Made by a program: the position numbers and the translations under genes
In this document: positions 1 through 64,000 of the stretch, in pieces
How positions within the stretch are numbered: position 1 is the first letter of the stretch
How the letters are laid out: the number at the start of each line of letters is the position of its first letter
Sequence record: PQ464590.1
DNA: 64,000 bases
Direction: 5' to 3' (one strand)
Notes under the pieces: generated by a model
What the model was told of the DNA's origin: nothing
Seen by the model: only the letters and a program-made list of their open reading frames with translations
The model's database searches: none

Positions 1-778
1 CGTTCTCAATAGCCATATCAATCATGAAGAGTGCCTTATCAGCTTCTTCAAACTGGTTCGCTTGGTCAATCATGGATTGGACAAACTTATCACCTAAGTA
101 CTCATTAGTCTTACGGAACTCTTCTTCTGTCATGCTTGCAGTACGATCACGTGGCTCCGGTCTAGCTTCTGGTGCAGGTTCATCAACCACATCAAGTTCT
201 AGATCGTCTTCTTTTCCTGGACCTTCGATAGCACCCATTACAGTACTGAAGACTTCAGTAGGTTCAGTACTACTATTACCTTCCATACTATCAAGTACAC
301 GCTGTGCAGTATCTTTCATTTGTTCTTTAGGAACAGCTTGAAGTGCCTGAACGATACCCTGAATGAGATTAGGCTTCTGTGCGAAAATCTTCATTAAGCG
401 GTCTGAAAGCTCCTTCACGGGGTTTTGTGCTTTAGGAGCAGCAGCAGGTTCAGCTTTAGGAGCAGGGGCTTCAGGAGCCTTTGGTGCAGCTTGAGCGGTA
501 CGTGCAGCATCCATATCTGCTAGCTGTTGTTTCTGGGCTGGATTCAGTAAACCCAAAGAGTTGAAGTACTTCAACTTTTCATGTGGATTCATCTTAGATG
601 TATCAGTGCCAGCAGATGCAACGGTGTTTGCTTTACCAGCAGCACCAGTACCCTGATTACGGGAACCACGGGAACCTTGACCAGCATCATGTGAGTTTTT
701 GCGACGGTTTTCATCACTCCACTTAGCTGAGTGACCGGACAGCGTAGCACCGTTCTTGGACTTAAAATTTTCAGGCAT
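1..778 (-). CDS. hypothetical protein, Ala/Pro/Glu-rich (3' partial, runs off window)
   Basis: ATG at 778 after ATAGGAGG RBS; open frame to the window edge (MPENFKSKNGATLSGHSAKW...APKAPEAPAPKAEPAAAPK...); not in ORF track because no stop in window. Confidence 0.8.
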   Translation of the reverse strand, partial: MPENFKSKNGATLSGHSAKWSDENRRKNSHDAGQGSRGSRNQGTGAAGKANTVASAGTDTSKMNPHEKLKYFNSLGLLNPAQKQQLADMDAARTAQAAPKAPEAPAPKAEPAAAPKAQNPVKELSDRLMKIFAQKPNLIQGIVQALQAVPKEQMKDTAQRVLDSMEGNSSTEPTEVFSTVMGAIEGPGKEDDLELDVVDEPAPEARPEPRDRTASMTEEEFRKTNEYLGDKFVQSMIDQANQFEEADKALFMIDMAIEN

Positions 779-830
779 AACGCCTCCTATAATTAATTAC
801 ATTAAACTATGTGATTATTTATAGCATATC

Positions 831-858
831 AAAAAGGGCTGACCGAAGTCAACCCCTT
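831..858 (-). terminator. intrinsic terminator with CUUCGG tetraloop
   Basis: GGGTTGACTTCGGTCAGCCCTTTTT on minus strand; same hairpin recurs at 4412-4440. Confidence 0.8.
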
Positions 859-862
859 GTAC

Positions 863-1714
863 TTATTTTCTTTTCGCAATAGCCACGATATCAGTATATG
901 GTAAATTGAATTCACGGAAAATTTCCAGTGCTTCATCTTTATCACATGCCAGTACATCAACGTCGTGGTAATATGGACCATTCTCGAACTTCACATTGTA
1001 CAGTACCGCATCACGTTTCGGTTCTTTCTTTTCAGGAACAACTTCAGGTTCCATTACGTACTTCAGTACTGAACTTAGTTCGTGAATACGCTTCTCATTA
1101 CCAGGTTTAGTGGCAAGAGATTGAATCTCTGTTACTAAACGCAGAATGTCAACTTCACGGATGAAGTCAGTTTTTACTGGCTCTTGCAGTACTGGATTCA
1201 GAATATGATCTTCCATCTTTGGAAGTTCAGTACTTTGTTTATAGAACCGCAGGATTGCATCATAACCAACCAATACATAACCATGTGGAAGATGAAGCTT
1301 GTGTTTCTCTTTGAAATCACTATATTTCAGGTTTTCAAGAATTTTACCGACTTGTTGCATCGTAAGGTTCGGGTGAATATACGATCCAGACCGTGTACCT
1401 TCTTCAAATGTAAACACGTTGTTATTCATCTTAGTGCCTTTATTCTCGTAATACCCGTTGTTCCCGTAACTGAAGTTTTGGATTGCTGAATATCCCACCA
1501 AATATAAATTATCTGGACCGTGAAGTTCGTGTAAATGGTTATACGCACTTTTCTTCAAGGTTTTGAGAAGTTCACGTACATCAGCAAGTGTCAACTCGTA
1601 GTGATAAAAATTACCATAATCTTTATCATTTTTCATTTCAACGAATGTATAAGTTCCAGATGTTGCCATATTATTATCCGATTTTTGTTGTGGGCGGCGT
1701 GGTGGAATTGGCAT
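863..1714 (-). CDS. hypothetical protein
   Basis: 283 aa ORF; C-terminal small domain VLYNVKF...VLACDKDEA. Confidence 0.8.
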   Translation of the reverse strand: MPIPPRRPQQKSDNNMATSGTYTFVEMKNDKDYGNFYHYELTLADVRELLKTLKKSAYNHLHELHGPDNLYLVGYSAIQNFSYGNNGYYENKGTKMNNNVFTFEEGTRSGSYIHPNLTMQQVGKILENLKYSDFKEKHKLHLPHGYVLVGYDAILRFYKQSTELPKMEDHILNPVLQEPVKTDFIREVDILRLVTEIQSLATKPGNEKRIHELSSVLKYVMEPEVVPEKKEPKRDAVLYNVKFENGPYYHDVDVLACDKDEALEIFREFNLPYTDIVAIAKRK

Positions 1715-1977
1715 TAGTGAACCTCCACACGATAAGACCAGTCATACATAATTCCATCATCGTCATCATCTTTTTCATGAAGACGTAGTGTACCCTTTTC
1801 TGCAAGAATGTCAAGCATTTCGTACGGTACTAACGAATTTCCGTCAGCGTCAAAGAACTTACCCAGCTTCAACAAACGATCTTGAAGTTCACGCGGGGTA
1901 CGATACACCATCACGTTGTATCCTTCATCTACTGAAGTAAACACTTTACCTTCAAACGGTTTCATAGGATCTTTCAT
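1714..1977 (-). CDS. hypothetical protein
   Basis: 87 aa; TAATG-type overlap with neighbours. Confidence 0.8.
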   Translation of the reverse strand: MKDPMKPFEGKVFTSVDEGYNVMVYRTPRELQDRLLKLGKFFDADGNSLVPYEMLDILAEKGTLRLHEKDDDDDGIMYDWSYRVEVH

Positions 1978-2276
1978 TAGATAGTCTCCATGCTGTCAAT
2001 TACTGAACGAAGTTCATCTACGTATGCGGCTTCTTCATCAGTTGCTAAACCATCAAACTGTTCTTCGTACGCATCAAGGATTGATTGAACTTCATCAACT
2101 GTATATACGTAGAAGGAATAACCAGTACTGTACAGGAACAAGTTAGTACCGCACACGTTGTGCTTCTGGTTCGCATCGTCAGTGATAACACCATCGCGAA
2201 CGAAGTAGTTATTACCACGAGTGAACATTTCGAGTTCATGTCCAGAACCGCCGCTCATCTGCACTAAACGAATCAT
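1977..2276 (-). CDS. hypothetical protein
   Basis: 99 aa; GAGG RBS. Confidence 0.8.
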   Translation of the reverse strand: MIRLVQMSGGSGHELEMFTRGNNYFVRDGVITDDANQKHNVCGTNLFLYSTGYSFYVYTVDEVQSILDAYEEQFDGLATDEEAAYVDELRSVIDSMETI

Positions 2277-2331
2277 TTTTAATTCCTCTCATTAAGGTGT
2301 AGGAGAACTATACCAGTTCTCCTACATTCTG

Positions 2332-2880
2332 TCAAACAGTTTCTTTGTAAAGATTAGCCTCGATAAAATCGTGACAATCACCGTCTTTGTATTTCACAGT
2401 GAGGTTACGCGTACCTACCAGACGTTTCATGCGACGAATAACGGAGGACATATCAGTACTCCAGTTCATGTAGATACCATCAACTTCACCAGGAAGGGAA
2501 GGTACGTACAGAACATAATCGTACTGCATCTTCAGGCGATGTCCACGCTTCTTCAGTGCTTCTTTGTACTGCTGAACGTTCTCAAAGAATACCTGATAGC
2601 AGACCTTCTCTCCGTTCTCAATGCGGTAATCACGATACGCTTTACCTGATTCCCAATCTTCTTCCGTTGGGTTAGGGTTGACGCAAGCGAAGTTCTCGGA
2701 CATATAACCAGGATTCAGGTCAACAATCCATTCACGTTCGAATACGTACAGTACAGCTTCGTGTCCACGGAACTCTTTGCGGTACTTCGGCATGATCTGG
2801 ATGTGATTACGTTTATAGCCGTACATCTGCCAGCCTGGGTACTCACCACTGAACTCACATACTTTCTCGATACCAGCCAT
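2332..2880 (-). CDS. hypothetical phage protein
   Basis: 182 aa, tiles the operon. Confidence 0.8.
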   Translation of the reverse strand: MAGIEKVCEFSGEYPGWQMYGYKRNHIQIMPKYRKEFRGHEAVLYVFEREWIVDLNPGYMSENFACVNPNPTEEDWESGKAYRDYRIENGEKVCYQVFFENVQQYKEALKKRGHRLKMQYDYVLYVPSLPGEVDGIYMNWSTDMSSVIRRMKRLVGTRNLTVKYKDGDCHDFIEANLYKETV

Positions 2881-3080
2881 TATTCACCCTTCTCTTTGAT
2901 GTTCTTAGTGGTACACCATGCACGTGCGTAAGTAACACCAGTTAGACCTTTAGTATTACGCACGAACTCTTGTGCAGCAGCCTGGCAGTCGGTATGAATA
3001 CTATAACCACCTTCAGTTGCAACACCACCACCACCTGATGAAGCGGCGAATACCATTGTGAGTACAAATTCTTTGATCAT
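2880..3080 (-). CDS. hypothetical secreted/membrane peptide
   Basis: 66 aa, hydrophobic N-terminus, two Cys. Confidence 0.7.
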   Translation of the reverse strand: MIKEFVLTMVFAASSGGGGVATEGGYSIHTDCQAAAQEFVRNTKGLTGVTYARAWCTTKNIKEKGE

Positions 3081-3355
3081 TGTGGAAGCTCCGGTAAAAA
3101 TTCAATAGTGAGGCCGTGTGCGTACAAACTAATAACAGCATTGTACTTACCAGCCATTGCTTGTAGTGCAATCAGGGAATCTTTAGTTACTTCATCCCCG
3201 TCAGTTAGAACTATCACACCACCTTTTGGTTGTTTGACCAATATGGAATTGCCTTTTAGTAGATACGTAACTTTATAATGCATTAGAAATTGATGTGCAC
3301 CATAAGTGTACTCAATTTCTTCACCATTAGTAGTTTCAATCAGTACTTTGATCAT
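3077..3355 (-). CDS. hypothetical protein
   Basis: 92 aa, ATGA overlaps. Confidence 0.75.
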   Translation of the reverse strand: MIKVLIETTNGEEIEYTYGAHQFLMHYKVTYLLKGNSILVKQPKGGVIVLTDGDEVTKDSLIALQAMAGKYNAVISLYAHGLTIEFLPELPQ

Positions 3356-3612
3356 TCAGCAATCCTCAAAATATAAGCGTCTACGCTGGATTGGTCTTCA
3401 ACAAACAACGCAGCCCAACGACCTGTGTTCTTGTTACGTACTATACCACGAACAGTATTCACTGTAAAGGTACTTTTGAACGGACGCTTCGATTTCTTCT
3501 GAACCTTCTGATTCAGTAATGAAGCTGCATGGTTGAACTCAATCAAATCATTATCGATGTGATGAGGTTTCATGAGTTTCATTTCTTCAGTACTGGGTGG
3601 ATAGTACTTCAT
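3352..3612 (-). CDS. hypothetical protein
   Basis: 86 aa, ATGA overlaps. Confidence 0.75.
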   Translation of the reverse strand: MKYYPPSTEEMKLMKPHHIDNDLIEFNHAASLLNQKVQKKSKRPFKSTFTVNTVRGIVRNKNTGRWAALFVEDQSSVDAYILRIAE

Positions 3613-3731
3613 TGTTTTTTCCCGTAACGGTCTGAACCAGTATCGAGGAAGTACTTAGCGAAGAACGGTAAGCCGTACTTCAAGCCCCAGTAAATCCACA
3701 GAGAATAGAAACAGTACTGGATAACAGTCAT
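3609..3731 (-). CDS. small hydrophobic peptide (40 aa)
   Basis: Hand-translated MTVIQYCFYSLWIYWGLKYGLPFFAKYFLDTGSDRYGKKQ; ATGA overlaps at both ends. Confidence 0.6.
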   Translation of the reverse strand: MTVIQYCFYSLWIYWGLKYGLPFFAKYFLDTGSDRYGKKQ

Positions 3732-3943
3732 ACAATCATGTCCCATACTGCTACACTGTGAACTTCAAAAGTAGTCTGACCGTCACGTTTATTAGAATAA
3801 AATTCGATCAGCTTGTCTTCTGCTTCCATGTCGTTTTCAGCCTGGACAACATGGGAGTACTGGAATTCTGAACTAGTTGTAGTACCATCTGCGAATGGGG
3901 TTAGTGCTACTGCTGTTCCAGTACAAGTAAAGAGCTTAGACAT
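3728..3943 (-). CDS. hypothetical protein (paralog of 28505-28711)
   Basis: VVQAENDMEAEDKLIEFY vs TISADNETEAENKVYAYF. Confidence 0.75.
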   Translation of the reverse strand: MSKLFTCTGTAVALTPFADGTTTSSEFQYSHVVQAENDMEAEDKLIEFYSNKRDGQTTFEVHSVAVWDMIV

Positions 3944-3954
3944 AATTATGTTCC

Positions 3955-4377
3955 TTATTTGATTTCGTAGTTGTAGCCAATGATAGGACGCAGAGTACGT
4001 GCACGGCGTTTAGCATTTAGTTCAGTACCGATCACTTCATTGAACTTTTTATCACCGATGCTGTATGATAACATATATACTTTCTTTGTCAAGCAGTACT
4101 GAATCATTTTATCCAGTACTTCCAAACGTTCAGCAGCGTATGGATTGGTTTCAGGGTCAAACTTGTTCATGTACGTATGATACTCTTCTTCTGAACCCTC
4201 GATAGGCCAGCAAAGTACTTTACCAAAGATATGATAGCAAACCTCTGAATAAAATTGTGCAGTACTCATCTGTTCAGGAGAACGAACCTTCTTGAACAAA
4301 TTATGACAGATACCAACTGTAGGATCACGATCACCCGCTTTAATTGCCATCAAAGCACTATAGAACAAATTGTACAT
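3955..4377 (-). CDS. hypothetical protein
   Basis: Start moved to MYNLFY after GAAGGAG RBS. Confidence 0.75.
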   Translation of the reverse strand: MYNLFYSALMAIKAGDRDPTVGICHNLFKKVRSPEQMSTAQFYSEVCYHIFGKVLCWPIEGSEEEYHTYMNKFDPETNPYAAERLEVLDKMIQYCLTKKVYMLSYSIGDKKFNEVIGTELNAKRRARTLRPIIGYNYEIK

Positions 4378-4411
4378 AATCACTCCTTCGTATTTTGAAT
4401 ACTTATAATAC

Positions 4412-4440
4412 AAAAAGGGCTGACCGAAGTCAACCCTTTT
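4412..4440 (-). terminator. intrinsic terminator with CUUCGG tetraloop
   Basis: Same hairpin as 831-858, followed by U-run. Confidence 0.8.
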
Positions 4441-4621
4441 CTAGCAATTCACGAACTAATTCATTTACACGCTCGATACTGTGACATTCCTCAACCGTAA
4501 AATAGTCCCATGTACGACCGTACGAGCGGGGATTATCCCCTTCCATCCACTTCTTCACATGGAAGATCTGTAAATGAGGGTGCTGGTACACCCTGATTTG
4601 ATTATCGTTGTAGATAAGCAT
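4430..4621 (-). CDS. hypothetical protein
   Basis: 63 aa ORF. Confidence 0.7.
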   Translation of the reverse strand: MLIYNDNQIRVYQHPHLQIFHVKKWMEGDNPRSYGRTWDYFTVEECHSIERVNELVRELLEKG

Positions 4622-4627
4622 AACGCC

Positions 4628-5620
4628 TCAATCTTCAATAGTTACGAAACGTTCCTGAAGAATACGACGAATCTTAGCAATGATATCATTGTAGCGACGG
4701 TGAATAGTACTGTGAGACTTCATCACCTTCCCTTTACCATCCACTAGACCTTCACCCTCTAATGATGCAAACGTACTCTCAACATGCCCATTGAGGCCGT
4801 GTACGCGACTTAGAAGGTACTGTTCTGCTTCTGGTAACTCTGCCATTACTAAGGCAATAACGTCCATTGCGGAGCCTTGTAGCGTGTTCTCTGACAAAGT
4901 GTATTCTTTGGAAGTACCTTTTATAATGTCACCAAGTGACATATCAGCATTATCCGCATTGTTAGAGATTGGCGTATCAATACTCATAGGACGATTGTTC
5001 ATATATTCAAGAACACGCTGTACTGCACCAGTATCGATACCAGTACCAGTACTGATCTCGTCCACATTAGGAGTGCGTCCGAACTGTGAACGATGCTTGT
5101 CGATGTAGTTCTGGATCTGAATGTTGTTCACAGATAGATAGCGAGGAATCGCAATCATACGAACATCATCATTGCCATAGTTGTACATGGTCTGACGGAT
5201 AGACACAGTTGCGTAAGTACTAAACTGAATCTTCTGGTCTAGATCATAGCGTTGGATAGCTTTGAGCAATCCTTCAAAACCGTACTGTACTTTATCCTGG
5301 AACGGAATGTTACAGGTACACTGTCTTGCTTGTCCGTACACTAGACCTGCATTGTATTTCACAATCAGGGCTGTATTCTTCTTTACATTATTTCCTGCTC
5401 TGATTTCTTGAATCAGATGTTCATTAGTCAAATTGTTAGGTAACTTCAACTTACTATCCAGTACTTCAAATGCTCCTTCAGTACTGTCAGTTTCAACCTC
5501 TTCAAGAACGTCATCTGACCCCTGGTTTCTCAAGTTCTCGAATGATTCATTCTCATTCTCAAAACATTCATCAAGTACTTCTTCTGGGATCGATTCTAGA
5601 TTTAGTTGTTCAACAGTCAC
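4628..5620 (-). CDS. RNA polymerase sigma factor (sigma70 family)
   Basis: Region 2 motif QYGFEGLLKAIQRYDLDQKIQFSTYATVSIRQ; region 3 GRTPNVDEIS...SIDTPI; acidic N-terminus; divergent region 4. Confidence 0.9.
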   Translation of the reverse strand: MTVEQLNLESIPEEVLDECFENENESFENLRNQGSDDVLEEVETDSTEGAFEVLDSKLKLPNNLTNEHLIQEIRAGNNVKKNTALIVKYNAGLVYGQARQCTCNIPFQDKVQYGFEGLLKAIQRYDLDQKIQFSTYATVSIRQTMYNYGNDDVRMIAIPRYLSVNNIQIQNYIDKHRSQFGRTPNVDEISTGTGIDTGAVQRVLEYMNNRPMSIDTPISNNADNADMSLGDIIKGTSKEYTLSENTLQGSAMDVIALVMAELPEAEQYLLSRVHGLNGHVESTFASLEGEGLVDGKGKVMKSHSTIHRRYNDIIAKIRRILQERFVTIED

Positions 5621-5681
5621 TTATATACTTCTCCTAAAAAAATTAAAGATGTACCTCATTGTACATCTTTACATTGCCAGT

Positions 5682-5828
5682 TTATAACTCTGTAGCCCTG
5701 GCAGTTGCTACATTTGGGAACATGCGTTTAACATTACTCTGGGCTTGTTCCTTGTTGCCAGCTTTAACCATGACAACGTTCCAGATACTTGCACCAATTA
5801 ATAAGTACTCAACGCTAAAAGTTTTCAT
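5682..5828 (-). CDS. small hypothetical protein (48 aa)
   Basis: GGAGG RBS; MKTFSVEYLLIGASIWNVVMVKAGNKEQAQ... Confidence 0.65.
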   Translation of the reverse strand: MKTFSVEYLLIGASIWNVVMVKAGNKEQAQSNVKRMFPNVATARATEL

Positions 5829-5886
5829 AATCGCCTCCGTTATTAGATGCGATAATCTTAACTGAATCGCTGAGCACTGTCAAGCT

Positions 5887-6135
5887 TTATGGGAAAGGGA
5901 TTGGAATGATTCGTAAGTCTTTGTAATCAGGGATGATAAGATCAACCTCTAGGTAGTAGCTACCTGCTGCTTCATTATTATTCAGGATCATTTCGAACAG
6001 TACTGTGTCGGATTCTAAGTGCACCTCGCTATGATCATATGCAAGCACTTCATAGAGAGTACCCGCACCATCATCAGTAATATACTTTGTGACGTACTTT
6101 CCAGTACGGATATTCTTCAATGCGTATTTGAACAT
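5887..6135 (-). CDS. hypothetical protein
   Basis: 82 aa ORF. Confidence 0.75.
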   Translation of the reverse strand: MFKYALKNIRTGKYVTKYITDDGAGTLYEVLAYDHSEVHLESDTVLFEMILNNNEAAGSYYLEVDLIIPDYKDLRIIPIPFP

Positions 6136-6136
6136 A

Positions 6137-6646
6137 CTAAATCCTGTACAAGTTTATGTTATCATCAGTGAACTTATCTTTATCCTTCACTTTCCTGAAC
6201 TCTTCAATTACATGTTCAGCGGTGAATATAAATGGGTTATGACGAGTACTGTATTTGAGGTGTGCAATTGCATCATATCCTGAACCTAAGATACTAACCC
6301 AGTTATCTCCGAAGAAGATAGTCTTCTTGTGGAACTTACCTTTGAATACGTACATGTAAATGGCATAATCTTTGCCGATGAGCATACACTCACACTCTGG
6401 TGTATTCTTAGTTACAAGAACTTCCTCATGATTCACTAAGTACCTGATGATGCGATTAATAGTACTGACATCACCTGCTGCTACGAATAGACGATCATGG
6501 ATGTAGATAGCCTTTTGGTTCGTTACCTTGTACTGTACTGAATGAGTTAACGGGAAGAACCCCGCGAAAAAGCGGGGTGTGCTTTCTGTCACTCGTGAAT
6601 CTGTCATTGCTAAACCTAGACTTTTACTCACGAATACAGTTGTCAT
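6137..6646 (-). CDS. putative Ntn-hydrolase (proteasome-beta/HslV-like) peptidase
   Basis: N-terminal MTT, then AMTDSRVT, FVAAGD and ILGSG, matching the Ntn-protease pattern. Confidence 0.6.
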   Translation of the reverse strand: MTTVFVSKSLGLAMTDSRVTESTPRFFAGFFPLTHSVQYKVTNQKAIYIHDRLFVAAGDVSTINRIIRYLVNHEEVLVTKNTPECECMLIGKDYAIYMYVFKGKFHKKTIFFGDNWVSILGSGYDAIAHLKYSTRHNPFIFTAEHVIEEFRKVKDKDKFTDDNINLYRI

Positions 6647-7125
6647 TACTTATCCTTTTCTTGTGTCTCTTTGTACGAGTTGTCAAATTCAGAGAGTAAT
6701 ACCACCTTCTCTACATCAGGGTAGTACTGGATGAGGAATGATTTTAGTTCATCCTTCATGTCCTTCGCTTTGATAGAGAGCGGTTTCCAGTACTGTTGTA
6801 GTGCTTGGTCTTTCTTGTGCATATTATCTAATGCCGCTACAGCTTTGTCAAGATAATACGCAAGAGAACCAGTCATTTTTACCAGACGTACCTGTTTGAC
6901 ACGGAATTTTTCATCACTAAGTCTAACTGCAACCTGCAAATCACGATACGCAGAACGTACGTCTGATAGTGTCAGACACTCCAGCTTGTACAGTTCTTCG
7001 CAGATTTGAGTAACACGCTTCTCTGCTTTCTTCTGCTTCGAATCTGGATTATCGATTGAACCGTATAATTCAGACACCGGATATTTCTTAGAGTTCAAAA
7101 TGAACTGCTCAATTTTACAAAACAT
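6646..7125 (-). CDS. hypothetical helical protein
   Basis: 159 aa. Confidence 0.75.
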   Translation of the reverse strand: MFCKIEQFILNSKKYPVSELYGSIDNPDSKQKKAEKRVTQICEELYKLECLTLSDVRSAYRDLQVAVRLSDEKFRVKQVRLVKMTGSLAYYLDKAVAALDNMHKKDQALQQYWKPLSIKAKDMKDELKSFLIQYYPDVEKVVLLSEFDNSYKETQEKDK

Positions 7126-7379
7126 TACAGTACTCCATGCAGTTCGAGGATCTTACGCTTGGCCTGGTTGATACTAACGATACGTTCTTGCTTTAGACCG
7201 AAGAGGCGATCAATTTTTTTGTACAACTCCTCAACTTCTTTAGTCACCACATTACCAGTACTTTGAAGAAGAGTGTTAATCGTTTCATACGAGTTCTTGA
7301 TCTGCCCAGCCAAGTCAGCTTCATCTGCCTGGTGACGAACAATACGTTCAACTAGTACTGAAATTTGTTGATTGCTCAT
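7125..7379 (-). CDS. hypothetical coiled-coil protein
   Basis: 84 aa; resembles neighbour 7379-7642 in helical pattern. Confidence 0.7.
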   Translation of the reverse strand: MSNQQISVLVERIVRHQADEADLAGQIKNSYETINTLLQSTGNVVTKEVEELYKKIDRLFGLKQERIVSINQAKRKILELHGVL

Positions 7380-7642
7380 TATACTTCTCCACGGATAATA
7401 GTAGTAATTTCATTTTGCAGTTTCAGAATACGTTCCGAAACGTCATTGATTTCGTCACGTAACGCTTTGAGCGTTTCACTAACACGCATTTTCTCTTTCT
7501 CTGATAGTGCACTATCATCGGCTGGGTATGCATTTACGCAACGGCGGTACTCAACCATAGTCAGAGACTGTTCTTCCAGTAGGTCAGTAATAAGACGCTG
7601 GTTTACTTGTACCTTTTCAATAAGTGATTGATTTACACTCAT
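7379..7642 (-). CDS. hypothetical coiled-coil protein
   Basis: Start moved to MSVNQ. Confidence 0.7.
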   Translation of the reverse strand: MSVNQSLIEKVQVNQRLITDLLEEQSLTMVEYRRCVNAYPADDSALSEKEKMRVSETLKALRDEINDVSERILKLQNEITTIIRGEV

Positions 7643-8001
7643 GCTTTCCACCCGTTCAGTACGAACATCTCATCGAGTTCTTTGTTGAAGTTAGGATACA
7701 GATCCATATCACGCAGGTTAGCGAAACGGATATCCACCGCACAGCTTAGGCAGTACTTCTTGTTAGTACCACTGTTATAGAAGTGCACATGGTTCTGTGT
7801 CTGACATGCAGTACGATTACACAGTGTATCACCTTTACCTTCACGGCTTGAACCGTCGAAGTTATCACCGCGTGGTGCACAGTCCATCATCAACTGGTGT
7901 ACTTTCTGCAATTCTGTACGAGCACGTAGCTCCAGTGTATTGCCAGTGATGCCTTTAGTGCGTTCAAGATATTCTTTGCGGTCTTTGATAAATGCGTACA
8001 T
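7639..8001 (-). CDS. hypothetical Cys/His-rich (Zn-binding) protein
   Basis: CNRTAC...HVHFYN...YCLSCA. Confidence 0.75.
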   Translation of the reverse strand: MYAFIKDRKEYLERTKGITGNTLELRARTELQKVHQLMMDCAPRGDNFDGSSREGKGDTLCNRTACQTQNHVHFYNSGTNKKYCLSCAVDIRFANLRDMDLYPNFNKELDEMFVLNGWKA

Positions 8002-8035
8002 GGTAGTCTCCGGTTAATACTGTTAAAGTTCATTA

Positions 8036-8064
8036 AGTATAGCCCATTGCTTCAGTACTGTCAA
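8036..8064 (-). promoter_or_regulatory. sigma70-type (early) promoter
   Basis: TTGACA-N17-TATACT, overlapped by inverted repeat GCCCATTG/CAATGGGC. Confidence 0.75.
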
Positions 8065-8077
8065 TGGGCTTTTTGAT

Positions 8078-8458
8078 TTATTCTACATCCCACGCTTCAT
8101 CAGGGATTTCCAGATCCGGTACGTACTTCAGAATCGTACAGATTGGAGTTTCGATGATACCTTGATCCTTCAGAATCTTCTTGTAACGAGCAATGACATC
8201 AGGAGTAGCTTTAGATGTATAACCCATGCGGTTCAACAACAGTTCTGCTTCCTGACTCAACATAGAAGTACTTTGTGTAGCCCACTCTGGGAGATCAATC
8301 AGAGTCTGGATTACACCATCGTTCGACATCACCGCAATCTTGAATTTGTTATCAGAACCCATCAATACACGACCAGTAATGATTACATTAGTGTCGTTGT
8401 TTTTGAAAGAGAAGATGTCATCAGTGTTGATTTGCAGCATTGATACATGTTTCCACAT
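8078..8458 (-). CDS. hypothetical protein
   Basis: 126 aa; GAGG RBS. Confidence 0.8.
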   Translation of the reverse strand: MWKHVSMLQINTDDIFSFKNNDTNVIITGRVLMGSDNKFKIAVMSNDGVIQTLIDLPEWATQSTSMLSQEAELLLNRMGYTSKATPDVIARYKKILKDQGIIETPICTILKYVPDLEIPDEAWDVE

Positions 8459-8491
8459 TTTTTAATTCCTCTGTGTTGTTAAGATGGAATA

Positions 8492-8520
8492 AGTATACCC
8501 GCTGACCTCATAGAAGTCAA
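8492..8520 (-). promoter_or_regulatory. sigma70-type promoter
   Basis: TTGACT-N17-TATACT inside inverted repeat ATACCCG/CGGGTAT. Confidence 0.7.
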
Positions 8521-8533
8521 CGGGTATTTTCAT

Positions 8534-9001
8534 TTATTTTTTAGTTGTTCCAGCTTTAGCCTGATCCAGTACTAGCTCGTCACCACCACGATTCACCGCA
8601 CCTTGATACAACAACACACTAAAGAAGATGTTCAGGGTTGCGAGTCCTTCCCACACGAAGTCCCATTGGATGTTCATCACAGCCATCACCAGTATTGGGA
8701 AGATAATGATGAAACTGTACTTCTTGGAACCAGCTTCGCGGTACTCCCCAATACGCATATCTTTGCATGAGGATTCGTCTTTACCTTCCCCAATACTATC
8801 ACCGAAACGCATGTTCAACATGAAGATGTTGATGAATAACATTATTGCACCAGTAAGGAATGTGCCGACTATACCAATTCTGTACCAAGATTCAGCGAGT
8901 ACAAACTCGATACCATAAACACTACTAAGACTCTTGTAGAACACAATACCAGTAATCAGGTACATTGCTAGTAACCATTTGTAATATACGCTACGGGTCA
9001 T
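8534..9001 (-). CDS. multi-pass membrane protein (paralog of 8998-9441)
   Basis: About 4 hydrophobic segments; shared KKYSFI motif. Confidence 0.75.
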   Translation of the reverse strand: MTRSVYYKWLLAMYLITGIVFYKSLSSVYGIEFVLAESWYRIGIVGTFLTGAIMLFINIFMLNMRFGDSIGEGKDESSCKDMRIGEYREAGSKKYSFIIIFPILVMAVMNIQWDFVWEGLATLNIFFSVLLYQGAVNRGGDELVLDQAKAGTTKK

Positions 9002-9441
9002 TGATCAATCTCCACACGTTCAGCTTTAGAGTCTTTAGCTTTCTGGATGACACGTTCTTCTTCATCGAGATCCCAGAACTTATTATGACGGCGGCGTAAG
9101 ATTTCCAGAATCAAGAATACTACACCTTGAATGAATGCTGCACCATATGATGCTTGGTGGAATGAAGTAGCCACTGGTACGAACAGAATCCACGTCCAGA
9201 TGAATGAGTACTTCTTATCACCAAAAATCTTTACATGTTCAGTACGAGTAAAGAAGTCATTACCACAGATTCCGAACAGGTACAGACATCCTGCTACATA
9301 CAGAGTAGTAACAGCATAACCGTACTGTTCAGGAACACTCTTCAGATCAATACCGTAATGTGGCCCGAATTGTTCACCGAGAATTACAAAACACGGTAGT
9401 AGGTACAAAAAAAAGTAAAAACGAAATACTTTCCAAATCAT
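8998..9441 (-). CDS. multi-pass membrane protein
   Basis: About 4 hydrophobic segments; GDKKYSFIW. Confidence 0.75.
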   Translation of the reverse strand: MIWKVFRFYFFLYLLPCFVILGEQFGPHYGIDLKSVPEQYGYAVTTLYVAGCLYLFGICGNDFFTRTEHVKIFGDKKYSFIWTWILFVPVATSFHQASYGAAFIQGVVFLILEILRRRHNKFWDLDEEERVIQKAKDSKAERVEIDQ

Positions 9442-9490
9442 ATACTATTCCTCTATTTGTTAACGTACCCCCGAACGAGGGTACTAACGA

Positions 9491-9898
9491 TTACTTCTTG
9501 TACTCGCCTTTCATGAGCTTAGCGAGGGCTAGTGCTTCAGCAGTTTTCTTGTCAACAAACTTACCATCAACAATGAAACCATCCATCACGGCTTGTTTAC
9601 TTGGATACTCACCAATCTCATCCAGGAATACATGACGCTTTGAAATGACAGTCGCTTTCACGTACCCAGTACTGAGTACTGTAGTTAGAACATGTAAGTG
9701 TACTGCGACTGGTGAACCTTCCCAGTACATAACCCACTGAACGAAGTTCATGCTGTCTTTGTTCTCTGGAGTTACTTTGAGTTTTAGGCACTGATTGAAT
9801 GTGTACTGTTTGAATGTATCGTCCATCACTTCATTGATGGAAAACCAACCATTCCGAGCACCCATTGCAGTTGTGAATTTTGTTCCTAGCACGTTCAT
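9491..9898 (-). CDS. hypothetical protein
   Basis: Start moved to MNVLG after AGAGG. Confidence 0.75.
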   Translation of the reverse strand: MNVLGTKFTTAMGARNGWFSINEVMDDTFKQYTFNQCLKLKVTPENKDSMNFVQWVMYWEGSPVAVHLHVLTTVLSTGYVKATVISKRHVFLDEIGEYPSKQAVMDGFIVDGKFVDKKTAEALALAKLMKGEYKK

Positions 9899-9948
9899 GT
9901 GACACCTCTTGATCAATTTATCGGAGTAATACTAACACACTGACGTAC

Positions 9949-10431
9949 TTAGGTCAATAATGTTTTCTTTTTCTTTTTCTTCACTTCTTTATCAGAATCG
10001 TACCACAATCTCATTACTTGAATCAGAACGTGTGGCGGAAGTACAATAGTACTACCATCTACTAATACACTGTTCTGTTCAGTGATATAGAACTTTATTG
10101 GGTATCGGCGGTTCTTACTAACCTCCCCAAGTTCAATATGATTCTCTGTACGTTTCATCTGAACAGTTCCTGATCCAAGAGCATTCAGATACATCTCCAA
10201 TTGCCGTGCGGAAGTTTTGTTGAAGTAACTACTTCCCTCCTTTAGAAACACATCAGGGATAAAGATAGCGTACCAGATTGATGAGAAGAATGGTGATGCG
10301 TAATGTTCATTCACATTGAATGCATAACTAATCTCTTTGTTGAATATAAAACAGAACGCAACAAAGATGATGAATATATAGAAGATCCATTCGAACCAAC
10401 CTATGTCGTTTAGTAATTCAAGGAACGTCAT
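9949..10431 (-). CDS. membrane-anchored hypothetical protein
   Basis: N-terminal TM segment; poly-Lys tail. Confidence 0.75.
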   Translation of the reverse strand: MTFLELLNDIGWFEWIFYIFIIFVAFCFIFNKEISYAFNVNEHYASPFFSSIWYAIFIPDVFLKEGSSYFNKTSARQLEMYLNALGSGTVQMKRTENHIELGEVSKNRRYPIKFYITEQNSVLVDGSTIVLPPHVLIQVMRLWYDSDKEVKKKKKKTLLT

Positions 10432-10814
10432 TATTCCTCCGAGTCATATAAAATGTAATTGAACTCCTTGACACACTCTACAGTGTAGTCGTTGTTGTTC
10501 ATTTCAGTACCGTTAATATACGAATTAGTATTAAACGGCTTCATGGATAGATCAGTACTGCTAGTTTGTTCTTCATACCATTGCTTCATCCATTTGTAGT
10601 ACGTTTGATGACCAGTTTGAAACAACTTAGCATCTGCATATCCTATACAATACGAGGGATCAGTTGTAATCCCTGTATTGTAATGCTTCTTATAGTTCAC
10701 ATCAGTGTCAACCGCATGAACTACATGAATTACAGTACTGAACAGTACAGATACCAAGAAATATGTTACTCTGCGTACACATAAATCTTTGATACAACCT
10801 CCCCGTTTTCCCAT
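10431..10814 (-). CDS. hypothetical protein, possible signal peptide
   Basis: 127 aa; start uncertain. Confidence 0.6.
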   Translation of the reverse strand: MGKRGGCIKDLCVRRVTYFLVSVLFSTVIHVVHAVDTDVNYKKHYNTGITTDPSYCIGYADAKLFQTGHQTYYKWMKQWYEEQTSSTDLSMKPFNTNSYINGTEMNNNDYTVECVKEFNYILYDSEE

Positions 10815-10999
10815 TCAGTTTTGATTCTGCGGTGCTTTACAACACCTGAATACATTTGACCAGATTGATTCTCATACTCTAGAACATCACCAGGTTCTGG
10901 TATGAAAGGTACTGTAATGTTGTACACGTGACGATTATGTGCATAATGATGACCAATAATTACAGTAAGTTTATGCATCTTTTGGCTCCAGATGTACAT
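10766..10999 (-). CDS. hypothetical protein (similar to 10971-11180)
   Basis: VPFIPEPGDVLEY vs VPVLPNVGDTVTY. Confidence 0.7.
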   Translation of the reverse strand: MYIWSQKMHKLTVIIGHHYAHNRHVYNITVPFIPEPGDVLEYENQSGQMYSGVVKHRRIKTEWENGEVVSKIYVYAE

Positions 11000-11180
11000 T
11001 GATTGCTAAGCAGTCACCCGAATCTGGGTGATTCACGTACTCAATTGAACGTACTGTGAAGCTCTCACTACGTACATATAAGTACGTAACAGTGTCTCCA
11101 ACATTAGGTAGTACTGGTACGTTCAGTTTACGCTCTTCGTTGTAACCGTCACATGGAATAACTGCTGTACACTTTAGCAA
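10971..11180 (-). CDS. hypothetical protein
   Basis: 69 aa. Confidence 0.7.
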   Translation of the reverse strand: MLKCTAVIPCDGYNEERKLNVPVLPNVGDTVTYLYVRSESFTVRSIEYVNHPDSGDCLAINVHLEPKDA

Positions 11181-11755
11181 AATTTCATCTCCTGAAGTGG
11201 TTTGATGATATCCAGTACTGGATGGTTTTCGATCTTATCACGACCTTCAACGCCTGTCCAGATAGTTGGGATAGAAGCGATATCTTTCACATCGTTGAAA
11301 CCTTCAAACGTGAACTGCTGTTTACGTTCGTTGTACACAGCCCACACAACAACATCAGCTTTCTTTTCGATGTTCTTCAACTGTGCCGCACTGATGCATG
11401 GTCCAAAACGTACCCATGAACCGTACTTGATACATTTCACTTCAATACGTAGACCACTAACGATCAGGTCACATTCTGCATCACGGGAATCATCCTGGAA
11501 TGCTGCATCGATGTTCAGATCTTTACCCAGTAGTTCTTCAATCTCTTCCATTAGAACAAGAGTAGCGTGCTCTGCAACCATTCCCACGAAGTGGGAGTGT
11601 GCGTGGTTCTGACCGTACGGAGATTTACGACCCTTCATGATGTTTTCGTAACGCTTGGACTTTGCAATTGCTTTAGCCATGTATGCGTCAGCTTCATCTT
11701 TGAATAGCTGGATAACCATCTTGTCATTTTCAATTTTCAGGCGAGATTCGCTCAC
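11174..11755 (-). CDS. putative PD-(D/E)xK-fold nuclease
   Basis: GMVAEHA...ECDLIVSGLRIEVKC resembles the E...D...EVK catalytic pattern. Confidence 0.6.
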   Translation of the reverse strand: MSESRLKIENDKMVIQLFKDEADAYMAKAIAKSKRYENIMKGRKSPYGQNHAHSHFVGMVAEHATLVLMEEIEELLGKDLNIDAAFQDDSRDAECDLIVSGLRIEVKCIKYGSWVRFGPCISAAQLKNIEKKADVVVWAVYNERKQQFTFEGFNDVKDIASIPTIWTGVEGRDKIENHPVLDIIKPLQEMKFC

Positions 11756-11787
11756 AGTTAAATCCTCTTTCTAATTAGTGTTCATAA

Positions 11788-11816
11788 ATTATAACCCAGT
11801 ACTGGAGCGTTGTCAA
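11788..11816 (-). promoter_or_regulatory. consensus sigma70 promoter
   Basis: TTGACA-N17-TATAAT. Confidence 0.85.
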
Positions 11817-11922
11817 CGCATAAATTTCATTGCGTACCTTTGGCTTAGAGAACGTATTATACACCCCTGAACTTTAGAGTCAATAGGTAAATACTGTACA
11901 CAACTATAAAAGGGAGATTCCG

Positions 11923-13062
11923 ATGGCAAAACCAATTGCAGGGGTAAATGATTACCCATATGGTATTTGTGGTTTTATAGTAGATGGAGCATTCATTCAG
12001 GGTTCTAAGTATAAAAATCTTCGAATTTATAAACAACGTTCTGACGTTATGTTCGATTTGATAAATCCAAATACAGGCACTATCTACCAAAAACTTCTAA
12101 TTACTGGCCTGAATATAAATGGCGAAATACTAGACTACTCTAAAAGTAATGATGAAATACTAAATGAGATTCCTAAAAATACATTCTTCGTGCGTGGTTA
12201 TAATGAAGCGAAAAGTATTGAGGGATTTGCAATTCGTTTCTTACTTAATAAGATTATTCTAAGTTCAGGAAGAACGCTATACGACATGTATACACCATCA
12301 TGTTCTATTCCACTACCTAATATCGATAACATAGTAATCGCACCAGTAACAGTAGATGATACAGAAATCACAGGTACTATCACTAGTTCAGCAGGACCAA
12401 TTGATCCAACTGATATGATAGTTGAACTTACTTTACCTGATGGTACAGTACTAACAACTACGGTTGACAGTACTGGGAAATTTACATTCTCTCCAGTAGA
12501 CTTAAGCTCTCATGGTACAGGAACAGCAACCATTGTGATTAAATCTCCTAATTACAATGAAGCTACCGCTACGTTTCCTATTTTAGATTCTGATGAAGAT
12601 TCTGATTATGTAACATCAATCGCTCTAAGTCCAGCAGACTTTATTATCGACGCTGATAAATACGTAGCTGTAATTACTGAATCATTACACCTACGCGGTA
12701 CTGATGTGGTAATTCAGCTTCAGAGTGCATCACAGGAAGTATTTTTCAGTACTGTGTCAGTGAATGGTAATGGTGATATTACCATTACGCAAGATACCAA
12801 TGACGCTGTGAACGTGGTTCTTATTGGTAAAACACTTAAGAGTACTCCATTTAAAACTGCACTTACTTGGGTTGCAAATGGTGATGGTACTAGCTCTGCA
12901 AGTATTCCAAAATCAGAACACAATAAAGAAAACATTTCATTCACTGTGTACGATGGAACTAATGTCGTAAGTACTGAAGCAGTAATTAACAGTACTGAAG
13001 ATTTAACTCTAACTTCTTATGAAGAGTTTGTTGGTTCAGTTGTAATTGTAGGTAAAGCATAA
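11923..13062 (+). CDS. Ig-like domain protein, probable virion decoration/structural protein
   Basis: Only clear plus-strand gene; GGGAG RBS; Ig-like segment VTVDDTEITGT...LTLPDGTVLTTTVDSTGKFTF; two beta-rich C-terminal repeats; TAAATA upstream. Confidence 0.7.
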   Translation: MAKPIAGVNDYPYGICGFIVDGAFIQGSKYKNLRIYKQRSDVMFDLINPNTGTIYQKLLITGLNINGEILDYSKSNDEILNEIPKNTFFVRGYNEAKSIEGFAIRFLLNKIILSSGRTLYDMYTPSCSIPLPNIDNIVIAPVTVDDTEITGTITSSAGPIDPTDMIVELTLPDGTVLTTTVDSTGKFTFSPVDLSSHGTGTATIVIKSPNYNEATATFPILDSDEDSDYVTSIALSPADFIIDADKYVAVITESLHLRGTDVVIQLQSASQEVFFSTVSVNGNGDITITQDTNDAVNVVLIGKTLKSTPFKTALTWVANGDGTSSASIPKSEHNKENISFTVYDGTNVVSTEAVINSTEDLTLTSYEEFVGSVVIVGKA

Positions 13063-13064
13063 TT

Positions 13065-13091
13065 AAAAAAAGGCTCCCATTGGGAGCCTTT
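13065..13091. terminator. bidirectional terminator
   Basis: AAAAAAAGGCTCCCATTGGGAGCCTTT between convergent genes. Confidence 0.85.
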
Positions 13092-13095
13092 ACTT

Positions 13096-14043
13096 TTATC
13101 CGAGGAAACGTTTTAGTACATCAGATAGTTTTACATGTGGGTTGTTTACTGCCATTTCGTAGATGATCTTTTTCAAGTTCTCTACTGCTAGGCTAGCTTC
13201 TTCTTTACCAAAGATTTCGTAGATGTTACCGAATACTTGTTGAGTTTTAGGGTTGGTCATTGCACCATCAACAAATTCTTCGATTAGAGCTTTTAGCTCT
13301 GGTGAAGTCATATCACCGATTAGGGGTTCATCTTCTGAACCTACAGAACCTGGACGAATCTCTTCTTCTTGTAGTTCTGCTTGTACTGCACCACTGAATG
13401 TATCGCCGTTGAAGATGCTCTTCTTGGTCGTTTGGCGTGTCCAGCCAGCACCTTTAGCTTTAGTTCCTTCGTCTTCTTGTGGCTTTTCACCTTCTACCCC
13501 GTACTTGTCTGCATCATCAGTAACTTCAGTTGTATCGAAGCCACGTTGCATTTCACGGATAACATCTTTTAGTTCATTGAACTCTTCTTCGAATTCTGCT
13601 TCAAGTTCTTCTTTCTTCACTACTACCGCAGCAGTAACAGTACCGAGAACGTCTTCCAGTTTCTGGGATAGTTCTTCAGCTTTCGCTTTCACAGTACTAG
13701 CAGCTTGGTCAGCAGCCATTTGGAAGATCAATGCTTCTACTGAAGTACCATCAACAACGTTCTGTACTTTCTCTTTACCCTTCTGTACTAGCTTATCGAA
13801 GCAAGCAAAGATACTAGGTTTAGTTTCTACGCAGTTGCCACGTGGAGCAGAATCACTCTGCACAGTACGTTTTGCTGCAACTTCTGAATCTAAACGAATT
13901 AGTGCAGCTTGTGCGTCTGCCCCACTCTTGAAGTCCATGTGTAGTGGTTCTTTCATGCTGTGTAGGTAGATGAATAGGGTTTTTCCATCAACTACTGCAC
14001 TTTTGAAATCATTTGGTTCGAAACTTGCTTTTTCAAAAATCAT
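13096..14043 (-). CDS. hypothetical acidic coiled-coil protein
   Basis: 315 aa; GGAG RBS; downstream of a class-2 promoter. Confidence 0.85.
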   Translation of the reverse strand: MIFEKASFEPNDFKSAVVDGKTLFIYLHSMKEPLHMDFKSGADAQAALIRLDSEVAAKRTVQSDSAPRGNCVETKPSIFACFDKLVQKGKEKVQNVVDGTSVEALIFQMAADQAASTVKAKAEELSQKLEDVLGTVTAAVVVKKEELEAEFEEEFNELKDVIREMQRGFDTTEVTDDADKYGVEGEKPQEDEGTKAKGAGWTRQTTKKSIFNGDTFSGAVQAELQEEEIRPGSVGSEDEPLIGDMTSPELKALIEEFVDGAMTNPKTQQVFGNIYEIFGKEEASLAVENLKKIIYEMAVNNPHVKLSDVLKRFLG

Positions 14044-14073
14044 TGTGTATCTCCGGTTTATTGTGTACGAAGT

Positions 14074-14105
14074 TATTATATCACATTATTTGGGTTCATC
14101 CCAAA
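14074..14105 (-). promoter_or_regulatory. class-2 phage promoter TTTGGGAT-N11-ATGTGATATAATA
   Basis: One of five copies with identical 32 bp span. Confidence 0.75.
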
Positions 14106-14118
14106 TATTTCTCACGTT

Positions 14119-14529
14119 TTACATATCGCTATATGGTTTGTGCCATAGCTCATCGTTATACAAGCCTAACTGGTCACGTGCATACGTGGCTATGTTATGC
14201 ATTGCTAACTGTAGTTCCTTTTCGCATTCCATAGACAGTAATGGGTATAATGTACTGGCCTGAAAATACTCTTCTTCTGTTGCATTCGGAAGTCTTATAA
14301 CACGTTCCTCGTACGAGGATGATATACTCTGCATATCCATGTGGTCAGAAGTAACATTCTCTGAACGAATATGGTACACCATTCTCGTATTATAATTCTT
14401 CAGTACTAGATAGTCACCTTTCATTCCTGTACCAGACATGTAGTACTCAAAAGCACCAAGTTCACCATCTTCTACTATAGTGCGATTCAGGTCTTGTAGG
14501 AACTTCAGAAAGTATTCATTTAGCATCAT
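14119..14529 (-). CDS. EEExFQxST-module family protein
   Basis: C-terminal ATEEEYFQASTLYPLL. Confidence 0.8.
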   Translation of the reverse strand: MMLNEYFLKFLQDLNRTIVEDGELGAFEYYMSGTGMKGDYLVLKNYNTRMVYHIRSENVTSDHMDMQSISSSYEERVIRLPNATEEEYFQASTLYPLLSMECEKELQLAMHNIATYARDQLGLYNDELWHKPYSDM

Positions 14530-14681
14530 TCCTCGCGGTACAGAATTTCAGGTCCAATGGATTGCTCAACACGAATAGTATCGTAATGTTCCATTAGCTG
14601 ACGTTCGATGTCGATTTGTAGTTCTTCTGCATCTTTAGCGGATAGCTGTACAAGATGCCCGTTGATAATTAGTTTGATCAT
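14526..14681 (-). CDS. small hypothetical protein (51 aa)
   Basis: Hand-translated MIKLIINGHLVQLSAKDAEELQIDIER...; ATGA overlap. Confidence 0.6.
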   Translation of the reverse strand: MIKLIINGHLVQLSAKDAEELQIDIERQLMEHYDTIRVEQSIGPEILYREE

Positions 14682-14690
14682 ATCATTACC

Positions 14691-14888
14691 TTATGTGTTT
14701 TTAGTACTGCGAGATCGCATGTACCTTCTCCATGCACCTAAGTGCTGTTCTTCTAACATGAAGTCAACTACTCTCATGTATGGTTGGTAGTCACTTACCG
14801 AGATATTGTCTCGCAAAAGAGCAAGAGGTAACGGCCTCGTTATTGGAGCCAGTACCACATTTTCGAGCTTCACGTATGAACTTTTCAT
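14691..14888 (-). CDS. hypothetical protein
   Basis: 65 aa. Confidence 0.65.
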   Translation of the reverse strand: MKSSYVKLENVVLAPITRPLPLALLRDNISVSDYQPYMRVVDFMLEEQHLGAWRRYMRSRSTKNT

Positions 14889-14920
14889 CTACTACGAACC
14901 ACCATGATAAGTTATGCAAT

Positions 14921-15076
14921 TCAATTATTGCTTTGTGTTGATTTATTCGCCCACTCACTAGATCTCTCCATTACTTTGAATTTTAGAATACAAAGTTCGA
15001 CCTTGAATCGAAATTCAGCATCAGGATCTACTTCCAGAATCGGAATGTACGGAGCATAGACTACACCCGCATTCAT
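14921..15076 (-). CDS. small protein with gp23 major-capsid-like peptide
   Basis: MNAGVVYAPYIPI resembles T4 gp23 DAGIYYAPYVAL (recalled from memory). Confidence 0.55.
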   Translation of the reverse strand: MNAGVVYAPYIPILEVDPDAEFRFKVELCILKFKVMERSSEWANKSTQSNN

Positions 15077-15090
15077 ATGCACGACTGCTT

Positions 15091-15282
15091 TTACACTTCC
15101 CATATCTTGACCCCACTGTTATTTCCTGATTTTGAAATAATATGATGAGCAAGTTCATCCTTGCCTTCTCGATGAATTCTCCGGCAGTCATTGATTATCC
15201 TTTCCTCATCTTTGAACGAATCAATTTCAATATACATGGTGATTTGAAGTGTCATGTAATTTTCAATTTCATTTAGTACCAT
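15091..15282 (-). CDS. hypothetical protein
   Basis: 63 aa. Confidence 0.6.
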   Translation of the reverse strand: MVLNEIENYMTLQITMYIEIDSFKDEERIINDCRRIHREGKDELAHHIISKSGNNSGVKIWEV

Positions 15283-15326
15283 AGTGTACCCCCAATTAAG
15301 AAGGGAACCGAAGTTCCCTTAATTTA

Positions 15327-15671
15327 TTACTGTACTGACAGTACTGTACTCTCGAAACCTTCAACCTCTTCTAAGGTATTCATAACCTTAACAGCTTCGT
15401 CAATTGTGTAGAATACTTCATAATATCCCGATGATGTCACGAACTTATTCGTTCTGGTATCAAAGATACTATATCCCCAGTTCTCAGTACTCTGTGATAG
15501 CTCACGTTTCAAGATGTAAGGGGAAGGAATACCACCCGACTTTTCTGCACGCTGTAGTAATAGCTCGTGCTTACGATATGCTTCGTTCTCACGCTCGATA
15601 GAACGAGAACGGATTATTGTTACCCAAACGTACGCAATCGCTAATAGTAAAGTACAGATTATGAATGTCAT
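15327..15671 (-). CDS. membrane-anchored protein (paralog of 15671-16069)
   Basis: N-terminal TM; SPYILKR..WGYSIFDTR..GYYEVFYT. Confidence 0.8.
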   Translation of the reverse strand: MTFIICTLLLAIAYVWVTIIRSRSIERENEAYRKHELLLQRAEKSGGIPSPYILKRELSQSTENWGYSIFDTRTNKFVTSSGYYEVFYTIDEAVKVMNTLEEVEGFESTVLSVQ

Positions 15672-16069
15672 TAGGCTTCCTCTTCGTCTTCTTTCTTTGG
15701 TGCGGTAGGTGGAGTTTCAATAACTTCTAATACTGTCTTGTCAAACCCACCGACAATTTCAAACTGATTGATTGCTACAATTGCCTGGGACATAGTGTAG
15801 AATATTTGAAAAAAACCATTGGATCTAGCCCAATCTTCTTGTCGTGTATCCCATATACTATATCCCCACTTTTTATCTTTAGTGTGGAAGAACTTACGTA
15901 GTACATAAGGTGACTTCGTATCAGGTACGTTCACTGCGTACAGTTCCCGTTCCATCCGCCGCCATTCCTCTTGTTCAGTTGCGTACTGCTTAGTCCTTAC
16001 ACTCATGGCATGATTCACCGTGAATGCTAGTATAATGAATCCTAAAATAATTGCAACCGAAATCGTCAT
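15671..16069 (-). CDS. membrane-anchored protein
   Basis: N-terminal TM; SPYVLRK..WGYSIWDTR..GFFQIFYT. Confidence 0.8.
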   Translation of the reverse strand: MTISVAIILGFIILAFTVNHAMSVRTKQYATEQEEWRRMERELYAVNVPDTKSPYVLRKFFHTKDKKWGYSIWDTRQEDWARSNGFFQIFYTMSQAIVAINQFEIVGGFDKTVLEVIETPPTAPKKEDEEEA

Positions 16070-16501
16070 TTATTTTCTCCGTAGATTATCGTAATAGTAC
16101 TGAATAGCTTCTTCCAAATCCATACCACACATACGAGTGTCATTGATACTCACCGAGTATTTGTGGCGTACTTTAGTTCCATCTGTCCTTGTCCATACTC
16201 CACCATCAGGTTGAATACTAACCCAGTTGTTCAGGATGAAGTCCATCATTTCTTCTTTGGTTAGTTTAAACCGAATCGGATTAGCTGCACCATCAATACT
16301 TAGCACTTCAACTACATGCCGTGTCCCATCAACCACATGGGAACCTTTACGCTGCTCTACTACTCGTTGCACAGCCATGTCAAGATCGTCCTTAGTGTCA
16401 CAGTACAGAGTTTGCGTACTGTACTCTGTGTTCAGCAATGAGCCATCTTCTGCGTTGAACCATTGATCTTTGAAATGAATTTTTGCTGTTAGTTGTTCCA
16501 C
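16070..16501 (-). CDS. hypothetical protein
   Basis: 143 aa. Confidence 0.8.
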   Translation of the reverse strand: MEQLTAKIHFKDQWFNAEDGSLLNTEYSTQTLYCDTKDDLDMAVQRVVEQRKGSHVVDGTRHVVEVLSIDGAANPIRFKLTKEEMMDFILNNWVSIQPDGGVWTRTDGTKVRHKYSVSINDTRMCGMDLEEAIQYYYDNLRRK

Positions 16502-17037
16502 AATGTACCTCGTTTATATTGGTCTACACATCTCAGTACTGCGAGTCTGAACTCGTCAATTTGTAACATATCCTCTAAATTCATTTCACCGAAATCACAT
16601 ACAGTACTTTCTTGGAAGTACTCTTCCTCTGTAAGTACATAAGGATGTGTAGTGTATTTGAAGTACGAAGATGCGTAGTAATGAATAGTATTTACATTGT
16701 TGATCTCAAAAATCCATCGTTCTCTCATCGCACTACCTGTAAAAATCTTTGACAGACCGTGTGGTGTTAACTCAGTGATTGTTGGTTGTTCATTGATTAT
16801 TTCACACACTTTGAACATGCATGGATTTATCGTAATCTCGTACTTCCCGAATCGAACAGTGAAGTCGGTTCCGTTTTTGTACGGTTGAATAGTACCACCC
16901 AACGCAATTAGCTTCTGGTACATTGTTCGATTGTAACTTCCCTCGTACTGATAGTGAACGTTGATCTCATTATCAATATCATGGAATATCTGATTTATTG
17001 TAAATGGTAGCATATCAAATTCGGTCCATCGTGTCAA
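16489..17037 (-). CDS. EEExFQxST-module family protein
   Basis: LTEEEYFQESTVCDF. Confidence 0.8.
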   Translation of the reverse strand: MTRWTEFDMLPFTINQIFHDIDNEINVHYQYEGSYNRTMYQKLIALGGTIQPYKNGTDFTVRFGKYEITINPCMFKVCEIINEQPTITELTPHGLSKIFTGSAMRERWIFEINNVNTIHYYASSYFKYTTHPYVLTEEEYFQESTVCDFGEMNLEDMLQIDEFRLAVLRCVDQYKRGTLWNN

Positions 17038-17422
17038 TATAATGATAAAACATTTCAGCTATTTTTTTACAAATGCTAATAGTTTCAGCATCGAATGAAT
17101 ACAAATCATGAATAGTACTTTGCTGGAACAGTACATCCTCTCCGTCATCATATGAGAATACTATATCTTTATAGTCATTAGCACTGCTTATAGATAACAC
17201 AATTGAATCACGCTTCATATCAATATAACAACGAGGGCATCCTGGGTAGTCATATAGTACTCGCAATAATTCATCCCAATCATTCGTCGATGAACGAACA
17301 TTACCAACTTTCGCATAAATTACATTGGTATATTGTTCATTGAACATGTACTTCTTATTAGTTTTTGATGTGAATAACACATGTTGTAGTTCATCATTTA
17401 GTGTTGGTGTTGTTTCTTCCAT
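17015..17422 (-). CDS. EEExFQxST-module family protein
   Basis: GEDVLFQQSTIHDL. Confidence 0.8.
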   Translation of the reverse strand: MEETTPTLNDELQHVLFTSKTNKKYMFNEQYTNVIYAKVGNVRSSTNDWDELLRVLYDYPGCPRCYIDMKRDSIVLSISSANDYKDIVFSYDDGEDVLFQQSTIHDLYSFDAETISICKKIAEMFYHYIDTMDRI

Positions 17423-17777
17423 AGTACATATCCCGTATGATAGTCAAGTACTTTATTGATTTGTACTCTAATGTATGCATTTCGTATGCAAATATAAGTT
17501 GGGCAAATTCCCCACGTTCAATATCGTACTTGATTTCTATATCAGGAAACCATCGACACGATTTAGTATCAAATGTAGCGAATGCAATGTGTGTCTCGTG
17601 AAGAACGATGTACATTGATTTGTATGTGTTCCAATCCAGAATAAGACCATCATGGTTTCTACAGTTGGTTATTCGCAAAGAACCTAATGTAGAATCATAG
17701 TACTCATGCCCGAACAGTATGTCTGATTCAATTAACATTCGGATTGCATTATGGAAAGTATATGGTTTTAAACTCAT
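17394..17777 (-). CDS. probable divergent EEExFQxST-module family protein
   Basis: KYDIERGEFAQLIFAYE at the equivalent position. Confidence 0.65.
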   Translation of the reverse strand: MSLKPYTFHNAIRMLIESDILFGHEYYDSTLGSLRITNCRNHDGLILDWNTYKSMYIVLHETHIAFATFDTKSCRWFPDIEIKYDIERGEFAQLIFAYEMHTLEYKSIKYLTIIRDMYYGRNNTNTK

Positions 17778-17820
17778 ATGAACTCCAATATAAAATGGGA
17801 GCCTAATGGCTCCCTTAGTA

Positions 17821-18264
17821 TTAGTGATGCATTGCACATAAATCTACGTGTTCGATCATATGATCGAAGCTGTGGTTAGAACTGTGAATGAACACTTGAT
17901 GTCCATCAGGAGTACTAAGTACACGTTGTTTCTTACAGTACATTGGATTACCTTCTTCTTCCCAATCCAACACAAATGTACGTTCTTCTTCTCCGTTTTC
18001 ACCCTCGATGATGTAGATGATGCTTGTAACATCAGTACGGAGTTTAGTAGTGAAGTCTCCGAAGAGCACACTTTCGTCGATTGGTTTTGCATCTTTGTGA
18101 ACGGAAATGAATACGTTCTCAAGATAGTCAGTACTGTTGAACTGTGAGTAAGTTCCAGAGAAATTCGAAACAATCCCACGGTTACTGTGCAGGATGATAT
18201 CTTTTGCATCCAAACACAGTACTTCACAGTTTTCAAATACGAAGATTAGTTCTTTTAGAATCAT
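17821..18264 (-). CDS. hypothetical protein
   Basis: 147 aa. Confidence 0.8.
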   Translation of the reverse strand: MILKELIFVFENCEVLCLDAKDIILHSNRGIVSNFSGTYSQFNSTDYLENVFISVHKDAKPIDESVLFGDFTTKLRTDVTSIIYIIEGENGEEERTFVLDWEEEGNPMYCKKQRVLSTPDGHQVFIHSSNHSFDHMIEHVDLCAMHH

Positions 18265-18494
18265 TTAGTAAATGCCTTTTTATATTCACATGGAACAGCT
18301 TGACCATAACGGATGATCGAGCCATCTTTGAGATCGATGCGGATGCCGTAATCATAGTATGTTACATCACTGATTACATCGTTCGTGTACACAATGACTT
18401 TATCATTGAAAGTACACGTTACCTGGAATATTTCACGAGCGGATGCAGTATCTGCTAAGCCTAATAATGCTGCCAGAAGTAGAATACGTTTCAT
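18261..18494 (-). CDS. secreted small protein
   Basis: Signal peptide MKRILLLAALLGLADTASA; two Cys. Confidence 0.75.
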   Translation of the reverse strand: MKRILLLAALLGLADTASAREIFQVTCTFNDKVIVYTNDVISDVTYYDYGIRIDLKDGSIIRYGQAVPCEYKKAFTK

Positions 18495-18500
18495 AAGTCC

Positions 18501-18965
18501 TCACAGTGCCATTTCAATTGGATAAGCGTCATCTTCAGTTGGTGCAACCAGAAGCTTAGCAATCATACACATGATACTAAGTTCACGTGGGCTTACACCA
18601 CCTAATCCATACGCAACATCATACTGGAAAAGGTTCTCTTCTGTCAACCCTTCTTCCAAAAAAGTTGTAAGGTCTAACTTTTCGTGAGAATCAAAATCAG
18701 TACTGAAGGTGGTGAACACGGCACGGTCGAAGAAAATATCAACTGAACCACGAATCTCTTCATCTACATACCAATAGATCTGAATACAGTCCGGTTCAAA
18801 TGGTATATCGATAGTGTCATACCCAGGCGGCGTTCCACCATTTTGCCACGCATGATACTCTGCACTTGGAATAACCCATTTCTCCGCACGGACATATCCT
18901 AGTGCGACATCAAGGGCTACCCGAAGGTTCTGTAACATTTCACCTTTAGTCATACGTCTTCCCAA
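18501..18965 (-). CDS. EEExFQxST-module family protein
   Basis: LTEENLFQYDVAYGL. Confidence 0.8.
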   Translation of the reverse strand: MGRRMTKGEMLQNLRVALDVALGYVRAEKWVIPSAEYHAWQNGGTPPGYDTIDIPFEPDCIQIYWYVDEEIRGSVDIFFDRAVFTTFSTDFDSHEKLDLTTFLEEGLTEENLFQYDVAYGLGGVSPRELSIMCMIAKLLVAPTEDDAYPIEMAL

Positions 18966-19333
18966 TCACAATCGTCGTACTGATTAGTACGCAATATTGA
19001 AGCGATTTCACATAGACCAATGTACTCTTCGTACGTCAGTTGTACTTCTTGTACTAATGATAACTGAAAGAATTCTTCTTCAGTCATGTACAATTTGTAC
19101 CGTACATCCGTCCATGACTTCACACGGTAATCATATATCGCATCAGTTGATGCGGACAATGAATAACCATCAACATTGAACGTCACACGATTCGCCTCGG
19201 TAAATTTCACATTTACACCACCATTAGCATTTGTGTATCCAGCATGTAGTGCACGTAGTAATCCTGGGCAACCATCACGGCAGTACATTGCACCGCGTTG
19301 TATACGCTCAACCAACGGGAGTGTACAGGTCAT
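18950..19333 (-). CDS. EEExFQxST-module family protein
   Basis: MTEEEFFQLSLVQEV; start moved to MTCTLP. Confidence 0.8.
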   Translation of the reverse strand: MTCTLPLVERIQRGAMYCRDGCPGLLRALHAGYTNANGGVNVKFTEANRVTFNVDGYSLSASTDAIYDYRVKSWTDVRYKLYMTEEEFFQLSLVQEVQLTYEEYIGLCEIASILRTNQYDDCDWEDV

Positions 19334-19709
19334 CGTAAACTCCTTGTAGTGTTTTACATAGGACACGAACTTCCTCCATAACTTCGAAAGGCACTTCCAC
19401 ATTACTCACGGTACTTTCCATGAAATGCTCTTCTTCAGTACTGTACATGTCGAACAGTTTGAAGATTTCACGAGTGTCTTCATCAAATGTATCACTCACA
19501 TACGCTTTAGTGATACTACAACGTTTGACATCTTCCCAGTACACGATGTAGTACGATACTTCAGGATCGAATTGAAGGTTCATGAAGTGTGTATTACCAG
19601 TATAGCTGTAGTACGATTCGTTGTTGAAATACAGGTACTTAGCATTGATGAATTCCTTTTGAACGGAACTCTTCATTACTTCCAGAACGTGTGTATAATC
19701 GAGTTTCAT
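19308..19709 (-). CDS. EEExFQxST-module family protein
   Basis: STEEEHFMESTVSNV. Confidence 0.8.
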   Translation of the reverse strand: MKLDYTHVLEVMKSSVQKEFINAKYLYFNNESYYSYTGNTHFMNLQFDPEVSYYIVYWEDVKRCSITKAYVSDTFDEDTREIFKLFDMYSTEEEHFMESTVSNVEVPFEVMEEVRVLCKTLQGVYDDLYTPVG

Positions 19710-19767
19710 TTTATTGCCTCATTTGTTGGATACGGCAGCGTATCATATTAAATTCAGGATGTCAACG

Positions 19768-20057
19768 AAAAAGGCCAGCTTTCGCTGACCTTTGTTGAGT
19801 ACTATTGCAGTACTACTTTAGATGACATGGAACTATTGCAGTTCCATATGGGGTGGGAAAAAGGCTACTAAGTCTTACAGTACTGCGATAGTACTTGCAG
19901 AGTAGCGTGGTTTGATTTGATAATCATGTGAGTAGCAGCCACCTGTTAGTATGAAGTTCCAGGTCCGAACGAATCGTCCTCACATATTGCATAATATCCT
20001 ACAATAGTCCCTAAGCATATTCCAAATTGTGATATTACATTGGATATGAAGCTCGTT
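19768..20057 (-). ncRNA. candidate ~290 nt structured non-coding RNA
   Basis: No plausible ORF; TATAAT at 20063-20068; several hairpins; ends in terminator AAAGGTCAGCGAAAGCTGGCCTTTTT. Confidence 0.5.
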
Positions 20058-20075
20058 GACTGATTATATATCTAT

Positions 20076-20498
20076 TTACTCATCCCCGTAGTTCACGTAC
20101 TTATACCCTGCGATATCCAGTACGTTTATAGCGTTGAAATCTTTTTCGTCAAGGCCATCACGTTCTTTCATCATAATATGTTTTGCTTCTTCTAAAGAGT
20201 AAGCAGTACAGATTACACAACCACGCCAACCTAAATCGAGTTCATAGATCCGCAGTACTTTCTCGTTCGAAAGTGGGTCAAGCGTAGGATCTTCGAAAGC
20301 AATGCTTTCTACATTCGTCGCATCAATTACAACACCTGATGACGTGAAGTGATACTCACGCCGCCCTCCATAACCATACGTTGAATGAATAGTACATTCA
20401 TCGTAGATGGAGCCAGCTTTGGTTTTGATTGCGAACGTTGCCCCTTCGATGTTGAACAACTGGCTGTATGTGTAACTCTCAATAGAAATAAATCTCAT
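20076..20498 (-). CDS. hypothetical protein (paralog of 20495-20767)
   Basis: TKAGSIYDECT...NVESIAFED vs TKSGYVYHNCT...DVVNVAFED. Confidence 0.8.
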   Translation of the reverse strand: MRFISIESYTYSQLFNIEGATFAIKTKAGSIYDECTIHSTYGYGGRREYHFTSSGVVIDATNVESIAFEDPTLDPLSNEKVLRIYELDLGWRGCVICTAYSLEEAKHIMMKERDGLDEKDFNAINVLDIAGYKYVNYGDE

Positions 20499-20767
20499 TC
20501 TTCACCCTCTGGATAGTCTTTCATGAATTGTTCTTTGTCTGCATCTTCGAATGCTACGTTTACAACATCTTCAGGCCAGATAGTACCTGAATAGTGATTG
20601 AAGCGGTAGTTATCGAATTCTGCACTACGTGTCCAACCTTGCTCCCACGAAACAGTACAGTTGTGATACACATAACCGGACTTCGTTTCAACACTAATTG
20701 AATCAACTGTTTCATATAGTGTCCCGATACGTGTAGCATGACTTTTGTTGAACGGAACAAAATTCAT
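20495..20767 (-). CDS. hypothetical protein
   Basis: 90 aa. Confidence 0.8.
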   Translation of the reverse strand: MNFVPFNKSHATRIGTLYETVDSISVETKSGYVYHNCTVSWEQGWTRSAEFDNYRFNHYSGTIWPEDVVNVAFEDADKEQFMKDYPEGEE

Positions 20768-20768
20768 A

Positions 20769-21050
20769 TTACAGACCTTTTACCAGTTTAGGGAATTGTT
20801 CTACAATATCAGTTGCGAGTTGGTAGAATTTCTCAACATCCTGCATTGCAAGGTGCAGAGTATGGAACAGTACTGGATCGTTCAGCAATGCACTGTGACG
20901 ACCACCTTCCATCACGAAAATGCGGAAACCTTGCTGTACTGAACCACTGACAGAAGCACCCCAGTCGATGATGTTTCCTTTTTGATCCTGCTTGCGTACA
21001 CCAAAATCGTAGTTGGTAAAGAACTGATGAAAACCAGATAAATCTTTCAT
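20769..21050 (-). CDS. hypothetical protein
   Basis: 93 aa. Confidence 0.75.
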   Translation of the reverse strand: MKDLSGFHQFFTNYDFGVRKQDQKGNIIDWGASVSGSVQQGFRIFVMEGGRHSALLNDPVLFHTLHLAMQDVEKFYQLATDIVEQFPKLVKGL

Positions 21051-21081
21051 TATAAATCCTCGTCTTGTTAAAGTTCGATTA

Positions 21082-21522
21082 TTATAACAGATTGCGGAGC
21101 CTTGTCAACTGTTGAACGAATTCTCTTTCAGTAAGAACAGTCTCGTTGATTTTGTTCTTTCCCATACTGTGAGTCAACGTAGCTTTGCCAGTAGCTTTCA
21201 ATGCTGCCTTGAACTTGGTATTCAAGAATATAGCATCATATGCCCTGGTAATCAAGTCCTGATACTCTTGGGAGTCACGTTTGATTGGTGTACCTTTCCA
21301 GTACAGAGTTTGTTCCCTGTACCATTTCTTTTTCTTACCCTTGAACTTAGCAGCCTTTCCGACGAGAGTACAAACGTGTTCTTGCATCTCTGGGTTACTA
21401 AATTTTAGACTTTGTAAGAATCCTTCCATTGAAGCACATTCAACCCCGTCAATGGTAAAACCATGCGGGGAGAAGTTACTCAATGAACAGGATGGGTAGC
21501 TTGTACCTGATCCTATGTCCAT
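21082..21522 (-). CDS. NADAR-family protein (T4 gp30.3-like)
   Basis: LSNFSPHGFTIDGVECASMEGFLQSLKF...FKAALKATG..LTHSMG...TVLTEREF. Confidence 0.75.
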   Translation of the reverse strand: MDIGSGTSYPSCSLSNFSPHGFTIDGVECASMEGFLQSLKFSNPEMQEHVCTLVGKAAKFKGKKKKWYREQTLYWKGTPIKRDSQEYQDLITRAYDAIFLNTKFKAALKATGKATLTHSMGKNKINETVLTEREFVQQLTRLRNLL

Positions 21523-21530
21523 AGTTATTC

Positions 21531-22013
21531 CTAATAAAATTCTAGTTCTCGTTCATCTTCTGGTGTGAATTCCAATTGTTTAGCACGACTAACCAATTTC
21601 AAAAACTGTTCTTCATTTAGCGGATAGAATGTTTGAACAGTACTGTATTGGAATACTTCCTCTTCAGTTGGTTCAGTACTGAATGATGAGAAATCAATTC
21701 CGTATATTGCACCCTCGAATAAAATATTCATACCATGTTCGAAGATGTCAAGGTAAATGGATTCATGACAGTAAGAACCGTCACCAATACTTACTGAACC
21801 GAAATTGTATTTGTACTCACACCATGCGTTGGTTACTTTTCCACCAACAATCGCATCCCCGTTGTAATAGAACGTACAAACAAAATGTTCTTCATCTTCA
21901 TTTGGACGCTCTTCTTTGAAGAGTGCACACTCAATAGCTTTTGCTTGTTCAATGCGTTTGTCGAACCAAGCACATGATGCGTCAACTACAAAATCTAGGG
22001 ATGCGTTGCTCAT
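21531..22013 (-). CDS. EEExFQxST-module family protein
   Basis: PTEEEVFQYSTVQTF. Confidence 0.8.
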   Translation of the reverse strand: MSNASLDFVVDASCAWFDKRIEQAKAIECALFKEERPNEDEEHFVCTFYYNGDAIVGGKVTNAWCEYKYNFGSVSIGDGSYCHESIYLDIFEHGMNILFEGAIYGIDFSSFSTEPTEEEVFQYSTVQTFYPLNEEQFLKLVSRAKQLEFTPEDERELEFY

Positions 22014-22022
22014 TATAGTTCC

Positions 22023-22280
22023 TTAGAGAGATTCAGATGGTTGTGCTTGATGCCAATCTCTGAAGTACCAGTTCTTGGCATTCGCTTCTGACATATCAAG
22101 TTCAGTTGGCTTTACCAGTACTTTACCATCATAAAAATGTTTCTCCCAAAATAAAGAACCATTCTTGGTGATGTACAGACGTTCATTTGAACTAAAGAAT
22201 GGTTGCTCAATATAAGCACCGTTCTTCCAAGATTTAGCTAGCTTAGCTTTGATTTCTTCAATTTTCATTCGAACTCCCAT
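22023..22280 (-). CDS. hypothetical protein
   Basis: 85 aa. Confidence 0.75.
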   Translation of the reverse strand: MGVRMKIEEIKAKLAKSWKNGAYIEQPFFSSNERLYITKNGSLFWEKHFYDGKVLVKPTELDMSEANAKNWYFRDWHQAQPSESL

Positions 22281-22816
22281 GAATCTTGTGGATAGTTATT
22301 CACCCACGTTCCATTAGAACGCTTCTGATGTTCAGCACTGACTTCCCACAATGCAGGTGGCAGTACTGGAATGATAATGTCTTCTTCGATTTCGAGAATC
22401 TGGACATTAGACACGCAACGGCAATGACCCCAATCGTACTGAACAGGAGTACCGATGTAATCAACCAGTACTGAATACGGATTCACATTGTCACAGAAAG
22501 TTTCGAACTCTTCATCAGTACAACCAGCACGAGGAATTGGCTCTACGATGTGCATGATGTCTTCGAGGAAGTCTTTAGTTACATGACCTTCGTGGTACGC
22601 AGTAAGAAGAACTTCTGCCAGTACTGAAGAATCAACTTCTTCATTACCCAGACCATCTTCGTTCGCTGCAAAACGCTTCAACACATAAAGCAGTGAATTG
22701 ATATGTTCACGTGGGAAGTCGTAGTGACGAGTTGTGCGATAGTCATCACCATCGTTCTCCCATGATTCTACGAATACTGCAATACCTTTTGGAATTACTT
22801 GGCCTGGTTCGAACAT
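22265..22816 (-). CDS. hypothetical protein
   Basis: Start moved to MFEPGQ; SWENDGDDYRT motif. Confidence 0.8.
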   Translation of the reverse strand: MFEPGQVIPKGIAVFVESWENDGDDYRTTRHYDFPREHINSLLYVLKRFAANEDGLGNEEVDSSVLAEVLLTAYHEGHVTKDFLEDIMHIVEPIPRAGCTDEEFETFCDNVNPYSVLVDYIGTPVQYDWGHCRCVSNVQILEIEEDIIIPVLPPALWEVSAEHQKRSNGTWVNNYPQDSWEFE

Positions 22817-23220
22817 TATATTTCTTCCTGTAGTAAAGTTGATAGTTCTGCTAGGAGTACTAAAGACTCCGGTGAAATACAAGGTACATCATGTACGAGT
22901 GAGTACTGGAACAATTCTTCTTCTGATAGATTCAAGTAATCAGATGTGGAAAATTCATACCTTTTGTACGGACTTGCAATATCAATAGTTATAGAAAGTG
23001 CAGTTACAAATACTTCATACTCGTACAAGTAATCGTTATCTGGTTCTCCATTTACCCATTTACAAACTTCGATTTCAGTACAGATACCGTACTGACCATC
23101 GTAGCCGTCATAGTACATCACATAATCAATTTTGTCAGTCGCACGACGTTCCAAATCAACGGTCGGTTTCGATTTGAACCACTGAACTAAATCAATAATT
23201 ACTTCATCTGGGATTAGCAT
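22816..23220 (-). CDS. EEExFQxST-module family protein
   Basis: LSEEELFQYSLVHDV. Confidence 0.8.
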   Translation of the reverse strand: MLIPDEVIIDLVQWFKSKPTVDLERRATDKIDYVMYYDGYDGQYGICTEIEVCKWVNGEPDNDYLYEYEVFVTALSITIDIASPYKRYEFSTSDYLNLSEEELFQYSLVHDVPCISPESLVLLAELSTLLQEEI

Positions 23221-23576
23221 GTATATTCTCCCACGAATTTCGATAGATCAACTATAGCACGAAATTCGGCTTCCGTCAAATGCAAATGATCTTGAATCGT
23301 GCAGTACTGGAAATATTCTTCTTCAGTTATTGGAGTACTGAACATCGTTGTATCAATAATGTACGTATCTTCGTGATACTCATTAAAAGCTACGATGACC
23401 TTATGAGAAGATATATGTAATGAATGCCAATCATTGTCAATTTTTTGATACATATCCAATTTATGTATTCTTTTGTTAGCGATATCTAGTGAACATAAGA
23501 ACTTTAAATCGTCAGTTACGCTGTCTTTAAGGTTCGAAGTCCTTGCCCAATGTATAAACTCACTGATCGCGTGCAT
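23214..23576 (-). CDS. EEExFQxST-module family protein
   Basis: ITEEEYFQYCTIQDH. Confidence 0.8.
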   Translation of the reverse strand: MHAISEFIHWARTSNLKDSVTDDLKFLCSLDIANKRIHKLDMYQKIDNDWHSLHISSHKVIVAFNEYHEDTYIIDTTMFSTPITEEEYFQYCTIQDHLHLTEAEFRAIVDLSKFVGEYTC

Positions 23577-23979
23577 GTTTCAAATCCCGTAGCATCAGAG
23601 AAATGTGAACCAACATTTCAAAGTCCTCACGGCTTAGCATATCATGAACGCCAATTGTGCAGTACTGGAAATATGACTCATCTGTTACTTCAGATGTAAA
23701 GAACGAGGTATCAATCTCGTAATCATCAACAACGTCTTCATTCAATGAAACACGAAGCAGGTCATGATAGATCGTTACCAGATGCCATGTACCCATTGAA
23801 CCTACACGCTGACAGAACTCAACGAACTCTATATCGTCGTAGTAAGGTGTTTCTTCACCGCAGTTCATGTCGGATCGACAATAGTACAGACAGTACTCTC
23901 GTACATCGCCTTGACCAATATAATCAATTTCTGGCTTAGTAAGGAACCACTCATAGAAATGCTTGAAATTGTAATTCAT
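23560..23979 (-). CDS. EEExFQxST-module family protein
   Basis: VTDESYFQYCTIGVHD. Confidence 0.8.
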   Translation of the reverse strand: MNYNFKHFYEWFLTKPEIDYIGQGDVREYCLYYCRSDMNCGEETPYYDDIEFVEFCQRVGSMGTWHLVTIYHDLLRVSLNEDVVDDYEIDTSFFTSEVTDESYFQYCTIGVHDMLSREDFEMLVHISLMLRDLKHARDQ

Positions 23980-24000
23980 AAAGCACCTTTATATAGATAT

Positions 24001-24026
24001 AAAAAATGGACTCCAAGTGGAGTCCA
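24001..24026 (-). terminator. intrinsic terminator
   Basis: TGGACTCCACTTGGAGTCCATTTTTT. Confidence 0.75.
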
Positions 24027-24032
24027 ACTAAT

Positions 24033-24284
24033 TTACTTTTGAATCTTTCCTTTACGTCCAACACAGTACCGTGAAGGTGCAAAGCCGAACCACGCTTCAA
24101 ATGAACCATTCATACGATTCACCTTAGAACGGATTTCTTTATCCCAACGCTTATAGAATGCATCTTCTTCTAATGCTTGAGCACTATAGCAGTCCGACAT
24201 ATACAACTCGAATGGGAACCATCCAGCAGCTTTACGTAGTTTGTCAATTTTCTTTTTGTTTCTTTTGATAAGTTTGCGTTTCAT
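24033..24284 (-). CDS. hypothetical basic protein
   Basis: 83 aa; GAGG RBS. Confidence 0.75.
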   Translation of the reverse strand: MKRKLIKRNKKKIDKLRKAAGWFPFELYMSDCYSAQALEEDAFYKRWDKEIRSKVNRMNGSFEAWFGFAPSRYCVGRKGKIQK

Positions 24285-24291
24285 GCAATCC

Positions 24292-24840
24292 TCATTTTCT
24301 CAACCAATATCCGGTTGGTGGCTTTGTGATATTATATTTTACACATTTTTTACCAATTGTTCTGTCTGAACAACCATATATTTTTGCTATTTCAGTAGCT
24401 GGCATTTTCCAAATTAATTCAGAAAGTATATCTTTATCAATGGGAAATTTTTCTGGTTGGGAACAAGCAGAACAACTTACAGAACAAAAAGAATGTCCTT
24501 TATACTTTGTAACAAAGTTATTCTTACACCATAGACACGGCTTTGTTTCTTCTTCGAACCATTCATAGTCATCAGGTAAATTCCGTTGTTCTTTAAAATG
24601 AATCCGAAAATGTTCACTATGGGATAAAACTTCCAAATTAGCAGAATCATTATTAAGTTTATTTTCATCTAAGTGATGGACATGCTCATCTGTAGTTAAC
24701 CATCTACCGAGTTTCAATGATGCATTGTGACGATGTAAATAAACTCTTCCCGAATTACCAGTGGAGAGAGGATGTTCGTAATCTATGAAATAGAAATAAC
24801 CATTGTTTATTCCTGAAATTTCTATATTTTTATTGTACAT
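24292..24840 (-). CDS. free-standing HNH homing endonuclease
   Basis: RVYLHRH...EHVHHLDENKLNNDSANLEVLSHSEHFRIH; CxxC/CSxxC Zn motif; C-terminal HTH; AT-rich. Confidence 0.85.
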   Translation of the reverse strand: MYNKNIEISGINNGYFYFIDYEHPLSTGNSGRVYLHRHNASLKLGRWLTTDEHVHHLDENKLNNDSANLEVLSHSEHFRIHFKEQRNLPDDYEWFEEETKPCLWCKNNFVTKYKGHSFCSVSCSACSQPEKFPIDKDILSELIWKMPATEIAKIYGCSDRTIGKKCVKYNITKPPTGYWLRK

Positions 24841-24856
24841 ATTTTTTTAAACCGTT

Positions 24857-24942
24857 TGGAGAAGATGACAGGACTCGAACCTGCGTAAACTATTCGCCTC
24901 CTGATTGGAAATCAGGTGCTCTACCAACTGAGCTACATCTTC
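24857..24942 (-). tRNA. tRNA-Gly(TCC) with long variable region
   Basis: Acceptor GAAGATG/CATCTTC, U73, CCA; anticodon stem CCTGA/TCAGG with loop TTTCCAA; T-loop TTCGAGT; 15 nt variable region. Confidence 0.85.
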
Positions 24943-25189
24943 GTATGGCCCTGAATGCACCGGAATTACATCACTGTCGTTAACATGAGGGCCGTTTTTT
25001 ATTTTGTAAGGCCACCCTATTCAGTGAATGACTTCTTACCCGTTTTTTGCGTACTATATCTTCTACACTACTAGTCATGAACTGAAAGTGTGCACGCCTC
25101 GTGAAAGCTTACTAAGAAGCTAGCAGTACTGAATGGTCATTACTCATCAGTATTACTCTGCCCTGAATACAACCGCCCTGATATTTTAT

Positions 25190-25360
25190 TTATTTCTTCT
25201 GAACAGTACTTTTTGGTACACACAGAGATTCAGTGAACTTGAAATGAGATTTCAACGCATCACGTGCATCAATACAAGCTTTCTGGTCTTCAAATTCAAT
25301 ACCTGATAGGTTTCCGTAGTTATACGGACCCATACTCAACGCAAGTAAAATCCAAGTCAT
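25190..25360 (-). CDS. small hypothetical protein (56 aa)
   Basis: GGAG RBS; MTWILLALSMGPYNYGNLSGIEFEDQKACIDARD...; Cys pair as in 2880-3080. Confidence 0.65.
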   Translation of the reverse strand: MTWILLALSMGPYNYGNLSGIEFEDQKACIDARDALKSHFKFTESLCVPKSTVQKK

Positions 25361-25363
25361 TGT

Positions 25364-25621
25364 TCACTCCAAAATATGATAATCACCTGTACCGATGTGG
25401 CATTCTTTCGCACACTCACCAGTTAAGGCTTCAAGGATATCCAGAATACGCCATTCCGCTTCTGTGCCAGGAAGGAAGATATCATCTTGTTCCCACCACT
25501 CAACTAGTTTGTAGTACAAAATTACACCACAAATCCTATCGGAACGTTCTACATATTGTTTGATCACATCGTGCCATTCATTAGCTGGCAACGTTGCTAA
25601 AGTACTAATTTCCATTTTCAA
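25364..25621 (-). CDS. hypothetical protein
   Basis: 85 aa. Confidence 0.75.
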   Translation of the reverse strand: MKMEISTLATLPANEWHDVIKQYVERSDRICGVILYYKLVEWWEQDDIFLPGTEAEWRILDILEALTGECAKECHIGTGDYHILE

Positions 25622-25994
25622 ATTTCACAGTACTGAAGTCCCCATTGCAGATGATGTCAATCTTCTGATTAGAAGAACTTTCAGCCTGGGAGACTGTCAT
25701 GAAGTTATAGTTACGCTCTTTACGAGCAGGTACAGTTTGATGAACCGTACGCAGAACACGTCTAGCCACTGTACACTCACCGCCCTTCATTGAGCTATGG
25801 ATACCCCCATTCGTATGGAATGGAACCTCCAGACATTGATACATGAACTCTGAGTCATGGTACACGTTATGAGCCATGCCACGATTAACCTTAGTTAACC
25901 GTTTGAACTCATCAAGGCTTTCGTAAACACCGTGCAGAATCTGTTTACCATTGTTCGTTTTCTTTGAGTACTTCAGTACTAAGATAGCTTTCAT
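25605..25994 (-). CDS. hypothetical protein
   Basis: 129 aa. Confidence 0.75.
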   Translation of the reverse strand: MKAILVLKYSKKTNNGKQILHGVYESLDEFKRLTKVNRGMAHNVYHDSEFMYQCLEVPFHTNGGIHSSMKGGECTVARRVLRTVHQTVPARKERNYNFMTVSQAESSSNQKIDIICNGDFSTVKFENGN

Positions 25995-26206
25995 GAAGAA
26001 CCTTTTACATGTTGTAGTACAATTTCGAATTCAACGTTACGACCGTTGATGACAGTGAAATAAACGTCATTCAGTGAAAAGTACTCGTACTGAAGTTCTT
26101 GAGCTTCTTGACGAAACAATGCTTCATTCGCATACACGCCATGAATATTAGTCATGATATCATCTTCGTATTCATGATGTGCCAGTACTACAATAACAGT
26201 ACTCAT
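25991..26206 (-). CDS. hypothetical protein
   Basis: 71 aa. Confidence 0.75.
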   Translation of the reverse strand: MSTVIVVLAHHEYEDDIMTNIHGVYANEALFRQEAQELQYEYFSLNDVYFTVINGRNVEFEIVLQHVKGSS

Positions 26207-26472
26207 TTTTGCTCCTTCAGATACGTTGTGTATGTAGTGTTTGTATCACTCATACCATTGATACCCTTTAGCAGTTCACCACGAGACAAACTATTAGGAT
26301 CGAAATTAGGATTGTGATTCATGTAGTCCTTGGTGATATCCACCAGCTTCACTACATTCGCACGATTACGCACACAACCATTGATGTACGCAACTTCAAT
26401 TGCATCGGACTCATCCTTTGCAAGAATCAAATAGCGATTCCGTGCTTTACTGTACACATGAAATAGATACAT
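26203..26472 (-). CDS. hypothetical protein
   Basis: 89 aa. Confidence 0.75.
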   Translation of the reverse strand: MYLFHVYSKARNRYLILAKDESDAIEVAYINGCVRNRANVVKLVDITKDYMNHNPNFDPNSLSRGELLKGINGMSDTNTTYTTYLKEQK

Positions 26473-26476
26473 TTGT

Positions 26477-26716
26477 TTATGCCAGGTAAGAGATTAGAAC
26501 GATCATATCCATAGTGGCTAGGCCAGTGTCTTTGTCAATATATTCGACAGTGTAATCAGAGAAGAAAACGTTTAAATCTACGTCTTCACCTTTCAAGAAT
26601 ACACGATATTCATTCACTGAGTCAATAGTTTCTTCATCAATTTTATAAGGCATATGATGAAGAACAACTGCATCAGGATGTTGTTGTAGTAACTCTGCCA
26701 GTACTGAAGCTTTCAT
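26477..26716 (-). CDS. hypothetical protein (paralog of 26726-26938)
   Basis: MKASVLAELLQQHPDAVV vs MKAKDLIKELEKNPEATVV. Confidence 0.75.
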   Translation of the reverse strand: MKASVLAELLQQHPDAVVLHHMPYKIDEETIDSVNEYRVFLKGEDVDLNVFFSDYTVEYIDKDTGLATMDMIVLISYLA

Positions 26717-26725
26717 ATAGAATCC

Positions 26726-26938
26726 TTACAGAACGATGATTAGATCAGTGTTAGTAGTGATAACACCGTCGTTATCGATGGTTTCTGAAACAGTAGTTTC
26801 ATATGCACCATCCACTTCCGAACCAGCTTCCACTAGCTCAAACTCAGGTTCATATAAAATACCAGAAACAATATCAATAGCAACTACAGTTGCTTCTGGA
26901 TTTTTCTCTAGCTCTTTGATTAGGTCTTTGGCTTTCAT
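26726..26938 (-). CDS. hypothetical protein
   Basis: 70 aa; N-terminus also like 50800-51129. Confidence 0.75.
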   Translation of the reverse strand: MKAKDLIKELEKNPEATVVAIDIVSGILYEPEFELVEAGSEVDGAYETTVSETIDNDGVITTNTDLIIVL

Positions 26939-26959
26939 ATAGAATCCTCATTTGTAATT

Positions 26960-27044
26960 TGGTACGAACACTCGGACTTGAACCGAGAAGCAATGAAGCG
27001 GGGGATTTTAAATCCCCTGTGTTTACCAATTTCACCATGCTCGC
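26960..27044 (-). tRNA. tRNA-Leu(TAA)
   Basis: GCGAGCA/TGTTCGT acceptor; GGGGA-TTTAAAA-TCCCC anticodon arm; long variable arm; TTCAAGT; ACCA. Confidence 0.93.
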
Positions 27045-27051
27045 AATTAAA

Positions 27052-27125
27052 ATTGCACCCTGTTAATTCAGGCTTCTACCTTTACGGGGTAGGTCGTCAT
27101 TCTCCTTACGGGAGAAGAGTACAAT
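27052..27125 (-). ncRNA. tRNA-sized cloverleaf without tRNA loop consensus
   Basis: 7 bp closing stem ATTGTAC/GTGCAAT enclosing three hairpins. Confidence 0.45.
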
Positions 27126-27128
27126 ATT

Positions 27129-27197
27129 TGGCGGGGATGATCCGTACGCCTCCACGCGTTGGAATGCCACCAGGCGTATTACTCGGCTACATGCCCC
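27129..27197 (-). ncRNA. rod-like RNA ending in GCCA
   Basis: GGGG(C)ATG/CATCCCC plus GCCA; internal 7 bp stem TACGCCT/AGGCGTA. Confidence 0.45.
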
Positions 27198-27205
27198 ATT
27201 ATTCT

Positions 27206-27400
27206 TTATGCTTCGATCTTGAATTCTTGACGTACTAAAGTTTCTTTTGGAAACTTACTGTTCTGGAAATATGAATCCATGATATCAGCTTTGATCTCAT
27301 CTGTCAAGCTTTCGTTTTCATCTAACTGAACAGTAAAGGTATCAATTGATACACCATTCTCTTCAGGTTTAAAACATAACATTACTCGTACTTTTGTCAT
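27206..27400 (-). CDS. hypothetical protein (64 aa)
   Basis: True start MTKVRV after AAGGAAG; upstream extension in the ORF track lies inside tRNA-Asn. Confidence 0.7.
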   Translation of the reverse strand: MTKVRVMLCFKPEENGVSIDTFTVQLDENESLTDEIKADIMDSYFQNSKFPKETLVRQEFKIEA

Positions 27401-27415
27401 TTTTTCTTCCTTGTT

Positions 27416-27490
27416 TGGCGGTTCCGGCAGGATTCGAACCTGCGACACATTGATTAACAGTCAACCGATCTACCGCTGATCTACGGAACC
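27416..27490 (-). tRNA. tRNA-Asn(GTT)
   Basis: GGTTCCG/CGGAACC; anticodon loop CTGTTAA; TTCGAAT; GCCA. Confidence 0.93.
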
Positions 27491-27645
27491 TGATTAAGAG
27501 ACACCATCCTTACAAGTCAATCGATACGTACGCCCGAAAGGGGATGGATGGCATCTATTCTATTTATCTCTTCATTTGATAGACCAAAGTCTAGCATATT
27601 TTGATGAGGTTGTCCACCTTTTTATTCGAACTCTGCATCCAAGTA

Positions 27646-28038
27646 CTAAAGAACATGTGAACCTATCCTTATACCTATCATCTTAGATAATGTGTATGCA
27701 AATTGTGATTCTGCTGGACTCATGCCATGCATCTGACAAAATTCAAAGAACGAAGTTCCTGGTACGTATACGTACTTGGATAGGTTCACATGAATCTCTA
27801 TCATGTTGAAATCAATTTTGAACATTCGTACAGTTCTTTCAGAATGTTCTCTCTCAATAATACATAGCCCTAGAACGAATTGACATTCATCGTTGAATGC
27901 ATAGTAATGGTTGTAACTCAATTCGTACCCATTTCTAATTTCCGAATCAAAGCAACTTTTATCTAACTCTTTTTTTGTAGAAGAAGCATATCTACTCAAG
28001 TACCTCTGGAGGATATCAGTTTTAAAGAACATTTGCAC
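27646..28038 (-). CDS. hypothetical protein (paralog of 28022-28420)
   Basis: MFFKTDIL vs MFFSTDVL; C-terminal GMSPAESQ vs GFSKHELQ; possibly distant member of the FQxST family. Confidence 0.75.
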   Translation of the reverse strand: MQMFFKTDILQRYLSRYASSTKKELDKSCFDSEIRNGYELSYNHYYAFNDECQFVLGLCIIEREHSERTVRMFKIDFNMIEIHVNLSKYVYVPGTSFFEFCQMHGMSPAESQFAYTLSKMIGIRIGSHVL

Positions 28039-28420
28039 CTCTGTACTTTACATGCTGCACTAATGTAGCAAGCAATTGAAGTTCATGTTTACTGAATCCC
28101 ATCGCTATGAGTTTTTCATTGTTCAGTACTGAAGAGTTAGCAATTGTTTCAGTCATTGTGTATCCAGAGTTAAATGTATGATGTACTGACAGGGTATCAT
28201 AATCAATGCGAACCCATCTCTTCACATCAGTTTTTTTATGATCCTCACCGATAGTATAACCATAGGCAGTACTTCCATTCGGACCGATAGTACCGAACAC
28301 AACTCGGTCATAATGATAATCTGATTTGTCAGGCCATACGGAACATGCCCCACTCATGAATTCAGTCATCAAACAGTGATCTTTAAGCATTGCTGGAAGT
28401 ACGTCAGTACTGAAGAACAT
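28022..28420 (-). CDS. hypothetical protein
   Basis: Start moved to MFFSTD after GGAG. Confidence 0.75.
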   Translation of the reverse strand: MFFSTDVLPAMLKDHCLMTEFMSGACSVWPDKSDYHYDRVVFGTIGPNGSTAYGYTIGEDHKKTDVKRWVRIDYDTLSVHHTFNSGYTMTETIANSSVLNNEKLIAMGFSKHELQLLATLVQHVKYRGANVL

Positions 28421-28504
28421 ATAAACTCCAATTATAAAGCGTGGCACTTCTGTGCAGCGTGGTCTTTCGACGGATACCGCTTCCAACTTGGACACGCTGT
28501 TTTA

Positions 28505-28711
28505 TTATTCTAAATGAGTCCAGATATCCACATCTACTACATTGTAGTACACGTTGTATGGATCAGTTTTCTCGTTGAAGTACGCATATACTTTGTTTTC
28601 AGCTTCAGTTTCATTGTCCGCACTGATAGTGAAGTTCTGTTCACGTTCATCAACGTCATCATCCATATAATGTTCAATACGATACCGTACTGAAGCCATA
28701 TAAGTATTCAT
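28505..28711 (-). CDS. hypothetical protein
   Basis: 68 aa; paralog of 3728-3943. Confidence 0.75.
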   Translation of the reverse strand: MNTYMASVRYRIEHYMDDDVDEREQNFTISADNETEAENKVYAYFNEKTDPYNVYYNVVDVDIWTHLE

Positions 28712-28980
28712 AGTAGCTCCACGTTGCAGTTAGTTGGCATCTTCAAAGTAGTAGTAGTTACTTTGACTTCTTCAGGTTCTGACCCTGGTCTAGGACCGTC
28801 AACTTCCTGCTGTAAGAAAATTTCAGGAATGATACCACGTTTGATATCATCATGCATACTTACAACAGTTTCAATACATGAACATAGTTCACGTACTTTG
28901 TACTGATATCCTTGAGGTAAAGTACTGACAGCTTTCAGTACGTCTTCTAATTTATCCTGTACGTCTTGTAGTACTGACAT
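28708..28980 (-). CDS. hypothetical protein
   Basis: 90 aa; N-terminus resembles 29105-29347. Confidence 0.75.
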   Translation of the reverse strand: MSVLQDVQDKLEDVLKAVSTLPQGYQYKVRELCSCIETVVSMHDDIKRGIIPEIFLQQEVDGPRPGSEPEEVKVTTTTLKMPTNCNVELL

Positions 28981-28995
28981 AGTATCTCCATTATG

Positions 28996-29097
28996 GGGTG
29001 TGCACCTCTGGGTCTTTCGGGGTTACTCGTTTACGTTTCAGTACTGTTAACCCTTGTTCCTGAACAATGAAACGCCTAAGAGCTTGAACTGGTGCAC
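28996..29097 (-). ncRNA. candidate ~100 nt structured RNA with possible pseudoknot
   Basis: GTGCACC/GGTGCAC closing stem; CGTTTCA/TGAAACG stem; loop GGGTTA pairs with downstream TAACCC. Confidence 0.45.
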
Positions 29098-29104
29098 AAA
29101 GATT

Positions 29105-29347
29105 TTAGCCTAGTTTTACTGTACCATTATCTTTAATAATAGTAACACCGTTAACAACATGAGTACCGTCTGGTAGGTCAGAAACATCAATAGTCTTGAT
29201 ACCTGTACCTTCAGCCATTGCTACAACTTCAAGCATTGCTTTACCAAGTTCAGCCAGTTTTTCATGGTACTGTGTTGGTAGATGTTCAGTACTGATTAGT
29301 ATCGCATCTACTGCTTCTGCTACCGCGATGATAGTTTTATGACTCAT
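29105..29347 (-). CDS. hypothetical protein
   Basis: 80 aa; AAGGA RBS. Confidence 0.75.
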   Translation of the reverse strand: MSHKTIIAVAEAVDAILISTEHLPTQYHEKLAELGKAMLEVVAMAEGTGIKTIDVSDLPDGTHVVNGVTIIKDNGTVKLG

Positions 29348-29392
29348 ATTTTTATCCTTAATTAGAATGGGAACCCGTAGGTTCCCTTAGTA

Positions 29393-29905
29393 TTATTCCA
29401 GTTCTACTGGGTCTTTCGACACTTTTACTGGTTCTGGTTTCTTCACTGGTTCTGGCTTCACACGACCTGATACAGCGTCTTCGAATGCCAGTAACTTACG
29501 GAAGGTACGGTATGAACCACATTTGCCTTGCAAGTCATAGCGACTGCAAGAGTGATACTTAGTAATGTAACCGTACTGTGTGAATTTATTACCTACCCAA
29601 ATCTCTGCATCGTGGATATCACGGTCATCCCAACGACTTAGTGTACCTAACTTCTCGTAGTTCTCTTGGGTATAGAATTTGATAGTCTTATCATTGTATG
29701 TTGCAACGAGTAGACCTGCTTCGACTTTAGCGATTAGAGTAGTAATCCACTCATCAACTTGTTTGTCGAACTTCAGGGAATTGAACATGTGCTGCATACG
29801 AAGCAGTACACGACTTCCCATAATAACAGTACTGATAATCAGTGCAACAATAAAGATTGCAAGGATTGAAAGACATGCGATCAGAAAACCGATTTCGAAA
29901 CTCAT
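29393..29905 (-). CDS. membrane-anchored hypothetical protein
   Basis: N-terminal TM; start moved to MSFEIG. Confidence 0.75.
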   Translation of the reverse strand: MSFEIGFLIACLSILAIFIVALIISTVIMGSRVLLRMQHMFNSLKFDKQVDEWITTLIAKVEAGLLVATYNDKTIKFYTQENYEKLGTLSRWDDRDIHDAEIWVGNKFTQYGYITKYHSCSRYDLQGKCGSYRTFRKLLAFEDAVSGRVKPEPVKKPEPVKVSKDPVELE

Positions 29906-29909
29906 TTGT

Positions 29910-30179
29910 TTACTCCACGATGTATTTGATAAGAAGAGAACATTTATCTTTGTACTCACGTTGTGCACCCATAATACTATGGTTCAACGAAGAAATCAAG
30001 CCCGAAATTTTAGAAATTTCCTTACCGACTTCTTTAGTACTTTGAGAGGCTTCAATCAGTCTTTCTTCCTCTACTTTTAGCTCTTGCCAAGATTGCCATG
30101 CCGCAGAGCGTTGGCTCTTTTGTGACTCAATACGTTTGTGTAAAGCTTTTACTTCGATTTCCAGTGACTGGCGTCCCAT
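29910..30179 (-). CDS. hypothetical coiled-coil protein
   Basis: 89 aa; GGAG RBS. Confidence 0.75.
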   Translation of the reverse strand: MGRQSLEIEVKALHKRIESQKSQRSAAWQSWQELKVEEERLIEASQSTKEVGKEISKISGLISSLNHSIMGAQREYKDKCSLLIKYIVE

Positions 30180-30242
30180 TCTATTCTCCAGGGTGTAGTA
30201 CTGTTTTTAAAGCCACCCCGTTATGGAGTGGCACGAACTGGC

Positions 30243-30455
30243 TTACTTACGCTTATTCGCTTTACGTAGTTCGTGTAGTTCAGTCTGAAGAGACTGTTTC
30301 CACGCTACTAGGTGAGCGAAACAGATTTTTTGCTTCTCGGTTCCGTGGAACTTCGCAAGCATCGCGTCAGCTTGGGAAAGCTGGAACTGGATGTAGTTCA
30401 CAGTGCGATCAAAATCGGTGATGTCAGCGATACGGTTTTCTTCTTGATTAGCCAT
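30243..30455 (-). CDS. hypothetical protein
   Basis: 70 aa; downstream of a class-2 promoter. Confidence 0.7.
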   Translation of the reverse strand: MANQEENRIADITDFDRTVNYIQFQLSQADAMLAKFHGTEKQKICFAHLVAWKQSLQTELHELRKANKRK

Positions 30456-30544
30456 TTTATAAATTCCATTTTATTACAATCAAATACATTCAATCATTGA
30501 ATGCGGTGTTCACATTTTATCGACTGTCGTCGCTGTGATAACTA

Positions 30545-30576
30545 TATTATATCACATTTTTGGATTTTATCCCAAA
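30545..30576 (-). promoter_or_regulatory. class-2 phage promoter
   Basis: TTTGGGATAAAATCCAAAAATGTGATATAATA. Confidence 0.75.
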
Positions 30577-30591
30577 AATCTTTCATTTATT

Positions 30592-30718
30592 TGAGGTTAT
30601 TTCACGGAATCGAACCGTATCTACAGGCTGAATATTTCCTGCATCCCCTGCTTAGAGATGCCTACTCACAAGTACAAGCTACTATTCCTAGTACTAATCA
30701 AGTGCAAGGGCAATAACC
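30592..30718 (-). ncRNA. 127 nt tRNA-like RNA (acceptor stem and T-arm only)
   Basis: GGTTATT/AATAACC; TACGG-TTCGATT-CCGTG; no D or anticodon consensus. Confidence 0.55.
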
Positions 30719-30726
30719 ATTATTCG

Positions 30727-30996
30727 TTACGTTACCATAATGATAACTTCAGGTACTTCATATTCTTCGTACCCGTTATCTTTACAGAACTGCATTACTT
30801 CTTTGTACAGTGCATCAGCAGCATTAGAACCACGAGCATTCATACAAACATCAGTACTAAGAAATGGGATTGAATACTTCTCGCGGATCATTGCGAGCAT
30901 ATCACCCACCAGCGGAGCGGATTCATTACCGAAGAGGAAGTTCTCAGCGGTGTAGTCCAATCCGAACTCAGTCCAAACAAGATTCAGTACTTTCAT
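30727..30996 (-). CDS. hypothetical protein (family with 31000 and 31779)
   Basis: MKVLNL..FLFGNESAP..NGYEEYEVPEVII. Confidence 0.75.
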   Translation of the reverse strand: MKVLNLVWTEFGLDYTAENFLFGNESAPLVGDMLAMIREKYSIPFLSTDVCMNARGSNAADALYKEVMQFCKDNGYEEYEVPEVIIMVT

Positions 30997-30999
30997 TTC

Positions 31000-31269
31000 T
31001 TACCCCTGATAAGCTAAGACGATGTTCGTCGGTTCAAAAAGAGTATATCCAATTGTACCGAGGAAATCAACCATTTCTTCAAATAAATTATCATCCCACC
31101 AGGTTTCTACGTACAGTCCGTTTTCGTCCTTCAGACTAAATCGTGCCTGAAGTATATCACATACATCTTGAACATCGGGAGCGGTGGAATCCCCCAAGAA
31201 CAAATGCTTCACATCGAATACACATTCGTACGGTTCATTCTCAAACATATTCAGCGATAGTAGTTTCAT
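31000..31269 (-). CDS. hypothetical protein
   Basis: MKLLSL..LFLGDSTAP..IGYTLFEPTNIVL. Confidence 0.75.
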   Translation of the reverse strand: MKLLSLNMFENEPYECVFDVKHLFLGDSTAPDVQDVCDILQARFSLKDENGLYVETWWDDNLFEEMVDFLGTIGYTLFEPTNIVLAYQG

Positions 31270-31284
31270 AGTTATCTCCTAATT

Positions 31285-31307
31285 AAAAACCCCGCCGAAG
31301 CAGGGTT
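31285..31307 (-). terminator. intrinsic terminator with CUUCGG loop
   Basis: AACCCTGCTTCGGCGGGGTTTTT. Confidence 0.75.
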
Positions 31308-31314
31308 GTTGTTC

Positions 31315-31440
31315 TTACTTATAACGCTTCACGATGTGAAGTACTGCTGCAATCATACCAGCGAAGATTGCACCGCCGATTTCACCAGCCAGTACCAGAG
31401 CAACAGTTGCAGCTTCAAAACGCAGAATCCAGTTATTCAT
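31315..31440 (-). CDS. small membrane peptide (41 aa)
   Basis: GAGG RBS; MNNWILRFEAATVALVLAGEIGGAIFAGMIAAVLHIVKRYK; behind a sigma70 promoter. Confidence 0.6.
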   Translation of the reverse strand: MNNWILRFEAATVALVLAGEIGGAIFAGMIAAVLHIVKRYK

Positions 31441-31501
31441 AATCATTTCCTCAATTATCAAAGTTCAGGTATTATACACGACAGGTCAGTACTGTCAACT
31501 T

Positions 31502-31768
31502 TTATTCAGCGTGTAATCCGTAAATTGGATCGTAACGGTCGTATGTGGTCGGGTTGATGTTCTTCACTGAAGCAACACGGGCTTCTTCCAGTGTCATCTT
31601 TGGAGAACGGTCAATATCACAGCCAATCAGGAAGTCTTTGAAGTTCTGGATACTAAATGACTCTTCAACGAGCTTTGCAGCTTTTGCTTCAAGTGCATGG
31701 TTCTTAGCTTTAGCGAACTCTACACTTTTGTTTACGGCAGAGATAATAGCAGCTTTGTTCAGTTTCAT
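31502..31768 (-). CDS. hypothetical protein
   Basis: 88 aa. Confidence 0.75.
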   Translation of the reverse strand: MKLNKAAIISAVNKSVEFAKAKNHALEAKAAKLVEESFSIQNFKDFLIGCDIDRSPKMTLEEARVASVKNINPTTYDRYDPIYGLHAE

Positions 31769-31778
31769 GTTAAACCTC

Positions 31779-32051
31779 TTATTCGTTTAGGGAGCGACAG
31801 ATCAGTACTGAATTTGGTACGAACTCAGTATACCCGTTTTTGTTCAGAAGTCTACGAATATCTTCCTTTTCTTTGTAAAGATCGTTATTCGCTTGAACAG
31901 TGAGGCGTTTGCCGTTGGTTCTGTTCTCTGGGTACTGTGCCTGGATACGTTGTATCATATCCACTGGATCTGGTGAGTATTCGTTACCGACGAACAAAAC
32001 GCTGATAACGTTATCCCAATCACCCCATTGCTCTAAGTACAGAAGTTTCAT
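31779..32051 (-). CDS. hypothetical protein
   Basis: MKLLYL..LFVGNEYSP..NGYTEFVPNSVLI. Confidence 0.75.
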   Translation of the reverse strand: MKLLYLEQWGDWDNVISVLFVGNEYSPDPVDMIQRIQAQYPENRTNGKRLTVQANNDLYKEKEDIRRLLNKNGYTEFVPNSVLICRSLNE

Positions 32052-32060
32052 GTAGTCTCC

Positions 32061-32870
32061 TTATTGGAAGCCAATTATACCTGTTACGCCTGGGACAAAA
32101 AGAAACTCATCTGCGTTTCTCGTCGTGTCCATGAGGTTTACTATACTCCTTTCAAAAAGTTTGTCAACCCCTGATTCATTTTTTATGTGCTCTAAAGTAC
32201 TGAACCATTTTTCTTCATCGAATGCATAAACGTCACAATTGCATCCATCGTACCCTGTGTGCTTCAACGCCGCCACAAATTCGTCATGGAAATATACAAG
32301 CGTAGTTTTGCGTGTATCACTAAGTGTACCATCACGGAAGATGAGCTTCAGTTTTACTTTATCCTGGTTCTTCATGAAGTCAATAATGTACTCGTCAAAT
32401 TCGTACGGAGCAGAACCTTCACGCATGTAACACAACAGAGGATCGCAAATATCACCCAAATCAGGTTCACCGATGGATTCAGCTTGAAGTACTGTATCCC
32501 ATGAAATAGGAGAAATGTAAATTGGTTCAATCTCTGAAGTACTAATTATAACACGTTCTTCATTCAGCATGTATGCGAGTGCACAGTCAACGAAGATCAT
32601 ATCATCATCATTCCCCATGTTAGCATTATATGCATCCTGTCTACTCATTGGTCCAGTACTGTCACAGTCACTAAACCCAATCATTATTGAAGGTGTAGTG
32701 TACAGTACTTTGTCATCTTCGTCCTCGTCAAAGTACGGGTAGAATGACAGGTACTTGTACTTTTCAAGATTGGCATTAAAAATGCGGAAATCATCACGAT
32801 CTCCGCATTTAATATATAATGCCCTTGTTTTGTCAGCAAGGGTCTTTTTGATCATAGTAGAATTTTCCAC
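32061..32870 (-). CDS. hypothetical protein
   Basis: 269 aa. Confidence 0.8.
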   Translation of the reverse strand: MENSTMIKKTLADKTRALYIKCGDRDDFRIFNANLEKYKYLSFYPYFDEDEDDKVLYTTPSIMIGFSDCDSTGPMSRQDAYNANMGNDDDMIFVDCALAYMLNEERVIISTSEIEPIYISPISWDTVLQAESIGEPDLGDICDPLLCYMREGSAPYEFDEYIIDFMKNQDKVKLKLIFRDGTLSDTRKTTLVYFHDEFVAALKHTGYDGCNCDVYAFDEEKWFSTLEHIKNESGVDKLFERSIVNLMDTTRNADEFLFVPGVTGIIGFQ

Positions 32871-33041
32871 GTGACTACGAAAGCGAACGTTGCAACCAGT
32901 GCACCGATGATATTAGGCAGGGTCAGGGTTCGGATACTTTCTGGATGAACTGCCTTTTGTGTTTCTTCGTCAATCTTGATACTCATGTTGTTTCTCCGGT
33001 TATAATTTACTCAAATACAATTTTATTTATTGAACCAGCTT

Positions 33042-33242
33042 TTACTTCTTCCGGTGGCAGTACCAGTGGATTAGGAACACAACAATTATAAATCCTATCA
33101 TACGGGAAAGCAAGTCTAAATCTGGATTTTCAGCCCATCCCTGAAGCTGGAAAACTACATTAGGGAGCATACCGATTACCAGCAATACAATCCCAATTAT
33201 AACCGCCCAGGCTACACCAGCCATTGCTTTTATAAGATCCAT
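33042..33242 (-). CDS. small two-TM membrane protein
   Basis: Two hydrophobic segments, basic C-terminus. Confidence 0.7.
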   Translation of the reverse strand: MDLIKAMAGVAWAVIIGIVLLVIGMLPNVVFQLQGWAENPDLDLLSRMIGFIIVVFLIHWYCHRKK

Positions 33243-33766
33243 TATAGTTTCCTTATCAGGAGATTCTCTTTGAAATTCGTGTAAATGTCAATGTATCGTT
33301 GTGCTTCGTTTGGTCTATTACCTGAAAGCTGTTTTGTGTAGTACTCAATCTCTTCATTGATCAGTGCTAAAACAGCGTCTAAGCACTTCTGTGCCTCTTT
33401 CTCGGTCTTGAACGTGGAAGCACGAGTTAGTACGTCAAAACCATTTATACGGAACGTGGTGGGCTTTTTAGCACCAGTGTAGTACTCACCTCTGTACATC
33501 AAAGGGTCTACGATTACCCAACCCGTTTTTTCGTCAGGCATAGGAACTTCGTATAATCGAACCGGAACGTGAATGATTTCAACAACGTATAGTTGTTCTT
33601 TGCAGCCATTTCGATACATTGCTCGCAACGCCGCTTCAGCATTTTTCTTCTGAACAATCTTAGCAGCACGTTCAATGTCTTCACTGAATTGCCAAGTCAT
33701 ATTCGTATTAGTACTATACATCTTCTTGCGTGTAGTACTGTCAAAATACATTATACCATAACCCAT
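33242..33766 (-). CDS. hypothetical protein with internal two-fold repeat
   Basis: FSEDIERAAKIVQKKNAE vs FDVLTRASTFKTEKEAQ. Confidence 0.8.
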   Translation of the reverse strand: MGYGIMYFDSTTRKKMYSTNTNMTWQFSEDIERAAKIVQKKNAEAALRAMYRNGCKEQLYVVEIIHVPVRLYEVPMPDEKTGWVIVDPLMYRGEYYTGAKKPTTFRINGFDVLTRASTFKTEKEAQKCLDAVLALINEEIEYYTKQLSGNRPNEAQRYIDIYTNFKENLLIRKL

Positions 33767-34100
33767 ATATCACCTGTGTATTCTGTAAGAATCATCGATC
33801 CTTTCTTGTGTCACCATCAGGTAATACGCGTCAATGCAAGCATTAGCGAAGATACCACAAATGATGAGAAGCAACAAGGCTCCCACGATGAGGTATAATT
33901 TTTCTTTTAACCACTTCATGAGAGCCTCCAATTATTTTCTGTTTTCTTTCGGTTTGATCTTGAAATGAATCTCAACTGCACAGTGATGTACACTTGGCTT
34001 TTGCAGTTTGAATCCAGCATATTCTTCGTAGCTGGCTGGTGGATTATGTTTCAAGTACTCTTCAACCAATAGTTCTAATGGTACAGTTTGATAAGACATA

Positions 34101-34457
34101 CTATTCACCTATAGGTTTGTCAGTTTTTACAGTGTAGTACTGCTTCTTGAATTCATCATTCATATCAAGATAACAATTTACACCATTGTCGTCAAAGTAA
34201 TGATACATCTCGTAACGCTTCCACTTATGGTAGTACGCACAGCGATAAGCATGATACGTATTACCAGTTGTTACGTTCCCGAAGTCAAATTCTTCGTTGT
34301 TGAACGTAAGGAAGAAGTTGAAAGACCTGTACTCGAACGTACTAGTTCCATAATACGTACACAGTACTATCAGTACTAGAACAGGAATCATCACCAGTAG
34401 GATAGTACTAAACATTTTTACTATTCCGTTCCATTTCTTTCTTCTCCTGGCGAACAT
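34101..34457 (-). CDS. membrane-anchored hypothetical protein
   Basis: N-terminal TM. Confidence 0.7.
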   Translation of the reverse strand: MFARRRKKWNGIVKMFSTILLVMIPVLVLIVLCTYYGTSTFEYRSFNFFLTFNNEEFDFGNVTTGNTYHAYRCAYYHKWKRYEMYHYFDDNGVNCYLDMNDEFKKQYYTVKTDKPIGE

Positions 34458-34668
34458 TGTACCAGATGAATGAAATCACTGGAATCCAAACGATGTTCAC
34501 GAACGGTAAGAATGACAGTACGAAGAATAGCACGCTCCAGCGGAACATACCAGTACTTAGCATGTCACCATCAAAGAAACCAGAAGCAATCAAAATATCA
34601 TGTACCACTACGAATGCTGCCAGTGCAATAAAAATCACCATTGATAAAAATACGTACAGAGTTAGCAT
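34408..34668 (-). CDS. small membrane protein
   Basis: 2-3 TM segments. Confidence 0.7.
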   Translation of the reverse strand: MLTLYVFLSMVIFIALAAFVVVHDILIASGFFDGDMLSTGMFRWSVLFFVLSFLPFVNIVWIPVISFIWYNVRQEKKEMERNSKNV

Positions 34669-34680
34669 AAACCTTATCCT

Positions 34681-34929
34681 TTATAAAATTTCCAAGTACA
34701 TGGTATCGGTATAGAAACCGTCTTCTTCGAACTCTTCACCAGTAATAGAGAGTACTTCTACTCTGTACTCACCCAACTCGATCCAGTTTTTGATTTCTTC
34801 ACGATTACCGATATGGCGAGTATCGTAGTAATGGATAGCTTCCAGTACTGTACGGTAGTCATCAGTATCGATTTCAGTTTCTGCAATGATACTGTCTTCA
34901 GCATCATATTGTACAAGAATACGTTTCAT
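34681..34929 (-). CDS. hypothetical protein
   Basis: 82 aa; GAGG RBS. Confidence 0.75.
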   Translation of the reverse strand: MKRILVQYDAEDSIIAETEIDTDDYRTVLEAIHYYDTRHIGNREEIKNWIELGEYRVEVLSITGEEFEEDGFYTDTMYLEIL

Positions 34930-34946
34930 ACTACCTCTTCAAAATT

Positions 34947-35024
34947 TGGTGGCCCATCGGTGAGTCGAACACCGTACCAAACGATTATGAGTCGTCTGCT
35001 CTAACCAGCATGAGCTAATGGGCC
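34947..35024 (-). tRNA. tRNA-Ile2(CAT) (Met anticodon, lysidine type likely)
   Basis: GGCCCAT/ATGGGCC; GACGA-CTCATAA-TCGTT; resembles enterobacterial ileX-type tRNA; ACCA. Confidence 0.85.
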
Positions 35025-35078
35025 ATGTATCTATTTATTCTAACATATTATCACAAATCGGGGCGTTCGTCAAACATA

Positions 35079-35339
35079 TTATTCCTCTACGCTAAGAACC
35101 AGATACTGCACATAATCGCTATAATCATGCAGATCGTAATAGATGCTGTACTGGTGATGATTTACAGAATCCATAGTGATTTCACTGAAATCTTTTCCAG
35201 GCCATTTTTCTTTAGCCAGTTCAATGATTTCGGAGAGTGATTTATCACCGCTCAATGGAATCCACATGTCAGTTGCAGTATCCACTGGGAAGCAGTTTGT
35301 CATCTGTCCATCTTTTTCGTAACGAAATTCGTAACCCAT
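35079..35339 (-). CDS. hypothetical protein
   Basis: 86 aa; AAGGA RBS. Confidence 0.75.
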   Translation of the reverse strand: MGYEFRYEKDGQMTNCFPVDTATDMWIPLSGDKSLSEIIELAKEKWPGKDFSEITMDSVNHHQYSIYYDLHDYSDYVQYLVLSVEE

Positions 35340-35375
35340 TTTGTTTTCCTTTTAACTCGTTGTTGGTATAGGAGG

Positions 35376-35404
35376 ATTATAGGGGAATCCTCCTATGTTG
35401 TCAA
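35376..35404 (-). promoter_or_regulatory. consensus sigma70 promoter
   Basis: TTGACA-N17-TATAAT, with -10 inside inverted repeat ATAGGAGGATT/AATCCTCCTAT. Confidence 0.8.
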
Positions 35405-36004
35405 TTATAATTTTTGACCTTTTTCACGAAGAAGTTCGATGTTCACATGCGGACATTCATGGAACATATGGTTCCACGCGGAGTAGAACTTCACTCCCTT
35501 CTGATAATACTCGTACAGTTTTCCTTCGTACAGGAAGTACTGTCTATTCCAGTATTCATCCATATCGATTTTTATCTCTTGGTCTATACTCGTACAGAAG
35601 TCAATAATACCTCTGTACAACGCGTACGGGAAATCACGCACATCGTTCAGTATTGAGTACTGAAAGAATGCAGCCTCATCCATATCGGTCGGTAAGTCCA
35701 GTTCTGGTAGACCATCCGAAACCTCTTCTTCATTCCAATCGGTAGCAATCTCCAGATTCAAAATCTCTGGTTTATCAGTACGGAACAGTGTGATGTACAG
35801 TTTACCTTTGTACTGCATTTCTAAACTGTACGAACTTTCATTATCCACAAAACGTGCGTACATGGATACGTGCTTACCGAACTGAATATCCGTGAAATTG
35901 GGATATTCAGAAGCAATAAGCTTCTGTACTATCATGTCTCTGTTAGCCGTGAAGTACTTGTGAAACTGGGTAATCAACAGCATTACGCTCTCCAGTGAGG
36001 CCAT
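35405..36004 (-). CDS. EEExFQxST-module family protein
   Basis: MDEAAFFQYSILNDV, plus C-terminal extension. Confidence 0.8.
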   Translation of the reverse strand: MASLESVMLLITQFHKYFTANRDMIVQKLIASEYPNFTDIQFGKHVSMYARFVDNESSYSLEMQYKGKLYITLFRTDKPEILNLEIATDWNEEEVSDGLPELDLPTDMDEAAFFQYSILNDVRDFPYALYRGIIDFCTSIDQEIKIDMDEYWNRQYFLYEGKLYEYYQKGVKFYSAWNHMFHECPHVNIELLREKGQKL

Positions 36005-36432
36005 GAATCAGCCAGTGATTGGTTATAGCCAGGGATCTTCTCCTTCCAGCCACGACCGTAGTAGTTCTCCCAACCTTTCAGGAACGCCTCATCAGCTTCC
36101 ATCTTGTAAACCCAGCGGTTGATTACGATGTTGCTAACGAGGTACTCACGTTCAGTACTGTCACAGTTCGCAAAGTACTTCTGGTTGCGATCAATCTCTT
36201 CAGGTGTGAAGTGGTCCACCAGCAGCTTTTGCTTGTACGCCATACCAGTGAATTCATACAATTCAGGGGTACGAGAAAGAGTCTTTACCCACGTCTTCAG
36301 GACACGTTGTGGTAAGCAATTCCACGACTGTGAACACATCTGAAGCTGCTCTTTCAGAGATTCTTCATCGTGCGGCTTGAGCCAAATAGCCAAGGAGTGT
36401 TTAGCAACTTTCATCATTTTACGTGAGTTCAT
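35983..36432 (-). CDS. hypothetical protein
   Basis: 149 aa. Confidence 0.8.
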   Translation of the reverse strand: MNSRKMMKVAKHSLAIWLKPHDEESLKEQLQMCSQSWNCLPQRVLKTWVKTLSRTPELYEFTGMAYKQKLLVDHFTPEEIDRNQKYFANCDSTEREYLVSNIVINRWVYKMEADEAFLKGWENYYGRGWKEKIPGYNQSLADSWPHWRA

Positions 36433-36463
36433 TTTAAATCCCCTTATTGGTTAAGATGGGAGT

Positions 36464-36492
36464 ACTATACAGCACTCCCTATGGCATGTCAA
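36464..36492 (-). promoter_or_regulatory. sigma70-type promoter
   Basis: TTGACA-N17-TATAGT. Confidence 0.7.
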
Positions 36493-36864
36493 TCAATAAT
36501 CAGCTTCAGGCTCATCTTTCGGCTTTTTGTGCTGCTTACCGACAATGAACGTACCATCGTAGTACTTCAACGTTCCTTGAAGAACCATGTCTTTGTACTT
36601 TTTGTCTGCATCAGTGAATGAATTCACAACATTCAGTACTGACTCATTTCCGGTCACTGGACATACATTCACTGCGAGAATTTCACCTGTTGGTGGATGC
36701 ATAGTGAATGGTGTCCGCTCTTCGAACAGCGTAACATCAACTTCGAACACACCAAAGAAGTTCGTATCAGATAAGTACTCCATCCGATCCCATGCAGCTT
36801 CTTTAGTACAGTACCATCCAAGAATAGCTTTGTTCGGTTTGTACATCAGAACAAATTGTTTCAT
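36493..36864 (-). CDS. hypothetical protein
   Basis: 123 aa. Confidence 0.75.
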   Translation of the reverse strand: MKQFVLMYKPNKAILGWYCTKEAAWDRMEYLSDTNFFGVFEVDVTLFEERTPFTMHPPTGEILAVNVCPVTGNESVLNVVNSFTDADKKYKDMVLQGTLKYYDGTFIVGKQHKKPKDEPEADY

Positions 36865-37202
36865 TGATGCCCCTTGAATTTCTTACCACGATAAATTCCA
36901 TTAGTTTCTAAATGGAATTGCTCTGGTATTTTGGTCATATGGTTCAGTACTACATGTTTGTATGAACGTTTCTTCAAAATGTAGTTCACTGCTGTCGGTG
37001 AAACGCCGAAACGTTGAGATAACTCAGTCTGCTGTAGACCTACCCAATGATGGTACAGTTTGAGCATGATTACTTCATCGTACGTCAACTTAGCATTTCC
37101 ATTTACTACTTTCAGTGGGTTAGCCGATGGAGTACTGGCTACGTTCACTGCTGTACCTAGTGATGCACTGAAGCTTGATGCTGGATTACCAATTGTATTC
37201 AT
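36861..37202 (-). CDS. HTH DNA-binding protein
   Basis: AKLTYDEV...LQQTELSQRFGVSPTAVNYILKKRSYKHV. Confidence 0.7.
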   Translation of the reverse strand: MNTIGNPASSFSASLGTAVNVASTPSANPLKVVNGNAKLTYDEVIMLKLYHHWVGLQQTELSQRFGVSPTAVNYILKKRSYKHVVLNHMTKIPEQFHLETNGIYRGKKFKGHQ

Positions 37203-37441
37203 TCGTGTACCTCCAGTGCGTCCCACGGGCGGTCATCGCCAAAAGAAAATTCAATCCAACCTAAACGTACTGGCTGACATGCATCACAACGCCAATAACC
37301 ATCGTACAAATAAGGTTTCTCAGTCCAACCCTGAACGACATCGTTCATGTTAACTGTTACGTAGTTTATCCCACGTGGCACTGGAATGTCAACATCATTC
37401 AGTACTACTTTCTTTGAACCAGATTCTGCGTGATATTTCAT
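37199..37441 (-). CDS. hypothetical protein
   Basis: 80 aa. Confidence 0.75.
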   Translation of the reverse strand: MKYHAESGSKKVVLNDVDIPVPRGINYVTVNMNDVVQGWTEKPYLYDGYWRCDACQPVRLGWIEFSFGDDRPWDALEVHE

Positions 37442-37622
37442 TTTTTACCCTTCTTGACGAAGTCTACGAAAGTTACGTTACTGTCCGCTTTGAGCATTTC
37501 TTTCAAGCGAGTCTTCTGCTCTTCAGAAAGGCGAATTTGTGGCTTGTCGTGCTTGTAACGAACCCAACGATTTGGTGGTTTAACTGGCATAAAAAATCCT
37601 CTCATATTTGCGGTATGAGAGG

Positions 37623-37651
37623 ATTATAGGGTACTGTCGCAGTACTGTCAA
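37623..37651 (-). promoter_or_regulatory. consensus sigma70 promoter
   Basis: TTGACA-N17-TATAAT, followed by a hairpin. Confidence 0.8.
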
Positions 37652-37658
37652 CTGAATT

Positions 37659-38066
37659 TTAGAAATATGCGTTCATATCGTCCGCATTTTCGTCCTGCTC
37701 ATCTTCAACGTACACAACGATATGTGCACTATGGATAGTTTCAAAGTAACCCATCCAGAAAGCATAGACACCCATCAGGTCGTTCGTATCAGTCAACATG
37801 TTTATGTTGTACTCATGACTGTAACCGTCTTCAGACTTACCAAACCAGTACTCATCCATTAGTTTAGTCCTGATTTTGTTCTCATGGTTCTGATAACGGG
37901 CAGCACGGATATCATTACATGCTTTGTAATGAGCTTTTAGTACTCGTAGACCTTCTTTGGCTTTATCCAAATCACGCCATACAATACCCAACGTGTCTTC
38001 TGTTTTCTCTGAACCAAATGAATCACCAGTTGTGTACTTTACTAATATTGTCCAAGCTTTACTCAT
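37659..38066 (-). CDS. hypothetical protein
   Basis: 135 aa; YTTGDSFG motif. Confidence 0.8.
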   Translation of the reverse strand: MSKAWTILVKYTTGDSFGSEKTEDTLGIVWRDLDKAKEGLRVLKAHYKACNDIRAARYQNHENKIRTKLMDEYWFGKSEDGYSHEYNINMLTDTNDLMGVYAFWMGYFETIHSAHIVVYVEDEQDENADDMNAYF

Positions 38067-38482
38067 TCATCCCCCAGTGCTTTTAGGCACGTATTGATTG
38101 CAGTACTGAAAAGTCGTATCATTTCGTACGGCATTATTTCACGAACCGTACTTTCCTGAAAGTGAACTTCTTCAGTTAAAGTACGATAATTCTCTTCTCT
38201 GTACGTTGGAGCATTCCACGCATCAGAACTAAATTCAATCGTGTTCTTGTTGATTCTGTATTTTTGGAACGGCTCAACATCAATATCCATAATGACTAAT
38301 TCAAAATCATCGTAATGTATATCGTACTGTAATGAGAATGAATGTATTCCAATATCATCATGATTCACAGAATGATCCCAGATACTACTGTATCTGTGCT
38401 CTTGTGTAACAAGAGCCGTATTGATTTTAGTTAGACAAAATTCAACGGTTCTTTGTAATTTTGCTAGGTGTTGTAATTCCAT
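38063..38482 (-). CDS. EEExFQxST-module family protein
   Basis: LTEEVHFQESTVREI. Confidence 0.8.
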   Translation of the reverse strand: MELQHLAKLQRTVEFCLTKINTALVTQEHRYSSIWDHSVNHDDIGIHSFSLQYDIHYDDFELVIMDIDVEPFQKYRINKNTIEFSSDAWNAPTYREENYRTLTEEVHFQESTVREIMPYEMIRLFSTAINTCLKALGDE

Positions 38483-38975
38483 TCAGTTCTCTCACAAATC
38501 TATCCATTGATGGTTTGTCCATCATAGTGTCCAGGAATAATTCTTTTTGATACACTCCCAGTACTGAGGGTGCAGAACCATTCAACTTATTATTGTATAT
38601 GTCCCGACTTAGAGCAGCTTTCGTTTTAGCTAATCGGCAAAGATTCGTGTACTTCATATATGCGTATTGAATATCATCGTAGCTGATATTTCCAATATCC
38701 TCAACTGTACTCAACTGGAATAATTCTTCTTCAGTAATATCGTACTGTATCCATACTGAACCAATACGCATAGCACGAACACGTAATTCCATTACAAATC
38801 CAAATGGAGTGAATTCACTAATGATTAGTGATCCGTCATGGCATATTTCAGTACTCTTACCAAATGACATCCTGGAACTAACGAAACCGTAAGTAGCACC
38901 AGTACTGGGGTCGAATGATTCAATCTGAGTCGAGGCAGACGTTAGCATGTCTAATAAAGCATAGCGTGTATTCAT
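38442..38975 (-). CDS. EEExFQxST-module family protein
   Basis: ITEEELFQLSTVEDI, plus C-terminal extension. Confidence 0.8.
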   Translation of the reverse strand: MNTRYALLDMLTSASTQIESFDPSTGATYGFVSSRMSFGKSTEICHDGSLIISEFTPFGFVMELRVRAMRIGSVWIQYDITEEELFQLSTVEDIGNISYDDIQYAYMKYTNLCRLAKTKAALSRDIYNNKLNGSAPSVLGVYQKELFLDTMMDKPSMDRFVRELNGITTPSKITKNR

Positions 38976-39017
38976 ATGTACCTCAAATGATAAAACCCAC
39001 ATTGAGTGGGTTTGTAT

Positions 39018-39103
39018 TGGTGGAGTGTAGGAGGACTACGTGTTACCTCCCCTACCTTGAGCATTCGCCACAGATAGTGCTTACCCGATTAGCTGTACAC
39101 CCC
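39018..39103 (-). ncRNA. 86 nt tRNA-like RNA with G3:U70 acceptor and ACCA
   Basis: GGGGTGT/ACACTCC-ACCA; D-like arm; no canonical anticodon or T loop. Confidence 0.6.
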
Positions 39104-39104
39104 G

Positions 39105-39338
39105 TTATTCTAATGTCTCTGATACGTTGATACTGTTTAGTACTACTTCTTGCCCTTCTGGGCAATTACGTTTCAGGTGATGCATCAGTACTGATTCTAC
39201 ACCGCAACTATGGTAAGTCTTGACTAAACGAGTCACTTTTTCCTGACTGTATACCTGATCTGGATTTTCTGGGTTGCGATATTCAACAACCGCCTCAACT
39301 AAAAATAGCTCGTCATTATTTGAACAGCAACAGCTCAT
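39105..39338 (-). CDS. hypothetical protein
   Basis: 77 aa. Confidence 0.7.
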   Translation of the reverse strand: MSCCCSNNDELFLVEAVVEYRNPENPDQVYSQEKVTRLVKTYHSCGVESVLMHHLKRNCPEGQEVVLNSINVSETLE

Positions 39339-39742
39339 GTTTTACTCCTGGTTACATAGGTGTCCCGTATAGTACAGAACAGTTTCATAGTATCCAAATC
39401 GATACCTGTCATATCTTGAACGGTACTCATTTGGAATAGTTCTTCTTCAGTACTAGCGTAGCTCAATTCAATCTTATTCATCGCACTGCTACTCGTGCCA
39501 CTTTCTAACCGACTGAACGTGCGGATAATAATACTATCTGGGTAAAAGTGTACATCTTTACAAAGACCGTCTGTATCTTGTGCCATATACACATTAATAC
39601 TATTCCGAAAGTACGTGATATCAAGCTTATGGATATCAACAGATTCCATGAACAAGAAATCACAACCTACTTGGAAATCATATGTTTCCTTTAGCTGATT
39701 CTTTGCACCTTCAGTAAGGATACTATTTAGAAATTCAAACAT
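39335..39742 (-). CDS. EEExFQxST-module family protein
   Basis: STEEELFQMSTVQDM. Confidence 0.8.
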   Translation of the reverse strand: MFEFLNSILTEGAKNQLKETYDFQVGCDFLFMESVDIHKLDITYFRNSINVYMAQDTDGLCKDVHFYPDSIIIRTFSRLESGTSSSAMNKIELSYASTEEELFQMSTVQDMTGIDLDTMKLFCTIRDTYVTRSKT

Positions 39743-40133
39743 ATAAGACTCTTATTTTATTCATAGTACTTATAACGTTCTCATCAAGACCAGAAATATC
39801 ATGTACAGTACTAAGTTGGAATAATTGCTCTTCCGTAATGTTGTACGGAATTTTAATCTGTTCGTCATAATGAGAATCGCCGTCGAAGTTCATCTCAACA
39901 ATAACCTCATCGTTATAGAATACAAAACTGTATCTGAATCCTGGATGCGTTGGATTGGCTGAACTTGACGTGATTTGGAACACCCGTTCATATAAATGAA
40001 CTTCACACCACGTGTGATTATTCATTGGAACATTTACAGTGTCGAACATATCACAAAGTGTTTCTTTGGATGCCGAAATCTCTTCAATGTACTCGGTTGA
40101 AAGATACGGCTCAAGTAATTCATAACGCATCAC
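39735..40133 (-). CDS. EEExFQxST-module family protein
   Basis: ITEEQLFQLSTVHDI. Confidence 0.8.
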   Translation of the reverse strand: MMRYELLEPYLSTEYIEEISASKETLCDMFDTVNVPMNNHTWCEVHLYERVFQITSSSANPTHPGFRYSFVFYNDEVIVEMNFDGDSHYDEQIKIPYNITEEQLFQLSTVHDISGLDENVISTMNKIRVLYV

Positions 40134-40543
40134 AATTCCTCTAGGTAATGGTAACGTATTTTATCAAATAACTTGATGATGTCCAGTGTTAGACCGAACG
40201 TGTTCTGTACTGTGTCCAATTGGAATAGTTCTTCTTCAGTCATGTCATATTTGACAGTGAAGATTGTACGTGCTTTCGTAACATCATCTTCTGTTCTGGA
40301 ATCCACGACAATCTTTACTACTTCTGGACGGAAAATATAATCCACGAAGAGTTCTGATTCAGACGACATGATAGGTTCACATGTGTTCAGTGATATAATA
40401 TTCGAAAATGTATCGTAGAACATACTCATGTTGTAATGAACTTGCATTCTGAATCCAGTTTGATTCGCTTTACGGTTAACCCGCTTAGTGTGGAATTCCT
40501 GGATATTGGAAGTTTTCAATAATTCATCTAAACCTTCGTACAT
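40130..40543 (-). CDS. EEExFQxST-module family protein
   Basis: MTEEELFQLDTVQNT. Confidence 0.8.
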   Translation of the reverse strand: MYEGLDELLKTSNIQEFHTKRVNRKANQTGFRMQVHYNMSMFYDTFSNIISLNTCEPIMSSESELFVDYIFRPEVVKIVVDSRTEDDVTKARTIFTVKYDMTEEELFQLDTVQNTFGLTLDIIKLFDKIRYHYLEEL

Positions 40544-40558
40544 ATGAACCTCTGAAAA

Positions 40559-40634
40559 TGGTCGAGACAGCAGGGATCGAACCTGCGACCCACGGCTTAG
40601 AAGGCCGTTGCTCTTCCGTCTGAGCTATGCCCCG
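40559..40634 (-). tRNA. tRNA-Arg(TCT)
   Basis: ACGGC-CTTCTAA-GCCGT; TTCGATC; ACCA. Confidence 0.93.
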
Positions 40635-40640
40635 AAAATA

Positions 40641-40732
40641 TGGCGGTGAGGGTGAGATTCGAACTCACGGAGGGCTATTAACCCCCGACGGTTTTCAAGA
40701 CCGTTGCAATAGGCCACTCTGCCACCTCACCG
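40641..40732 (-). tRNA. tRNA-Ser(TGA)
   Basis: ACGGT-CTTGAAA-ACCGT; long variable arm; GCCA. Confidence 0.93.
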
Positions 40733-40738
40733 TATTAA

Positions 40739-40770
40739 TATTATATCACATTTTCAGTACTTATCCCAAA
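40739..40770 (-). promoter_or_regulatory. class-2 phage promoter upstream of tRNA-Ser/Arg
   Basis: TTTGGGATAAGTACTGAAAATGTGATATAATA, identical to 52671-52702. Confidence 0.8.
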
Positions 40771-40785
40771 AATGTGATACTTTTT

Positions 40786-41124
40786 TTATTCTAGCGAACC
40801 CTTGATTGCCTCAATGATTGCTAGACTGTCCAATTCAAATTGATTGAACGAGCGAATACGTTTCATCATCGGGAGTCCTTTGTGATAGTCGTAACCATCC
40901 TCAAGTTCCCAAGTCTTACTGTACCAACAGACCTCGTATTTCTCCAATTCTGGTTCAGCTTCGATGAACTTTTTCAGTAGAAGATTGTACATCACTGTGA
41001 TTACATCTTCCACTTTCATGTACGGAATAGCTTTCTTTACAAGTTCGCTAGGCCATACATCGATAGTCACACTTTCAACGGTCGTTACAGAACCGTTGAT
41101 TGTCGTTTTCTTTTCAGTCATCAA
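40786..41124 (-). CDS. hypothetical protein
   Basis: 112 aa. Confidence 0.75.
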   Translation of the reverse strand: MMTEKKTTINGSVTTVESVTIDVWPSELVKKAIPYMKVEDVITVMYNLLLKKFIEAEPELEKYEVCWYSKTWELEDGYDYHKGLPMMKRIRSFNQFELDSLAIIEAIKGSLE

Positions 41125-41776
41125 ACTGTACCTTCAGTTTACGTACTTTCAGATACGGAGGTACTGGAGTACCCACAACTGAACGGAGATAGTTTTCGGT
41201 ATCTTCACGGTACACGTTCAGACTATCCAACCGGATTTTATCTTCCCGTGAGTCATGGATACCGTAGTACGTGAATGAACTTGGACGTTCTTTACTAACA
41301 CGTTCAATCTTATCACCACTGTACCAACCTTTAGGGTGTCCAATCACAAGTTCATGGATTGCACCTGTGAAGTCTTCACGAATTTTGATCAGTACGTGGT
41401 ACGCAGAAACGAAGTTCATATCCATCACAACACCGCTGTGTGAACCAGTAACATTACCAGCTAAATTGGAAAGCGTATACAGTACTGAATCGTTCTTATT
41501 AGGAAGATTTTCCATTACTTCTTTCTGTTTCTTCAAGCTCAAAAATTTAGCCTGACGCATCTGTTCAACTTTGTCAGCTTCTGGGGATGGATACACATGT
41601 ACTTCATCATCGTACAGTACTACAGTTTCACCTTCGTGCTGAATGAAGTAACGAATATGTGAACCGATAATTTCATAATCTTCAGTTTCAAAGATAGTTC
41701 CGGCATCGATATGCACATCCCTGAAACCAGACCAACGAAGAGCATAATCACCACCGTTCAGTACTACTAATTTCAT
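41114..41776 (-). CDS. hypothetical protein with N-terminal beta-rich repeat domain
   Basis: N-terminus MKLVVLNGGDY...VVLYDDEV similar to domains in 41773-41986 and 41986-42744. Confidence 0.8.
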   Translation of the reverse strand: MKLVVLNGGDYALRWSGFRDVHIDAGTIFETEDYEIIGSHIRYFIQHEGETVVLYDDEVHVYPSPEADKVEQMRQAKFLSLKKQKEVMENLPNKNDSVLYTLSNLAGNVTGSHSGVVMDMNFVSAYHVLIKIREDFTGAIHELVIGHPKGWYSGDKIERVSKERPSSFTYYGIHDSREDKIRLDSLNVYREDTENYLRSVVGTPVPPYLKVRKLKVQFDD

Positions 41777-41986
41777 TTCAATTCCTCATCTTTCAGTACT
41801 AATACTTGATTCCCATATAAATGGACCATAGTACCAGTACGTGTTTGTACGCGATATTGTGCAAAATCAGTGTCGTAACCGATTTCAATCACATCAAATA
41901 CCGCATCTTTTAGAATGTACACATCAGCTTCTGATAACTTAGCTGAACTAACTGTACACTCCAGTGTTCAGTACTTTAACTTTCAT
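41773..41986 (-). pseudogene. frameshifted paralog of the beta-rich repeat domain
   Basis: MKVKVLNTGVYS then TAG; +1 frame continues SAKLSEADVYILKDAVFDV...VHLYGNQV; span 214 nt (3n+1) with start/stop overlaps intact. Confidence 0.55.
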
Positions 41987-42744
41987 TACTGAACCTTCAG
42001 TAGTTTGTATTTTTTGAGAAGCTTACGCTGGTCAGCAGTCAATGCTTCAGTACCAATTGCGGTGTAGCCAAGACCAAGTGTATTTTCTTTATAGATTGTA
42101 CACTCTACACCGTCAGATTGCAAGGCATTATATGCTTCACGCAAGCGAAGTTCATCTTTCACCTGGAGAATGATAATGGACGTACGATCCGCATGGTTCT
42201 TGTAAGCTAAGCCGCTTTCGTACGCTGCATGTGCGGACTGAACAATGATGTTCGGGAGTTCCATATCAGTACGAACAATTACGTACATGTAGCGGCGGTT
42301 CTCTGTCCCTTCACTTGGCTGTGTTTTTTTCTTAGGGCGAACAATTACTTCATCACCGTACAGGTGGATCTTGATACCAGCACTGGTTTTTACGGTGTAC
42401 TGTGTATAATCAGGATCACGCAGTACATGGAGAACGTCGAAAGTACGCCCTTTCTTCAGGTACACGTCTTCCGCGAACATATCAGCCTGGCGATACACTG
42501 ATGATTCACGCAGTTCAACCACGAGGTCATTGTCTTTGACAGGTGTTGGTTCATCAAGAACTTCAGTACAATATTCTTCCAAAATAAGTGCCTCATGGCC
42601 GTCGATATTGATAATGTATGATACTGCTTTACCATCTAAGGTTGTTTCTTTACAGAATACTGGATATACACCAGCATCAACCCACACACTATCAATCAAA
42701 TTACGGGCAGCATAGAAATCTGATTCGGAAATGCGAATTTTCAT
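41986..42744 (-). CDS. two beta-rich domains fused to a PTH2-like peptidyl-tRNA hydrolase domain
   Basis: C-terminal YMYVIVRTDM...IVQSAHAAYE...IILQV...ENTLGLGYTAIG. Confidence 0.65.
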   Translation of the reverse strand: MKIRISESDFYAARNLIDSVWVDAGVYPVFCKETTLDGKAVSYIINIDGHEALILEEYCTEVLDEPTPVKDNDLVVELRESSVYRQADMFAEDVYLKKGRTFDVLHVLRDPDYTQYTVKTSAGIKIHLYGDEVIVRPKKKTQPSEGTENRRYMYVIVRTDMELPNIIVQSAHAAYESGLAYKNHADRTSIIILQVKDELRLREAYNALQSDGVECTIYKENTLGLGYTAIGTEALTADQRKLLKKYKLLKVQ

Positions 42745-42900
42745 ATTAACCTCTGTTCAGTTTAGTGTTGTAAATGTGGAAGAAGAATTTCTTTTCCCAC
42801 GGGAGCCACTTTTTAGTACTGGTACAAATGTCGTACTCGCGACAGAACTCTAGTGCGTACTGCCAAGCATCATAATACTTATTTCCGTTCATGTCAACCC

Positions 42901-43758
42901 TTAGAAGAAGATATCTCTTAGTAAGTGAGCAATCACTGGAATCGTCCAGCCATTACCTAACATCTTGTACGCCTGGGTGTTAGATGAGACTTTAAAGAAA
43001 TCATCCGGTGCACCTTGAAGACGACAACACTCTACCACAGATAGCTTTCGATAGTCAACCTTGTTTACACCCTTTTCTAACAAATAATTCTTGTCTATGT
43101 TAGGGTCAAAGAAAACCATCTGTCTTCTGGACTTGTTGAAGTACTGATTTGGATCTCCACCCTTCCAGTAGTTCGCATCAATACAATACGACTTGTCTCT
43201 ATCTGTGTACTCGGACTCAAGAATATCTTGCAGTACTGGAGCACTTGATAATGCTGGTGGAACAAACAACTTATCAGTACTGTACCAGTAGTACCGCTGT
43301 CGGTAGTGTGCTGTGTAATTCTGGGAGTTTACCATGATAGGAGTCATCTGTAAAGTGTTGTTGATGTACTCTTTGAAATCTTCCTTCATTTTCACGTTCT
43401 CGAATAGAACCTTCAATTCAGGATTCAGTGATTTGATGTGCTGGTAGATGTCTACCATCGTGTGGAACAACATTCCACGAGGGTCATTTACGCCACCCTG
43501 CTTACCCGCTACAGACCACGCCTGACAAGGGAAGCCTCCCATTAGGAGATCCACTTTAGACCAGTCTATGTCCCATTCACGCCATTTAGTGACATCTCCT
43601 AGCTGAATGATGTCTGGGAAGTTAGCTTGCGATTCAGCAATAGCGTATTTGTCAATCTCGGACGAGTAATAGGTTTTAACAGGAATGCCAGCCTCGTTCA
43701 GTGCTAACATTCCCCCTGACATCCCGTTAAAGAGACTCAGTACTGTAATTGGTTCCAT
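42901..43758 (-). CDS. C5 cytosine DNA methyltransferase
   Basis: Motif I VLSLFNGMSGG; motif IV GGFPCQ; motif VI ENV; motif VIII RQRYYW; motif X YKMLGNGW. Confidence 0.93.
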   Translation of the reverse strand: MEPITVLSLFNGMSGGMLALNEAGIPVKTYYSSEIDKYAIAESQANFPDIIQLGDVTKWREWDIDWSKVDLLMGGFPCQAWSVAGKQGGVNDPRGMLFHTMVDIYQHIKSLNPELKVLFENVKMKEDFKEYINNTLQMTPIMVNSQNYTAHYRQRYYWYSTDKLFVPPALSSAPVLQDILESEYTDRDKSYCIDANYWKGGDPNQYFNKSRRQMVFFDPNIDKNYLLEKGVNKVDYRKLSVVECCRLQGAPDDFFKVSSNTQAYKMLGNGWTIPVIAHLLRDIFF

Positions 43759-43780
43759 AGGAAAATCCTTTTCCATTAGT

Positions 43781-44248
43781 TTAGTTCAATGGTGGAGTAC
43801 TATCACATAACGCAATAAATTCATCACGTAATGTTATTAGCTCCTGTATATCTTGTAGCGTGAGGTCTTTCATATCATGAATAGTGCCAGTCTGGAATAA
43901 TTCTTCTTCAGTACTGCAAAGATAGAATGTCCAGCGGTCCACATATCGTACGTCAATCCGTTTATCATTTTCATCATAATATGAAGAACAAGAGTAATGC
44001 ACGTGACCATCAGGTGTGAACCGAAGTGAATCATCAAATACCGATGTGTCATGTGCGGGTACTGATTCAAATACAACTATGTCAGTACTATGACGCATCA
44101 GATTCAACTCATGTTCATCACCATAAGAAATGAATGTGTGACCACCACGCGTGAGTCCTTTGTCTTGATGTTGTTCTAAATTTTGTTTGTGGAAATTGAT
44201 CATATCAATAAATTTCCGCAAGTTTTCAGTACTGGCTAATCTAGGCAC
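43781..44248 (-). CDS. EEExFQxST-module family protein
   Basis: STEEELFQTGTIHDM. Confidence 0.8.
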   Translation of the reverse strand: MPRLASTENLRKFIDMINFHKQNLEQHQDKGLTRGGHTFISYGDEHELNLMRHSTDIVVFESVPAHDTSVFDDSLRFTPDGHVHYSCSSYYDENDKRIDVRYVDRWTFYLCSTEEELFQTGTIHDMKDLTLQDIQELITLRDEFIALCDSTPPLN

Positions 44249-44642
44249 GTGGGGTTTTCCTCGTCGCTGTGAAGTATTTAGGAAGCTCTAAAGCACCCTC
44301 AAATGTGAGTCCTTGATAATCATATATCAATGAATCCTGGAAGAATGATTCTTCAGTCATTGGATAGTTGAAAGTCATACTGTTCAGTACTTCTTTTTTG
44401 TTCGAAATAACTTCGTACTTGATGTACGTCCGTTCTTTATCGACTGTGAATACACAATACCAATCCACACCACTCAATGGATCATATTCAGCCAGTATTG
44501 AGTACGTGCTAAATGAATCATCAGCCGCGAAACGGACGTGTAAGTAATCTAGATTGTAGTTTGTACTCTTGTATACGTCGAAATCTCGTGATGGTGCGTA
44601 CTTAGCGGTTTTTAAGTACTGTAATGCTTCCAATAGGGTCAT
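44241..44642 (-). CDS. EEExFQxST-module family protein
   Basis: MTEESFFQDSLIYDY. Confidence 0.8.
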   Translation of the reverse strand: MTLLEALQYLKTAKYAPSRDFDVYKSTNYNLDYLHVRFAADDSFSTYSILAEYDPLSGVDWYCVFTVDKERTYIKYEVISNKKEVLNSMTFNYPMTEESFFQDSLIYDYQGLTFEGALELPKYFTATRKTPRA

Positions 44643-45132
44643 GGTATTTTTCCTTCAGTGCGTCAACGAGATAGTTGAACATTTCCAGTACTCTCTGTTG
44701 TTCTTCGAACGTGACATCACCGTAATCAGTTACTGTACTCTCTTGGAAGAACTCTTCTTCAGTACTAACAAGTTTGGTACGTTGCAGTCTGATAGTACGG
44801 ATCATATTGGCGTCAGTTTCTGAATCCACTTCTTCATCGTCGTATACTGCGTACGTCAGATAATGAAAACCGTCTTTAGATGGAACTAAATCCAGTTTGT
44901 ACTCGCACTCATTATTTTCATCGTAGAAACGAATTGTGCGTACTACTGGATTGAAATTGATTTTGATTGTTTGACGGTAGAACTTATATTCCCCGCTTAT
45001 TTGTTCTGGCGTACGAATTAGATACTCACCTAAGTAACCAGTTTTGATGAAATCCTGGATATCAGTCCAGTCATCAATGATATCGCACAGTTCAGATAAA
45101 GAACGGTTCTTATACGCATTTTTGATTTTCAT
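44602..45132 (-). CDS. EEExFQxST-module family protein
   Basis: STEEEFFQESTVTDY. Confidence 0.8.
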   Translation of the reverse strand: MKIKNAYKNRSLSELCDIIDDWTDIQDFIKTGYLGEYLIRTPEQISGEYKFYRQTIKINFNPVVRTIRFYDENNECEYKLDLVPSKDGFHYLTYAVYDDEEVDSETDANMIRTIRLQRTKLVSTEEEFFQESTVTDYGDVTFEEQQRVLEMFNYLVDALKEKYHDPIGSITVLKNR

Positions 45133-45587
45133 TAGAATAGTTTCCTCTCATAAGCATACAGTAGGTCTTTGACATAACTCATGAAGTTCACGGATTCAAT
45201 CATATCTTCTAGAGTTACTTTGCTGTAATCACGGATAGTACTTTGCTGGAAATATTCCTCCTCAGTCAGTACTGGGATGAATTCAACCTCATCATCAACA
45301 ACACCACGATCATCATAATCCACCTGAAAAGCGTACTTCGTATTTTCATCAGGTTCTGGAACCAGATACAAACTAACCTCACCGTTGATGTCAGTGTCGT
45401 ACCAACGCACAACCATCATATTAAGCCCGACATGATACATGAGGACATTATATTCACCAGTTCCTTGTTGACGTGGGAGAACAATACCAAGTTCACATGT
45501 TTTCGGATTATAATGCAGGTCGTTGTCGCTATTTTTTACAATACCCTTGATAGTACTGATTACAGTACTGATACTTTTGTATTCCAT
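45132..45587 (-). CDS. EEExFQxST-module family protein
   Basis: LTEEEYFQQSTIRDY. Confidence 0.8.
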   Translation of the reverse strand: MEYKSISTVISTIKGIVKNSDNDLHYNPKTCELGIVLPRQQGTGEYNVLMYHVGLNMMVVRWYDTDINGEVSLYLVPEPDENTKYAFQVDYDDRGVVDDEVEFIPVLTEEEYFQQSTIRDYSKVTLEDMIESVNFMSYVKDLLYAYERKLF

Positions 45588-45635
45588 ACGTTCTCCAGAA
45601 GTTAAGAAAGGCACAATTAAGTGCCTTTGAAGTAA

Positions 45636-45953
45636 TTACCAGCAGACGTTCACGATGTAGTCACCGTCCACAATGTGACCATCTTTGAACAGAAGCTTGA
45701 TGATACTATTCACTTCCCATTCGGAACAATGACCAGCTTCTACCCTTTCCCGTGCATGTTCGATATCTGCTGCGTCGAAGTACGCAAGGCCAGTATCGCA
45801 AGCGATATCAGTATCGTTATCAACTTCAATAATCTCAAAGTGATTCTTACCGTATACCTTCGCAACGAACTGCTCTAGATCGCCGTAGTCAACTGAAAAT
45901 ACAGGACGGGTTGCTGGTTTGAAAATATCTGGGTTTTGCATGTTATACCTCAA
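45636..45953 (-). CDS. hypothetical protein
   Basis: 105 aa. Confidence 0.75.
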   Translation of the reverse strand: MRYNMQNPDIFKPATRPVFSVDYGDLEQFVAKVYGKNHFEIIEVDNDTDIACDTGLAYFDAADIEHARERVEAGHCSEWEVNSIIKLLFKDGHIVDGDYIVNVCW

Positions 45954-46317
45954 TATGTGTTAGAATATGTACTGTGCCTTGACCGTTGATAATATACAGA
46001 CGCAGGTTGTATTGGTCAAGATCATAATACTCGGCTCCATAACCACCCAAGTATTCTTCATCGAACCCGTATGTACCTTCATCACATACGTAATCCAAGA
46101 ACATTCTTGGTGGATGCCAAGTATTATCATCATACAGTTCAACTTCAGTTTTACCATTCAGAAGTTCTTGGGCTTTCAGAATGTCCACTTCAAAACCGCC
46201 ACGACAGTACTTCTCCCAGTCCTCAAGACTGTATTTGTGAATCTTTTCGAACAGATCACCAGGCTTCATAGTACTGATGTGGTCTAATGCCTTTTGTAAC
46301 CATTCTGACCGTTCCAT
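45943..46317 (-). CDS. hypothetical protein
   Basis: 124 aa. Confidence 0.75.
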   Translation of the reverse strand: MERSEWLQKALDHISTMKPGDLFEKIHKYSLEDWEKYCRGGFEVDILKAQELLNGKTEVELYDDNTWHPPRMFLDYVCDEGTYGFDEEYLGGYGAEYYDLDQYNLRLYIINGQGTVHILTHIEV

Positions 46318-46619
46318 TAGAAATCCTCTAATGACTTTTCTTCAATATAACGATGAGTACATACAATTGCACTCGCCATGATTGCTGCTGAACCTGCACT
46401 TGGAGATGTCAAGTACTGTGACACTGCACCCAGTAGGCGTTCAAGTTTTTCATAATCCGGTAGCTTATCGTACCAGATGAACCAGCGACGATACTCTTCA
46501 TCACTGACTGAAAATTCATCAGCCAGGTCTTTCATAATAAGTTTCAGTACTGGTGATAATTCGGAATTATTCATCACTGTCTCCGTAACGTTCATCGTAG
46601 TAATCGTCATCACGATCAA
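46317..46619 (-). CDS. hypothetical protein
   Basis: 100 aa; start uncertain. Confidence 0.7.
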   Translation of the reverse strand: MIVMTITTMNVTETVMNNSELSPVLKLIMKDLADEFSVSDEEYRRWFIWYDKLPDYEKLERLLGAVSQYLTSPSAGSAAIMASAIVCTHRYIEEKSLEDF

Positions 46620-46637
46620 GGGGTTGTTTAGGAGTAT

Positions 46638-46898
46638 TCATAGGAAGAAAAAGTTCTCCAGATCCATATCGTCTTCTTCGGCTTCTGCAATCGTAATAAG
46701 ACGCAAAGTGCCACGTTTCAGATAGATGTTGAACACTTTGGCATAGTTGCCAAATACATCTTCTGGTTCCTGAATTGTATCAGTCACCACCGTCATGGTT
46801 ACACCTGCACACAACTTCTGGAAGATCGCACGGTAATTATTCAGAATACGAAGATCATCGCCGTGAATCATCTTACGTGCACGTACTACGTTAGCCAT
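46638..46898 (-). CDS. hypothetical protein
   Basis: 86 aa; AAGGA RBS. Confidence 0.75.
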   Translation of the reverse strand: MANVVRARKMIHGDDLRILNNYRAIFQKLCAGVTMTVVTDTIQEPEDVFGNYAKVFNIYLKRGTLRLITIAEAEEDDMDLENFFFL

Positions 46899-46913
46899 TA
46901 CAGTTTCCTTTTC

Positions 46914-47360
46914 TTATAAAGAAGGCCAGCTTTTACCGTTATAAATGTTAGGATGTGCTAGCTTTACCATTCTTACGTACTTCAATAACTCAAGGTGCTC
47001 AGTATAACTCAACGTGAGTTCTTTGACAAGAGATAATTGAAAATATTCTTCTTCAGTATACATTTTGTCAACGAAGTAATGGAATTCAATCATTTCCATG
47101 TGTTCACCCGCGTCATCAACCATCCGCAGGGTAACATACCCATGAGTATTGTCAACTCTCAATGCGTAATCAATAACGTTACGTACATTATATTCGAATG
47201 TAAAACCGCCGTACTCACTCACCATCAGAATGTGTCCGTCGAATAAGTACACACGAGAAAACGGTGTCATATCCCGAAGCTTGAACTTTGAAAATCCACC
47301 CTCGTATAGCATCTTCAGTACATCCATCAGTACTGGTTTATCTCTTGATACCATTTTCAC
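46914..47360 (-). CDS. EEExFQxST-module family protein
   Basis: YTEEEYFQLSLVKEL. Confidence 0.8.
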   Translation of the reverse strand: MKMVSRDKPVLMDVLKMLYEGGFSKFKLRDMTPFSRVYLFDGHILMVSEYGGFTFEYNVRNVIDYALRVDNTHGYVTLRMVDDAGEHMEMIEFHYFVDKMYTEEEYFQLSLVKELTLSYTEHLELLKYVRMVKLAHPNIYNGKSWPSL

Positions 47361-47749
47361 CCCCCACCAACATGATTCATCACGAGTAGTAACAAATCAT
47401 TTACCATTTGGTTCTCTTCATAAGATAATGAGAATGCTGGATTTATTAGTGAATTTTGAAAATACTCTTCTTCTGACATCTTATTCCAGAACCAGAAATG
47501 ACGCTCACACGGATTATCAGTACTGAGGGTATTATATAGCAAAGTTCTACTATCCAAGTTGATACTTGTACTTTCCTGTTTATCAGGTGATTGTACGAAC
47601 ACACGATAAGTATTAACTTCAATCATCCAACCATCACTATTGCAATAGTTGAAAGTATAAGGTGTAGAAGCACGCCCTTCAACAAGCGTGCCTACATTCA
47701 ATGCATTTGCCAATTTCAGGAAATTAGTAAACGTCATCTGGGTGTCCAT
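47357..47749 (-). CDS. EEExFQxST-module family protein
   Basis: MSEEEYFQNSLINPA. Confidence 0.8.
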   Translation of the reverse strand: MDTQMTFTNFLKLANALNVGTLVEGRASTPYTFNYCNSDGWMIEVNTYRVFVQSPDKQESTSINLDSRTLLYNTLSTDNPCERHFWFWNKMSEEEYFQNSLINPAFSLSYEENQMVNDLLLLVMNHVGGG

Positions 47750-48092
47750 AAACTAGAAGTTGACGACCATCTTTGTCATAGTACTTAGTAACTACGCCTT
47801 TACGGTCAGAACCACGTGTCCATTTCACCATACTGACAGTACTCTTATCTGGACAGGTATAGAATGAATTCTTTTCAGAGTCCTGTACTAAAGTGCAGGA
47901 TTTCACTTTGTTCAGTACTTCAGCGTACAGAACCTGGTCCTGCCTCAGTGGGTACTTATCACGTTCGGCAATCTTTTCACGGGCTGCTTCTACCACATCT
48001 TGGTTAGGAGCGTAATACGTAATCAGGAAGTTAAGTGCAGTGAATGCAATCATCATACCTGCACAGATACTAACGCCTAAATGGTTTTTCAT
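47724..48092 (-). CDS. membrane-anchored hypothetical protein
   Basis: N-terminal TM; Cys pair. Confidence 0.75.
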   Translation of the reverse strand: MKNHLGVSICAGMMIAFTALNFLITYYAPNQDVVEAAREKIAERDKYPLRQDQVLYAEVLNKVKSCTLVQDSEKNSFYTCPDKSTVSMVKWTRGSDRKGVVTKYYDKDGRQLLVYGHPDDVY

Positions 48093-48508
48093 TCTGGTTC
48101 CTCATAGTTAGCTATACCGTATTCGGTAATTTTGCGAATCTTCAGAAGGAGATCATAATCGATCCACTCAGGATTTACAAGCGATTCCTGAAAACATTCT
48201 TCTTCAGTACTGTCATATTTCACTGTAATAGTACCGACACCCGTTTTGCGAAGAAGTTCAATTTCATTATTATCAGGAATGACACGCATTATACTCATTC
48301 CACCAGGCAGACGCAAGAACATGCGGAACTTAGGCGGAACTCCGTCTTTTACGGACTGTACTTTAGATAAGTGCAAGTACATAGGATGATCAGTACTTTT
48401 GAAATTTACATCTGAACCCATAACAGTGTGCGGGTACAATTCACACTGCTCGGCTAGTTCTGCTGCTTCTTCGATAATACGGTCCCGATCTTTACGAGAA
48501 TATGTCAT
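48089..48508 (-). CDS. EEExFQxST-module family protein
   Basis: STEEECFQESLVNPE. Confidence 0.8.
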   Translation of the reverse strand: MTYSRKDRDRIIEEAAELAEQCELYPHTVMGSDVNFKSTDHPMYLHLSKVQSVKDGVPPKFRMFLRLPGGMSIMRVIPDNNEIELLRKTGVGTITVKYDSTEEECFQESLVNPEWIDYDLLLKIRKITEYGIANYEEPE

Positions 48509-48876
48509 TTGAACACCTGTAAACGTTTGAGTTCTGGGATTGCTTGTAGTACTGGAAATACTGCTAAACCAGTTCGTGTTGGGCCGTCGAAGAAGTTCAC
48601 ACCGTTGTCGATGATTTCAAAGACAACATAACCAGCGTCCAGTAGTTTGGTTTTGTACTTCTGAAGTTCAGCCGCATTCTTCACCCCAAGGGTTACTTTC
48701 TTACGACCTTGCCTACGCCAATGGTAGTATCTGGCAAGAAGTTCTGGGTTATCTTCGATGTCCATGATGCACTCATAGATCTTATCCATACCGTGACCAA
48801 CCTGGACGGCGGCTTTACCAACTGGCATTTCAAGTTCTTTGTCCAGGATTAGATATACCCGTGATTCGATTTCCAT
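48505..48876 (-). CDS. pth2: peptidyl-tRNA hydrolase, PTH2 type
   Basis: LEMPVGKAAVQVGHG...W..QGRKKVTL...IIDNG..GPTRTGLAVFP. Confidence 0.85.
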   Translation of the reverse strand: MEIESRVYLILDKELEMPVGKAAVQVGHGMDKIYECIMDIEDNPELLARYYHWRRQGRKKVTLGVKNAAELQKYKTKLLDAGYVVFEIIDNGVNFFDGPTRTGLAVFPVLQAIPELKRLQVFK

Positions 48877-49319
48877 TTTTCATACGCCTCTAATGAACGG
48901 TTGAAATAGTGCATGTATAAATCAAGCAATTTCTTATGTTCGTCTACTGTACTACCTTTCATGTCAAAAATCAAGCTCTGCTGAAATAATTCTTCTTCAG
49001 TACGGCAGTGTGGATATATTACGTCACTGAAACGGTCAATTCCACCTTCCATTTGGGACGTACTGACCTCAATACCTAGAGTACCGTCAGTTGCAACAAC
49101 GAGCCAAACATGATCCGTACGCCCTTGGTATGCACTTTCTAAACGCATGGATGCAGCCGAGCCGTTTACACCCAGAATTACCATCACACGGATAGTATCA
49201 TATTTTGGTGATTTGAAATATACTTTACCTGCGTGGTACAATGCGTGCGATTGTTCAAAATCAAAATCGAAGAACCGCAGCATATCACCTAATTCACGAG
49301 GAACATGTTTTATTGGCAT
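48849..49319 (-). CDS. EEExFQxST-module family protein
   Basis: RTEEELFQQSLIFDM. Confidence 0.8.
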   Translation of the reverse strand: MPIKHVPRELGDMLRFFDFDFEQSHALYHAGKVYFKSPKYDTIRVMVILGVNGSAASMRLESAYQGRTDHVWLVVATDGTLGIEVSTSQMEGGIDRFSDVIYPHCRTEEELFQQSLIFDMKGSTVDEHKKLLDLYMHYFNRSLEAYEKWKSNHGYI

Positions 49320-49749
49320 CGATCATCCCATTACTGAAGAGGGTTACTTTTTGAACCAGATCCAAAATGAATGGTATATGTTCAGATTGGAGGTCATCCA
49401 TGTCTTCTAGTGTACTACGCTGGAAGAATACTGCTTCATCAGCTAAAGTACTGACATCATCAATTTTGATATCTTTGGAATATTGTGTACTGGTGTCCAA
49501 ATGGCTAATTACCATTACATCACGTGTTGGGTCGAAGAACACACGTAGATTCGCCGTTTCTGAACTGGTATTACAGTACCAAGTGAATACAAATCCTTGT
49601 GTACGCTTCTTAGCGTGCATCTTGAATCCGATGAATTCTGGATCAATATGTTCACTAAACCATAGACTGCCTTGGTCAGCGTTGCAGTTTATTTTGAGTT
49701 TGAGAAAATTGTTTTCACGAAAGAAATTGAAGAGTTTAGAAACGTACAT
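49294..49749 (-). CDS. EEExFQxST-module family protein
   Basis: ADEAVFFQRSTLEDM. Confidence 0.8.
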   Translation of the reverse strand: MYVSKLFNFFRENNFLKLKINCNADQGSLWFSEHIDPEFIGFKMHAKKRTQGFVFTWYCNTSSETANLRVFFDPTRDVMVISHLDTSTQYSKDIKIDDVSTLADEAVFFQRSTLEDMDDLQSEHIPFILDLVQKVTLFSNGMIDANKTCSS

Positions 49750-50159
49750 TTTGATTCCTTATGATATTTGTGTTTGTTGTGCTGCCGATCTAGTGAATCA
49801 TGCAATTTGAACAATGTTTCTAGATCTTCAGTACTGAATAGTGGTTCTTGTAATAAGCTCTGCTGGAATGCATAATCTTCGGATAGGTATTTCTTTATAG
49901 ATGGGAATCTAACCATTGAACCACCAGTGTCTGAATCAAAAATAAGATGGTTCATTCCAGGATCATACGTTACCATTTCATTGGGTAGTATATCATGAGT
50001 GATGTGTATAATCAATTTAGTACTGAATGTCTGAAAAACCAAGAAGCAGTTATTACCGTACGAGATAACAATCTCTTCACGCCCAAATGTTTCTCTTCTC
50101 TCTACATTCATACACTTAGGTTTTTTTATCCTATTCAAATACTCGTCTAATTGTCTCAT
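49689..50159 (-). CDS. EEExFQxST-module family protein
   Basis: LSEDYAFQQSLLQEP; start moved to MRQLDE. Confidence 0.8.
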   Translation of the reverse strand: MRQLDEYLNRIKKPKCMNVERRETFGREEIVISYGNNCFLVFQTFSTKLIIHITHDILPNEMVTYDPGMNHLIFDSDTGGSMVRFPSIKKYLSEDYAFQQSLLQEPLFSTEDLETLFKLHDSLDRQHNKHKYHKESKCTFLNSSISFVKTIFSNSK

Positions 50160-50248
50160 ATTATTTCCACATAAAAGAAAGCCCAGAATAACAATTCTGG
50201 GCAATGATGTCAAGAGGAACATTACATATTTTTTTATTATAGGGGATC

Positions 50249-50797
50249 TTATTTCTGTACAGCTTCTAGCTCAGCACGTAAAGACTTGGTTAGTTCACGT
50301 AGCTTAGTATAAGCAAATGAGCCATCTTCTTGTACTTCTAGTGGTAGCTTGTGTACTGCTGCGTATAGTAGTTCAGGCATTGTTAGATCATAACGGAGCC
50401 AGTTACCATTACGGAAGAATGTAGTCACACAGTACGGGAATGCTGAACCTGAAATCTGTGAACTTAGTACTACTGCATGAACTTCATCGTCATACACTAG
50501 TGTCTTACTGTTCTCAGCAAGAACATATTCGTTCAAATTGAATTTAGCTTCAGATTGCACTGCAAATACTTCTTTATCATTCTCATCTTTGTTGATATTC
50601 AACTGGATTTCATGACCTAGCTTACGAGAGGCCAGCATGTACAGGAATAGTTCATAACCATCATATTGCACGCTGCTTCCATTAGGACTATTTACAGTCA
50701 AAATAGCACCCTCATTGGATTTTTCCGTACTGAAACCTTCTTTGTCAGCCAGGAAATCTTCTAGCTGTGTAATTAGTTCTTGAATCTGTTGTAGCAT
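50249..50797 (-). CDS. hypothetical protein
   Basis: 182 aa. Confidence 0.8.
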   Translation of the reverse strand: MLQQIQELITQLEDFLADKEGFSTEKSNEGAILTVNSPNGSSVQYDGYELFLYMLASRKLGHEIQLNINKDENDKEVFAVQSEAKFNLNEYVLAENSKTLVYDDEVHAVVLSSQISGSAFPYCVTTFFRNGNWLRYDLTMPELLYAAVHKLPLEVQEDGSFAYTKLRELTKSLRAELEAVQK

Positions 50798-50799
50798 TA

Positions 50800-51129
50800 T
50801 TATTCTCCGGTTCGTTTGAACAATGGGTTTATATCCTTCTCAACAATTTTCGGGTCTTTGATTCCGCTACGCCAATAGTCCTGACGTTGTTTATCAGCTT
50901 TCCGTAGTTCAGAATGAAAGTACTCAAATTGTTCTTCAGTCAACGCAACTAACTGACGTTCTGGGTGTAAGTGTACAGTACTACTATCCCAGTCAATACC
51001 TTTTCCCACATGTACAATATTAACGGATGGACGAGCACCTATTGTTACATGGGTCAAAGTCACTGGAATACTTACATCAGCTTCAGGGTCTAAGTCGCTT
51101 AATTTCTTTATCAAATCTTTTACTTTCAT
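50800..51129 (-). CDS. hypothetical protein
   Basis: MKVKDLIKKLSDLDPEADV. Confidence 0.75.
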   Translation of the reverse strand: MKVKDLIKKLSDLDPEADVSIPVTLTHVTIGARPSVNIVHVGKGIDWDSSTVHLHPERQLVALTEEQFEYFHSELRKADKQRQDYWRSGIKDPKIVEKDINPLFKRTGE

Positions 51130-51180
51130 ATTTATATCCTCAAATAAGAGGCACAAATTGTGCCTCCATATTATTTACAT

Positions 51181-52446
51181 TTATGATACAAATTTTACAG
51201 GTAAGTGTTTAGTGGCAAGACAACTGAATAGTGCTTCAAGACCTTGCTCTTGTGCTTCTTCGTAAGTAAGAATAACATCATCGTACCCGTACATACGGTC
51301 GTACTCACGAATTGCTTCTAGACCTTCTGATTTCTTGTCCTCATCGTAATGCTCTTCGAACTCTTTAGACAAATCATTTAGGCTCAAAATCAAATGTACC
51401 GTAGTACTATCCAGATCAACTTCGTACTCACGTTCTTCATGACTCTTACGTAGTAGTGCTTGTCCCATCTTCACGAGTAATGCACCTTGATCTAGAGTAT
51501 CATATTCTTGACCAGATGTACGTGGTGGGATTAGTTCGAAGTTGTATCGGCTTAGACAGATTAGATAGAACAACGCTTCAGTGTGCATTTTATTGAATGC
51601 AGCTAGTTCTTCGTCATTCATATCCGCACCAGTTGTATCTCGGAAGAATGTCATGAATGCACCACGATTGAACGAGTTTTTGTACGCAAATTCATTACGT
51701 TCACGACTGTCATTACTTAGACTAGCCATGTCCATGATACTTTCTTCTGCTTCTTCAGCCGTGAATACTGTACCGTCTATCTTCACTGAACCAATTCGAC
51801 TCTCGTACAATTCACGATACCGCTCAACTGTTGCTTTGAACTTCGCGTCCTGTGCTGCGTATTTTCGATTCTGCATCTCTTCGAACTGATACAGTTTATA
51901 ATCAGTGTATCGAGATGGGTTTACAGTATCGTCATACGTTTCGACTGTACCTTGGATTAGTACTTGATATACTTCTTCCAGTACTGGATAGAATCCAATG
52001 AATTTCTTACCGTACGTTCCAGCTTCACAGTACAATGCACCTTCTCGAATCATATCGTTGATGATCTCGAAAGTCAAGTCTTCAGCAGGGATATCACAAT
52101 ACTCATCATCACGACGAGAATAGTTTTCATCATCTTCTGGTAGCTTTGGATTAGGAGAGTAATTCTCTTTGATTGTATCTAATGTGAACTGTGCATATGG
52201 ATGTTCGGGATCTGTTATTTCAAAGATTCCGTAATCTTCGTACGTCGCTTCTAATGGGAACCCTACAGTACTGAAGTTGTCATAGAAATAACAACCTAAT
52301 CCTCGGTGCATTGTTTGATTCGAAGGGTCATGACCAGGATAGAGGGGTTCAGTGAAGTTATTAGAAATGATGTACATCAATCGAACTTTATCACTAGGGG
52401 AAATAGGTGCTCGACTTACAGCACAGGTACTATTGAAACTTCCCAT
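51181..52446 (-). CDS. hypothetical protein
   Basis: 421 aa; MGSFNSTCAVSRAPI; AGGA RBS. Confidence 0.85.
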   Translation of the reverse strand: MGSFNSTCAVSRAPISPSDKVRLMYIISNNFTEPLYPGHDPSNQTMHRGLGCYFYDNFSTVGFPLEATYEDYGIFEITDPEHPYAQFTLDTIKENYSPNPKLPEDDENYSRRDDEYCDIPAEDLTFEIINDMIREGALYCEAGTYGKKFIGFYPVLEEVYQVLIQGTVETYDDTVNPSRYTDYKLYQFEEMQNRKYAAQDAKFKATVERYRELYESRIGSVKIDGTVFTAEEAEESIMDMASLSNDSRERNEFAYKNSFNRGAFMTFFRDTTGADMNDEELAAFNKMHTEALFYLICLSRYNFELIPPRTSGQEYDTLDQGALLVKMGQALLRKSHEEREYEVDLDSTTVHLILSLNDLSKEFEEHYDEDKKSEGLEAIREYDRMYGYDDVILTYEEAQEQGLEALFSCLATKHLPVKFVS

Positions 52447-52461
52447 TATGTTTTCCTTTTA

Positions 52462-52563
52462 GGTAGCCAGTAAAGGGACTCGAACCCTTATTCCATCTCC
52501 CTTACGGGAGGGGGATCATCCAGAACACTAGGGAATTGAACCCTATAGCTTCCTGCACTGGCT
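52462..52563 (-). ncRNA. ~100 nt tRNA-like RNA with two T-loop hairpins
   Basis: AGCCAGT/ACTGGCT-ACC; TAGGG-TTCAATT-CCCTA and AAGGG-TTCGAGT-CCCTT; GNRA hairpin CTCCC-GTAA-GGGAG. Confidence 0.65.
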
Positions 52564-52572
52564 TTATGAATA

Positions 52573-52663
<91 letters not shown>

Positions 52664-52670
52664 GTACTTA

Positions 52671-52702
52671 TATTATATCACATTTTCAGTACTTATCCCA
52701 AA
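52671..52702 (-). promoter_or_regulatory. class-2 phage promoter upstream of tRNA-Ser(ACT)
   Basis: Identical to 40739-40770. Confidence 0.8.
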
Positions 52703-52717
52703 AATGTGATATTTTTT

Positions 52718-53158
52718 TTATTTCACTAGTTCGTACTTTTCACCGAGTTTCACTGCTTCGCGAACAAATTCAATGAAATCGTAAGTAATACCACGAAGAT
52801 CAGTGACTAGTGATTCTTGGAAAAATGCGTCCTCACCAACAGTACTGTCCAGTGTAACTACTGCACCGTCTTTATCACCGTCCGCTGCTAGGGTGATAAC
52901 AATCTGTGCTGCGTCTACATCGTAGTTCACGATGGCGTTTTCAGTAGTTACCATTGCATAACCAGGTACTTTAGAATCTTTGCGGTACGCACCACGAAGA
53001 ATCATTAGTGAGTTGATTACTTTGACACTGTTCACATCATCATATAGGACGTGGAACATGTAATCATTCTCCTGAAAGTTTTCTTCAGTGACATCGATAG
53101 TACGGCCTGGATTCTGGAAGAAATCAGTTTGTAGTAGGTCGTGAATTAGTTCTTTCAT
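52718..53158 (-). CDS. EEExFQxST-module family protein
   Basis: VGEDAFFQESLVTDL. Confidence 0.8.
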   Translation of the reverse strand: MKELIHDLLQTDFFQNPGRTIDVTEENFQENDYMFHVLYDDVNSVKVINSLMILRGAYRKDSKVPGYAMVTTENAIVNYDVDAAQIVITLAADGDKDGAVVTLDSTVGEDAFFQESLVTDLRGITYDFIEFVREAVKLGEKYELVK

Positions 53159-53337
53159 TTCGTGTTCCTTGTGTATTCTTTCATTTTACGATTCGCAAAG
53201 AATCGTGTTAAATCATCGCTTCTTGTATCTAACGTGAAAGTACCGTAATAGGTACTCCCACATTGATCACAGAAAGTTCTGGACTGATAATCGTATTCAC
53301 GATTACATTCAGTGCAGTATTTCTTGGTTTGCATCAT
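53155..53337 (-). CDS. small Zn-ribbon protein
   Basis: CTEC-x11-CDQC. Confidence 0.7.
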   Translation of the reverse strand: MMQTKKYCTECNREYDYQSRTFCDQCGSTYYGTFTLDTRSDDLTRFFANRKMKEYTRNTK

Positions 53338-53696
53338 ACCACCGTGATTTTACGCTTGTCAAGACGGGCTTTCTCTTTTTGTTTGTCAGTACGGGTATCT
53401 TGTAACTGATTCACAACATCTTTTAGTACTTGAACATCTACAGTAGTGTCCATGTACTGGTATGCACCTACATTGAAAATGTACTTCAACGCGATCCATA
53501 CACGCTTGTACCAATAAGCCCTAGGATCAAGACGCGTACTGATTAGGCACTGACCAAGATTCCCGTCACTGTAATCAGTTCCAAAATCCCATTGTGCAAT
53601 ATGCACAACGTGGTCAGTACTGTCTCCGCACTCACAAGTTATGATGAACTCTTGCGATTGGTCTACCCATTCGGCTTCATTTTTTTCTTTAGACAT
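53334..53696 (-). CDS. hypothetical protein
   Basis: IITCECG...H; start moved to MSKEK. Confidence 0.75.
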   Translation of the reverse strand: MSKEKNEAEWVDQSQEFIITCECGDSTDHVVHIAQWDFGTDYSDGNLGQCLISTRLDPRAYWYKRVWIALKYIFNVGAYQYMDTTVDVQVLKDVVNQLQDTRTDKQKEKARLDKRKITVV

Positions 53697-53738
53697 ATCA
53701 TTCCTTATGTAAGATAATAACATCCCCTTTGGAGGATG

Positions 53739-53993
53739 TCAACTTGTTTTTGGATCAAATGGAATATATGCGTATTCCATGTATCGTACTTCAACACCAG
53801 GCAGTTGTGAAGCGATTTCTTCAGCGACAGCACGATTTGCATGGTACTGCCAAACACCGTTTCGTTTCGCTCGCATAAACTCATTGTCAGTACAGATCCA
53901 AAACGAATGCAATACTACTTTGCTGGTGGGTGAAGGTTCTTTGAATTGTTCTGAATCGTAATATTCAAAAATCCCAGGATACTTTCTGGTCAC
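53739..53993 (-). CDS. hypothetical protein
   Basis: 84 aa. Confidence 0.7.
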   Translation of the reverse strand: MTRKYPGIFEYYDSEQFKEPSPTSKVVLHSFWICTDNEFMRAKRNGVWQYHANRAVAEEIASQLPGVEVRYMEYAYIPFDPKTS

Positions 53994-54207
53994 TAAATTT
54001 ACTCCTGTATTCTTGTAGTACCGTTCTCATGTACTTTAAATGTAACATTGCAGTACTGTTTCGTGAAAACCAACTACAATCCTTACAATCATCACGAAAC
54101 GTAGGGAACGCAAATTGTGGCTCATTGTGCGGGTATGTGGTTAAGTGGGTTAATCTGACTCCACTTTTCATAGTCGCTCCACATTTACTACATTTCTTTC
54201 TTTGCAT
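53965..54207 (-). CDS. MqsA/YgiT-like Zn-ribbon array member
   Basis: CSKC...CKDC; helix VLQEYRSKF. Confidence 0.7.
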   Translation of the reverse strand: MQRKKCSKCGATMKSGVRLTHLTTYPHNEPQFAFPTFRDDCKDCSWFSRNSTAMLHLKYMRTVLQEYRSKFSDQKVSWDF

Positions 54208-54433
54208 TGTGTATCTTCCCCATTAGATTTTTGAACACATCTAGGTAATACAATGTGTAAAAATTGGCTGACGTGTATGTTATATGGTTTGAACAATGTA
54301 CACATTCACCATATAATTTCGGAACTTCAGCAATCATCATCTCGTCAGTACAAAAGAATTGTGCAGGTTTATATACTAATTTCATCTCAATCATGAGTTC
54401 TTTTCTACAATATGGGCAGTTTGACAGTATCAT
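54188..54433 (-). CDS. MqsA/YgiT-like Zn-ribbon array member
   Basis: CPYC...LYGECVHC. Confidence 0.7.
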   Translation of the reverse strand: MILSNCPYCRKELMIEMKLVYKPAQFFCTDEMMIAEVPKLYGECVHCSNHITYTSANFYTLYYLDVFKNLMGKIHNAKKEM

Positions 54434-54699
54434 AGTTTCTCGAATTTCTGGAAGTACTTCAAGAATATAGTATGAACATGAAGATTCATTATGCGTTCAC
54501 CTTCAGTCCTGAACTCTTTACCACAGTTTTCACACTCATGGTAATGTCTCGGAATTGAGCGAATCCCACCAACAATAATAGCACTGGTCGGTCGAAGCGA
54601 GCTATACGTCATGCCTACGATATTACATTCAGGACATTGTTCATGCTCATCGTTATGTTTATTCTTCACTTCGTGCAACCTTCCAGTAATAACTACCAA
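54430..54699 (-). CDS. MqsA/YgiT-like Zn-ribbon array member
   Basis: CPEC...HECENCGKEF; LKYFQKF. Confidence 0.7.
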   Translation of the reverse strand: MVVITGRLHEVKNKHNDEHEQCPECNIVGMTYSSLRPTSAIIVGGIRSIPRHYHECENCGKEFRTEGERIMNLHVHTIFLKYFQKFEKL

Positions 54700-54874
54700 T
54701 AACCCGATTCATAGTGCTATTATAGAACCGATCCAAATAGTTGTGCGTATCTACCTTCTTACAATGGTAACACATCTTATAACGCATTGGTTGACATGGG
54801 ATTGCAGAACCATTAGTGTTTTCAAACATACTAATTTGATTAGGTGGATTACCGTTACAGTACTTGCATGTCAT
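54659..54874 (-). CDS. MqsA/YgiT-like Zn-ribbon array member
   Basis: CKYC...CYHC; RFYN..VIGSYYWKV. Confidence 0.7.
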   Translation of the reverse strand: MTCKYCNGNPPNQISMFENTNGSAIPCQPMRYKMCYHCKKVDTHNYLDRFYNSTMNRVIGSYYWKVARSEE

Positions 54875-55080
54875 TTACTGTCTACCTTTCTATAGTACTC
54901 GTACATAACACGAGATGTGTGGGTGTTGAAGAACCTATCGGTATCATCGTGGCGGCACGTTCGGTAATGGAATGGCATCGGACGTTCTTTATCCATTTTG
55001 AATATTGATAATTGAAGTTTGTTGCCACATTCTTTACACGTACTCGCAGTTGTTGTCATTGAATTTCCTTCTATATTCAA
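54871..55080 (-). CDS. Zn-ribbon array member
   Basis: CKEC...CRH; RFFN..VMYEYYRKV. Confidence 0.7.
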   Translation of the reverse strand: MNIEGNSMTTTASTCKECGNKLQLSIFKMDKERPMPFHYRTCRHDDTDRFFNTHTSRVMYEYYRKVDSK

Positions 55081-55252
55081 CCATCACGTCAGCAACGCGA
55101 TTACTGTAAAACAAATCAGAATCTTCAACCATAAATGCTTTCTTACAATTAGTACATTCATGATACCACAAAGGCTCACGAATTACACTAATACGTGTTA
55201 ACCTGAATTTAGGAACTACATGCGAACTACATTTATCACACGAACTTATCAT
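55034..55252 (-). CDS. Zn-ribbon array member
   Basis: CDKC...HECTNC; VMVEYRRKF. Confidence 0.7.
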   Translation of the reverse strand: MISSCDKCSSHVVPKFRLTRISVIREPLWYHECTNCKKAFMVEDSDLFYSNRVADVMVEYRRKFNDNNCEYV

Positions 55253-55457
55253 AATATTTGTCCCATACTATTCTGAAGTGTTTGTTGATGAACATCTCAT
55301 GACATCCAGCACTATCAATGCCACAATTATAACAGTTATTCTCTAAGAACGGAATATTACCAATCACCATACAAACTTTGATTGAACTAGCAGTACCGCC
55401 ACATATTAGGCAATCCGTCTTGGTGGAATTTTTTACTATACTCATTGAATACCACAC
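55236..55457 (-). CDS. Zn-ribbon array member
   Basis: CLIC...CYNC; VWDKYYDKF. Confidence 0.7.
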   Translation of the reverse strand: MWYSMSIVKNSTKTDCLICGGTASSIKVCMVIGNIPFLENNCYNCGIDSAGCHEMFINKHFRIVWDKYYDKFV

Positions 55458-55644
55458 TTATGTTGTTATAGAAAAATCGTGGATCTTCATTAGTTCCAGT
55501 AATACGATGGTTACATTTACTACAAACATTACACGGCATAAAGAACTTGAATTGACCATGTTCCATCTGCATAGTGAATATTACGTGCTGGAATTGATAA
55601 TCAGAGTTTATTAGACACATCGAATTTGGCTCCGTACACGGCAA
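55387..55644 (-). CDS. Zn-ribbon array member
   Basis: CNVCSKC; VFNEYSKKF; start uncertain. Confidence 0.65.
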   Translation of the reverse strand: MPCTEPNSMCLINSDYQFQHVIFTMQMEHGQFKFFMPCNVCSKCNHRITGTNEDPRFFYNNISVVFNEYSKKFHQDGLPNMWRYC

Positions 55645-55834
55645 GTAAGTGCAATGTGAAGTTCTCTATTGCAATGGACTGTTTCTTATCCATACAATGA
55701 TGACATACATCACATATGAATCGAGGGAGAGTAATGTGAGTGTTCTCTCCATTAATTTCTGTAATGAAACGTTTTAGTACTGGGGAACCAGTACATTCTA
55801 TACATCTAGCACTATACACTCTTCCCACTTGCAA
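55601..55834 (-). CDS. MqsA/YgiT-like Zn-ribbon array member
   Basis: CIEC-x26-CDVC; LLAVYGAKF. Confidence 0.7.
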   Translation of the reverse strand: MQVGRVYSARCIECTGSPVLKRFITEINGENTHITLPRFICDVCHHCMDKKQSIAIENFTLHLLAVYGAKFDVSNKL

Positions 55835-56024
55835 TTTTCCTCGAATATACTCTCGTCAAATTCAACGTATGAATCAGATAGAAGTTAGAGTACGGGGCTT
55901 CATCGAACGTCATACACACTGGACACTTCAATGACGGCACGTATAGTGGGATGCGGACACCATCAGTGTTTATCCAATAGCTCCTAAGTGCTGTTAGTTG
56001 TTCTGAACCACATTTACATTTCAT
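55812..56024 (-). CDS. MqsA/YgiT-like Zn-ribbon array member
   Basis: MKCKCG...VPSLKCPVC; TRVYSRKI. Confidence 0.7.
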   Translation of the reverse strand: MKCKCGSEQLTALRSYWINTDGVRIPLYVPSLKCPVCMTFDEAPYSNFYLIHTLNLTRVYSRKIASGKSV

Positions 56025-56250
56025 GTTTAGCCCTTATTCGTTTGTATATGTTGAATAGTGTTGTTTCGATCAACACATCATGTTCGTTATAATAAAATGC
56101 ATTACAAGTAGTACATGTATGAAAGGGGAATGGTTGCAATGTTAAACCAATAGGATAATCCCCTATCATATGATGGAATTCAGTACTGCCACAATGAAGA
56201 CATGGTTCTAATTCAACATATACACGCTTGTCAAAAGTGTACTTGTGCAT
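56014..56250 (-). CDS. Zn-ribbon array member
   Basis: CLHC...HTCTTC; LFNIYKRI. Confidence 0.7.
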   Translation of the reverse strand: MHKYTFDKRVYVELEPCLHCGSTEFHHMIGDYPIGLTLQPFPFHTCTTCNAFYYNEHDVLIETTLFNIYKRIRAKHEM

Positions 56251-57175
56251 CAGGTGAAGCCTTATATAGCTCTTTTGCCATATCAATGATTTCATCACGC
56301 ATGTGGATTTTATTTACCCATTCTTCAGGAATGCCATCTAAGCCGTAATAAGCACCTGCGATTTGACCCGTAACGGCAGCTACTGTGTCTGCATCGTCGC
56401 CTAGGTTCGCAGCTAACAGTACTGCCTCCTTGAAGGAATGAGTCATTTGGAAGCACCACAATGCAGCTTCAAGCGTATCAACACAGTAACCAGTACTCTT
56501 GATATCATCACGCTTCTTAGTAAGGTAAGAACCTTCTAGAACTTTTTTGATATCAGGATCGGTAATCCCATACATGCTAACAGGATATGCATGGAAGTCA
56601 AGACATGTTTGCTTGTCTTCAAGATGGAATAAACGGTTCAAAATAACACCTAAGCCAACACATGCATCAGTCGCAGTAGTGTACGCGTGGGTAGTTTCTG
56701 AACTTTTACGAAGATTATAGAGTAGTGTAGTGTACTCTTCACTAAACGCTTCTTCAGTACTACCAAAGATAGCAACTGGAGCTAAACGCATAATGGAGCC
56801 ATTACCACAACTCAAGAAATCATCGTTATGTACAACAGTACCGTATTTGATGAACTCACGAATAGCGGTAGCAGTACTAACGCCAATGTCAAAACACTGA
56901 CCATTACTACTCATGTATCCATTTTGATACCATTCAACATAGTTCCGAAGTTGATCCTGTACGTTGAAACCTTCACTGATGAGGGATTCAGCTAAGCACA
57001 GTGCCATGCTGGTATCGTCAGTCCATTCACCTGGATTCAGATTGAACGCACCACCACCAACCATATCGGTCAGTACTGGGTACGTGTCACGATCTTTAAA
57101 TTCCAGTGTAGTGCCAATAGCATCACCTACCGCAAGACCAACTAATGCACCAATTGCTTTATTTTGAATACTCAT
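56231..57175 (-). CDS. ADP-ribosylglycohydrolase (DraG/ARH family)
   Basis: GLAVGDAIG...GEWTDDTSMAL...GNGSIMRLAP...LGDDADTVAAVTGQIAGA. Confidence 0.95.
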   Translation of the reverse strand: MSIQNKAIGALVGLAVGDAIGTTLEFKDRDTYPVLTDMVGGGAFNLNPGEWTDDTSMALCLAESLISEGFNVQDQLRNYVEWYQNGYMSSNGQCFDIGVSTATAIREFIKYGTVVHNDDFLSCGNGSIMRLAPVAIFGSTEEAFSEEYTTLLYNLRKSSETTHAYTTATDACVGLGVILNRLFHLEDKQTCLDFHAYPVSMYGITDPDIKKVLEGSYLTKKRDDIKSTGYCVDTLEAALWCFQMTHSFKEAVLLAANLGDDADTVAAVTGQIAGAYYGLDGIPEEWVNKIHMRDEIIDMAKELYKASPDAQVHF

Positions 57176-57417
57176 TTGAACTTCCCTCTGTATTGTTGAA
57201 ATGTTTTACGATACACAGAACCAACGAAATGCGATTCTTCGGATTGCATCAGACCACCTAGACATTTTCCAGAACATTGGTGACGAAGTAGGAAAAATCG
57301 AATACTTCTTGGATCTGATTGGAACATCTTCATTGCAGTTAATCTAGCTTTGGGAACTAGAACGAAATTACATATTGGACACTTCATTACTTCCATTCGC
57401 CAATCTCCGATTGTCAA
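57172..57417 (-). CDS. Zn-ribbon array member
   Basis: MKCPIC...HQCSGKC; TFQQYRGKF. Confidence 0.65.
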   Translation of the reverse strand: MTIGDWRMEVMKCPICNFVLVPKARLTAMKMFQSDPRSIRFFLLRHQCSGKCLGGLMQSEESHFVGSVYRKTFQQYRGKFK

Positions 57418-57621
57418 AGAATTTTCATTTCTTATGAACTACCGTTCAACGAAATTCAATTCACTTAATATTGTCAGTACTGAAATACTGACGAGGTTTG
57501 ATGAGGACATTTTCATCCCCCACTGGGGGATAGATATTAAAAAAGTACTTTTACAGTACTTGATTATGTCTGACGCTGGTAGCATCGGAACTTTTCGAAT
57601 TGTGAATTTCCCTGAATTTTA

Positions 57622-57957
57622 GATACAACTTACCCGTACTAAAATGGTCAGGAAACGAAAGCGGGTTGCTCTGTTTCTCTCTATCACAGTCTCATGCAAC
57701 GGTCGGGGTCTTAGCCCACTTCATGTACAGTCTATTCGAACAAACGTACATGCGGCTCATACGAGCCTCCCTTAGCAATCTGGTGTAGTGACCTACAGTT
57801 TACCTATCTAGGGAACAAATCTGCCTGAGTGTTCCTTTATAGTGCCGTAAACGCCGCGTACGGGTATCTCTGCACTCGCATGTACCGCCATGCTCATCCT
57901 TCCTCTACTTTTCGATTCAGGGTTGTCTAATCTCATTGAGATCGGTATTGTATCGTA
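57622..57957 (-). ncRNA. candidate ~335 nt structured non-coding RNA
   Basis: Starts just below a class-2 promoter; 5'/3' closing stem GATACAAT/GTTGTATC; many internal hairpins; no ORF. Confidence 0.6.
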
Positions 57958-57962
57958 CCTTG

Positions 57963-57994
57963 TATTATATCACATTTTTCAGGGATATCCCAAA
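57963..57994 (-). promoter_or_regulatory. class-2 phage promoter
   Basis: TTTGGGATATCCCTGAAAAATGTGATATAATA. Confidence 0.8.
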
Positions 57995-58465
57995 TTATTG
58001 CAACGCATCACGAATTAGGTTCAATGTATCAGCGAACCAATCATGACGCTGCTCAAGTTGCACTACTTTACCATGATACACGTAGTAGTGAACAATTGGT
58101 AAAGTACATTCCTTGAGAGCAGTCTTCAGATCATCGTTCTGGACAATCTTTGCTACCATTGCATCTTGTAGTATTTCAAGATCTTCCTCTGTTAAGGAAG
58201 TCACTACTCTGTGAAACTTCTGTCCAACGGATTTGGCAGTACTGCCATGTAATGAACGTAGCTCTTCATGTTTTTTACCAGTGACGTACCAGTAATAAAA
58301 AGCTTCCATACTGTTGAACTTACCATATGGTTCAAAGACGAATGGGGAGTATGCAAAATTAGATAGCATTCTCCCTAAGTGTGTCCGTCCCTTACTATAC
58401 GCGTTGAGGTGCGTATACCCGTCTTCAGAAGGATCATAGTATTGATCTTCTTCGAACTCAAACAT
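57995..58465 (-). CDS. NADAR-like protein (second paralog)
   Basis: LGRMLSNFAYSPF...FNSMEAFYYW...AKSVG; similar to 21082-21522. Confidence 0.6.
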   Translation of the reverse strand: MFEFEEDQYYDPSEDGYTHLNAYSKGRTHLGRMLSNFAYSPFVFEPYGKFNSMEAFYYWYVTGKKHEELRSLHGSTAKSVGQKFHRVVTSLTEEDLEILQDAMVAKIVQNDDLKTALKECTLPIVHYYVYHGKVVQLEQRHDWFADTLNLIRDALQ

Positions 58466-58466
58466 T

Positions 58467-58943
58467 TTATTCCGATTCTCCCCAGAAATCCAAGAGTAAT
58501 CCAGCTAGTGGGTTTACAGTATCGTACTGTAAACGATGTTCTAGTAGATTTGATTTATCAAAGATCTCATCGGTATTAGACATTATATTATTTTTACAAA
58601 CAATAATTGTCCATTCAACTGTAGTATAACTACCATCCACATGGTTTGATTTCAATGATAGAATACGATCTTTGTTCATACAAATAACAACACGATCAGA
58701 ACTGGCAGCGTTGGTATCCGAAACTTTTACTGAAATACTTTCTTTCCCAATAGGACTAATGTGAATATCATATTCAATACTATCTACTTCACATGATAGT
58801 TCAAGATTGAATGAAGAATTGTGTGCTACTTCAATAATTTCTTCACGTAATTCATGAAACCGGAATTTCTTCAAACATTTCAAAGCATTTATGGATAACA
58901 AAACACTTTTATCATCCGTTTCAATGAAGTCCGCATATAACAT
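58467..58943 (-). CDS. possible divergent EEExFQxST-module family protein
   Basis: LLEHRLQYDTVNPL near the C-terminus. Confidence 0.65.
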   Translation of the reverse strand: MLYADFIETDDKSVLLSINALKCLKKFRFHELREEIIEVAHNSSFNLELSCEVDSIEYDIHISPIGKESISVKVSDTNAASSDRVVICMNKDRILSLKSNHVDGSYTTVEWTIIVCKNNIMSNTDEIFDKSNLLEHRLQYDTVNPLAGLLLDFWGESE

Positions 58944-59308
58944 TATTGTGTATCTCCATCATCACCTTCTGGGTTCCCACGTACTTGTTTGAAGTCAATC
59001 CAAACACCACTCTTGTTCTTGAACTGACAAGAATCAAAGTACCATGAGTACTGCGTTTCAACTTGCTGCACTGATGAACGTACCGAACATGTATACATTT
59101 GACCAATCTGATATTTCACCAAATATTGACCACCTAAGATGAATACCAGAAGTACTGCTGCACAGGACTTCGGATAATCCATAATCATATCCAGTACTGA
59201 ACCGTCAGATTGGAAGATATCGAACTTGCTGATTACTTTTGACACCAGTTTGATGAACAGTACTGCGAATACGATTGACAGTACTAACATAAGACTAATC
59301 CAGATCAT
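58943..59308 (-). CDS. two-TM membrane protein
   Basis: Two hydrophobic segments; C-terminal Cys pair. Confidence 0.75.
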   Translation of the reverse strand: MIWISLMLVLSIVFAVLFIKLVSKVISKFDIFQSDGSVLDMIMDYPKSCAAVLLVFILGGQYLVKYQIGQMYTCSVRSSVQQVETQYSWYFDSCQFKNKSGVWIDFKQVRGNPEGDDGDTQ

Positions 59309-59856
59309 TTGTTTACTCCCATAATTTCAATGATTTGTTGTGCTAGAGACAGGCCAAGAACGTTCTCTGATAAAGTACTTTCTTGAAATGCTTGAGCTTC
59401 AAAATCTATAATATCATAGAACTCGTCCGAGATCAAGTATTTCTTTGAACCGATGTAAAATGAGAAACATACACGATTCACTGCCGCTGGACGGTTCACC
59501 ACATGAAACGGATTCATAGCGGACATATTCATGTATACGTTCTGGTTGTGATCATGTAGTACTGCACTAACTACAATAGAGCGAAATACCTCATCCACGA
59601 AATGATATGATATTTGGCAACGAGACTCATACACCTCATTCAATGTGGAATCCATCATTTGTAAATCAAATTCCTCAGTGAGAACAACCGATTTATTGTT
59701 CCTCTCAAAATGGTACTTACTCATGAATAGTTCAGAATCAGTATGTACAGCTTCGAACACGCTAGGGTCAATTTTGGAAACTAATTTTGTACCCTGGATG
59801 ATGAACGGTAGAATTGCTTGCTGTGCTTGTACGTCTAGTTTATGGTCTGCCATCAT
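59305..59856 (-). CDS. EEExFQxST-module family protein
   Basis: DFEAQAFQESTLSEN. Confidence 0.75.
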   Translation of the reverse strand: MMADHKLDVQAQQAILPFIIQGTKLVSKIDPSVFEAVHTDSELFMSKYHFERNNKSVVLTEEFDLQMMDSTLNEVYESRCQISYHFVDEVFRSIVVSAVLHDHNQNVYMNMSAMNPFHVVNRPAAVNRVCFSFYIGSKKYLISDEFYDIIDFEAQAFQESTLSENVLGLSLAQQIIEIMGVNK

Positions 59857-60325
59857 TTATCCTTTGTGATAAAAAATCAGTATCCACATCTACATTGGTA
59901 GTACTGAATTGGAACAACTTAGCTTCTAATTCATCATACCCATATGTTTGGGAGTTTATTAGAATTGAAGATTTTCCGAAAATTATACTCAGTACTGGTG
60001 ATTGATTTGATGTACAGTATAGTGTATGTAAAAGACCAGTACTTATATTATAGGTAGCTTTGAGAATAATTCTTCCACCAGCAGGATCTGTATCTATAAT
60101 AATATAGTCATTATCACGAGAACTTTGAACACGTAACGAAAATACATCTGGTATATTCTCGAAGTCCGCAATTAGCATAACATCTTCAATCGATGCCGCC
60201 TGTTGGATATCTTTCAAGTCCACTGATTCAATGATATTTGTTTGAATTACACTACATAGTTTCAATGCGTTGCGAACTTCATATGAACGCATAATTTCTT
60301 CAAATGGTTTTGGTTCCCGTTTCAT
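59840..60325 (-). CDS. EEExFQxST-module family protein
   Basis: ELEAKLFQFSTTNVD. Confidence 0.75.
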   Translation of the reverse strand: MKREPKPFEEIMRSYEVRNALKLCSVIQTNIIESVDLKDIQQAASIEDVMLIADFENIPDVFSLRVQSSRDNDYIIIDTDPAGGRIILKATYNISTGLLHTLYCTSNQSPVLSIIFGKSSILINSQTYGYDELEAKLFQFSTTNVDVDTDFLSQRINDGRP

Positions 60326-60917
60326 AATACTCCTTCAGATAGAATAGTTCCATAATGCTCACATCAGTATCAGTACTGATATCGTGAGAAAATGCTTCTG
60401 GGGTGTTTAGATCGTACAATACACCATTATAAATCATTTTGTCCGAACCGATGTACAACATAGTGTGTTCAATCTTACCACCATCTTCAGTGTTATCAGT
60501 ACTGAATGTAAAACTATTCAGATTCTTGTTTATGAATTTTAGATCAATGAGTTCACCATCACGAACCGTTAGTGATACGTTCAATCTAATATCATTTGGG
60601 TTCACAATATTATTTGGATTGTGCAATGCAGCACTTACTGTAAGTGGACCATTGATAGTTACATTGCCACCACCTACTGTTGATGTTCCAGAATTGTACC
60701 CAGTACTGACACTGTTATTATGCACATGTATACCTTGTGGTACTTCCCCATCTGCACAAACACTTCTCTTGAATGTTGTACATCGATTGATTGGGTTGTA
60801 TCGAATACTGAATGGAGTACTGTTGTACTCTTGAATCATTTCGGGGTAATCTGCTGGGATCAGCTTTATCATATCCATTAGATCTTTAGCTGATTGAATC
60901 CATTTTTGAAATTTCAT
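60300..60917 (-). CDS. hypothetical protein
   Basis: 205 aa; C-terminal beta-hairpin IGSDKMIYNG like 59305 and 59840. Confidence 0.75.
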   Translation of the reverse strand: MKFQKWIQSAKDLMDMIKLIPADYPEMIQEYNSTPFSIRYNPINRCTTFKRSVCADGEVPQGIHVHNNSVSTGYNSGTSTVGGGNVTINGPLTVSAALHNPNNIVNPNDIRLNVSLTVRDGELIDLKFINKNLNSFTFSTDNTEDGGKIEHTMLYIGSDKMIYNGVLYDLNTPEAFSHDISTDTDVSIMELFYLKEYYETGTKTI

Positions 60918-60930
60918 AAATCTCCTTACG

Positions 60931-60956
60931 AAAAAAGCGGGGAAGATTCCCCGCTT
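60931..60956 (-). terminator. intrinsic terminator
   Basis: AAGCGGGGAATCTTCCCCGCTTTTTT. Confidence 0.8.
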
Positions 60957-60961
60957 GTTGT

Positions 60962-61519
60962 TTACTTCAGTTTTAGTGGTTCTTGAATTCCAGTCTGCAT
61001 TGCAGTACGGGTTTTCTGGTCAGACACTACAGTACACCAATGTTCTACATCTTTACCAGGGAATACATCTGCATCAAGAATACGTGAGTTCCAGAAGCCT
61101 TTGCGGAACTTAGTGTACGCTGCACACTGGTCGATTTTCAACTTCTGTGTGTTAGCGAACTGTTTACGTCCACCTTCAATTGTTGCCAGTAGTTCTTGGT
61201 AAATCTTGCTATCCAGGTTCGGAATGTGCTGCTGGATAAAGGACATTACTTGCTTCTCGGTTACGCCCTGCTTACCGTTGAAATACTCACCGATAACGGA
61301 GCGTAGGTCAGAAACGTACATGTCAGCAATTTGTGTCTTTTCCTGAATAGTCATAGTGTAATTGCTTAGGTCATTCTCTGAAGCTTTGTACAGACGTTCG
61401 ATGTTGGATTCGAAATCAACTGCATCATCGTGTGCTCCAGTGTACATCGAAGAAATACCCAGAATACCCAGCAGGATTACAATCACAAAACCAACTACAA
61501 CAACGAGTGCCTTATTCAT
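60962..61519 (-). CDS. membrane-anchored helical protein (LemA-like)
   Basis: N-terminal TM followed by a long amphipathic helical region. Confidence 0.6.
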   Translation of the reverse strand: MNKALVVVVGFVIVILLGILGISSMYTGAHDDAVDFESNIERLYKASENDLSNYTMTIQEKTQIADMYVSDLRSVIGEYFNGKQGVTEKQVMSFIQQHIPNLDSKIYQELLATIEGGRKQFANTQKLKIDQCAAYTKFRKGFWNSRILDADVFPGKDVEHWCTVVSDQKTRTAMQTGIQEPLKLK

Positions 61520-62613
61520 AGTTCACGTACCCTCATTACATTTCCGACGAAGATTGAGATTAGCAGAAGTACTATCGAAATCGTGATAATAACTTCTTTC
61601 TTTGGTTCCATTTTGTACTTCATGTATTTGAATTCTTCGTTAGGAAGACGTTCAAACTTTTCACCGATAGTATGCACTTGTTTCTTCACTAAGTCAAGAT
61701 TCATTTGCTCAGAAAGTGCATTTACCCGCAAAGTAGCATGAAGCATTTCATTTTTCATACCCTGTGCAAATGATGTGCTCCTGAATGACTGTACTTTACC
61801 ATCGTCATCAAGACCGAACATCATAATAACGTCGTTCTTCTTACCACCACGCCATTTACTAACAAGAGCATCAGTATACATGGTATCTTTCGCGTTGTAA
61901 AGTACTACAACGATATTCACCTGCTTTTCTTTGCCCATCTTTTTCAGGACATTAGCGATATACGCTTCATAACCCTGGACAGAATGTTTAGTACTGTTCA
62001 CCACATGCGGAGAACGATAGTAATCGTACACGCGAGGGTAGTCTGGAATCGTCTTCTGGTACTCTGCATCATACGATTCACTGAACTTCTTCTCTGCGAA
62101 CAATGAATACTCATCAGCGAACAGATAGTTCATGTACTCATGTTCCGCACTAGCTGGTTCACCAATCTGTACTGCTGTCCAACGGGGTGGAGTTTTAGTA
62201 CCCTGACGGTTCACACGCTCAATCTCGTTCTCACCCACCGTACTCTTCACAATCCAGTCAACTTCGTACGCATAATCAAAGTCCTTATACGTAGTACATG
62301 ACTTTGTTCTTTTACCTTTAGAATCAGTACTGTAAGTACAGTGTTCACGTAGTGTGTAGTGTTTACACGAAGAACTTTGTGTACACCATTCAGTGTGCTT
62401 GTACTTCTCAGTTACTTCACCGTTCAGAATTTCCACATCTGACAACTTACTGTACAGTACTGCGTATGTGATTCCCAGTGCGATACAACATGCAACCAGC
62501 ATAATAGCAGTGTGAATGAAAACTTCCTTCATACTGATGGAACGGTCATAACGCCACTTCATGTACATCACTACAAGTAAAGCAGGGATTGCCAGTATTG
62601 CGAAATTCAACAT
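61516..62613 (-). CDS. three-TM membrane protein with large soluble domain
   Basis: Two N-terminal TM and one C-terminal TM; KWRGGKKNDVIMMFG. Confidence 0.75.
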   Translation of the reverse strand: MLNFAILAIPALLVVMYMKWRYDRSISMKEVFIHTAIMLVACCIALGITYAVLYSKLSDVEILNGEVTEKYKHTEWCTQSSSCKHYTLREHCTYSTDSKGKRTKSCTTYKDFDYAYEVDWIVKSTVGENEIERVNRQGTKTPPRWTAVQIGEPASAEHEYMNYLFADEYSLFAEKKFSESYDAEYQKTIPDYPRVYDYYRSPHVVNSTKHSVQGYEAYIANVLKKMGKEKQVNIVVVLYNAKDTMYTDALVSKWRGGKKNDVIMMFGLDDDGKVQSFRSTSFAQGMKNEMLHATLRVNALSEQMNLDLVKKQVHTIGEKFERLPNEEFKYMKYKMEPKKEVIITISIVLLLISIFVGNVMRVREL

Positions 62614-62673
62614 TTTCGTTTTCCTTTAATTACGGGGTACACGCATAATACCCCGTTCTAACCAAGCTGTCAA

Positions 62674-63360
62674 TTACTTTTGATCAAGAATTTTTAGACA
62701 GTATGAAATCTGTAATGCTTCACGTGCTGCATCATAAAGCGGGTGATGCAATTCAAGCACTCCTACCGTACCGTTCATATTGCTTACAAACGCTCCTAGA
62801 ACACGCTGTACGATGTCGTCCATCTCTGCACGCTGTTCTTCATTCAAACGGTTCTTGAGCGTCCTGGCGTTTTGAGGGGACGAATAATGCCATAGATCTG
62901 CATTACCATACAGTACTCTTGAGTTCTCTTGAAGAATAGAGCAATCGAAGTGGCAACCATTACCATACACTTCAGTACTGATAGAATCATCAACCCCGAA
63001 TTCATTACCGTATACGAATTGTTGAATTACATGCGGGGTGTAATGAACATAAGGATAGATGTATGAAACATTAGTATGAATTGCAGGTTTAGTTAGTGTG
63101 AATGACTTGATCATTTCAGCATGTGCACCTGGAAAATCTTTAGCACACATGTTGTGCCAAAAGTCCATAGTACTAGCACCAACACGCAAGCCCACGTCAA
63201 GCTGATCCTGTACTGGTTGTTGAATGTACAGGTATTCTAGATGGTCTGTATCAGGGGCATCAGGAATTGCAACGAATGCGAAATTAGGTACAACAACGGC
63301 ATAACCTGAATTCTCTGGATTTCCTAGTGATTCAATATCTAGGGCTGTCTTTCTACTCAT
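62674..63360 (-). CDS. DEDDh 3'-5' exo(ribo)nuclease
   Basis: TALDIESLG (ExoI), YGNGCHFDCSIL (ExoII), HHPLYDA (ExoIII). Confidence 0.8.
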   Translation of the reverse strand: MSRKTALDIESLGNPENSGYAVVVPNFAFVAIPDAPDTDHLEYLYIQQPVQDQLDVGLRVGASTMDFWHNMCAKDFPGAHAEMIKSFTLTKPAIHTNVSYIYPYVHYTPHVIQQFVYGNEFGVDDSISTEVYGNGCHFDCSILQENSRVLYGNADLWHYSSPQNARTLKNRLNEEQRAEMDDIVQRVLGAFVSNMNGTVGVLELHHPLYDAAREALQISYCLKILDQK

Positions 63361-63374
63361 ATATACTCCAATGT

Positions 63375-63402
63375 AAAAAAGGTACTCCGAAGAGTACCTT
63401 TT
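63375..63402 (-). terminator. intrinsic terminator with CUUCGG loop
   Basis: AAAAGGTACTCTTCGGAGTACCTTTTTT. Confidence 0.8.
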
Positions 63403-63417
63403 GTTTAGTTATGTATC

Positions 63418-64000
63418 TTACTTACGAGCATCTTCGCTGATGCTACGCAGGGTGTCACGCAGTTCGATACGCATCTGGGCCATTTCACGCTTAGCTGCTT
63501 CACGTTCTGCTTCACCTGCTTTCTGTACTGCGATGGTATCTTTGATACCCTGAATCGTAGTTTTCTGTACTTCACGTAGTGTTTTGATATCTACTACTCC
63601 ACGTTGTGCAGACTTAGCTGCTGTTACCATGTTAGTACTGGTCTGTTTCGCACTTTCTAGGAACAGACGGTTCGTTTCATCGTCCATCATCTCACCCAGT
63701 TCGTTATCACGACGCTGGCGGTCAGTAATCAGACCTTGTGCAATCTTAGATTTCCACGCTGGAATCACGATTGTTTTCAGAGATTCGAACTTGTCAATGG
63801 TGTTGATGTTCACACCACGCATTGCCATGATTTGTGGTGCGTTCAACTGGCACAGGTTGATAAGGCGGTTCACTTTATCTTCCTGCTTAGACAGTGCTTC
63901 ACAAATCATTTTCTGATGATCCAGAACGTGCATTTCTGTTTCTGGATTTTCTAGCAGGTCTTTCAGTTTAGCGTCTTCAACTTCACGCACTTCCTGAATG
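63418..64000 (-). CDS. telA: TelA-family toxic anion/tellurite resistance protein (5' partial)
   Basis: IVIPAWKSKI...DDETNRLFLESA...AAKSAQRGVVDIKTLREVQ; frame stays open to the window end. Confidence 0.75.
   Translation of the reverse strand, partial: IQEVREVEDAKLKDLLENPETEMHVLDHQKMICEALSKQEDKVNRLINLCQLNAPQIMAMRGVNINTIDKFESLKTIVIPAWKSKIAQGLITDRQRRDNELGEMMDDETNRLFLESAKQTSTNMVTAAKSAQRGVVDIKTLREVQKTTIQGIKDTIAVQKAGEAEREAAKREMAQMRIELRDTLRSISEDARK

Follow-up and report, generated by a model that had tools for sequence, protein, structure and literature searches.

The stretch of DNA analysed here (the window, 64,000 nucleotides) corresponds to record positions 62001–126000 of the Erwinia jumbo phage Hallingskeid. 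It carries seven tRNA genes, a gene for an orphan C5 cytosine DNA methyltransferase and promoter-like elements, and the palindrome AGTACT is scattered over its whole length, often as the centre of the octamer CAGTACTG (Table 1).

Table 1. Features of the window; positions are counted from its first nucleotide.
Feature	Position	Strand	Remark
AGTACT field, 245 sites (85 of them CAGTACTG)	1..64000		Mean spacing ~260 bp
Four hand-counted AGTACT (97-102, 242-247, 266-271, 565-570)	97..570		Direct count
Sigma-70-type promoter-like element, TTGACA-N..-CAGTACTG-GG-TTATAAT	11788..11816	-	Motif in spacer, just upstream of -10
Promoter-like element, CAGTACTG begins inside the -35 hexamer (TTGA-CAGTACTG)	31471..31498	-	Sequence
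Promoter-like element, CAGTACTG overlaps -35; second CAGTAC in spacer	37623..37651	-	Sequence
Orphan C5 cytosine DNA methyltransferase, 285 aa	42901..43758	-	Pfam PF00145, E 4e-41

The 245 AGTACT sites of the window exceed the 20.8 expected at Markov order 0 about twelve-fold, and AGTACT is the top hexamer at every order, the expectation being 58.9 at order 2, 117.8 at order 3 (tetramer content) and 194.8 at order 4 (z 3.6). GTAC is present 807 times (230 expected) and CAGTACTG 85 times (0.8 expected). Across the 366-kb genome there are 1313 AGTACT where 120 are expected, an 11–12-fold enrichment, and 412 CAGTACTG where 4.66 are expected (~90-fold). The original prediction had started from a hand count in nucleotides 1–660, which proved exact both for GTAC (8, at 98, 141, 243, 267, 295, 498, 566 and 648) and for AGTACT (4, at 97, 242, 266 and 565); the enrichment is real and stronger than was stated there. 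Genome-wide the mean spacing is 278 bp, with gaps slightly more even than Poisson (CV 0.94 versus 1.06 ± 0.03) and fewer gaps below 30 bp than in random placement (104 versus 139 ± 11). We found no prior description of this excess in the literature on AGTACT or CAGTACTG and on RaK2 and Asteriusvirus phages.

The sites share the consensus Y-AGTACT-R, in which C and G are favoured as flanking bases; information is confined to the six core positions and, at about 0.4 bit, to ±1, and the base before AGTACT is most often C (56% of sites) and seldom G (5%). On the coding strand the half-site variants are symmetric (CAGTAC 814 and GTACTG 862; one-sided variants 250 and 273), which indicates a dyad signal on double-stranded DNA and led us to reject a strand-specific RNA motif. 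CAGTA followed by C is found at 12 times expectation, whereas CAGTA followed by A, G or T is found at 1.3–1.6 times, and GTA[AGT] stands at 0.97–0.99 of expectation. Among one-letter deviants of the octamer the observed/expected ratio is 9–20 for positions 1 and 8, 7–8 for positions 2 and 7, and 0.5–2.9 for the four core positions. The two flanks are near-independent given the core (coupling ratios of 1.09–1.25), so strong dimer cooperativity is not evident. Adjacent copies able to pair are fewer than random, not more, and the idea of a LexA box (TACTG-N10-CAGTA, from two copies 18 bp apart) was rejected, since the 18-bp gap is not enriched.

Coding sequence contains 219 AGTACT, whereas synonymous shuffling leaves 48.0 ± 6.2 (z 27) and codon permutation 28.6 ± 5.2. 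The word lies in all three reading frames (94, 43 and 82 sites), as the original prediction had it, and its density in the window is 3.86/kb in coding and 3.59/kb in non-coding DNA; presence in every frame, equal non-coding density and robustness to codon shuffling uphold the view that it is a DNA-level signal. Nor does the observed/expected ratio approach 1 once tetramer and codon content are controlled for, because the order 3 and the codon-aware nulls both leave AGTACT in excess. In frame, AGT-ACT encodes 94 Ser-Thr pairs where 19.7 are expected among such pairs, and the Ser-Thr dipeptide is itself inflated (139 versus 75.5). By region, the density is 4.76/kb between genes, 3.75–3.78/kb in genes of less than 200 aa and 2.86/kb in genes of at least 400 aa, and outside the promoter subset (below) the profile relative to genes is flat. 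None of the seven tRNA genes in the window contains AGTACT, and GTAC occurs in them just once; the motif therefore does not extend into these structured RNAs, and its claimed recurrence in non-coding RNAs was not confirmed there. The synonymous-shuffle null, we note, inherits the inflated codon usage and yet gives 48 ± 6.

Repeats make up 2.1% of the genome and contain 8.2 AGTACT per kb, compared with 3.49/kb elsewhere. A coincidence of paralog breakpoints with the motif had been proposed as a check, and 18% of repeat end-points do lie within 10 bp of a motif (11.8 ± 2.0% expected), but this weakly positive result is confounded, since the repeats are themselves motif-rich promoter elements. 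These motif-rich repeats, and the fact that AGT, ACT, GTA and TAC are the commonest codons in their families, might suggest that the excess arises from codon usage, amino-acid composition, paralogous repeats or faulty assembly. The synonymous shuffles, a density in non-coding DNA that is at least that of coding DNA and the small part of the genome that is repeated reject the codon, amino-acid and repeat artefacts, and the signal recurs in independently sequenced genomes of several genera; we give this reading virtually no credence.

Phages avoid the palindromes that are restriction sites, and the Hallingskeid genome shows an extreme form of this: 22 of the 64 six-bp palindromes are at zero in 366 kb, as are GCGC and the BsaI/BsmBI sites. 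GGTACC is also missing where ~40 copies would be expected from flank frequencies, and this within a GTAC-rich genome. AGTACT goes the opposite way, although it is a genuine type II site (ScaI); it lacks the depletion of a restriction-avoided palindrome and, as originally argued, stands out against the avoidance around it.

All sampled Rak2-like jumbo phages (Asteriusvirus, RaK2, GAP32 and metagenomic relatives) share the AGTACT excess, which is not seen in the outgroups tested; among enteric/vibrio phages, arall has 0 sites (8.5 expected) and ICP1 has 1 (7.1 expected). In E. coli the density of AGTACT is 0.22/kb, and CAGTACTG is all but missing. In the ~13–20 kb of alignable relatives on which the conservation tests rest, AGTACT sites are kept in position in 61% of cases, compared with 24% for all hexamers at 73% identity (p 5e-11). 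Unshared sites amount to 5.9% between G17 and 121Q (17% background) and to 16% between L013 and L014 (35% background), and synonymous codons within the motif are kept in 91% of cases where 64–72% are expected (z 3.8 and 4.7). Conservation equals background for bare GTAC, is 0.49–0.59 for GTAC with one flank and rises to 0.64–0.88 for AGTACT, so the constrained unit is YAGTACTR. Retention by position and at synonymous sites thus agrees with the earlier claim that something maintains the word. Polarisation of gains and losses on the L013/L014 pair yielded 8 events, too small a number to interpret, with an outgroup too distant for a fair control.

A subset of the sites, ~24 of 1313, sits at a fixed position relative to sigma-70-type promoters. 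AGTACT is found at offset -7/-8 from the -10 hexamer in 23 of 127 promoter-like matches, where less than one is expected, and another copy lies directly against the -35 hexamer; the two promoter sites are 20–22 bp apart. The corresponding promoter family, (A)AGTAC-TTGACA-N8-CAGTACTG-TATAAT, is present in Hallingskeid (including the element at 11788..11816), RaK2, 121Q and G17, and both RaK2 and 121Q keep the layout. Judged by their sequence, the AGTACT-bearing elements are a conserved family of putatively strong early promoters.

The original prediction had likened AGTACT to the cyanobacterial palindrome HIP1 (GCGATCGC), which is tied to methyltransferases. The statistical part of that likeness stands: as with HIP1 and alternate cyanobacterial palindromes, there is an octamer with a nested core that occurs tens- to hundreds-fold over expectation, inside and between genes and in all frames, with deviations at its outer positions and with sites conserved between genomes beyond protein constraint (PMC4390886, PMC5861425). 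The methyltransferase part does not. HIP words have cognate orphan methyltransferases that methylate their cores, whereas comparison of native with amplified Hallingskeid DNA by nanopore sequencing gave modification only at GATC (6mA) and CC[AT]GG (5mC) (PMC11780129), RaK2 bisulfite data point to CpG (PMC3622015), and neither literature nor sequence indicates a cognate enzyme for the AGTACT core. The phage word also differs in being AT-rich and promoter-embedded and in belonging to a virulent phage clade rather than to a cellular chromosome.

Two orphan methyltransferases are nevertheless encoded, the C5 enzyme of Table 1 and a Dam-family enzyme (PF05869). The C5 enzyme nearly lacks a target-recognition domain, which is largely deleted relative to its arall and ICP1 homologues, and its PDB matches cover the catalytic core only; orthologues are present in all Rak2-like phages, and the sequences indicate strong purifying selection across the clade (97% amino acid versus 85% nucleotide identity). 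If AGTACT or GTAC were the target of such an enzyme, with Vsr-like repair or selection for the mark maintaining the sites, the ~90-fold nested octamer, the outer deviations, the conservation, the clade-wide retention of the C5 gene and a spacing near that of GATC in E. coli would all fit. However, the methylome lists only the two other motifs despite 1313 AGTACT in the genome, and GTAC does not seem protected, as GGTACC is at zero. The deamination neighbours AGTATT and AATACT are undepleted (O/E 1.2), lost sites show no bias to positions 2 or 5, E. coli Vsr as phmmer query retrieved no homologue among all ORFs of at least 50 aa, and arall and ICP1, whose C5 enzymes are 46–52% identical, have no enrichment. 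The pattern is thus not that of a Vsr/VSP-type repair-driven excess such as CCWGG in E. coli, the suggested role as a methylation-directed repair mark is not sustained, and we consider this explanation improbable. As a partner of AGTACT the C5 methyltransferase is a candidate by analogy with HIP1, a link that is not supported.

AGTACT could instead be the preferred substrate of a phage DNA enzyme that is needed along the whole genome, such as a T4-type topoisomerase II (4-bp stagger on GTAC), a nicking or recombination-initiating endonuclease, or primase. The short, sharply bounded palindrome with its all-or-none 4-bp centre is typical of DNA-acting enzymes, its distribution is uniform and slightly regular, 5'-NNGTA resembles the GT-containing primase sites of T7/T4 type, and the phage genome includes genes for topoisomerase II, a DnaG-type primase, endonuclease VII, several HNH endonucleases and SbcCD/UvsX. 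But the study that detected nicks and coverage breaks in another phage reported none for Hallingskeid (PMC11780129); a trinucleotide alone would be enough for priming, and there is no enrichment of CAGTA when C does not follow; type II topoisomerases usually have weak, extended preferences; and the placement in promoters is left unexplained. Such a role is in our estimate unlikely. Alternatively, a mutational or repair bias, for example short-patch heteroduplex correction in T4-like recombination-dependent replication or a polymerase context bias, might turn near-sites into AGTACT with a functionless product. The density does track freedom from constraint, being highest between genes, lower in the longest genes and zero in tRNA genes; one-off variants form an enriched halo, the motif pushes amino-acid content (Ser-Thr, above), and a restoring bias would likewise yield positional conservation. 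Strong directional conversion should, however, deplete some one-off neighbour class, and none is depleted; we know of no candidate enzyme, other palindromes show no enrichment, the spacing is more even than random, and within conserved promoters the motif is found at fixed functional positions. We regard such a neutral driver, too, as doubtful. A purely physical role, in which flexible pyrimidine-purine steps (CA/TA/TG) serve as hinges for condensation or packaging with no reader protein, would suit sites spread evenly over the genome, structural genes included, and jumbo capsids that pack at least 350 kb. It is very improbable: equally flexible words are not enriched (TGTACA 2.1-fold, CATATG 1.1-fold, TATATA 0.35-fold), jumbo outgroups of the same size are without any such word, and the need for the exact hexamer together with the strong exclusion of G at -1 implies base-specific reading.

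Chi, KOPS and DNA uptake sequences are also short words that abound throughout a genome and are mostly missing from foreign DNA, and they let a protein tell its own DNA from other DNA; these differ in being asymmetric, strand- or orientation-biased and spaced every 1–5 kb rather than 280 bp, and none is palindromic. The motifs associated with nicks in phages T5, tf and Rembedalsseter are likewise short, conserved and enriched across a phage clade, but they are asymmetric, on one strand and about 10 per genome, and Hallingskeid has no reported nicks (PMC11780129). Closer in form is the SlmA-binding sequence of E. coli (GTGAGTACTCAC), which has AGTACT at its centre and which, like other nucleoid-occlusion or ParB-type sites, is a dimer-read dyad scattered to mark a chromosome. 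SlmA needs G and T at positions 1–2 and a purine at position 3 of GTGAGTACTCAC (PMC3020112), followed by A and G at positions 4–5, whereas the phage prefers C at position 3 (56%; G 5%); the genome has 5 copies of GAGTACTC compared with 412 of CAGTACTG, and in 366 kb there is no match to GTRAGYRCTYAC and no full SlmA-binding sequence. AGTACT was therefore rejected as an SlmA site on its flank positions.

The results point to a genome-wide DNA signal rather than a methylation mark. Our preferred explanation, to which we would give a little less than an even chance, is that AGTACT (in full Y-AGTACT-R, at its best CAGTACTG) is a selected dyad word on unmodified double-stranded DNA, the site of a putative dimeric sequence-specific protein that is most likely phage-encoded. 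One such protein would read both promoter sites, which on one face of the helix form an operator-like layout where it may compete with RNA polymerase, and would also occupy the ~1300 sites genome-wide. There AGTACT may serve as an address label by which phage DNA is marked, organised and told apart from that of the host, a contrast suggested by the rarity of the word in E. coli. The phi29 protein p6 is a genome-coating DNA-binding protein that also represses early promoters; the proposed scheme resembles it in that one protein would bind along the phage genome and switch early promoters, but p6 reads bendability, not a defined word, and we know of no p6-like genome-coating protein in Rak2-like phages. 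Among the roles originally suggested, a protein-binding signal gains most, the motif being built into a conserved early-promoter architecture, while the binding protein itself is putative. Several points weigh against a binding site: the promoter copies may be passengers; the motif ends in TG, which falls on the TG of an extended -10, and many AGTACT promoters are duplicated elements; 1300 sites far exceed any regulator's need; a site-restoring repair bias predicts conservation equally well; and the flanks are near-independent and the conserved sites come from a short alignable length (above).

A broader and more speculative proposal, which we think rather unlikely as a whole, is that these nucleus-less phages use a sequence-only self/non-self code, YAGTACTR every ~280 bp together with absence of GCGC, in place of base modification, and that both tags appeared jointly at the root of the clade and were retained thereafter. 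As the positive tag, unmodified YAGTACTR would be read by a phage dimer that coats or organises the DNA and shuts off early promoters; as the negative tag, GCGC, absent from the phage and abundant in enterobacterial hosts, would let a phage nuclease or other factor hit host DNA only.

Hyper-abundant short palindromes have until now been a cyanobacterial puzzle tied to methyltransferases, and here the same statistics appear in virulent jumbo phages. The phage case is more tractable, with small recodable genomes, easy growth, DNA that is apparently unmodified at the motif and a defined promoter, so the reader protein and its function are directly testable. In practical terms, ScaI and RsaI are predicted to shred Rak2-like genomes, and AGTACT together with the absence of GCGC is a simple marker of Rak2-like contigs in metagenomes. 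That a phage under extreme restriction avoidance affords ~1300 copies of a real type II site bears on the means by which such phages evade restriction and on how jumbo phages that lack a protein nucleus may tell their own DNA from that of the host.

AGTACT, the ScaI site, is a real, clade-wide hyper-abundant palindrome that is selected or actively maintained in the Rak2-like phages, the group to which the virulent jumbo myovirus Hallingskeid (host Erwinia aphidicola) belongs together with Asteriusvirus, RaK2, GAP32 and CBB. The window is identical to positions 62001–126000 of the 366,158 bp Hallingskeid record PQ464590.1, and the entire record was examined as its context. Our recount of nt 1–660 reproduced exactly the 8 GTAC and 4 AGTACT counted by hand in the original prediction, and the window as a whole contains 245 AGTACT where base composition predicts 20.8. 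A tetramer-preserving (order 3) model gives an expectation of 117.8, and even under the maximal-order model, which expects 194.8, no hexamer ranks above AGTACT (z 3.6); the higher-order models absorb the signal because the motif itself makes AGTAC and GTACT abundant. The real unit is longer than AGTACT and is CAGTACTG, found 85 times in the window against 0.8 expected. Genome-wide there are 1313 AGTACT (120 expected), 412 CAGTACTG (4.7 expected) and 3916 GTAC (1306 expected); intragenomic repeats make up only 2.1% of the genome, and outside them AGTACT occurs at 3.49 per kb. We found no earlier description of this abundance in the open-access literature, including the Hallingskeid, RaK2, Sharanji and fEgEco12 papers.

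The word carries its information only in six core positions, with a further 0.4 bit or so at each flanking position and nothing visible farther out; at position −1 C is strongly preferred (56%) and G nearly excluded (5%), and position +1 mirrors this. The GTAC centre behaves in an all-or-none way: with C as the next base CAGTA exceeds expectation 12-fold, with A, G or T only 1.3–1.6-fold, and GTA followed by any base except C occurs just as often as expected. One-letter deviations from the octamer have observed/expected ratios of 9–20 at positions 1 and 8, 7–8 at positions 2 and 7 and near baseline in the core, and the flanks act almost independently given the core (coupling ratios 1.09–1.25). 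Both half-sites are equally frequent on the coding strand (CAGTAC 814, GTACTG 862; one-sided variants 250 and 273), so the signal is dyad-symmetric on duplex DNA, and a strand-specific RNA or codon feature is excluded by the same symmetry. Sites are spaced slightly more evenly than an inhomogeneous Poisson process would place them (CV 0.94 vs. 1.06 ± 0.03), with 104 gaps shorter than 30 bp vs. 139 ± 11.

When synonymous codons were permuted without changing any protein or the overall codon usage, the 219 AGTACT in the coding DNA of the window compared with 48.0 ± 6.2 (z 27); neither this control nor the tetramer-preserving one brings the observed/expected ratio near 1. All three reading frames are in use (94/43/82), as had been claimed from the sequence. 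Ser-Thr pairs are written AGT-ACT 94 times vs. 19.7 expected, and the motif raises the counts of two dipeptides, Ser-Thr (139 vs. 75.5) and Val-Leu (178 vs. 112). Coding and non-coding DNA of the window have the same density (3.86 and 3.59 per kb), and around the starts and ends of genes it stays level at 3–5 per kb apart from a dip at ribosome-binding sites. Density declines gently with constraint, from 4.76 per kb in intergenic DNA through 3.75–3.78 in small genes to 2.86 in genes of at least 400 aa, and the seven tRNA genes jointly contain one GTAC and no AGTACT, vs. about 7 and 2 expected at genome density. By 20 kb bin, counts peak at the left end (133 and 103), reach 87 and 85 near the right end and are lowest in the structural-gene block (42–55), a pattern that either weaker constraint on early genes or a role tied to the ends could explain. 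Serine is most often encoded here by AGU (376/1232), a codon whose usage is inflated by in-frame AGT-ACT. AGY codons are normally read by anticodon GCU; one of the tRNAs has the unusual anticodon ACU, which pairs exactly with AGU.

All four comparisons made indicate that the sites are maintained. Between Hallingskeid and a relative of 73% nucleotide identity, 61% of AGTACT are identical in place vs. 24% of all hexamers (p 5e-11), and a second, overlapping relative gave 62% vs. 26%. In the closer pairs, unshared AGTACT amount to 5.9% vs. 17% for control hexamers (G17 vs. 121Q, 97% identity) and 16% vs. 35% (L013 vs. L014, 94% identity). At positions with a conserved amino acid, AGT, ACT, GTA and TAC codons lying inside the motif are retained without synonymous change in 91% of cases, whereas the same codons outside it predict 64–72% (z 3.8 and 4.7); the constraint therefore acts on DNA and not on protein. 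The original prediction of a DNA-level signal is thus borne out by dyad symmetry, use of all frames, the codon-shuffle excess and the conserved synonymous codons. Conservation of bare GTAC is at background, that of GTAC with one A/T flank is slightly higher and that of AGTACT is 0.64–0.88, and thus the hexamer is the constrained unit; decaying or nascent sites form a halo that makes up much of the surplus of GTAC. At one L013 position the motif has moved by 3 bp relative to L014 (AGTAGTACT vs. AGTACTACT), a loss offset by a neighbouring gain.

Enrichment in related phages, which the original prediction proposed as a check, was found in every Rak2-like genome sampled: Escherichia phages EJP2, G17 and 121Q, Klebsiella phage RaK2, Cronobacter phage GAP32, four to five metagenomic Hallingskeid relatives and one IMG/VR contig. 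In each, AGTACT ranks first or second among hexamers (with its half-site CAGTAC), the CAGTACTG extension is the same and GCGC is zero. The word is at expectation in Slicko01, the nearest capsid-protein outgroup (31% identity), and major capsid identity is at least 60% within the clade and then drops straight to about 31% outside it. All Rak2-like samples are enriched and the outgroups are not, and therefore the trait belongs to the whole clade. In the two enteric or vibrio phages sampled outside the clade AGTACT is absent or almost so (arall, 0 vs. 8.5 expected; ICP1, 1 vs. 7.1), so ScaI-type restriction may exert a real pressure, one from which Rak2-like phages somehow escape.

Among palindromes in Hallingskeid only AGTACT is strongly enriched (next are TGTACA, 2.1×, and CGTACG, 1.8×). 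Of the 64 six-bp palindromes 22 are absent from the genome, as are BsaI and BsmBI sites, and GGTACC is absent despite the three-fold enrichment of GTAC. GCGC is missing from the window and from all 366 kb (556 expected) and is normal in the outgroups; its absence could reflect extreme restriction avoidance or a phage factor acting on GCGC of host DNA only. In 50 kb of E. coli K-12 DNA taken as a host sample, AGTACT occurs at 0.22 per kb and GCGC at 7.1 per kb, and CAGTACTG does not occur; AGTACT and GCGC thus separate phage from host DNA sharply, a contrast compatible with a putative sequence-based self-marking role.

Features of the Hallingskeid genome and its relatives discussed in the text
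Feature	Coordinates	Strand	Remarks
Near-consensus sigma-70 promoters repeated before small early genes (locus L003)	record 890–20007	mostly −	TTGACA/TTGCAT, 16–17 bp spacer, TATAAT/CATAAT; at least two subfamilies visible
Motif-bearing promoter-like element	window 11788–11816		one of three in the window
All seven phage tRNA genes	window 24857–52663		
C5 cytosine methyltransferase	window 42901–43758	−	285 aa; PF00145
tRNA-Ser, type II, anticodon ACU	window 52573–52663	−	
Motif moved by 3 bp	L013 2270–2280		compared with L014

AGTACT shares the statistical behaviour of the cyanobacterial palindrome HIP1 (PMC4390886, PMC5861425), but the methyltransferase link that defines HIP1, suggested for AGTACT as well, is not supported. 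The C5 methyltransferase is found in all Rak2-like phages, where strong purifying selection acts on it (97% amino-acid vs. 85% nucleotide identity to a relative); it lacks most of the target-recognition domain, about 45–50 residues, of the arall and ICP1 enzymes, its nearest homologues outside the clade, and keeps all catalytic motifs. A small Dam-family enzyme (PF05869) is also encoded. The candidate target of the C5 enzyme differs between two papers, CCWGG (PMC11780129) or CpG, the latter mentioned with bisulfite evidence from RaK2 (PMC3622015). The published nanopore comparison of native and amplified Hallingskeid DNA lists modification only at GATC (6mA) and CC[AT]GG (5mC) (PMC11780129). 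The full purge of GGTACC, the deamination neighbours AGTATT/AATACT (not depleted; observed/expected 1.2), lost sites without bias to positions 2 or 5 and the lack of any detectable Vsr homologue in Hallingskeid agree with this methylome, and a HIP1-type methylation model is quite improbable.

AGTACT pairs at the unusual short spacings of 20 and 22 bp revealed, in the early region at the left end, a family of strong promoters of the sigma-70 type, (A)AGTAC-TTGACA-N8-CAGTACTG-TATAAT, in which one motif copy adjoins the −35 hexamer and the other, about two helical turns away, lies directly upstream of the −10 hexamer. Genome-wide, 23 of 127 promoter-like matches have AGTACT at offset −7/−8 from the −10 hexamer (<1 expected), the motif being retained in an otherwise variable spacer, and the same architecture is present in RaK2 (seven copies in 11 kb), 121Q, G17 and EJP2. 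Such paired sites have the layout of an operator pair, an arrangement that suggests recognition of the word by a protein. The promoter copies could instead be passengers of a genome-wide drive, since the TG that ends the motif can also serve as an extended −10 element and many of the promoters are duplicates. A neutral repair or mutational driver of AGTACT is a less likely alternative to a binding site, and so is an enzyme that has its work-site at AGTACT; no strand breaks have been reported for Hallingskeid (PMC11780129). Among the roles originally proposed, methylation loses ground and a protein-binding signal gains from the early-promoter layout: our best, tentative explanation is that AGTACT is the binding site of a putative dimeric protein, which would read it at early promoters and would also act all along the genome.

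Follow-up and report, generated by a model that had tools for sequence, protein, structure and literature searches.

RNAs that resemble tRNA and are charged with an amino acid but decode nothing are rare to our knowledge, and those described so far, tmRNA and the tRNA-like ends of plant viruses, have been informative. Other tRNA mimics that lack an anticodon, such as mascRNA and the tRNA-like modules of bacterial and phage Y RNAs, are not aminoacylated; in the Y RNA modules the topology is circularly permuted, the acceptor stem is sealed, and the partner is Ro60. Beside its tRNA genes, bacteriophage T4 encodes small stable RNAs without an assigned function, RNAs C and D (species 1 and 2), one of which, rnaD, has a CCA end and the other, rnaC, a T-arm-like hairpin; the element that we describe here invites comparison with them.

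In bacteria, alanine identity resides in A73, G2-C71, G3.U70, G4-C69, and G20, with no element in the anticodon (PMC9976931), and alanyl-tRNA synthetase (AlaRS) charges minihelices that carry G3:U70 (PMC9976931, citing Francklyn & Schimmel 1989). Alanine minihelices and the tRNA-like 3′ ends of tymoviruses and bromoviruses are charged through acceptor-end determinants alone, with no decoding involved (PMC9976931; established literature). The minihelices are synthetic, however, and the plant-virus structures are the 3′ ends of RNA genomes, whereas our element is a free-standing gene of a DNA phage for which charging is predicted.

That gene lies in a stretch of 64,000 nucleotides, referred to as a whole as the window, which corresponds to bases 62001–126000 of Erwinia phage Hallingskeid (PQ464590.1, 366 kb), a RaK2/CBB-type jumbo myovirus (PMC11780129). 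The closest isolate to Hallingskeid is EJP2, with 59% identity in one virion protein. A preliminary description of the window had likened the element to the tRNA-like domain of a tmRNA with no mRNA domain, and had offered as conjectural roles an alanylated rescue RNA, an alanine donor, or a decoy.

Results

Architecture of the Element

The minus strand carries every gene around the element, which is the reverse complement of 39018–39103; positions inside it (p) are numbered as p = 39104 − window coordinate. The features of the locus, in window coordinates, are the following.

40559–40771, minus strand: probable start of the transcription unit (promoter scan, tRNA calls, sequence)
39105–39338, minus strand: upstream hypothetical ORF of 77 aa; a single nucleotide separates its TAA stop from G1 of the element
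39018–39103, minus strand: tRNA-shaped RNA gene of 86 nt (sequence, fold, matches of covariance model R1 in 27 loci at 54–117 bits, covariation)
39097–39103, minus strand: acceptor stem, 5′ strand GGGGUGU, with G3 at 39101; invariant in 10/10 variants
39078–39094, minus strand: D-arm with loop AAUCGGGUA (sequence, alignment, and covariation analysis)
39052–39077, minus strand: closed rod in place of an anticodon arm (fold; compensatory double changes)
39029–39051, minus strand: T-arm analogue, a 6-bp stem with an 11-nt loop (compensatory changes; 5 bp in loci L024–L026)
39035–39045, minus strand: the 11-nt loop, UAACACGUAGU, the same in 10/10 variants
39022–39028, minus strand: acceptor stem, 3′ strand ACACUCC, with the U70 equivalent at 39024; one C-to-U change in one variant
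39018–39021, minus strand: discriminator A73 and genome-encoded CCA; invariant
38986–39013, minus strand: intrinsic-terminator-like hairpin AAACCCAC / GUGGGUUU with a U run, beginning 5 nt past the CCA
38972–39064, minus strand: "hypothetical protein" of 30 aa (CDS0265) whose annotation overlaps the element (GenBank record)
38442–38975, minus strand: downstream hypothetical ORF of 177 aa, with a GAGG ribosome-binding site 3′ of the terminator

The minimum-energy fold of the 86 nt is exactly this cloverleaf, and its single-sequence folding energy is unremarkable (z = −1.7). The architecture reported in the preliminary description is borne out, with two refinements. The acceptor, GGGGUGU/ACACUCC, is a 7-bp stem with G:U at pair 3:70; A73 and CCA come after it, and a two-base linker (A and C) joins it to the D-like arm, which consists of 3 Watson-Crick pairs (G11:C25, C12:G24, and U13:A23) plus an A-A, with a 9-nt loop containing A14, G18, G19, G20, and A21. 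The stem CUAUC/GGUAG is indeed found in the anticodon position, but the 16-nt extension is not an open loop; the arm folds into a closed rod in which 6 bp are separated by a 2x2 internal loop from a further 3 bp, capped by a GAAU tetraloop. The earlier statement that there is no anticodon loop agrees with both fold and covariation. The U33-bearing 7-nt anticodon loop of a canonical tRNA is absent, and with no anticodon the element is unable to read codons. Directly adjoining the rod, with no variable loop between them, is the T-stem analogue (G53:U75 to G58:C70), which carries the 11-nt loop that had been noted in the T-loop position. The 5-bp T-stem and 7-nt T-Psi-C loop of a canonical tRNA are absent, and the 11-nt loop lacks equivalents of the C56 and Psi55 of a normal elbow. 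With this non-canonical loop and the 6-bp stem, the RNA might be poorly recognized by RNase P, by EF-Tu, or by the C-terminal domain of AlaRS.

The Locus

A sigma-70-like promoter whose −10 is extended comes first on the minus strand; next come two tRNA genes, tRNA-Ser(UGA) and tRNA-Arg(UCU), and four small ORFs lie between these and the element with its terminator. Given the promoter, tRNAs, and ORFs upstream on the same strand, the element would stand at the 3′ end of an apparent transcription unit, and we infer that all of these parts belong to one transcript. Its CCA is encoded in the DNA, as it is in 7/7 canonical tRNAs of the window. The junction between the stop of the 77-aa ORF and the element is kept across all relatives, as is the terminator hairpin, whose stem is conserved and whose loop varies. 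Searches of Pfam, PHROG, and the ESM Atlas gave no lead for the 77-aa and 177-aa neighbors.

With a stop codon directly on one side and a terminator on the other, where a transcription unit ends, the element could be a cis-acting processing or 3′-end module ("tRNA punctuation") in which RNase P recruitment and the terminator set and stabilize mRNA ends. The released RNA would then be functionless and its alanine marks a relic of an ancestral tRNA-Ala. RNase P also requires an acceptor/T stack and an RCCA end, which would explain the conserved ACCA, and the presence of several further odd tRNA-like elements in Hallingskeid fits such a module as well. We nevertheless consider this explanation, although the strongest competitor to our own reading, unlikely in view of the comparative results given below.

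The surrounding region is an array of small ORFs (window 38442–40543, minus strand). Array products of 137, 132, 135, and 177 aa have a 40–70-aa region in common and look like paralogues; none of them has a Pfam match, and their PHROG matches are weak and fall in families without an assigned function. Upstream of each of the two tRNA-Ser genes is a promoter stretch of 40 nt whose −10 is extended (TGTGATATAAT; window 40732–40771 and 52664–52703, both on the minus strand); the two stretches are almost identical and differ solely in the final few bases before the tRNA.

Relatives of the Element

When the element and its two neighbor genes were compared with the GenBank phage collection at the DNA and protein levels, Hallingskeid alone was recovered, and no relative was found in IMG/VR or the GTDB species genomes, which were searched with exact and degenerate patterns and with neighbor and structural proteins. 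Covariance model R1, built from the single Hallingskeid sequence, and model R2 found no homologue in the genomes of the four closest isolates (EJP2, Kaldavass, fENko-Kae01, and CBB), no paralogue in Hallingskeid, and no match in the T4 tRNA region; a weak model match in EJP2 sits in coding sequence and was discarded. The T4 RNAs C and D, at 119–139 nt, do not match R2 and do not have a G3:U70 cloverleaf. A degenerate-pattern scan of metagenomes returned four loci, three of them with identical 76-nt matches at 13.7 bits and the fourth without a model match. The 76-nt stretches, on JGI metagenome contigs (L010:6327–6402, L011:2349–2424, and L013:2959–3034), start with GGGGUGC, end with CUCCACCA, and have a tRNA-like D-arm but poorly paired acceptor strands; we regard them as unrelated to the element.

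Relatives came to light through the neighboring proteins. A large protein collection holds homologues of the 77-aa ORF at 97–73% identity and of the 177-aa ORF at 99–52%, and the contigs encoding them yielded 28 syntenic loci (L014–L041), all 28 of which R1 matches, with 27 whole copies and one truncated at the end of the L021 contig. The whole copies, found on metagenomic contigs of related phages, comprise 10 sequence variants that together represent one narrow clade. At every locus the element begins 1 nt past the stop of the orthologous 77-aa gene, and the same hairpin lies downstream of it. A run index shows near-identical DNA in many wastewater, sludge, soil, and landfill metagenomes. 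We mapped the reads of four public runs; two that are labelled RNA are probably DNA, and the two DNA metagenomes have no listed differences in the element, which is not significant at roughly 2% divergence.

Searching 1.8 billion representative proteins with a profile of the 177-aa family brought in phages that are more distant. Four loci of these phages (L043–L046) have the same pair of genes (75/76 aa and 168/169 aa) separated by a spacer of only about 47 nt, which contains the same terminator hairpin and ribosome-binding site without the element. Since the gene pair and the terminator are the same and the element is absent, the element is a discrete module, inserted between stop codon and terminator. 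That the terminator alone suffices at the same gene junction in these phages argues against a cis-acting 3′-end module. On the loci recovered, the family is confined to a narrow Hallingskeid-like clade, where it is kept under strong constraint.

Covariation and Constraint

In a model-fitted alignment of the 10 variants, 99.2% of the pair cells are paired and 9 of the 25 pairs show compensatory double changes; none of 500 shuffles reaches the observed values, and slid partners are about 50% paired. A structure-blind MAFFT alignment still has 96.3% of cells paired and double changes in 5 pairs. In the rod, the model-fitted alignment has double changes in 5 of the 6 pairs of the outer stem, and the inner 3-bp helix has one pair with such a change (C:G to U:A). 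The T-stem is paired in 100% of cells, with compensatory changes in three pairs (A:U/G:C swapped for G:C/A:U). The 13:23 pair of the D-stem is broken in 2 variants. An alternative fold with an 8-bp acceptor and a shifted T-stem was proposed by RNAalifold; it is possible in 8/10 variants and is the minimum-energy fold in three of the four other variants that were folded. We do not accept it as the common fold, since both the reference and the short variant mispair in it and no compensatory change accompanies it, and we take the fold with a 7-bp acceptor and a 6-bp T-stem as the common one.

The acceptor stem behaves differently from these covarying helices. It shows one change in 140 cells (G6:C67 to G:U, in one variant), with G3:U70 retained in 10/10 variants, and A73-CCA, the G:C pair that closes the 11-nt loop, and all 11 bases of that loop are invariant in 10/10. 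At loci L030 and L032 the element is 100% identical to that of Hallingskeid, whereas the flanking genes are 79–89% identical in nucleotides and, where measured, 68–80% identical at third codon positions; where third positions are near saturation (about 57% identity), the element is still 82–89% identical. The neighboring tRNA-Arg(UCU) has, in the same loci, an acceptor stem that varies through compensatory substitutions, so the frozen acceptor of the element does not result from low divergence. The pattern fits sequence-specific reading of the acceptor stem, with the identity of the RNA read there. All seven acceptor pairs are frozen and AlaRS reads four of them, which may point to a selective agent other than AlaRS.

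Three loci carry a 78-nt variant (L024:2736–2813, L025:2736–2813, and L026:908–985) in which flanking genes are only 10–15% diverged. A 7-bp stem capped by a 6-nt loop stands in place of the rod, the T-stem is rebuilt as 5 bp, with A:U and U:A as its two outer pairs as against G:C in the other variants, and positions 8–9 are UU; the acceptor stem, the ACCA, and the 11-nt loop are untouched. This variant looks like a natural domain swap. Comparison of the variants thus identifies as the selected surfaces the acceptor stem, the CCA end, and, on the coaxially stacked T-arm, the 11-nt loop, whereas the rod is free to vary in sequence and length.

These observations bear on the explanations in several ways. 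RNase P needs pairing in the acceptor, not a particular sequence, yet all seven pairs, a weak G:U among them, stay fixed in a molecule whose other stems covary, and the 11-nt loop is invariant even where both adjacent stems were replaced; neither would be expected of a cis-acting module. The constancy of that loop could instead mean that the element is a trans-acting antisense regulator on a tRNA-like scaffold, with the loop pairing to a target mRNA. Phages P1 and P7 provide a precedent in their C4 RNAs, which are RNase P-processed antisense regulators on such a scaffold. A perfect complement of the loop exists nowhere in the 366-kb phage genome except on the opposite strand of the gene itself, however, sites with one mismatch occur there at chance frequency, and Rfam gives no C4 match; we think an antisense role highly improbable.

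Gene finders and annotation might be taken to indicate that there is no RNA gene here at all, but rather a tRNA-Ala pseudogene in decay or the 30-aa protein gene of the annotation. The element is not called by ARAGORN, a search against all Rfam families at E ≤ 10 gave no match to it, and RF00005 at E ≤ 10 did not match it in the window, in the whole record, or in five relatives; over the whole phage RF00005 finds nine tRNAs above the cut-off and one weaker tRNA-like element, with the 86-nt element not among them. CDS0265, annotated across the element, is almost certainly a false gene call, because its ATG start is ATA in five variants and the variants differ in length by +1, +2, and −8 nt, which breaks any reading frame. 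Strong purifying selection and compensatory changes are not what a pseudogene would show. Both versions of this explanation are refuted by the comparative data and hardly deserve credence, and we conclude from the same alignments that the element is a true gene, not a pseudogene, and that its product is a structured RNA with a tRNA frame that does not decode.

Alanine Identity and Comparison with tmRNA

The alanine determinants singled out in the preliminary description (G3:U70, A73, and CCA) hold throughout the family. The identity set of A73, G2:C71, G3:U70, and G4:C69, in which G2:C71 and G4:C69 are minor determinants, is present in 10/10 variants, and G20 in 9/10, the short variant having A at this position. 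Because the full identity set is present and AlaRS needs no anticodon and charges minihelices, charging is to be expected, and by analogy the host AlaRS is likely to charge the element. Acceptor pairs 1–4 including G3:U70, A73, CCA, and G18 G19 G20 are common to the element and E. coli tRNA-Ala (alaX). The element stands among phage tRNA genes and has a DNA-encoded CCA. With canonical tRNAs (RF00005) it shares the 7-bp acceptor stem, the discriminator base, the CCA end, and a D-arm bearing A14, G18 G19, and A21, though with only 3 Watson-Crick pairs; unlike them it has no anticodon, no 7-nt anticodon loop, and no variable loop, and it has a 6-bp T-stem and an 11-nt loop outside the T-Psi-C consensus. 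Its lower half and T-loop have nothing in common with E. coli tRNA-Ala or tmRNA. No homologue of SmpB, peptidyl-tRNA hydrolase (Pth), a FemAB-type transferase, or AlaRS is encoded by Hallingskeid. Outside the window, the phage has a homologue of the CCA-adding tRNA nucleotidyltransferase (PQ464590.1 261954–262316, minus strand; PF01743, 72.8 bits), which lies in an open frame of 375 aa; we count its presence in favor of the reading proposed in the Discussion.

The likeness to tmRNA that had suggested a tRNA-like domain is real at the acceptor end. The tRNA-like domain of tmRNA also places an alanine-identity acceptor on an anticodon-less RNA, and E. coli tmRNA and the element have the same GGGG...CUCCACCA ends, with the first four acceptor pairs and the ACCA in common. 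The remainder differs: E. coli tmRNA has a canonical 5-bp/7-nt T-arm where the element has a 6-bp stem and an invariant 11-nt loop that is not a T-loop; the D region of tmRNA is degenerate and stemless where the element has a D-stem; and the P2 helix of tmRNA leads into pseudoknots and a tag reading frame, none of which occur in the closed 86-nt cloverleaf. With its D-stem and closed hairpin, no canonical T-arm, and no match to RF00023 at E ≤ 10, the element is not the tRNA-like domain of a tmRNA. The separate tmRNA coding piece that the preliminary description proposed to look for elsewhere in the genome is not found by RF00023 in the whole phage record, and there is no SmpB gene; over the whole phage that model returns tRNAs only, below the cut-off, and a full Rfam scan of the window likewise returns only tRNAs.

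A minimal rescue RNA of a tmRNA-like kind might still be imagined, one that works with host SmpB and EF-Tu to add alanine onto stalled chains, or that titrates SmpB and so blocks trans-translation. Alanine identity without an anticodon is what tmRNA has, and RNase P cleavage would leave the upstream mRNA near non-stop, ending 1 nt past its stop codon. The absence of a canonical T-arm tells against such a role, however, as do the D-stem and the closed rod at the site where SmpB replaces the anticodon arm, the lack of an Rfam tmRNA match, and a phage that encodes neither a tag-coding piece nor SmpB; we judge it very unlikely.

Nor does the element resemble a mimic of the Y RNA type. Its acceptor is open, formed by the 5′ and 3′ ends of the RNA and ending in ACCA, and its topology is not permuted.

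Other tRNA-like Genes of Hallingskeid

Hallingskeid has at least three more unannotated tRNA-like elements. One (window 52462–52563, minus strand) directly follows tRNA-Ser(ACU), scores 20 bits with RF00005, below the cut-off, and has two T-arm-like hairpins (GGGUUCAAUUCCC and GGGUUCGAGUCCC) within an 8-bp terminal stem, with ACC at its 3′ end. Two others lie outside the window and are not called by ARAGORN. The first (L008:377–459, minus strand; PQ464590.1 49276–49358; RF00005 37 bits) has an 11-nt loop on its anticodon stem and a 3′ end of ACCC-UUAA instead of ACCA, and is overlapped by an annotated small CDS on the opposite strand; the second (L009:379–446, minus strand; PQ464590.1 8878–8945; RF00005 33 bits) has a non-standard anticodon loop. 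Because the ACCC-UUAA 3′ end is common to these two genes, they may form a small family. Two of the called tRNAs in the window are also unusual: tRNA-Gly(UCC) (24857–24942, minus strand) has a variable region about 10 nt longer than expected, which appears as an insertion in the Rfam alignment and is unusual for a glycine tRNA, and the long-arm tRNA-Ser (52573–52663, minus strand) has the called anticodon ACU, whose A34 is unusual in bacteria and their phages.

Discussion

The selected surfaces of the element, its acceptor stem, CCA end, and invariant loop, lie on one coaxial half of the molecule, and we therefore propose that the element mimics the acceptor/T half of a tRNA. Taken as a whole, our reading is that it is a selectively maintained, non-decoding small RNA, likely alanylated, that mimics the acceptor/T half of (alanyl-)tRNA-Ala; we lean toward this reading with modest confidence. 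The RNA would come from the 3′ end of an operon whose first genes are tRNA-Ser and tRNA-Arg. RNase P would presumably cleave 1 nt past the upstream stop codon, and a trailer of roughly 30 nt containing the terminator would be trimmed back to the encoded CCA, as in the ordinary tRNAs of the phage. The mature 86-nt RNA would display the complete bacterial alanine identity set, the host AlaRS would most likely charge it, and its upper half would then present itself as (alanyl-)tRNA-Ala to a factor that reads tRNA ends.

What such a factor might be is suggested by enzymes that act at this end of tRNA. There are toxins that cleave or modify tRNA acceptor ends, one of them specific for tRNA-Ala, and defense enzymes that modify the CCA end. 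The role that we find most plausible for the element is that of a decoy or competitor, directed at some host factor or toxin whose site of action is the acceptor end. It might also donate alanine outside normal decoding, which seems to us less likely than a decoy. Both alanine donation and a minimal rescue function are weakened by the fact that the phage has no FemAB-type transferase, SmpB, or Pth. The fuller proposition, that this is a phage RNA charged by the host AlaRS and used outside decoding, either as a decoy that soaks up a host anti-phage toxin directed at the charged or CCA end of tRNA(-Ala) or as a minimal RNA that adds alanine or blocks rescue at the ribosome, dependent on SmpB or independent of it, is tentative and, on balance, doubtful.

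Whatever its partner, the element offers a compact natural tRNA mimic in a DNA phage, whose working surfaces, judging from the comparative pattern, are the acceptor end and a single loop. tRNA finders and Rfam overlook genes of this kind, and annotation pipelines place false small ORFs over them. If the RNA is alanylated, it would be a testable case of a virus using a host synthetase for a non-translational purpose, be it evasion of defense, ribosome rescue, or alanine transfer. Should it prove to act as a decoy, or to add alanine or block rescue at the ribosome, it would represent a new class of viral aminoacyl-RNA effector.

Follow-up and report, generated by a model that had tools for sequence, protein, structure and literature searches.

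The stretch between a tRNA gene and a protein-coding gene of a jumbo phage, for which a preliminary description had proposed a tRNA-like RNA with two T-loops, raises the question of whether an RNA gene is present there and what such an RNA would do. The window, that is the whole stretch of 64,000 nucleotides analysed here, matches Erwinia phage Hallingskeid (PQ464590.1, 366 kb) at 100% identity, and its coordinates are those of the record minus 62,000. Hallingskeid is a jumbo myovirus and kin of the RaK2, PBECO4 and GAP32 group (PMC11780129). The record annotates the tRNA-Ser gene and the flanking hypothetical proteins and carries no annotation at positions 52462-52563, where the candidate RNA lies.

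The transcription unit

All features of the locus are on the minus strand. A promoter-like site (TTGGGA-18 nt-TG-TATAAT, 52672-52701), with 10 of 12 hexamer matches and an extended -10 TG, is located directly upstream of tRNA-Ser and is kept in the homologous loci. Its assignment to a class of repeated promoters is in keeping with the core TGTGATATAAT, which is found in five exact copies in the window (14075, 30546, 40740, 52672 and 57964), all on the minus strand and one of them upstream of tRNA-Ser. These copies, which include the extended -10, mostly have TTTTTGGGATAA before them, and TTTTTGGGATAA...TGTGATATAAT is in our reading a repeated phage promoter motif. Of the promoter copies, two directly precede the two tRNA-Ser genes.

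The first gene of the unit is the class II tRNA-Ser(ACU) at 52573-52663 (ARAGORN; Rfam RF00005 53.9 bits), which has a variable arm with a GAAA loop and shows 90-100% identity in relatives. Its anticodon is ACU (A34) and not the usual GCU, and is kept across the clade including the Munch-like phages (seen in Hallingskeid, L002, L003, L145-L152 and L315-L323); unrelated IMG/VR tRNA-Ser genes sharing the same 3' end have the anticodon GCU. The encoded CCA of this tRNA is followed by a 9-nt spacer (UAUUCAUAA, 52564-52572) and then by the tRNA-like RNA, in agreement with the distance given in the preliminary description. On the other side, the ACC tail of the RNA is followed by U-AAAAGGAAAACAUA-AUG, where AUG is the start of a 421-aa gene (51181-52446). 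The Shine-Dalgarno sequence AAGGA of this gene starts 6 nt past the ACC tail and is free in every fold computed. A terminator-like site was looked for between the RNA and the 421-aa gene and none was found. Since promoter, tRNA-Ser, RNA and mRNA are laid out without a terminator, they can be considered one transcription unit. The 421-aa protein has no Pfam match and belongs to PHROG 5960, a family of unknown function, and neither Pfam nor PHROG hinted at a function of the neighbouring proteins or at a partner. In the uncultured relatives L315-L319 a 79-aa ORF is present between promoter and tRNA-Ser (at about 2037-2276), as it is in L152 and L320-322; in L315-L319 this places the tRNA and the RNA downstream of a coding gene in one unit.

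Anatomy of the tRNA-like RNA

The sequence features listed in the preliminary description are all real and lie on the minus strand where it had placed them: an acceptor stem with an ACC tail, two T-arms and a GNRA hairpin are present at 52462-52563. The RNA, 102 nt with its ACC tail, is documented by its fold, its homologues, covariation and purifying selection. Two folds are referred to below, the four-way junction (Model A) and a five-arm fold (Model B).

The acceptor stem is formed by AGCCAGUG (52556-52563) and UACUGGCU (52465-52472), which pair over 8 bp, and the 3' strand shows covariation with its partner. The tail ACC (52462-52464), followed by U, is found in relatives as ACC, AACC or an encoded CCA, the latter in L151 and L293. 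After the acceptor 5' strand comes CAGGAAGCUA (52546-52555), which includes the invariant CAGGA (C12-A16); it represents the 5' strand of the lower extended hairpin in Model A and a single-stranded joiner in Model B. The first T-arm, UAGGG-UUCAAUU-CCCUA (52529-52545), has a T-loop of the tRNA type and is the best-conserved part of the RNA, with UAUAGGGUUCRAUUCCCU invariant in all lineages. Its loop varies only between A and G at the position that corresponds to R57, and reads UUCAAUU in Hallingskeid and L145 and UUCGAUU in L149, L155, L315 and L151. The T-arm is as described in Hallingskeid, but its outer U-A pair is not conserved, being U.U in L149 and L155.

The segment GU-GUUCU-GGA-UGAUC (52514-52528) forms a short hairpin, here called hairpin X, in Model B, while in Model A its UUCUG is the 3' strand of the lower hairpin; the GGA loop of hairpin X is invariant. 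It is followed by the variable hairpin CC-C-CUCCC-GUAA-GGGAG-AU-GG (52493-52513), which has a GNRA loop and resembles the long variable arm of class II tRNAs. This hairpin is present in every lineage though the sequences are unrelated, with loops GUAA, GAUA and GGAA in three lineages and GUUUG in L149. An invariant AAU is found just 5' of the second T-arm, AAGGG-UUCGAGU-CCCUU (52473-52489), a canonical T-arm immediately stacked on the acceptor stem. The loops of both T-arms agree with the pattern U54-U55-C56-R57-A58, and each is closed by a G-C pair. The corresponding DNA motif GGTTCRANNCC has eight matches in the window versus 0.4 expected, five in tRNAs, two in the tRNA-like RNA and one in another unannotated tRNA-like stretch.

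Relatives and losses

Blastn of the RNA in near and distant modes against 50,697 phage records returned Hallingskeid itself only. An IMG/VR locus search seeded with the protein of the 421-aa neighbour gave nothing, element-specific exact and gapped DNA patterns had no match in IMG/VR and GTDB genomes, and one further such pattern matched L293 and L324 only. A metagenome scan with the pattern TATAGGGTTCRATTCCCT, which also matches ordinary tRNA T-arms, added no family members among the matches listed. A search with the downstream protein yielded graded uncultured relatives with 93% to 41% identity, the upstream gene gave more, and on the contigs of these relatives the RNA was recovered in four further uncultured lineages.

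The RNA is present in L145-147 (downstream protein 93% identical), L149 (81%), L155 and L315-319 (73%) and L151 (69%). Contigs L150 and L323 (80%), which come from two different samples, carry an identical short form of 49 nt to which the first T-arm contributes its 5' half and the second its 3' half, and we regard this form as a deletion by recombination between both GGTTCGA T-loop repeats. It is located at L150:1936-1989 and, in L323, upstream of a 330-aa gene, and its hybrid T-stem pairs poorly. In L148 (89%) the RNA is deleted and only the palindrome AGCCAATTGGCT is left (L148:1968-1989), a perfect 12-nt palindrome built from the outer bases of the acceptor stem. The tRNA-Ser is present without the RNA in L152 (46%), L320-322 and the Munch-like phages, and both are missing from L153 and L154. 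In Munch and fENko-Kae01, the nearest isolates, tRNA-Ser lies 18 nt from the orthologous downstream gene, and compared to these phages the RNA appears as a clean insertion/deletion of ~110 nt. The distant carriers of the 421-aa gene CBB, GAP32, pEa_SNUABM_19 and XbC2 have a protein-coding gene upstream of it, with no tRNA and no RNA. The simplest history would be one origin in the ancestor of the clade of at least 69% identity, then two losses.

Outside this clade, the IMG/VR contig L293 (5.9 kb) scored 42 bits with model R1 at 536-638 on the minus strand. The L293 element and L151 have the first T-arm and the following UGUGUCGUGG in common; L293 further combines a second T-arm with an acceptor stem of 7 bp and an encoded ACCA, and is without the long variable hairpin. 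ARAGORN found no tRNA on this contig. The L293 element is probably a distant relative of the RNA. Another stretch, of ~130 nt, is found in an IMG/VR phage tRNA cluster (L324:5592-5725, minus strand), where it adjoins tRNA-Tyr; it has three T-arm motifs and a 6-bp closing stem, and within it ARAGORN calls a 'tRNA-Pro' of 95 nt. When two T-loops were scanned for generically, more than 118 loci came up, and a 7-bp stem closes 23 of these against a chance expectation of ~15, estimated from the number of registers tested. Model R1 scores the two-T-loop loci at 20-36 bits and ordinary class II tRNAs at 20-35 bits. Since the closures are near chance and the scores are like those of class II tRNAs, we do not claim a broad class.

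Selection on the RNA

Hallingskeid and L145 differ by one change in 103 nt of the RNA, while the four-fold sites of the adjacent gene are 74% identical (n = 153); at a neutral rate of 26%, the binomial probability of at most one change is ~1e-12. This sole change, C to A in L145, adds an A-U pair to the variable hairpin. At deeper divergence, where the four-fold identity drops to 52-57%, the RNA is still 69-82% identical and the differences are mostly in the variable hairpin. As judged from this conservation, the tRNA-like RNA is a real RNA gene under selection which was missed in annotation. Its distribution indicates that it is also dispensable, having been deleted twice and being absent from more distant relatives. 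If independent, as they appear to be, the two losses show that selection is weak or conditional, and repeated loss argues for an accessory, condition-dependent role.

Secondary structure

The preliminary description had drawn the RNA as a four-way junction. In Hallingskeid this is the minimum-energy fold (-40.7 kcal/mol, z = -3.1, ViennaRNA), and none of 200 shuffles folded as well as the tRNA-like RNA. It is also the RNAalifold consensus, with 7 covarying pairs; covariation was assessed on five different sequences, which represent four lineages, and on one distant candidate. By nearest-neighbour energy, Model A is 5.7 kcal/mol more stable than Model B in Hallingskeid. In L151 the five-arm fold is the minimum-energy structure. 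By pair counting, Model A has 96% of cells paired and 7 pairs changed on both sides, and Model B has 92% and 10 pairs, versus 34-61% and 0-1 pairs in controls with slid partners. The covariation score is 0.357 for the five-arm fold versus 0.279 for the four-way fold.

Both folds have the acceptor stem, the first T-arm, the GNRA hairpin and the second T-arm. The search for covariance in relatives, which had been suggested as a check, found compensatory changes in the acceptor stem, the GNRA hairpin and the second T-stem. The first acceptor pair varies between A-U, C-G and, in L293, U-A, the second changes from G-C to A-U and the seventh from G.U to A-U. The canonical T-arm next to the acceptor is fully borne out, with 100% of cells paired and covariation at pairs 2 (A-U/G-C) and 3 (G-C/A-U/U-A). 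In the GNRA hairpin pair counting likewise detected pairs changed on both sides.

The folds differ in the 5' half. The four-way drawing is sound as a minimum-energy fold, but its lower extended helix CAGGA/UUCUG (C12-A16 with about U42-G46) has zero covariation among the homologues and is interrupted in L151 by a G.G mismatch. This helix and hairpin X (41-45/49-53, GGA loop) are mutually exclusive. In hairpin X three of five pairs change on both sides (G-C/A-U; U-A/U-G/C-G; C-G/G-C), and the L151 substitution that breaks the lower extended helix is compensated in it. Only 72% of the cells of hairpin X are paired, because of U.U mismatches in Hallingskeid and L155. The two folds of the 5' half could be alternative conformers, and, by modelling on five sequences, the four-way drawing is one of two viable folds. 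In outline the five-arm fold is a class II cloverleaf, composed of acceptor, hairpin 1 (the first T-arm), a short hairpin, a long variable hairpin and a T-arm.

Proposed role and alternative explanations

Our main proposal, to which we give about even chances, is that the locus encodes a genuine RNA of ~100 nt with the plan of a class II tRNA, which would not decode and would be excised and act in trans as a tRNA mimic. The mimicry suggested in the preliminary description agrees with a structured tRNA-like RNA with two genuine T-arms inside a tRNA transcription unit, and a tRNA mimic that is processed and does not decode appears to be the best reading available. In this plan an 8-bp acceptor on a 5-bp T-arm, an NCC/CCA tail and a GNRA hairpin like a variable arm would be combined with a second T-arm hairpin of the tRNA type and a short GG-bearing element, these two standing for the D and anticodon arms.

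The repeated phage promoter would drive one transcript of tRNA-Ser(ACU), the RNA and the downstream mRNA. RNase P would then cut its 5' end, and 3' trimming and CCA repair or addition would complete the other end. An acceptor/T-arm stack, a canonical T-loop and an NCC/CCA tail are the determinants for RNase P, 3' trimming and the CCA-adding enzyme, and from the 13-bp acceptor/T-arm stack, the T-loop and the tail of this RNA its excision as a stable RNA of ~100 nt is expected, for which T4 species 1 RNA is a precedent. The 3' tail is inconsistent between lineages (ACC, AACC, CCA), which is against a tRNA mimic. The stable RNA may present its acceptor/T-arm and T-loop ('elbow') surfaces to a tRNA-handling factor, candidates being a host nuclease directed at tRNAs or an enzyme of tRNA processing or modification. 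The function would be accessory, as lineages with the deletion persist.

The tRNA signals could also work in cis only, as processing punctuation by which RNase P and 3' nucleases cut tRNA-Ser from the mRNA; the cuts would give the tRNA its 3' trailer and the mRNA its 5' end, and the RNA set free would have no role. The splitting of polycistronic tRNA transcripts by RNase P is established in E. coli, and the RNA is placed exactly as punctuation would require, between tRNA-Ser (9 nt) and the Shine-Dalgarno of the 421-aa gene (6 nt) with no terminator; in Munch-like phages the tRNA itself adjoins the orthologous gene. We still consider this explanation unlikely. For punctuation an acceptor/T-arm minihelix would suffice, which leaves the first T-arm, CAGGA, GGA and the GNRA hairpin unexplained, relatives and outgroups with the same gene arrangement do without the RNA, and there is no fold in which the Shine-Dalgarno is sequestered. 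That these four elements are conserved and yet needless for the processing signal argues for an action in trans.

Within the tRNA-mimic reading a more specific form can be drawn from the GG dinucleotides in CAGGA and in the GGA loop, which are invariant and unpaired and of which L293 has both. A T-loop of the tRNA type is completed by G18-G19 of the D-loop, and the two GG dinucleotides could be D-loop-like partners, one for each T-loop. The RNA might then be a 'double-elbow' mimic, in which each T-loop is completed by a GG on an acceptor-bearing scaffold and which draws off, as decoy or sponge, a host defence nuclease reading the T-loop or elbow. Phage tRNAs are understood partly as counter-measures to tRNA-cleaving defences (PMC13096335), and prokaryotic Schlafen-type tRNases cleaving the T-loop have been described recently (PMC13462974). 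By analogy to both, a decoy or sponge role is attractive, though a double-elbow RNA could equally titrate another elbow-reading factor, and in all its detail this form of the proposal is speculative and rather unlikely. If true, a decoy for tRNA-targeting immunity would be a counter-defence made of RNA only, beside the known phage strategy of replacement tRNAs.

In the preliminary description the two T-loops were instead considered to interdigitate, as in the double T-loop module of RNase P, T-boxes and the L1 stalk, and to dock on tRNA elbows. Two T-loop motifs are indeed combined in one small RNA, the T-arm stems of the five-arm fold are of similar length (4-5 bp) as are the L1 stalk hairpins (PMC3664808), and further examples of the module are expected (PMC4810234). 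The core of the module, however, is AG..A plus UG..A, purine-rich, with G at pentaloop position 2 (PMC3664808; PMC4810234), while the Hallingskeid loops UUCAA and UUCGA are both UUCRA, with U at position 2 as in tRNA, and are without the xG..A core. In the modelled four-way fold the loops are moreover at very different distances from the junction (~12 bp versus 5 bp), which makes mutual docking unlikely, and the invariant GGs would offer them ordinary D-loop-like partners. This part of the preliminary description is not borne out, and we regard the interdigitated module as improbable here.

The stretch could be functionless, either a decaying tRNA pseudogene or debris of T-loop recombination. 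Such an origin would fit its scores below tRNA thresholds, its two losses, one of them visibly by recombination of the GGTTCGA repeats, and the irregular stretches with several T-arms in other phage tRNA clusters, L324 being an example. The strong purifying selection, the compensatory changes in three or four helices and the base pair made by the sole substitution of L145 all point the other way, and the pseudogene reading appears disfavoured by the data and improbable.

The weakest alternative, to which we give hardly any weight, is an unusual decoding class II tRNA without D arm, with hairpin 1 as anticodon arm (CAA or CGA): RF00005 does align the RNA end to end, with hairpin 1 as a 5-bp stem and a 7-nt loop with U33 and the GNRA hairpin as variable arm, and L151 and L293 encode CCA, but the alignment deletes the D arm and puts U at position 37, its score is 20.0 bits for a gathering threshold of 29 (E = 0.14 in a 501-nt search), ARAGORN made no tRNA call by default or with -ps and gave only at 70% stringency a different and poorly paired fold, and the supposed anticodon would switch between CGA (Ser) and CAA (Leu) in relatives otherwise alike. 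Read as an anticodon loop, hairpin 1 would thus combine a CAA/CGA switch with U37, whereas read as a T-loop it is exactly the consensus with R57 as the sole variable position, which favours a non-decoding T-arm; we infer that the RNA does not decode.

Comparison with known RNA classes

An Rfam search gave no family at threshold for the RNA. A tmRNA or permuted tmRNA was rejected, as ARAGORN -m found no gene and RF04321 reached 15.5 bits against a threshold of 47, and tRNA-Sec, an intron-containing tRNA and a mitochondrial-type tRNA were dropped after the results of RF00005/Rfam and ARAGORN. The inverted-repeat ends and the L148 palindrome had brought a MITE-like mobile element into consideration, which was discarded because the RNA is single-copy in the phage and in the window. 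That CAGGAAG might pair with the 3' strand of the tRNA-Ser acceptor was also discarded, since the pairing is conserved no further than GGA.

The tRNA feature which the RNA does have is an acceptor stem on a 5-bp T-stem with a U54-U55-C56-R57-A58 loop, both stems covarying. It shares with class II tRNAs (Ser, Leu, Tyr) the acceptor on a 5-bp T-stem, the canonical T-loop, the NCC/CCA tail and a long hairpin like a variable arm, with a GNRA loop as in the neighbouring tRNA-Ser. It differs from them by having no D arm and no credible anticodon arm, by an acceptor of 8 bp and by the score below threshold. With the double T-loop module of RNase P, T-box stem I and the L1 stalk it has two T-loop motifs in one RNA in common; the pentaloops of that module, however, are a joiner, bulge or loop and are packed together, while the Hallingskeid loops cap separate hairpins of the tRNA type without the xG..A core. 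Mimicry of acceptor, T-arm or elbow to engage tRNA-handling factors is also seen in YrlA/Y RNAs, the tRNA-like domain of tmRNA, plant-virus tRNA-like structures and mascRNA, and we know of none of these described with two T-arms.

Stable tRNA-like RNAs of phages go back to the T4 species 1 and 2 RNAs, and to our knowledge none has an assigned function. By analogy, the Hallingskeid RNA would belong to this old and unexplained class. Its closest described analogue appears to be T4 species 1 RNA (rnaC), which is small and stable, is also phage-encoded, lies by tRNA genes where the T4 tRNA cluster ends, has an acceptor-like terminal pairing and a canonical T-arm at its 3' strand (CCGGG-UUCGAAU-CCCGG), and has other hairpins in the places of the D and anticodon arms; neither RNA has an anticodon or a known function. 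Unlike the Hallingskeid RNA, which has 102 nt, two T-arms and a clean 8-bp acceptor stem, rnaC has 139 nt, one T-loop and a very long first arm. No homology to rnaC was detected, as model R1 had no match in the T4 tRNA region (L314) at E <= 0.001 and there is no Rfam family to compare. In that region rnaC (L314:1409-1547, minus strand) has z = -4.6 and is composed of an acceptor-like stem, a long arm, a hairpin and the canonical T-arm; rnaD (L314:1554-1672, minus strand) has no T-arm and z = -0.8.

The small and clean structure, the graded natural variants with two deletion forms and a cultured phage-host pair make the Hallingskeid RNA a tractable case of this class.

A second tRNA-like candidate in the window

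Conserved tRNA-derived genes in phage tRNA clusters are, as this locus shows, missed by tRNA finders and Rfam. A second unannotated tRNA-like candidate is found in the window at 30596-30716 on the minus strand. Its acceptor GGUUAUU/AAUAACC is 7 bp long, its T-arm reads UACGG-UUCGAUU-CCGUG, the place of the D arm is taken by a long arm, and a hairpin of 6 bp carries a loop of 10 nt. Its fold z-score is only -0.86, and blastn in phage records gave no relatives. In the GenBank record hypothetical-protein genes are drawn over the candidate, and a repeated promoter copy directly follows it.
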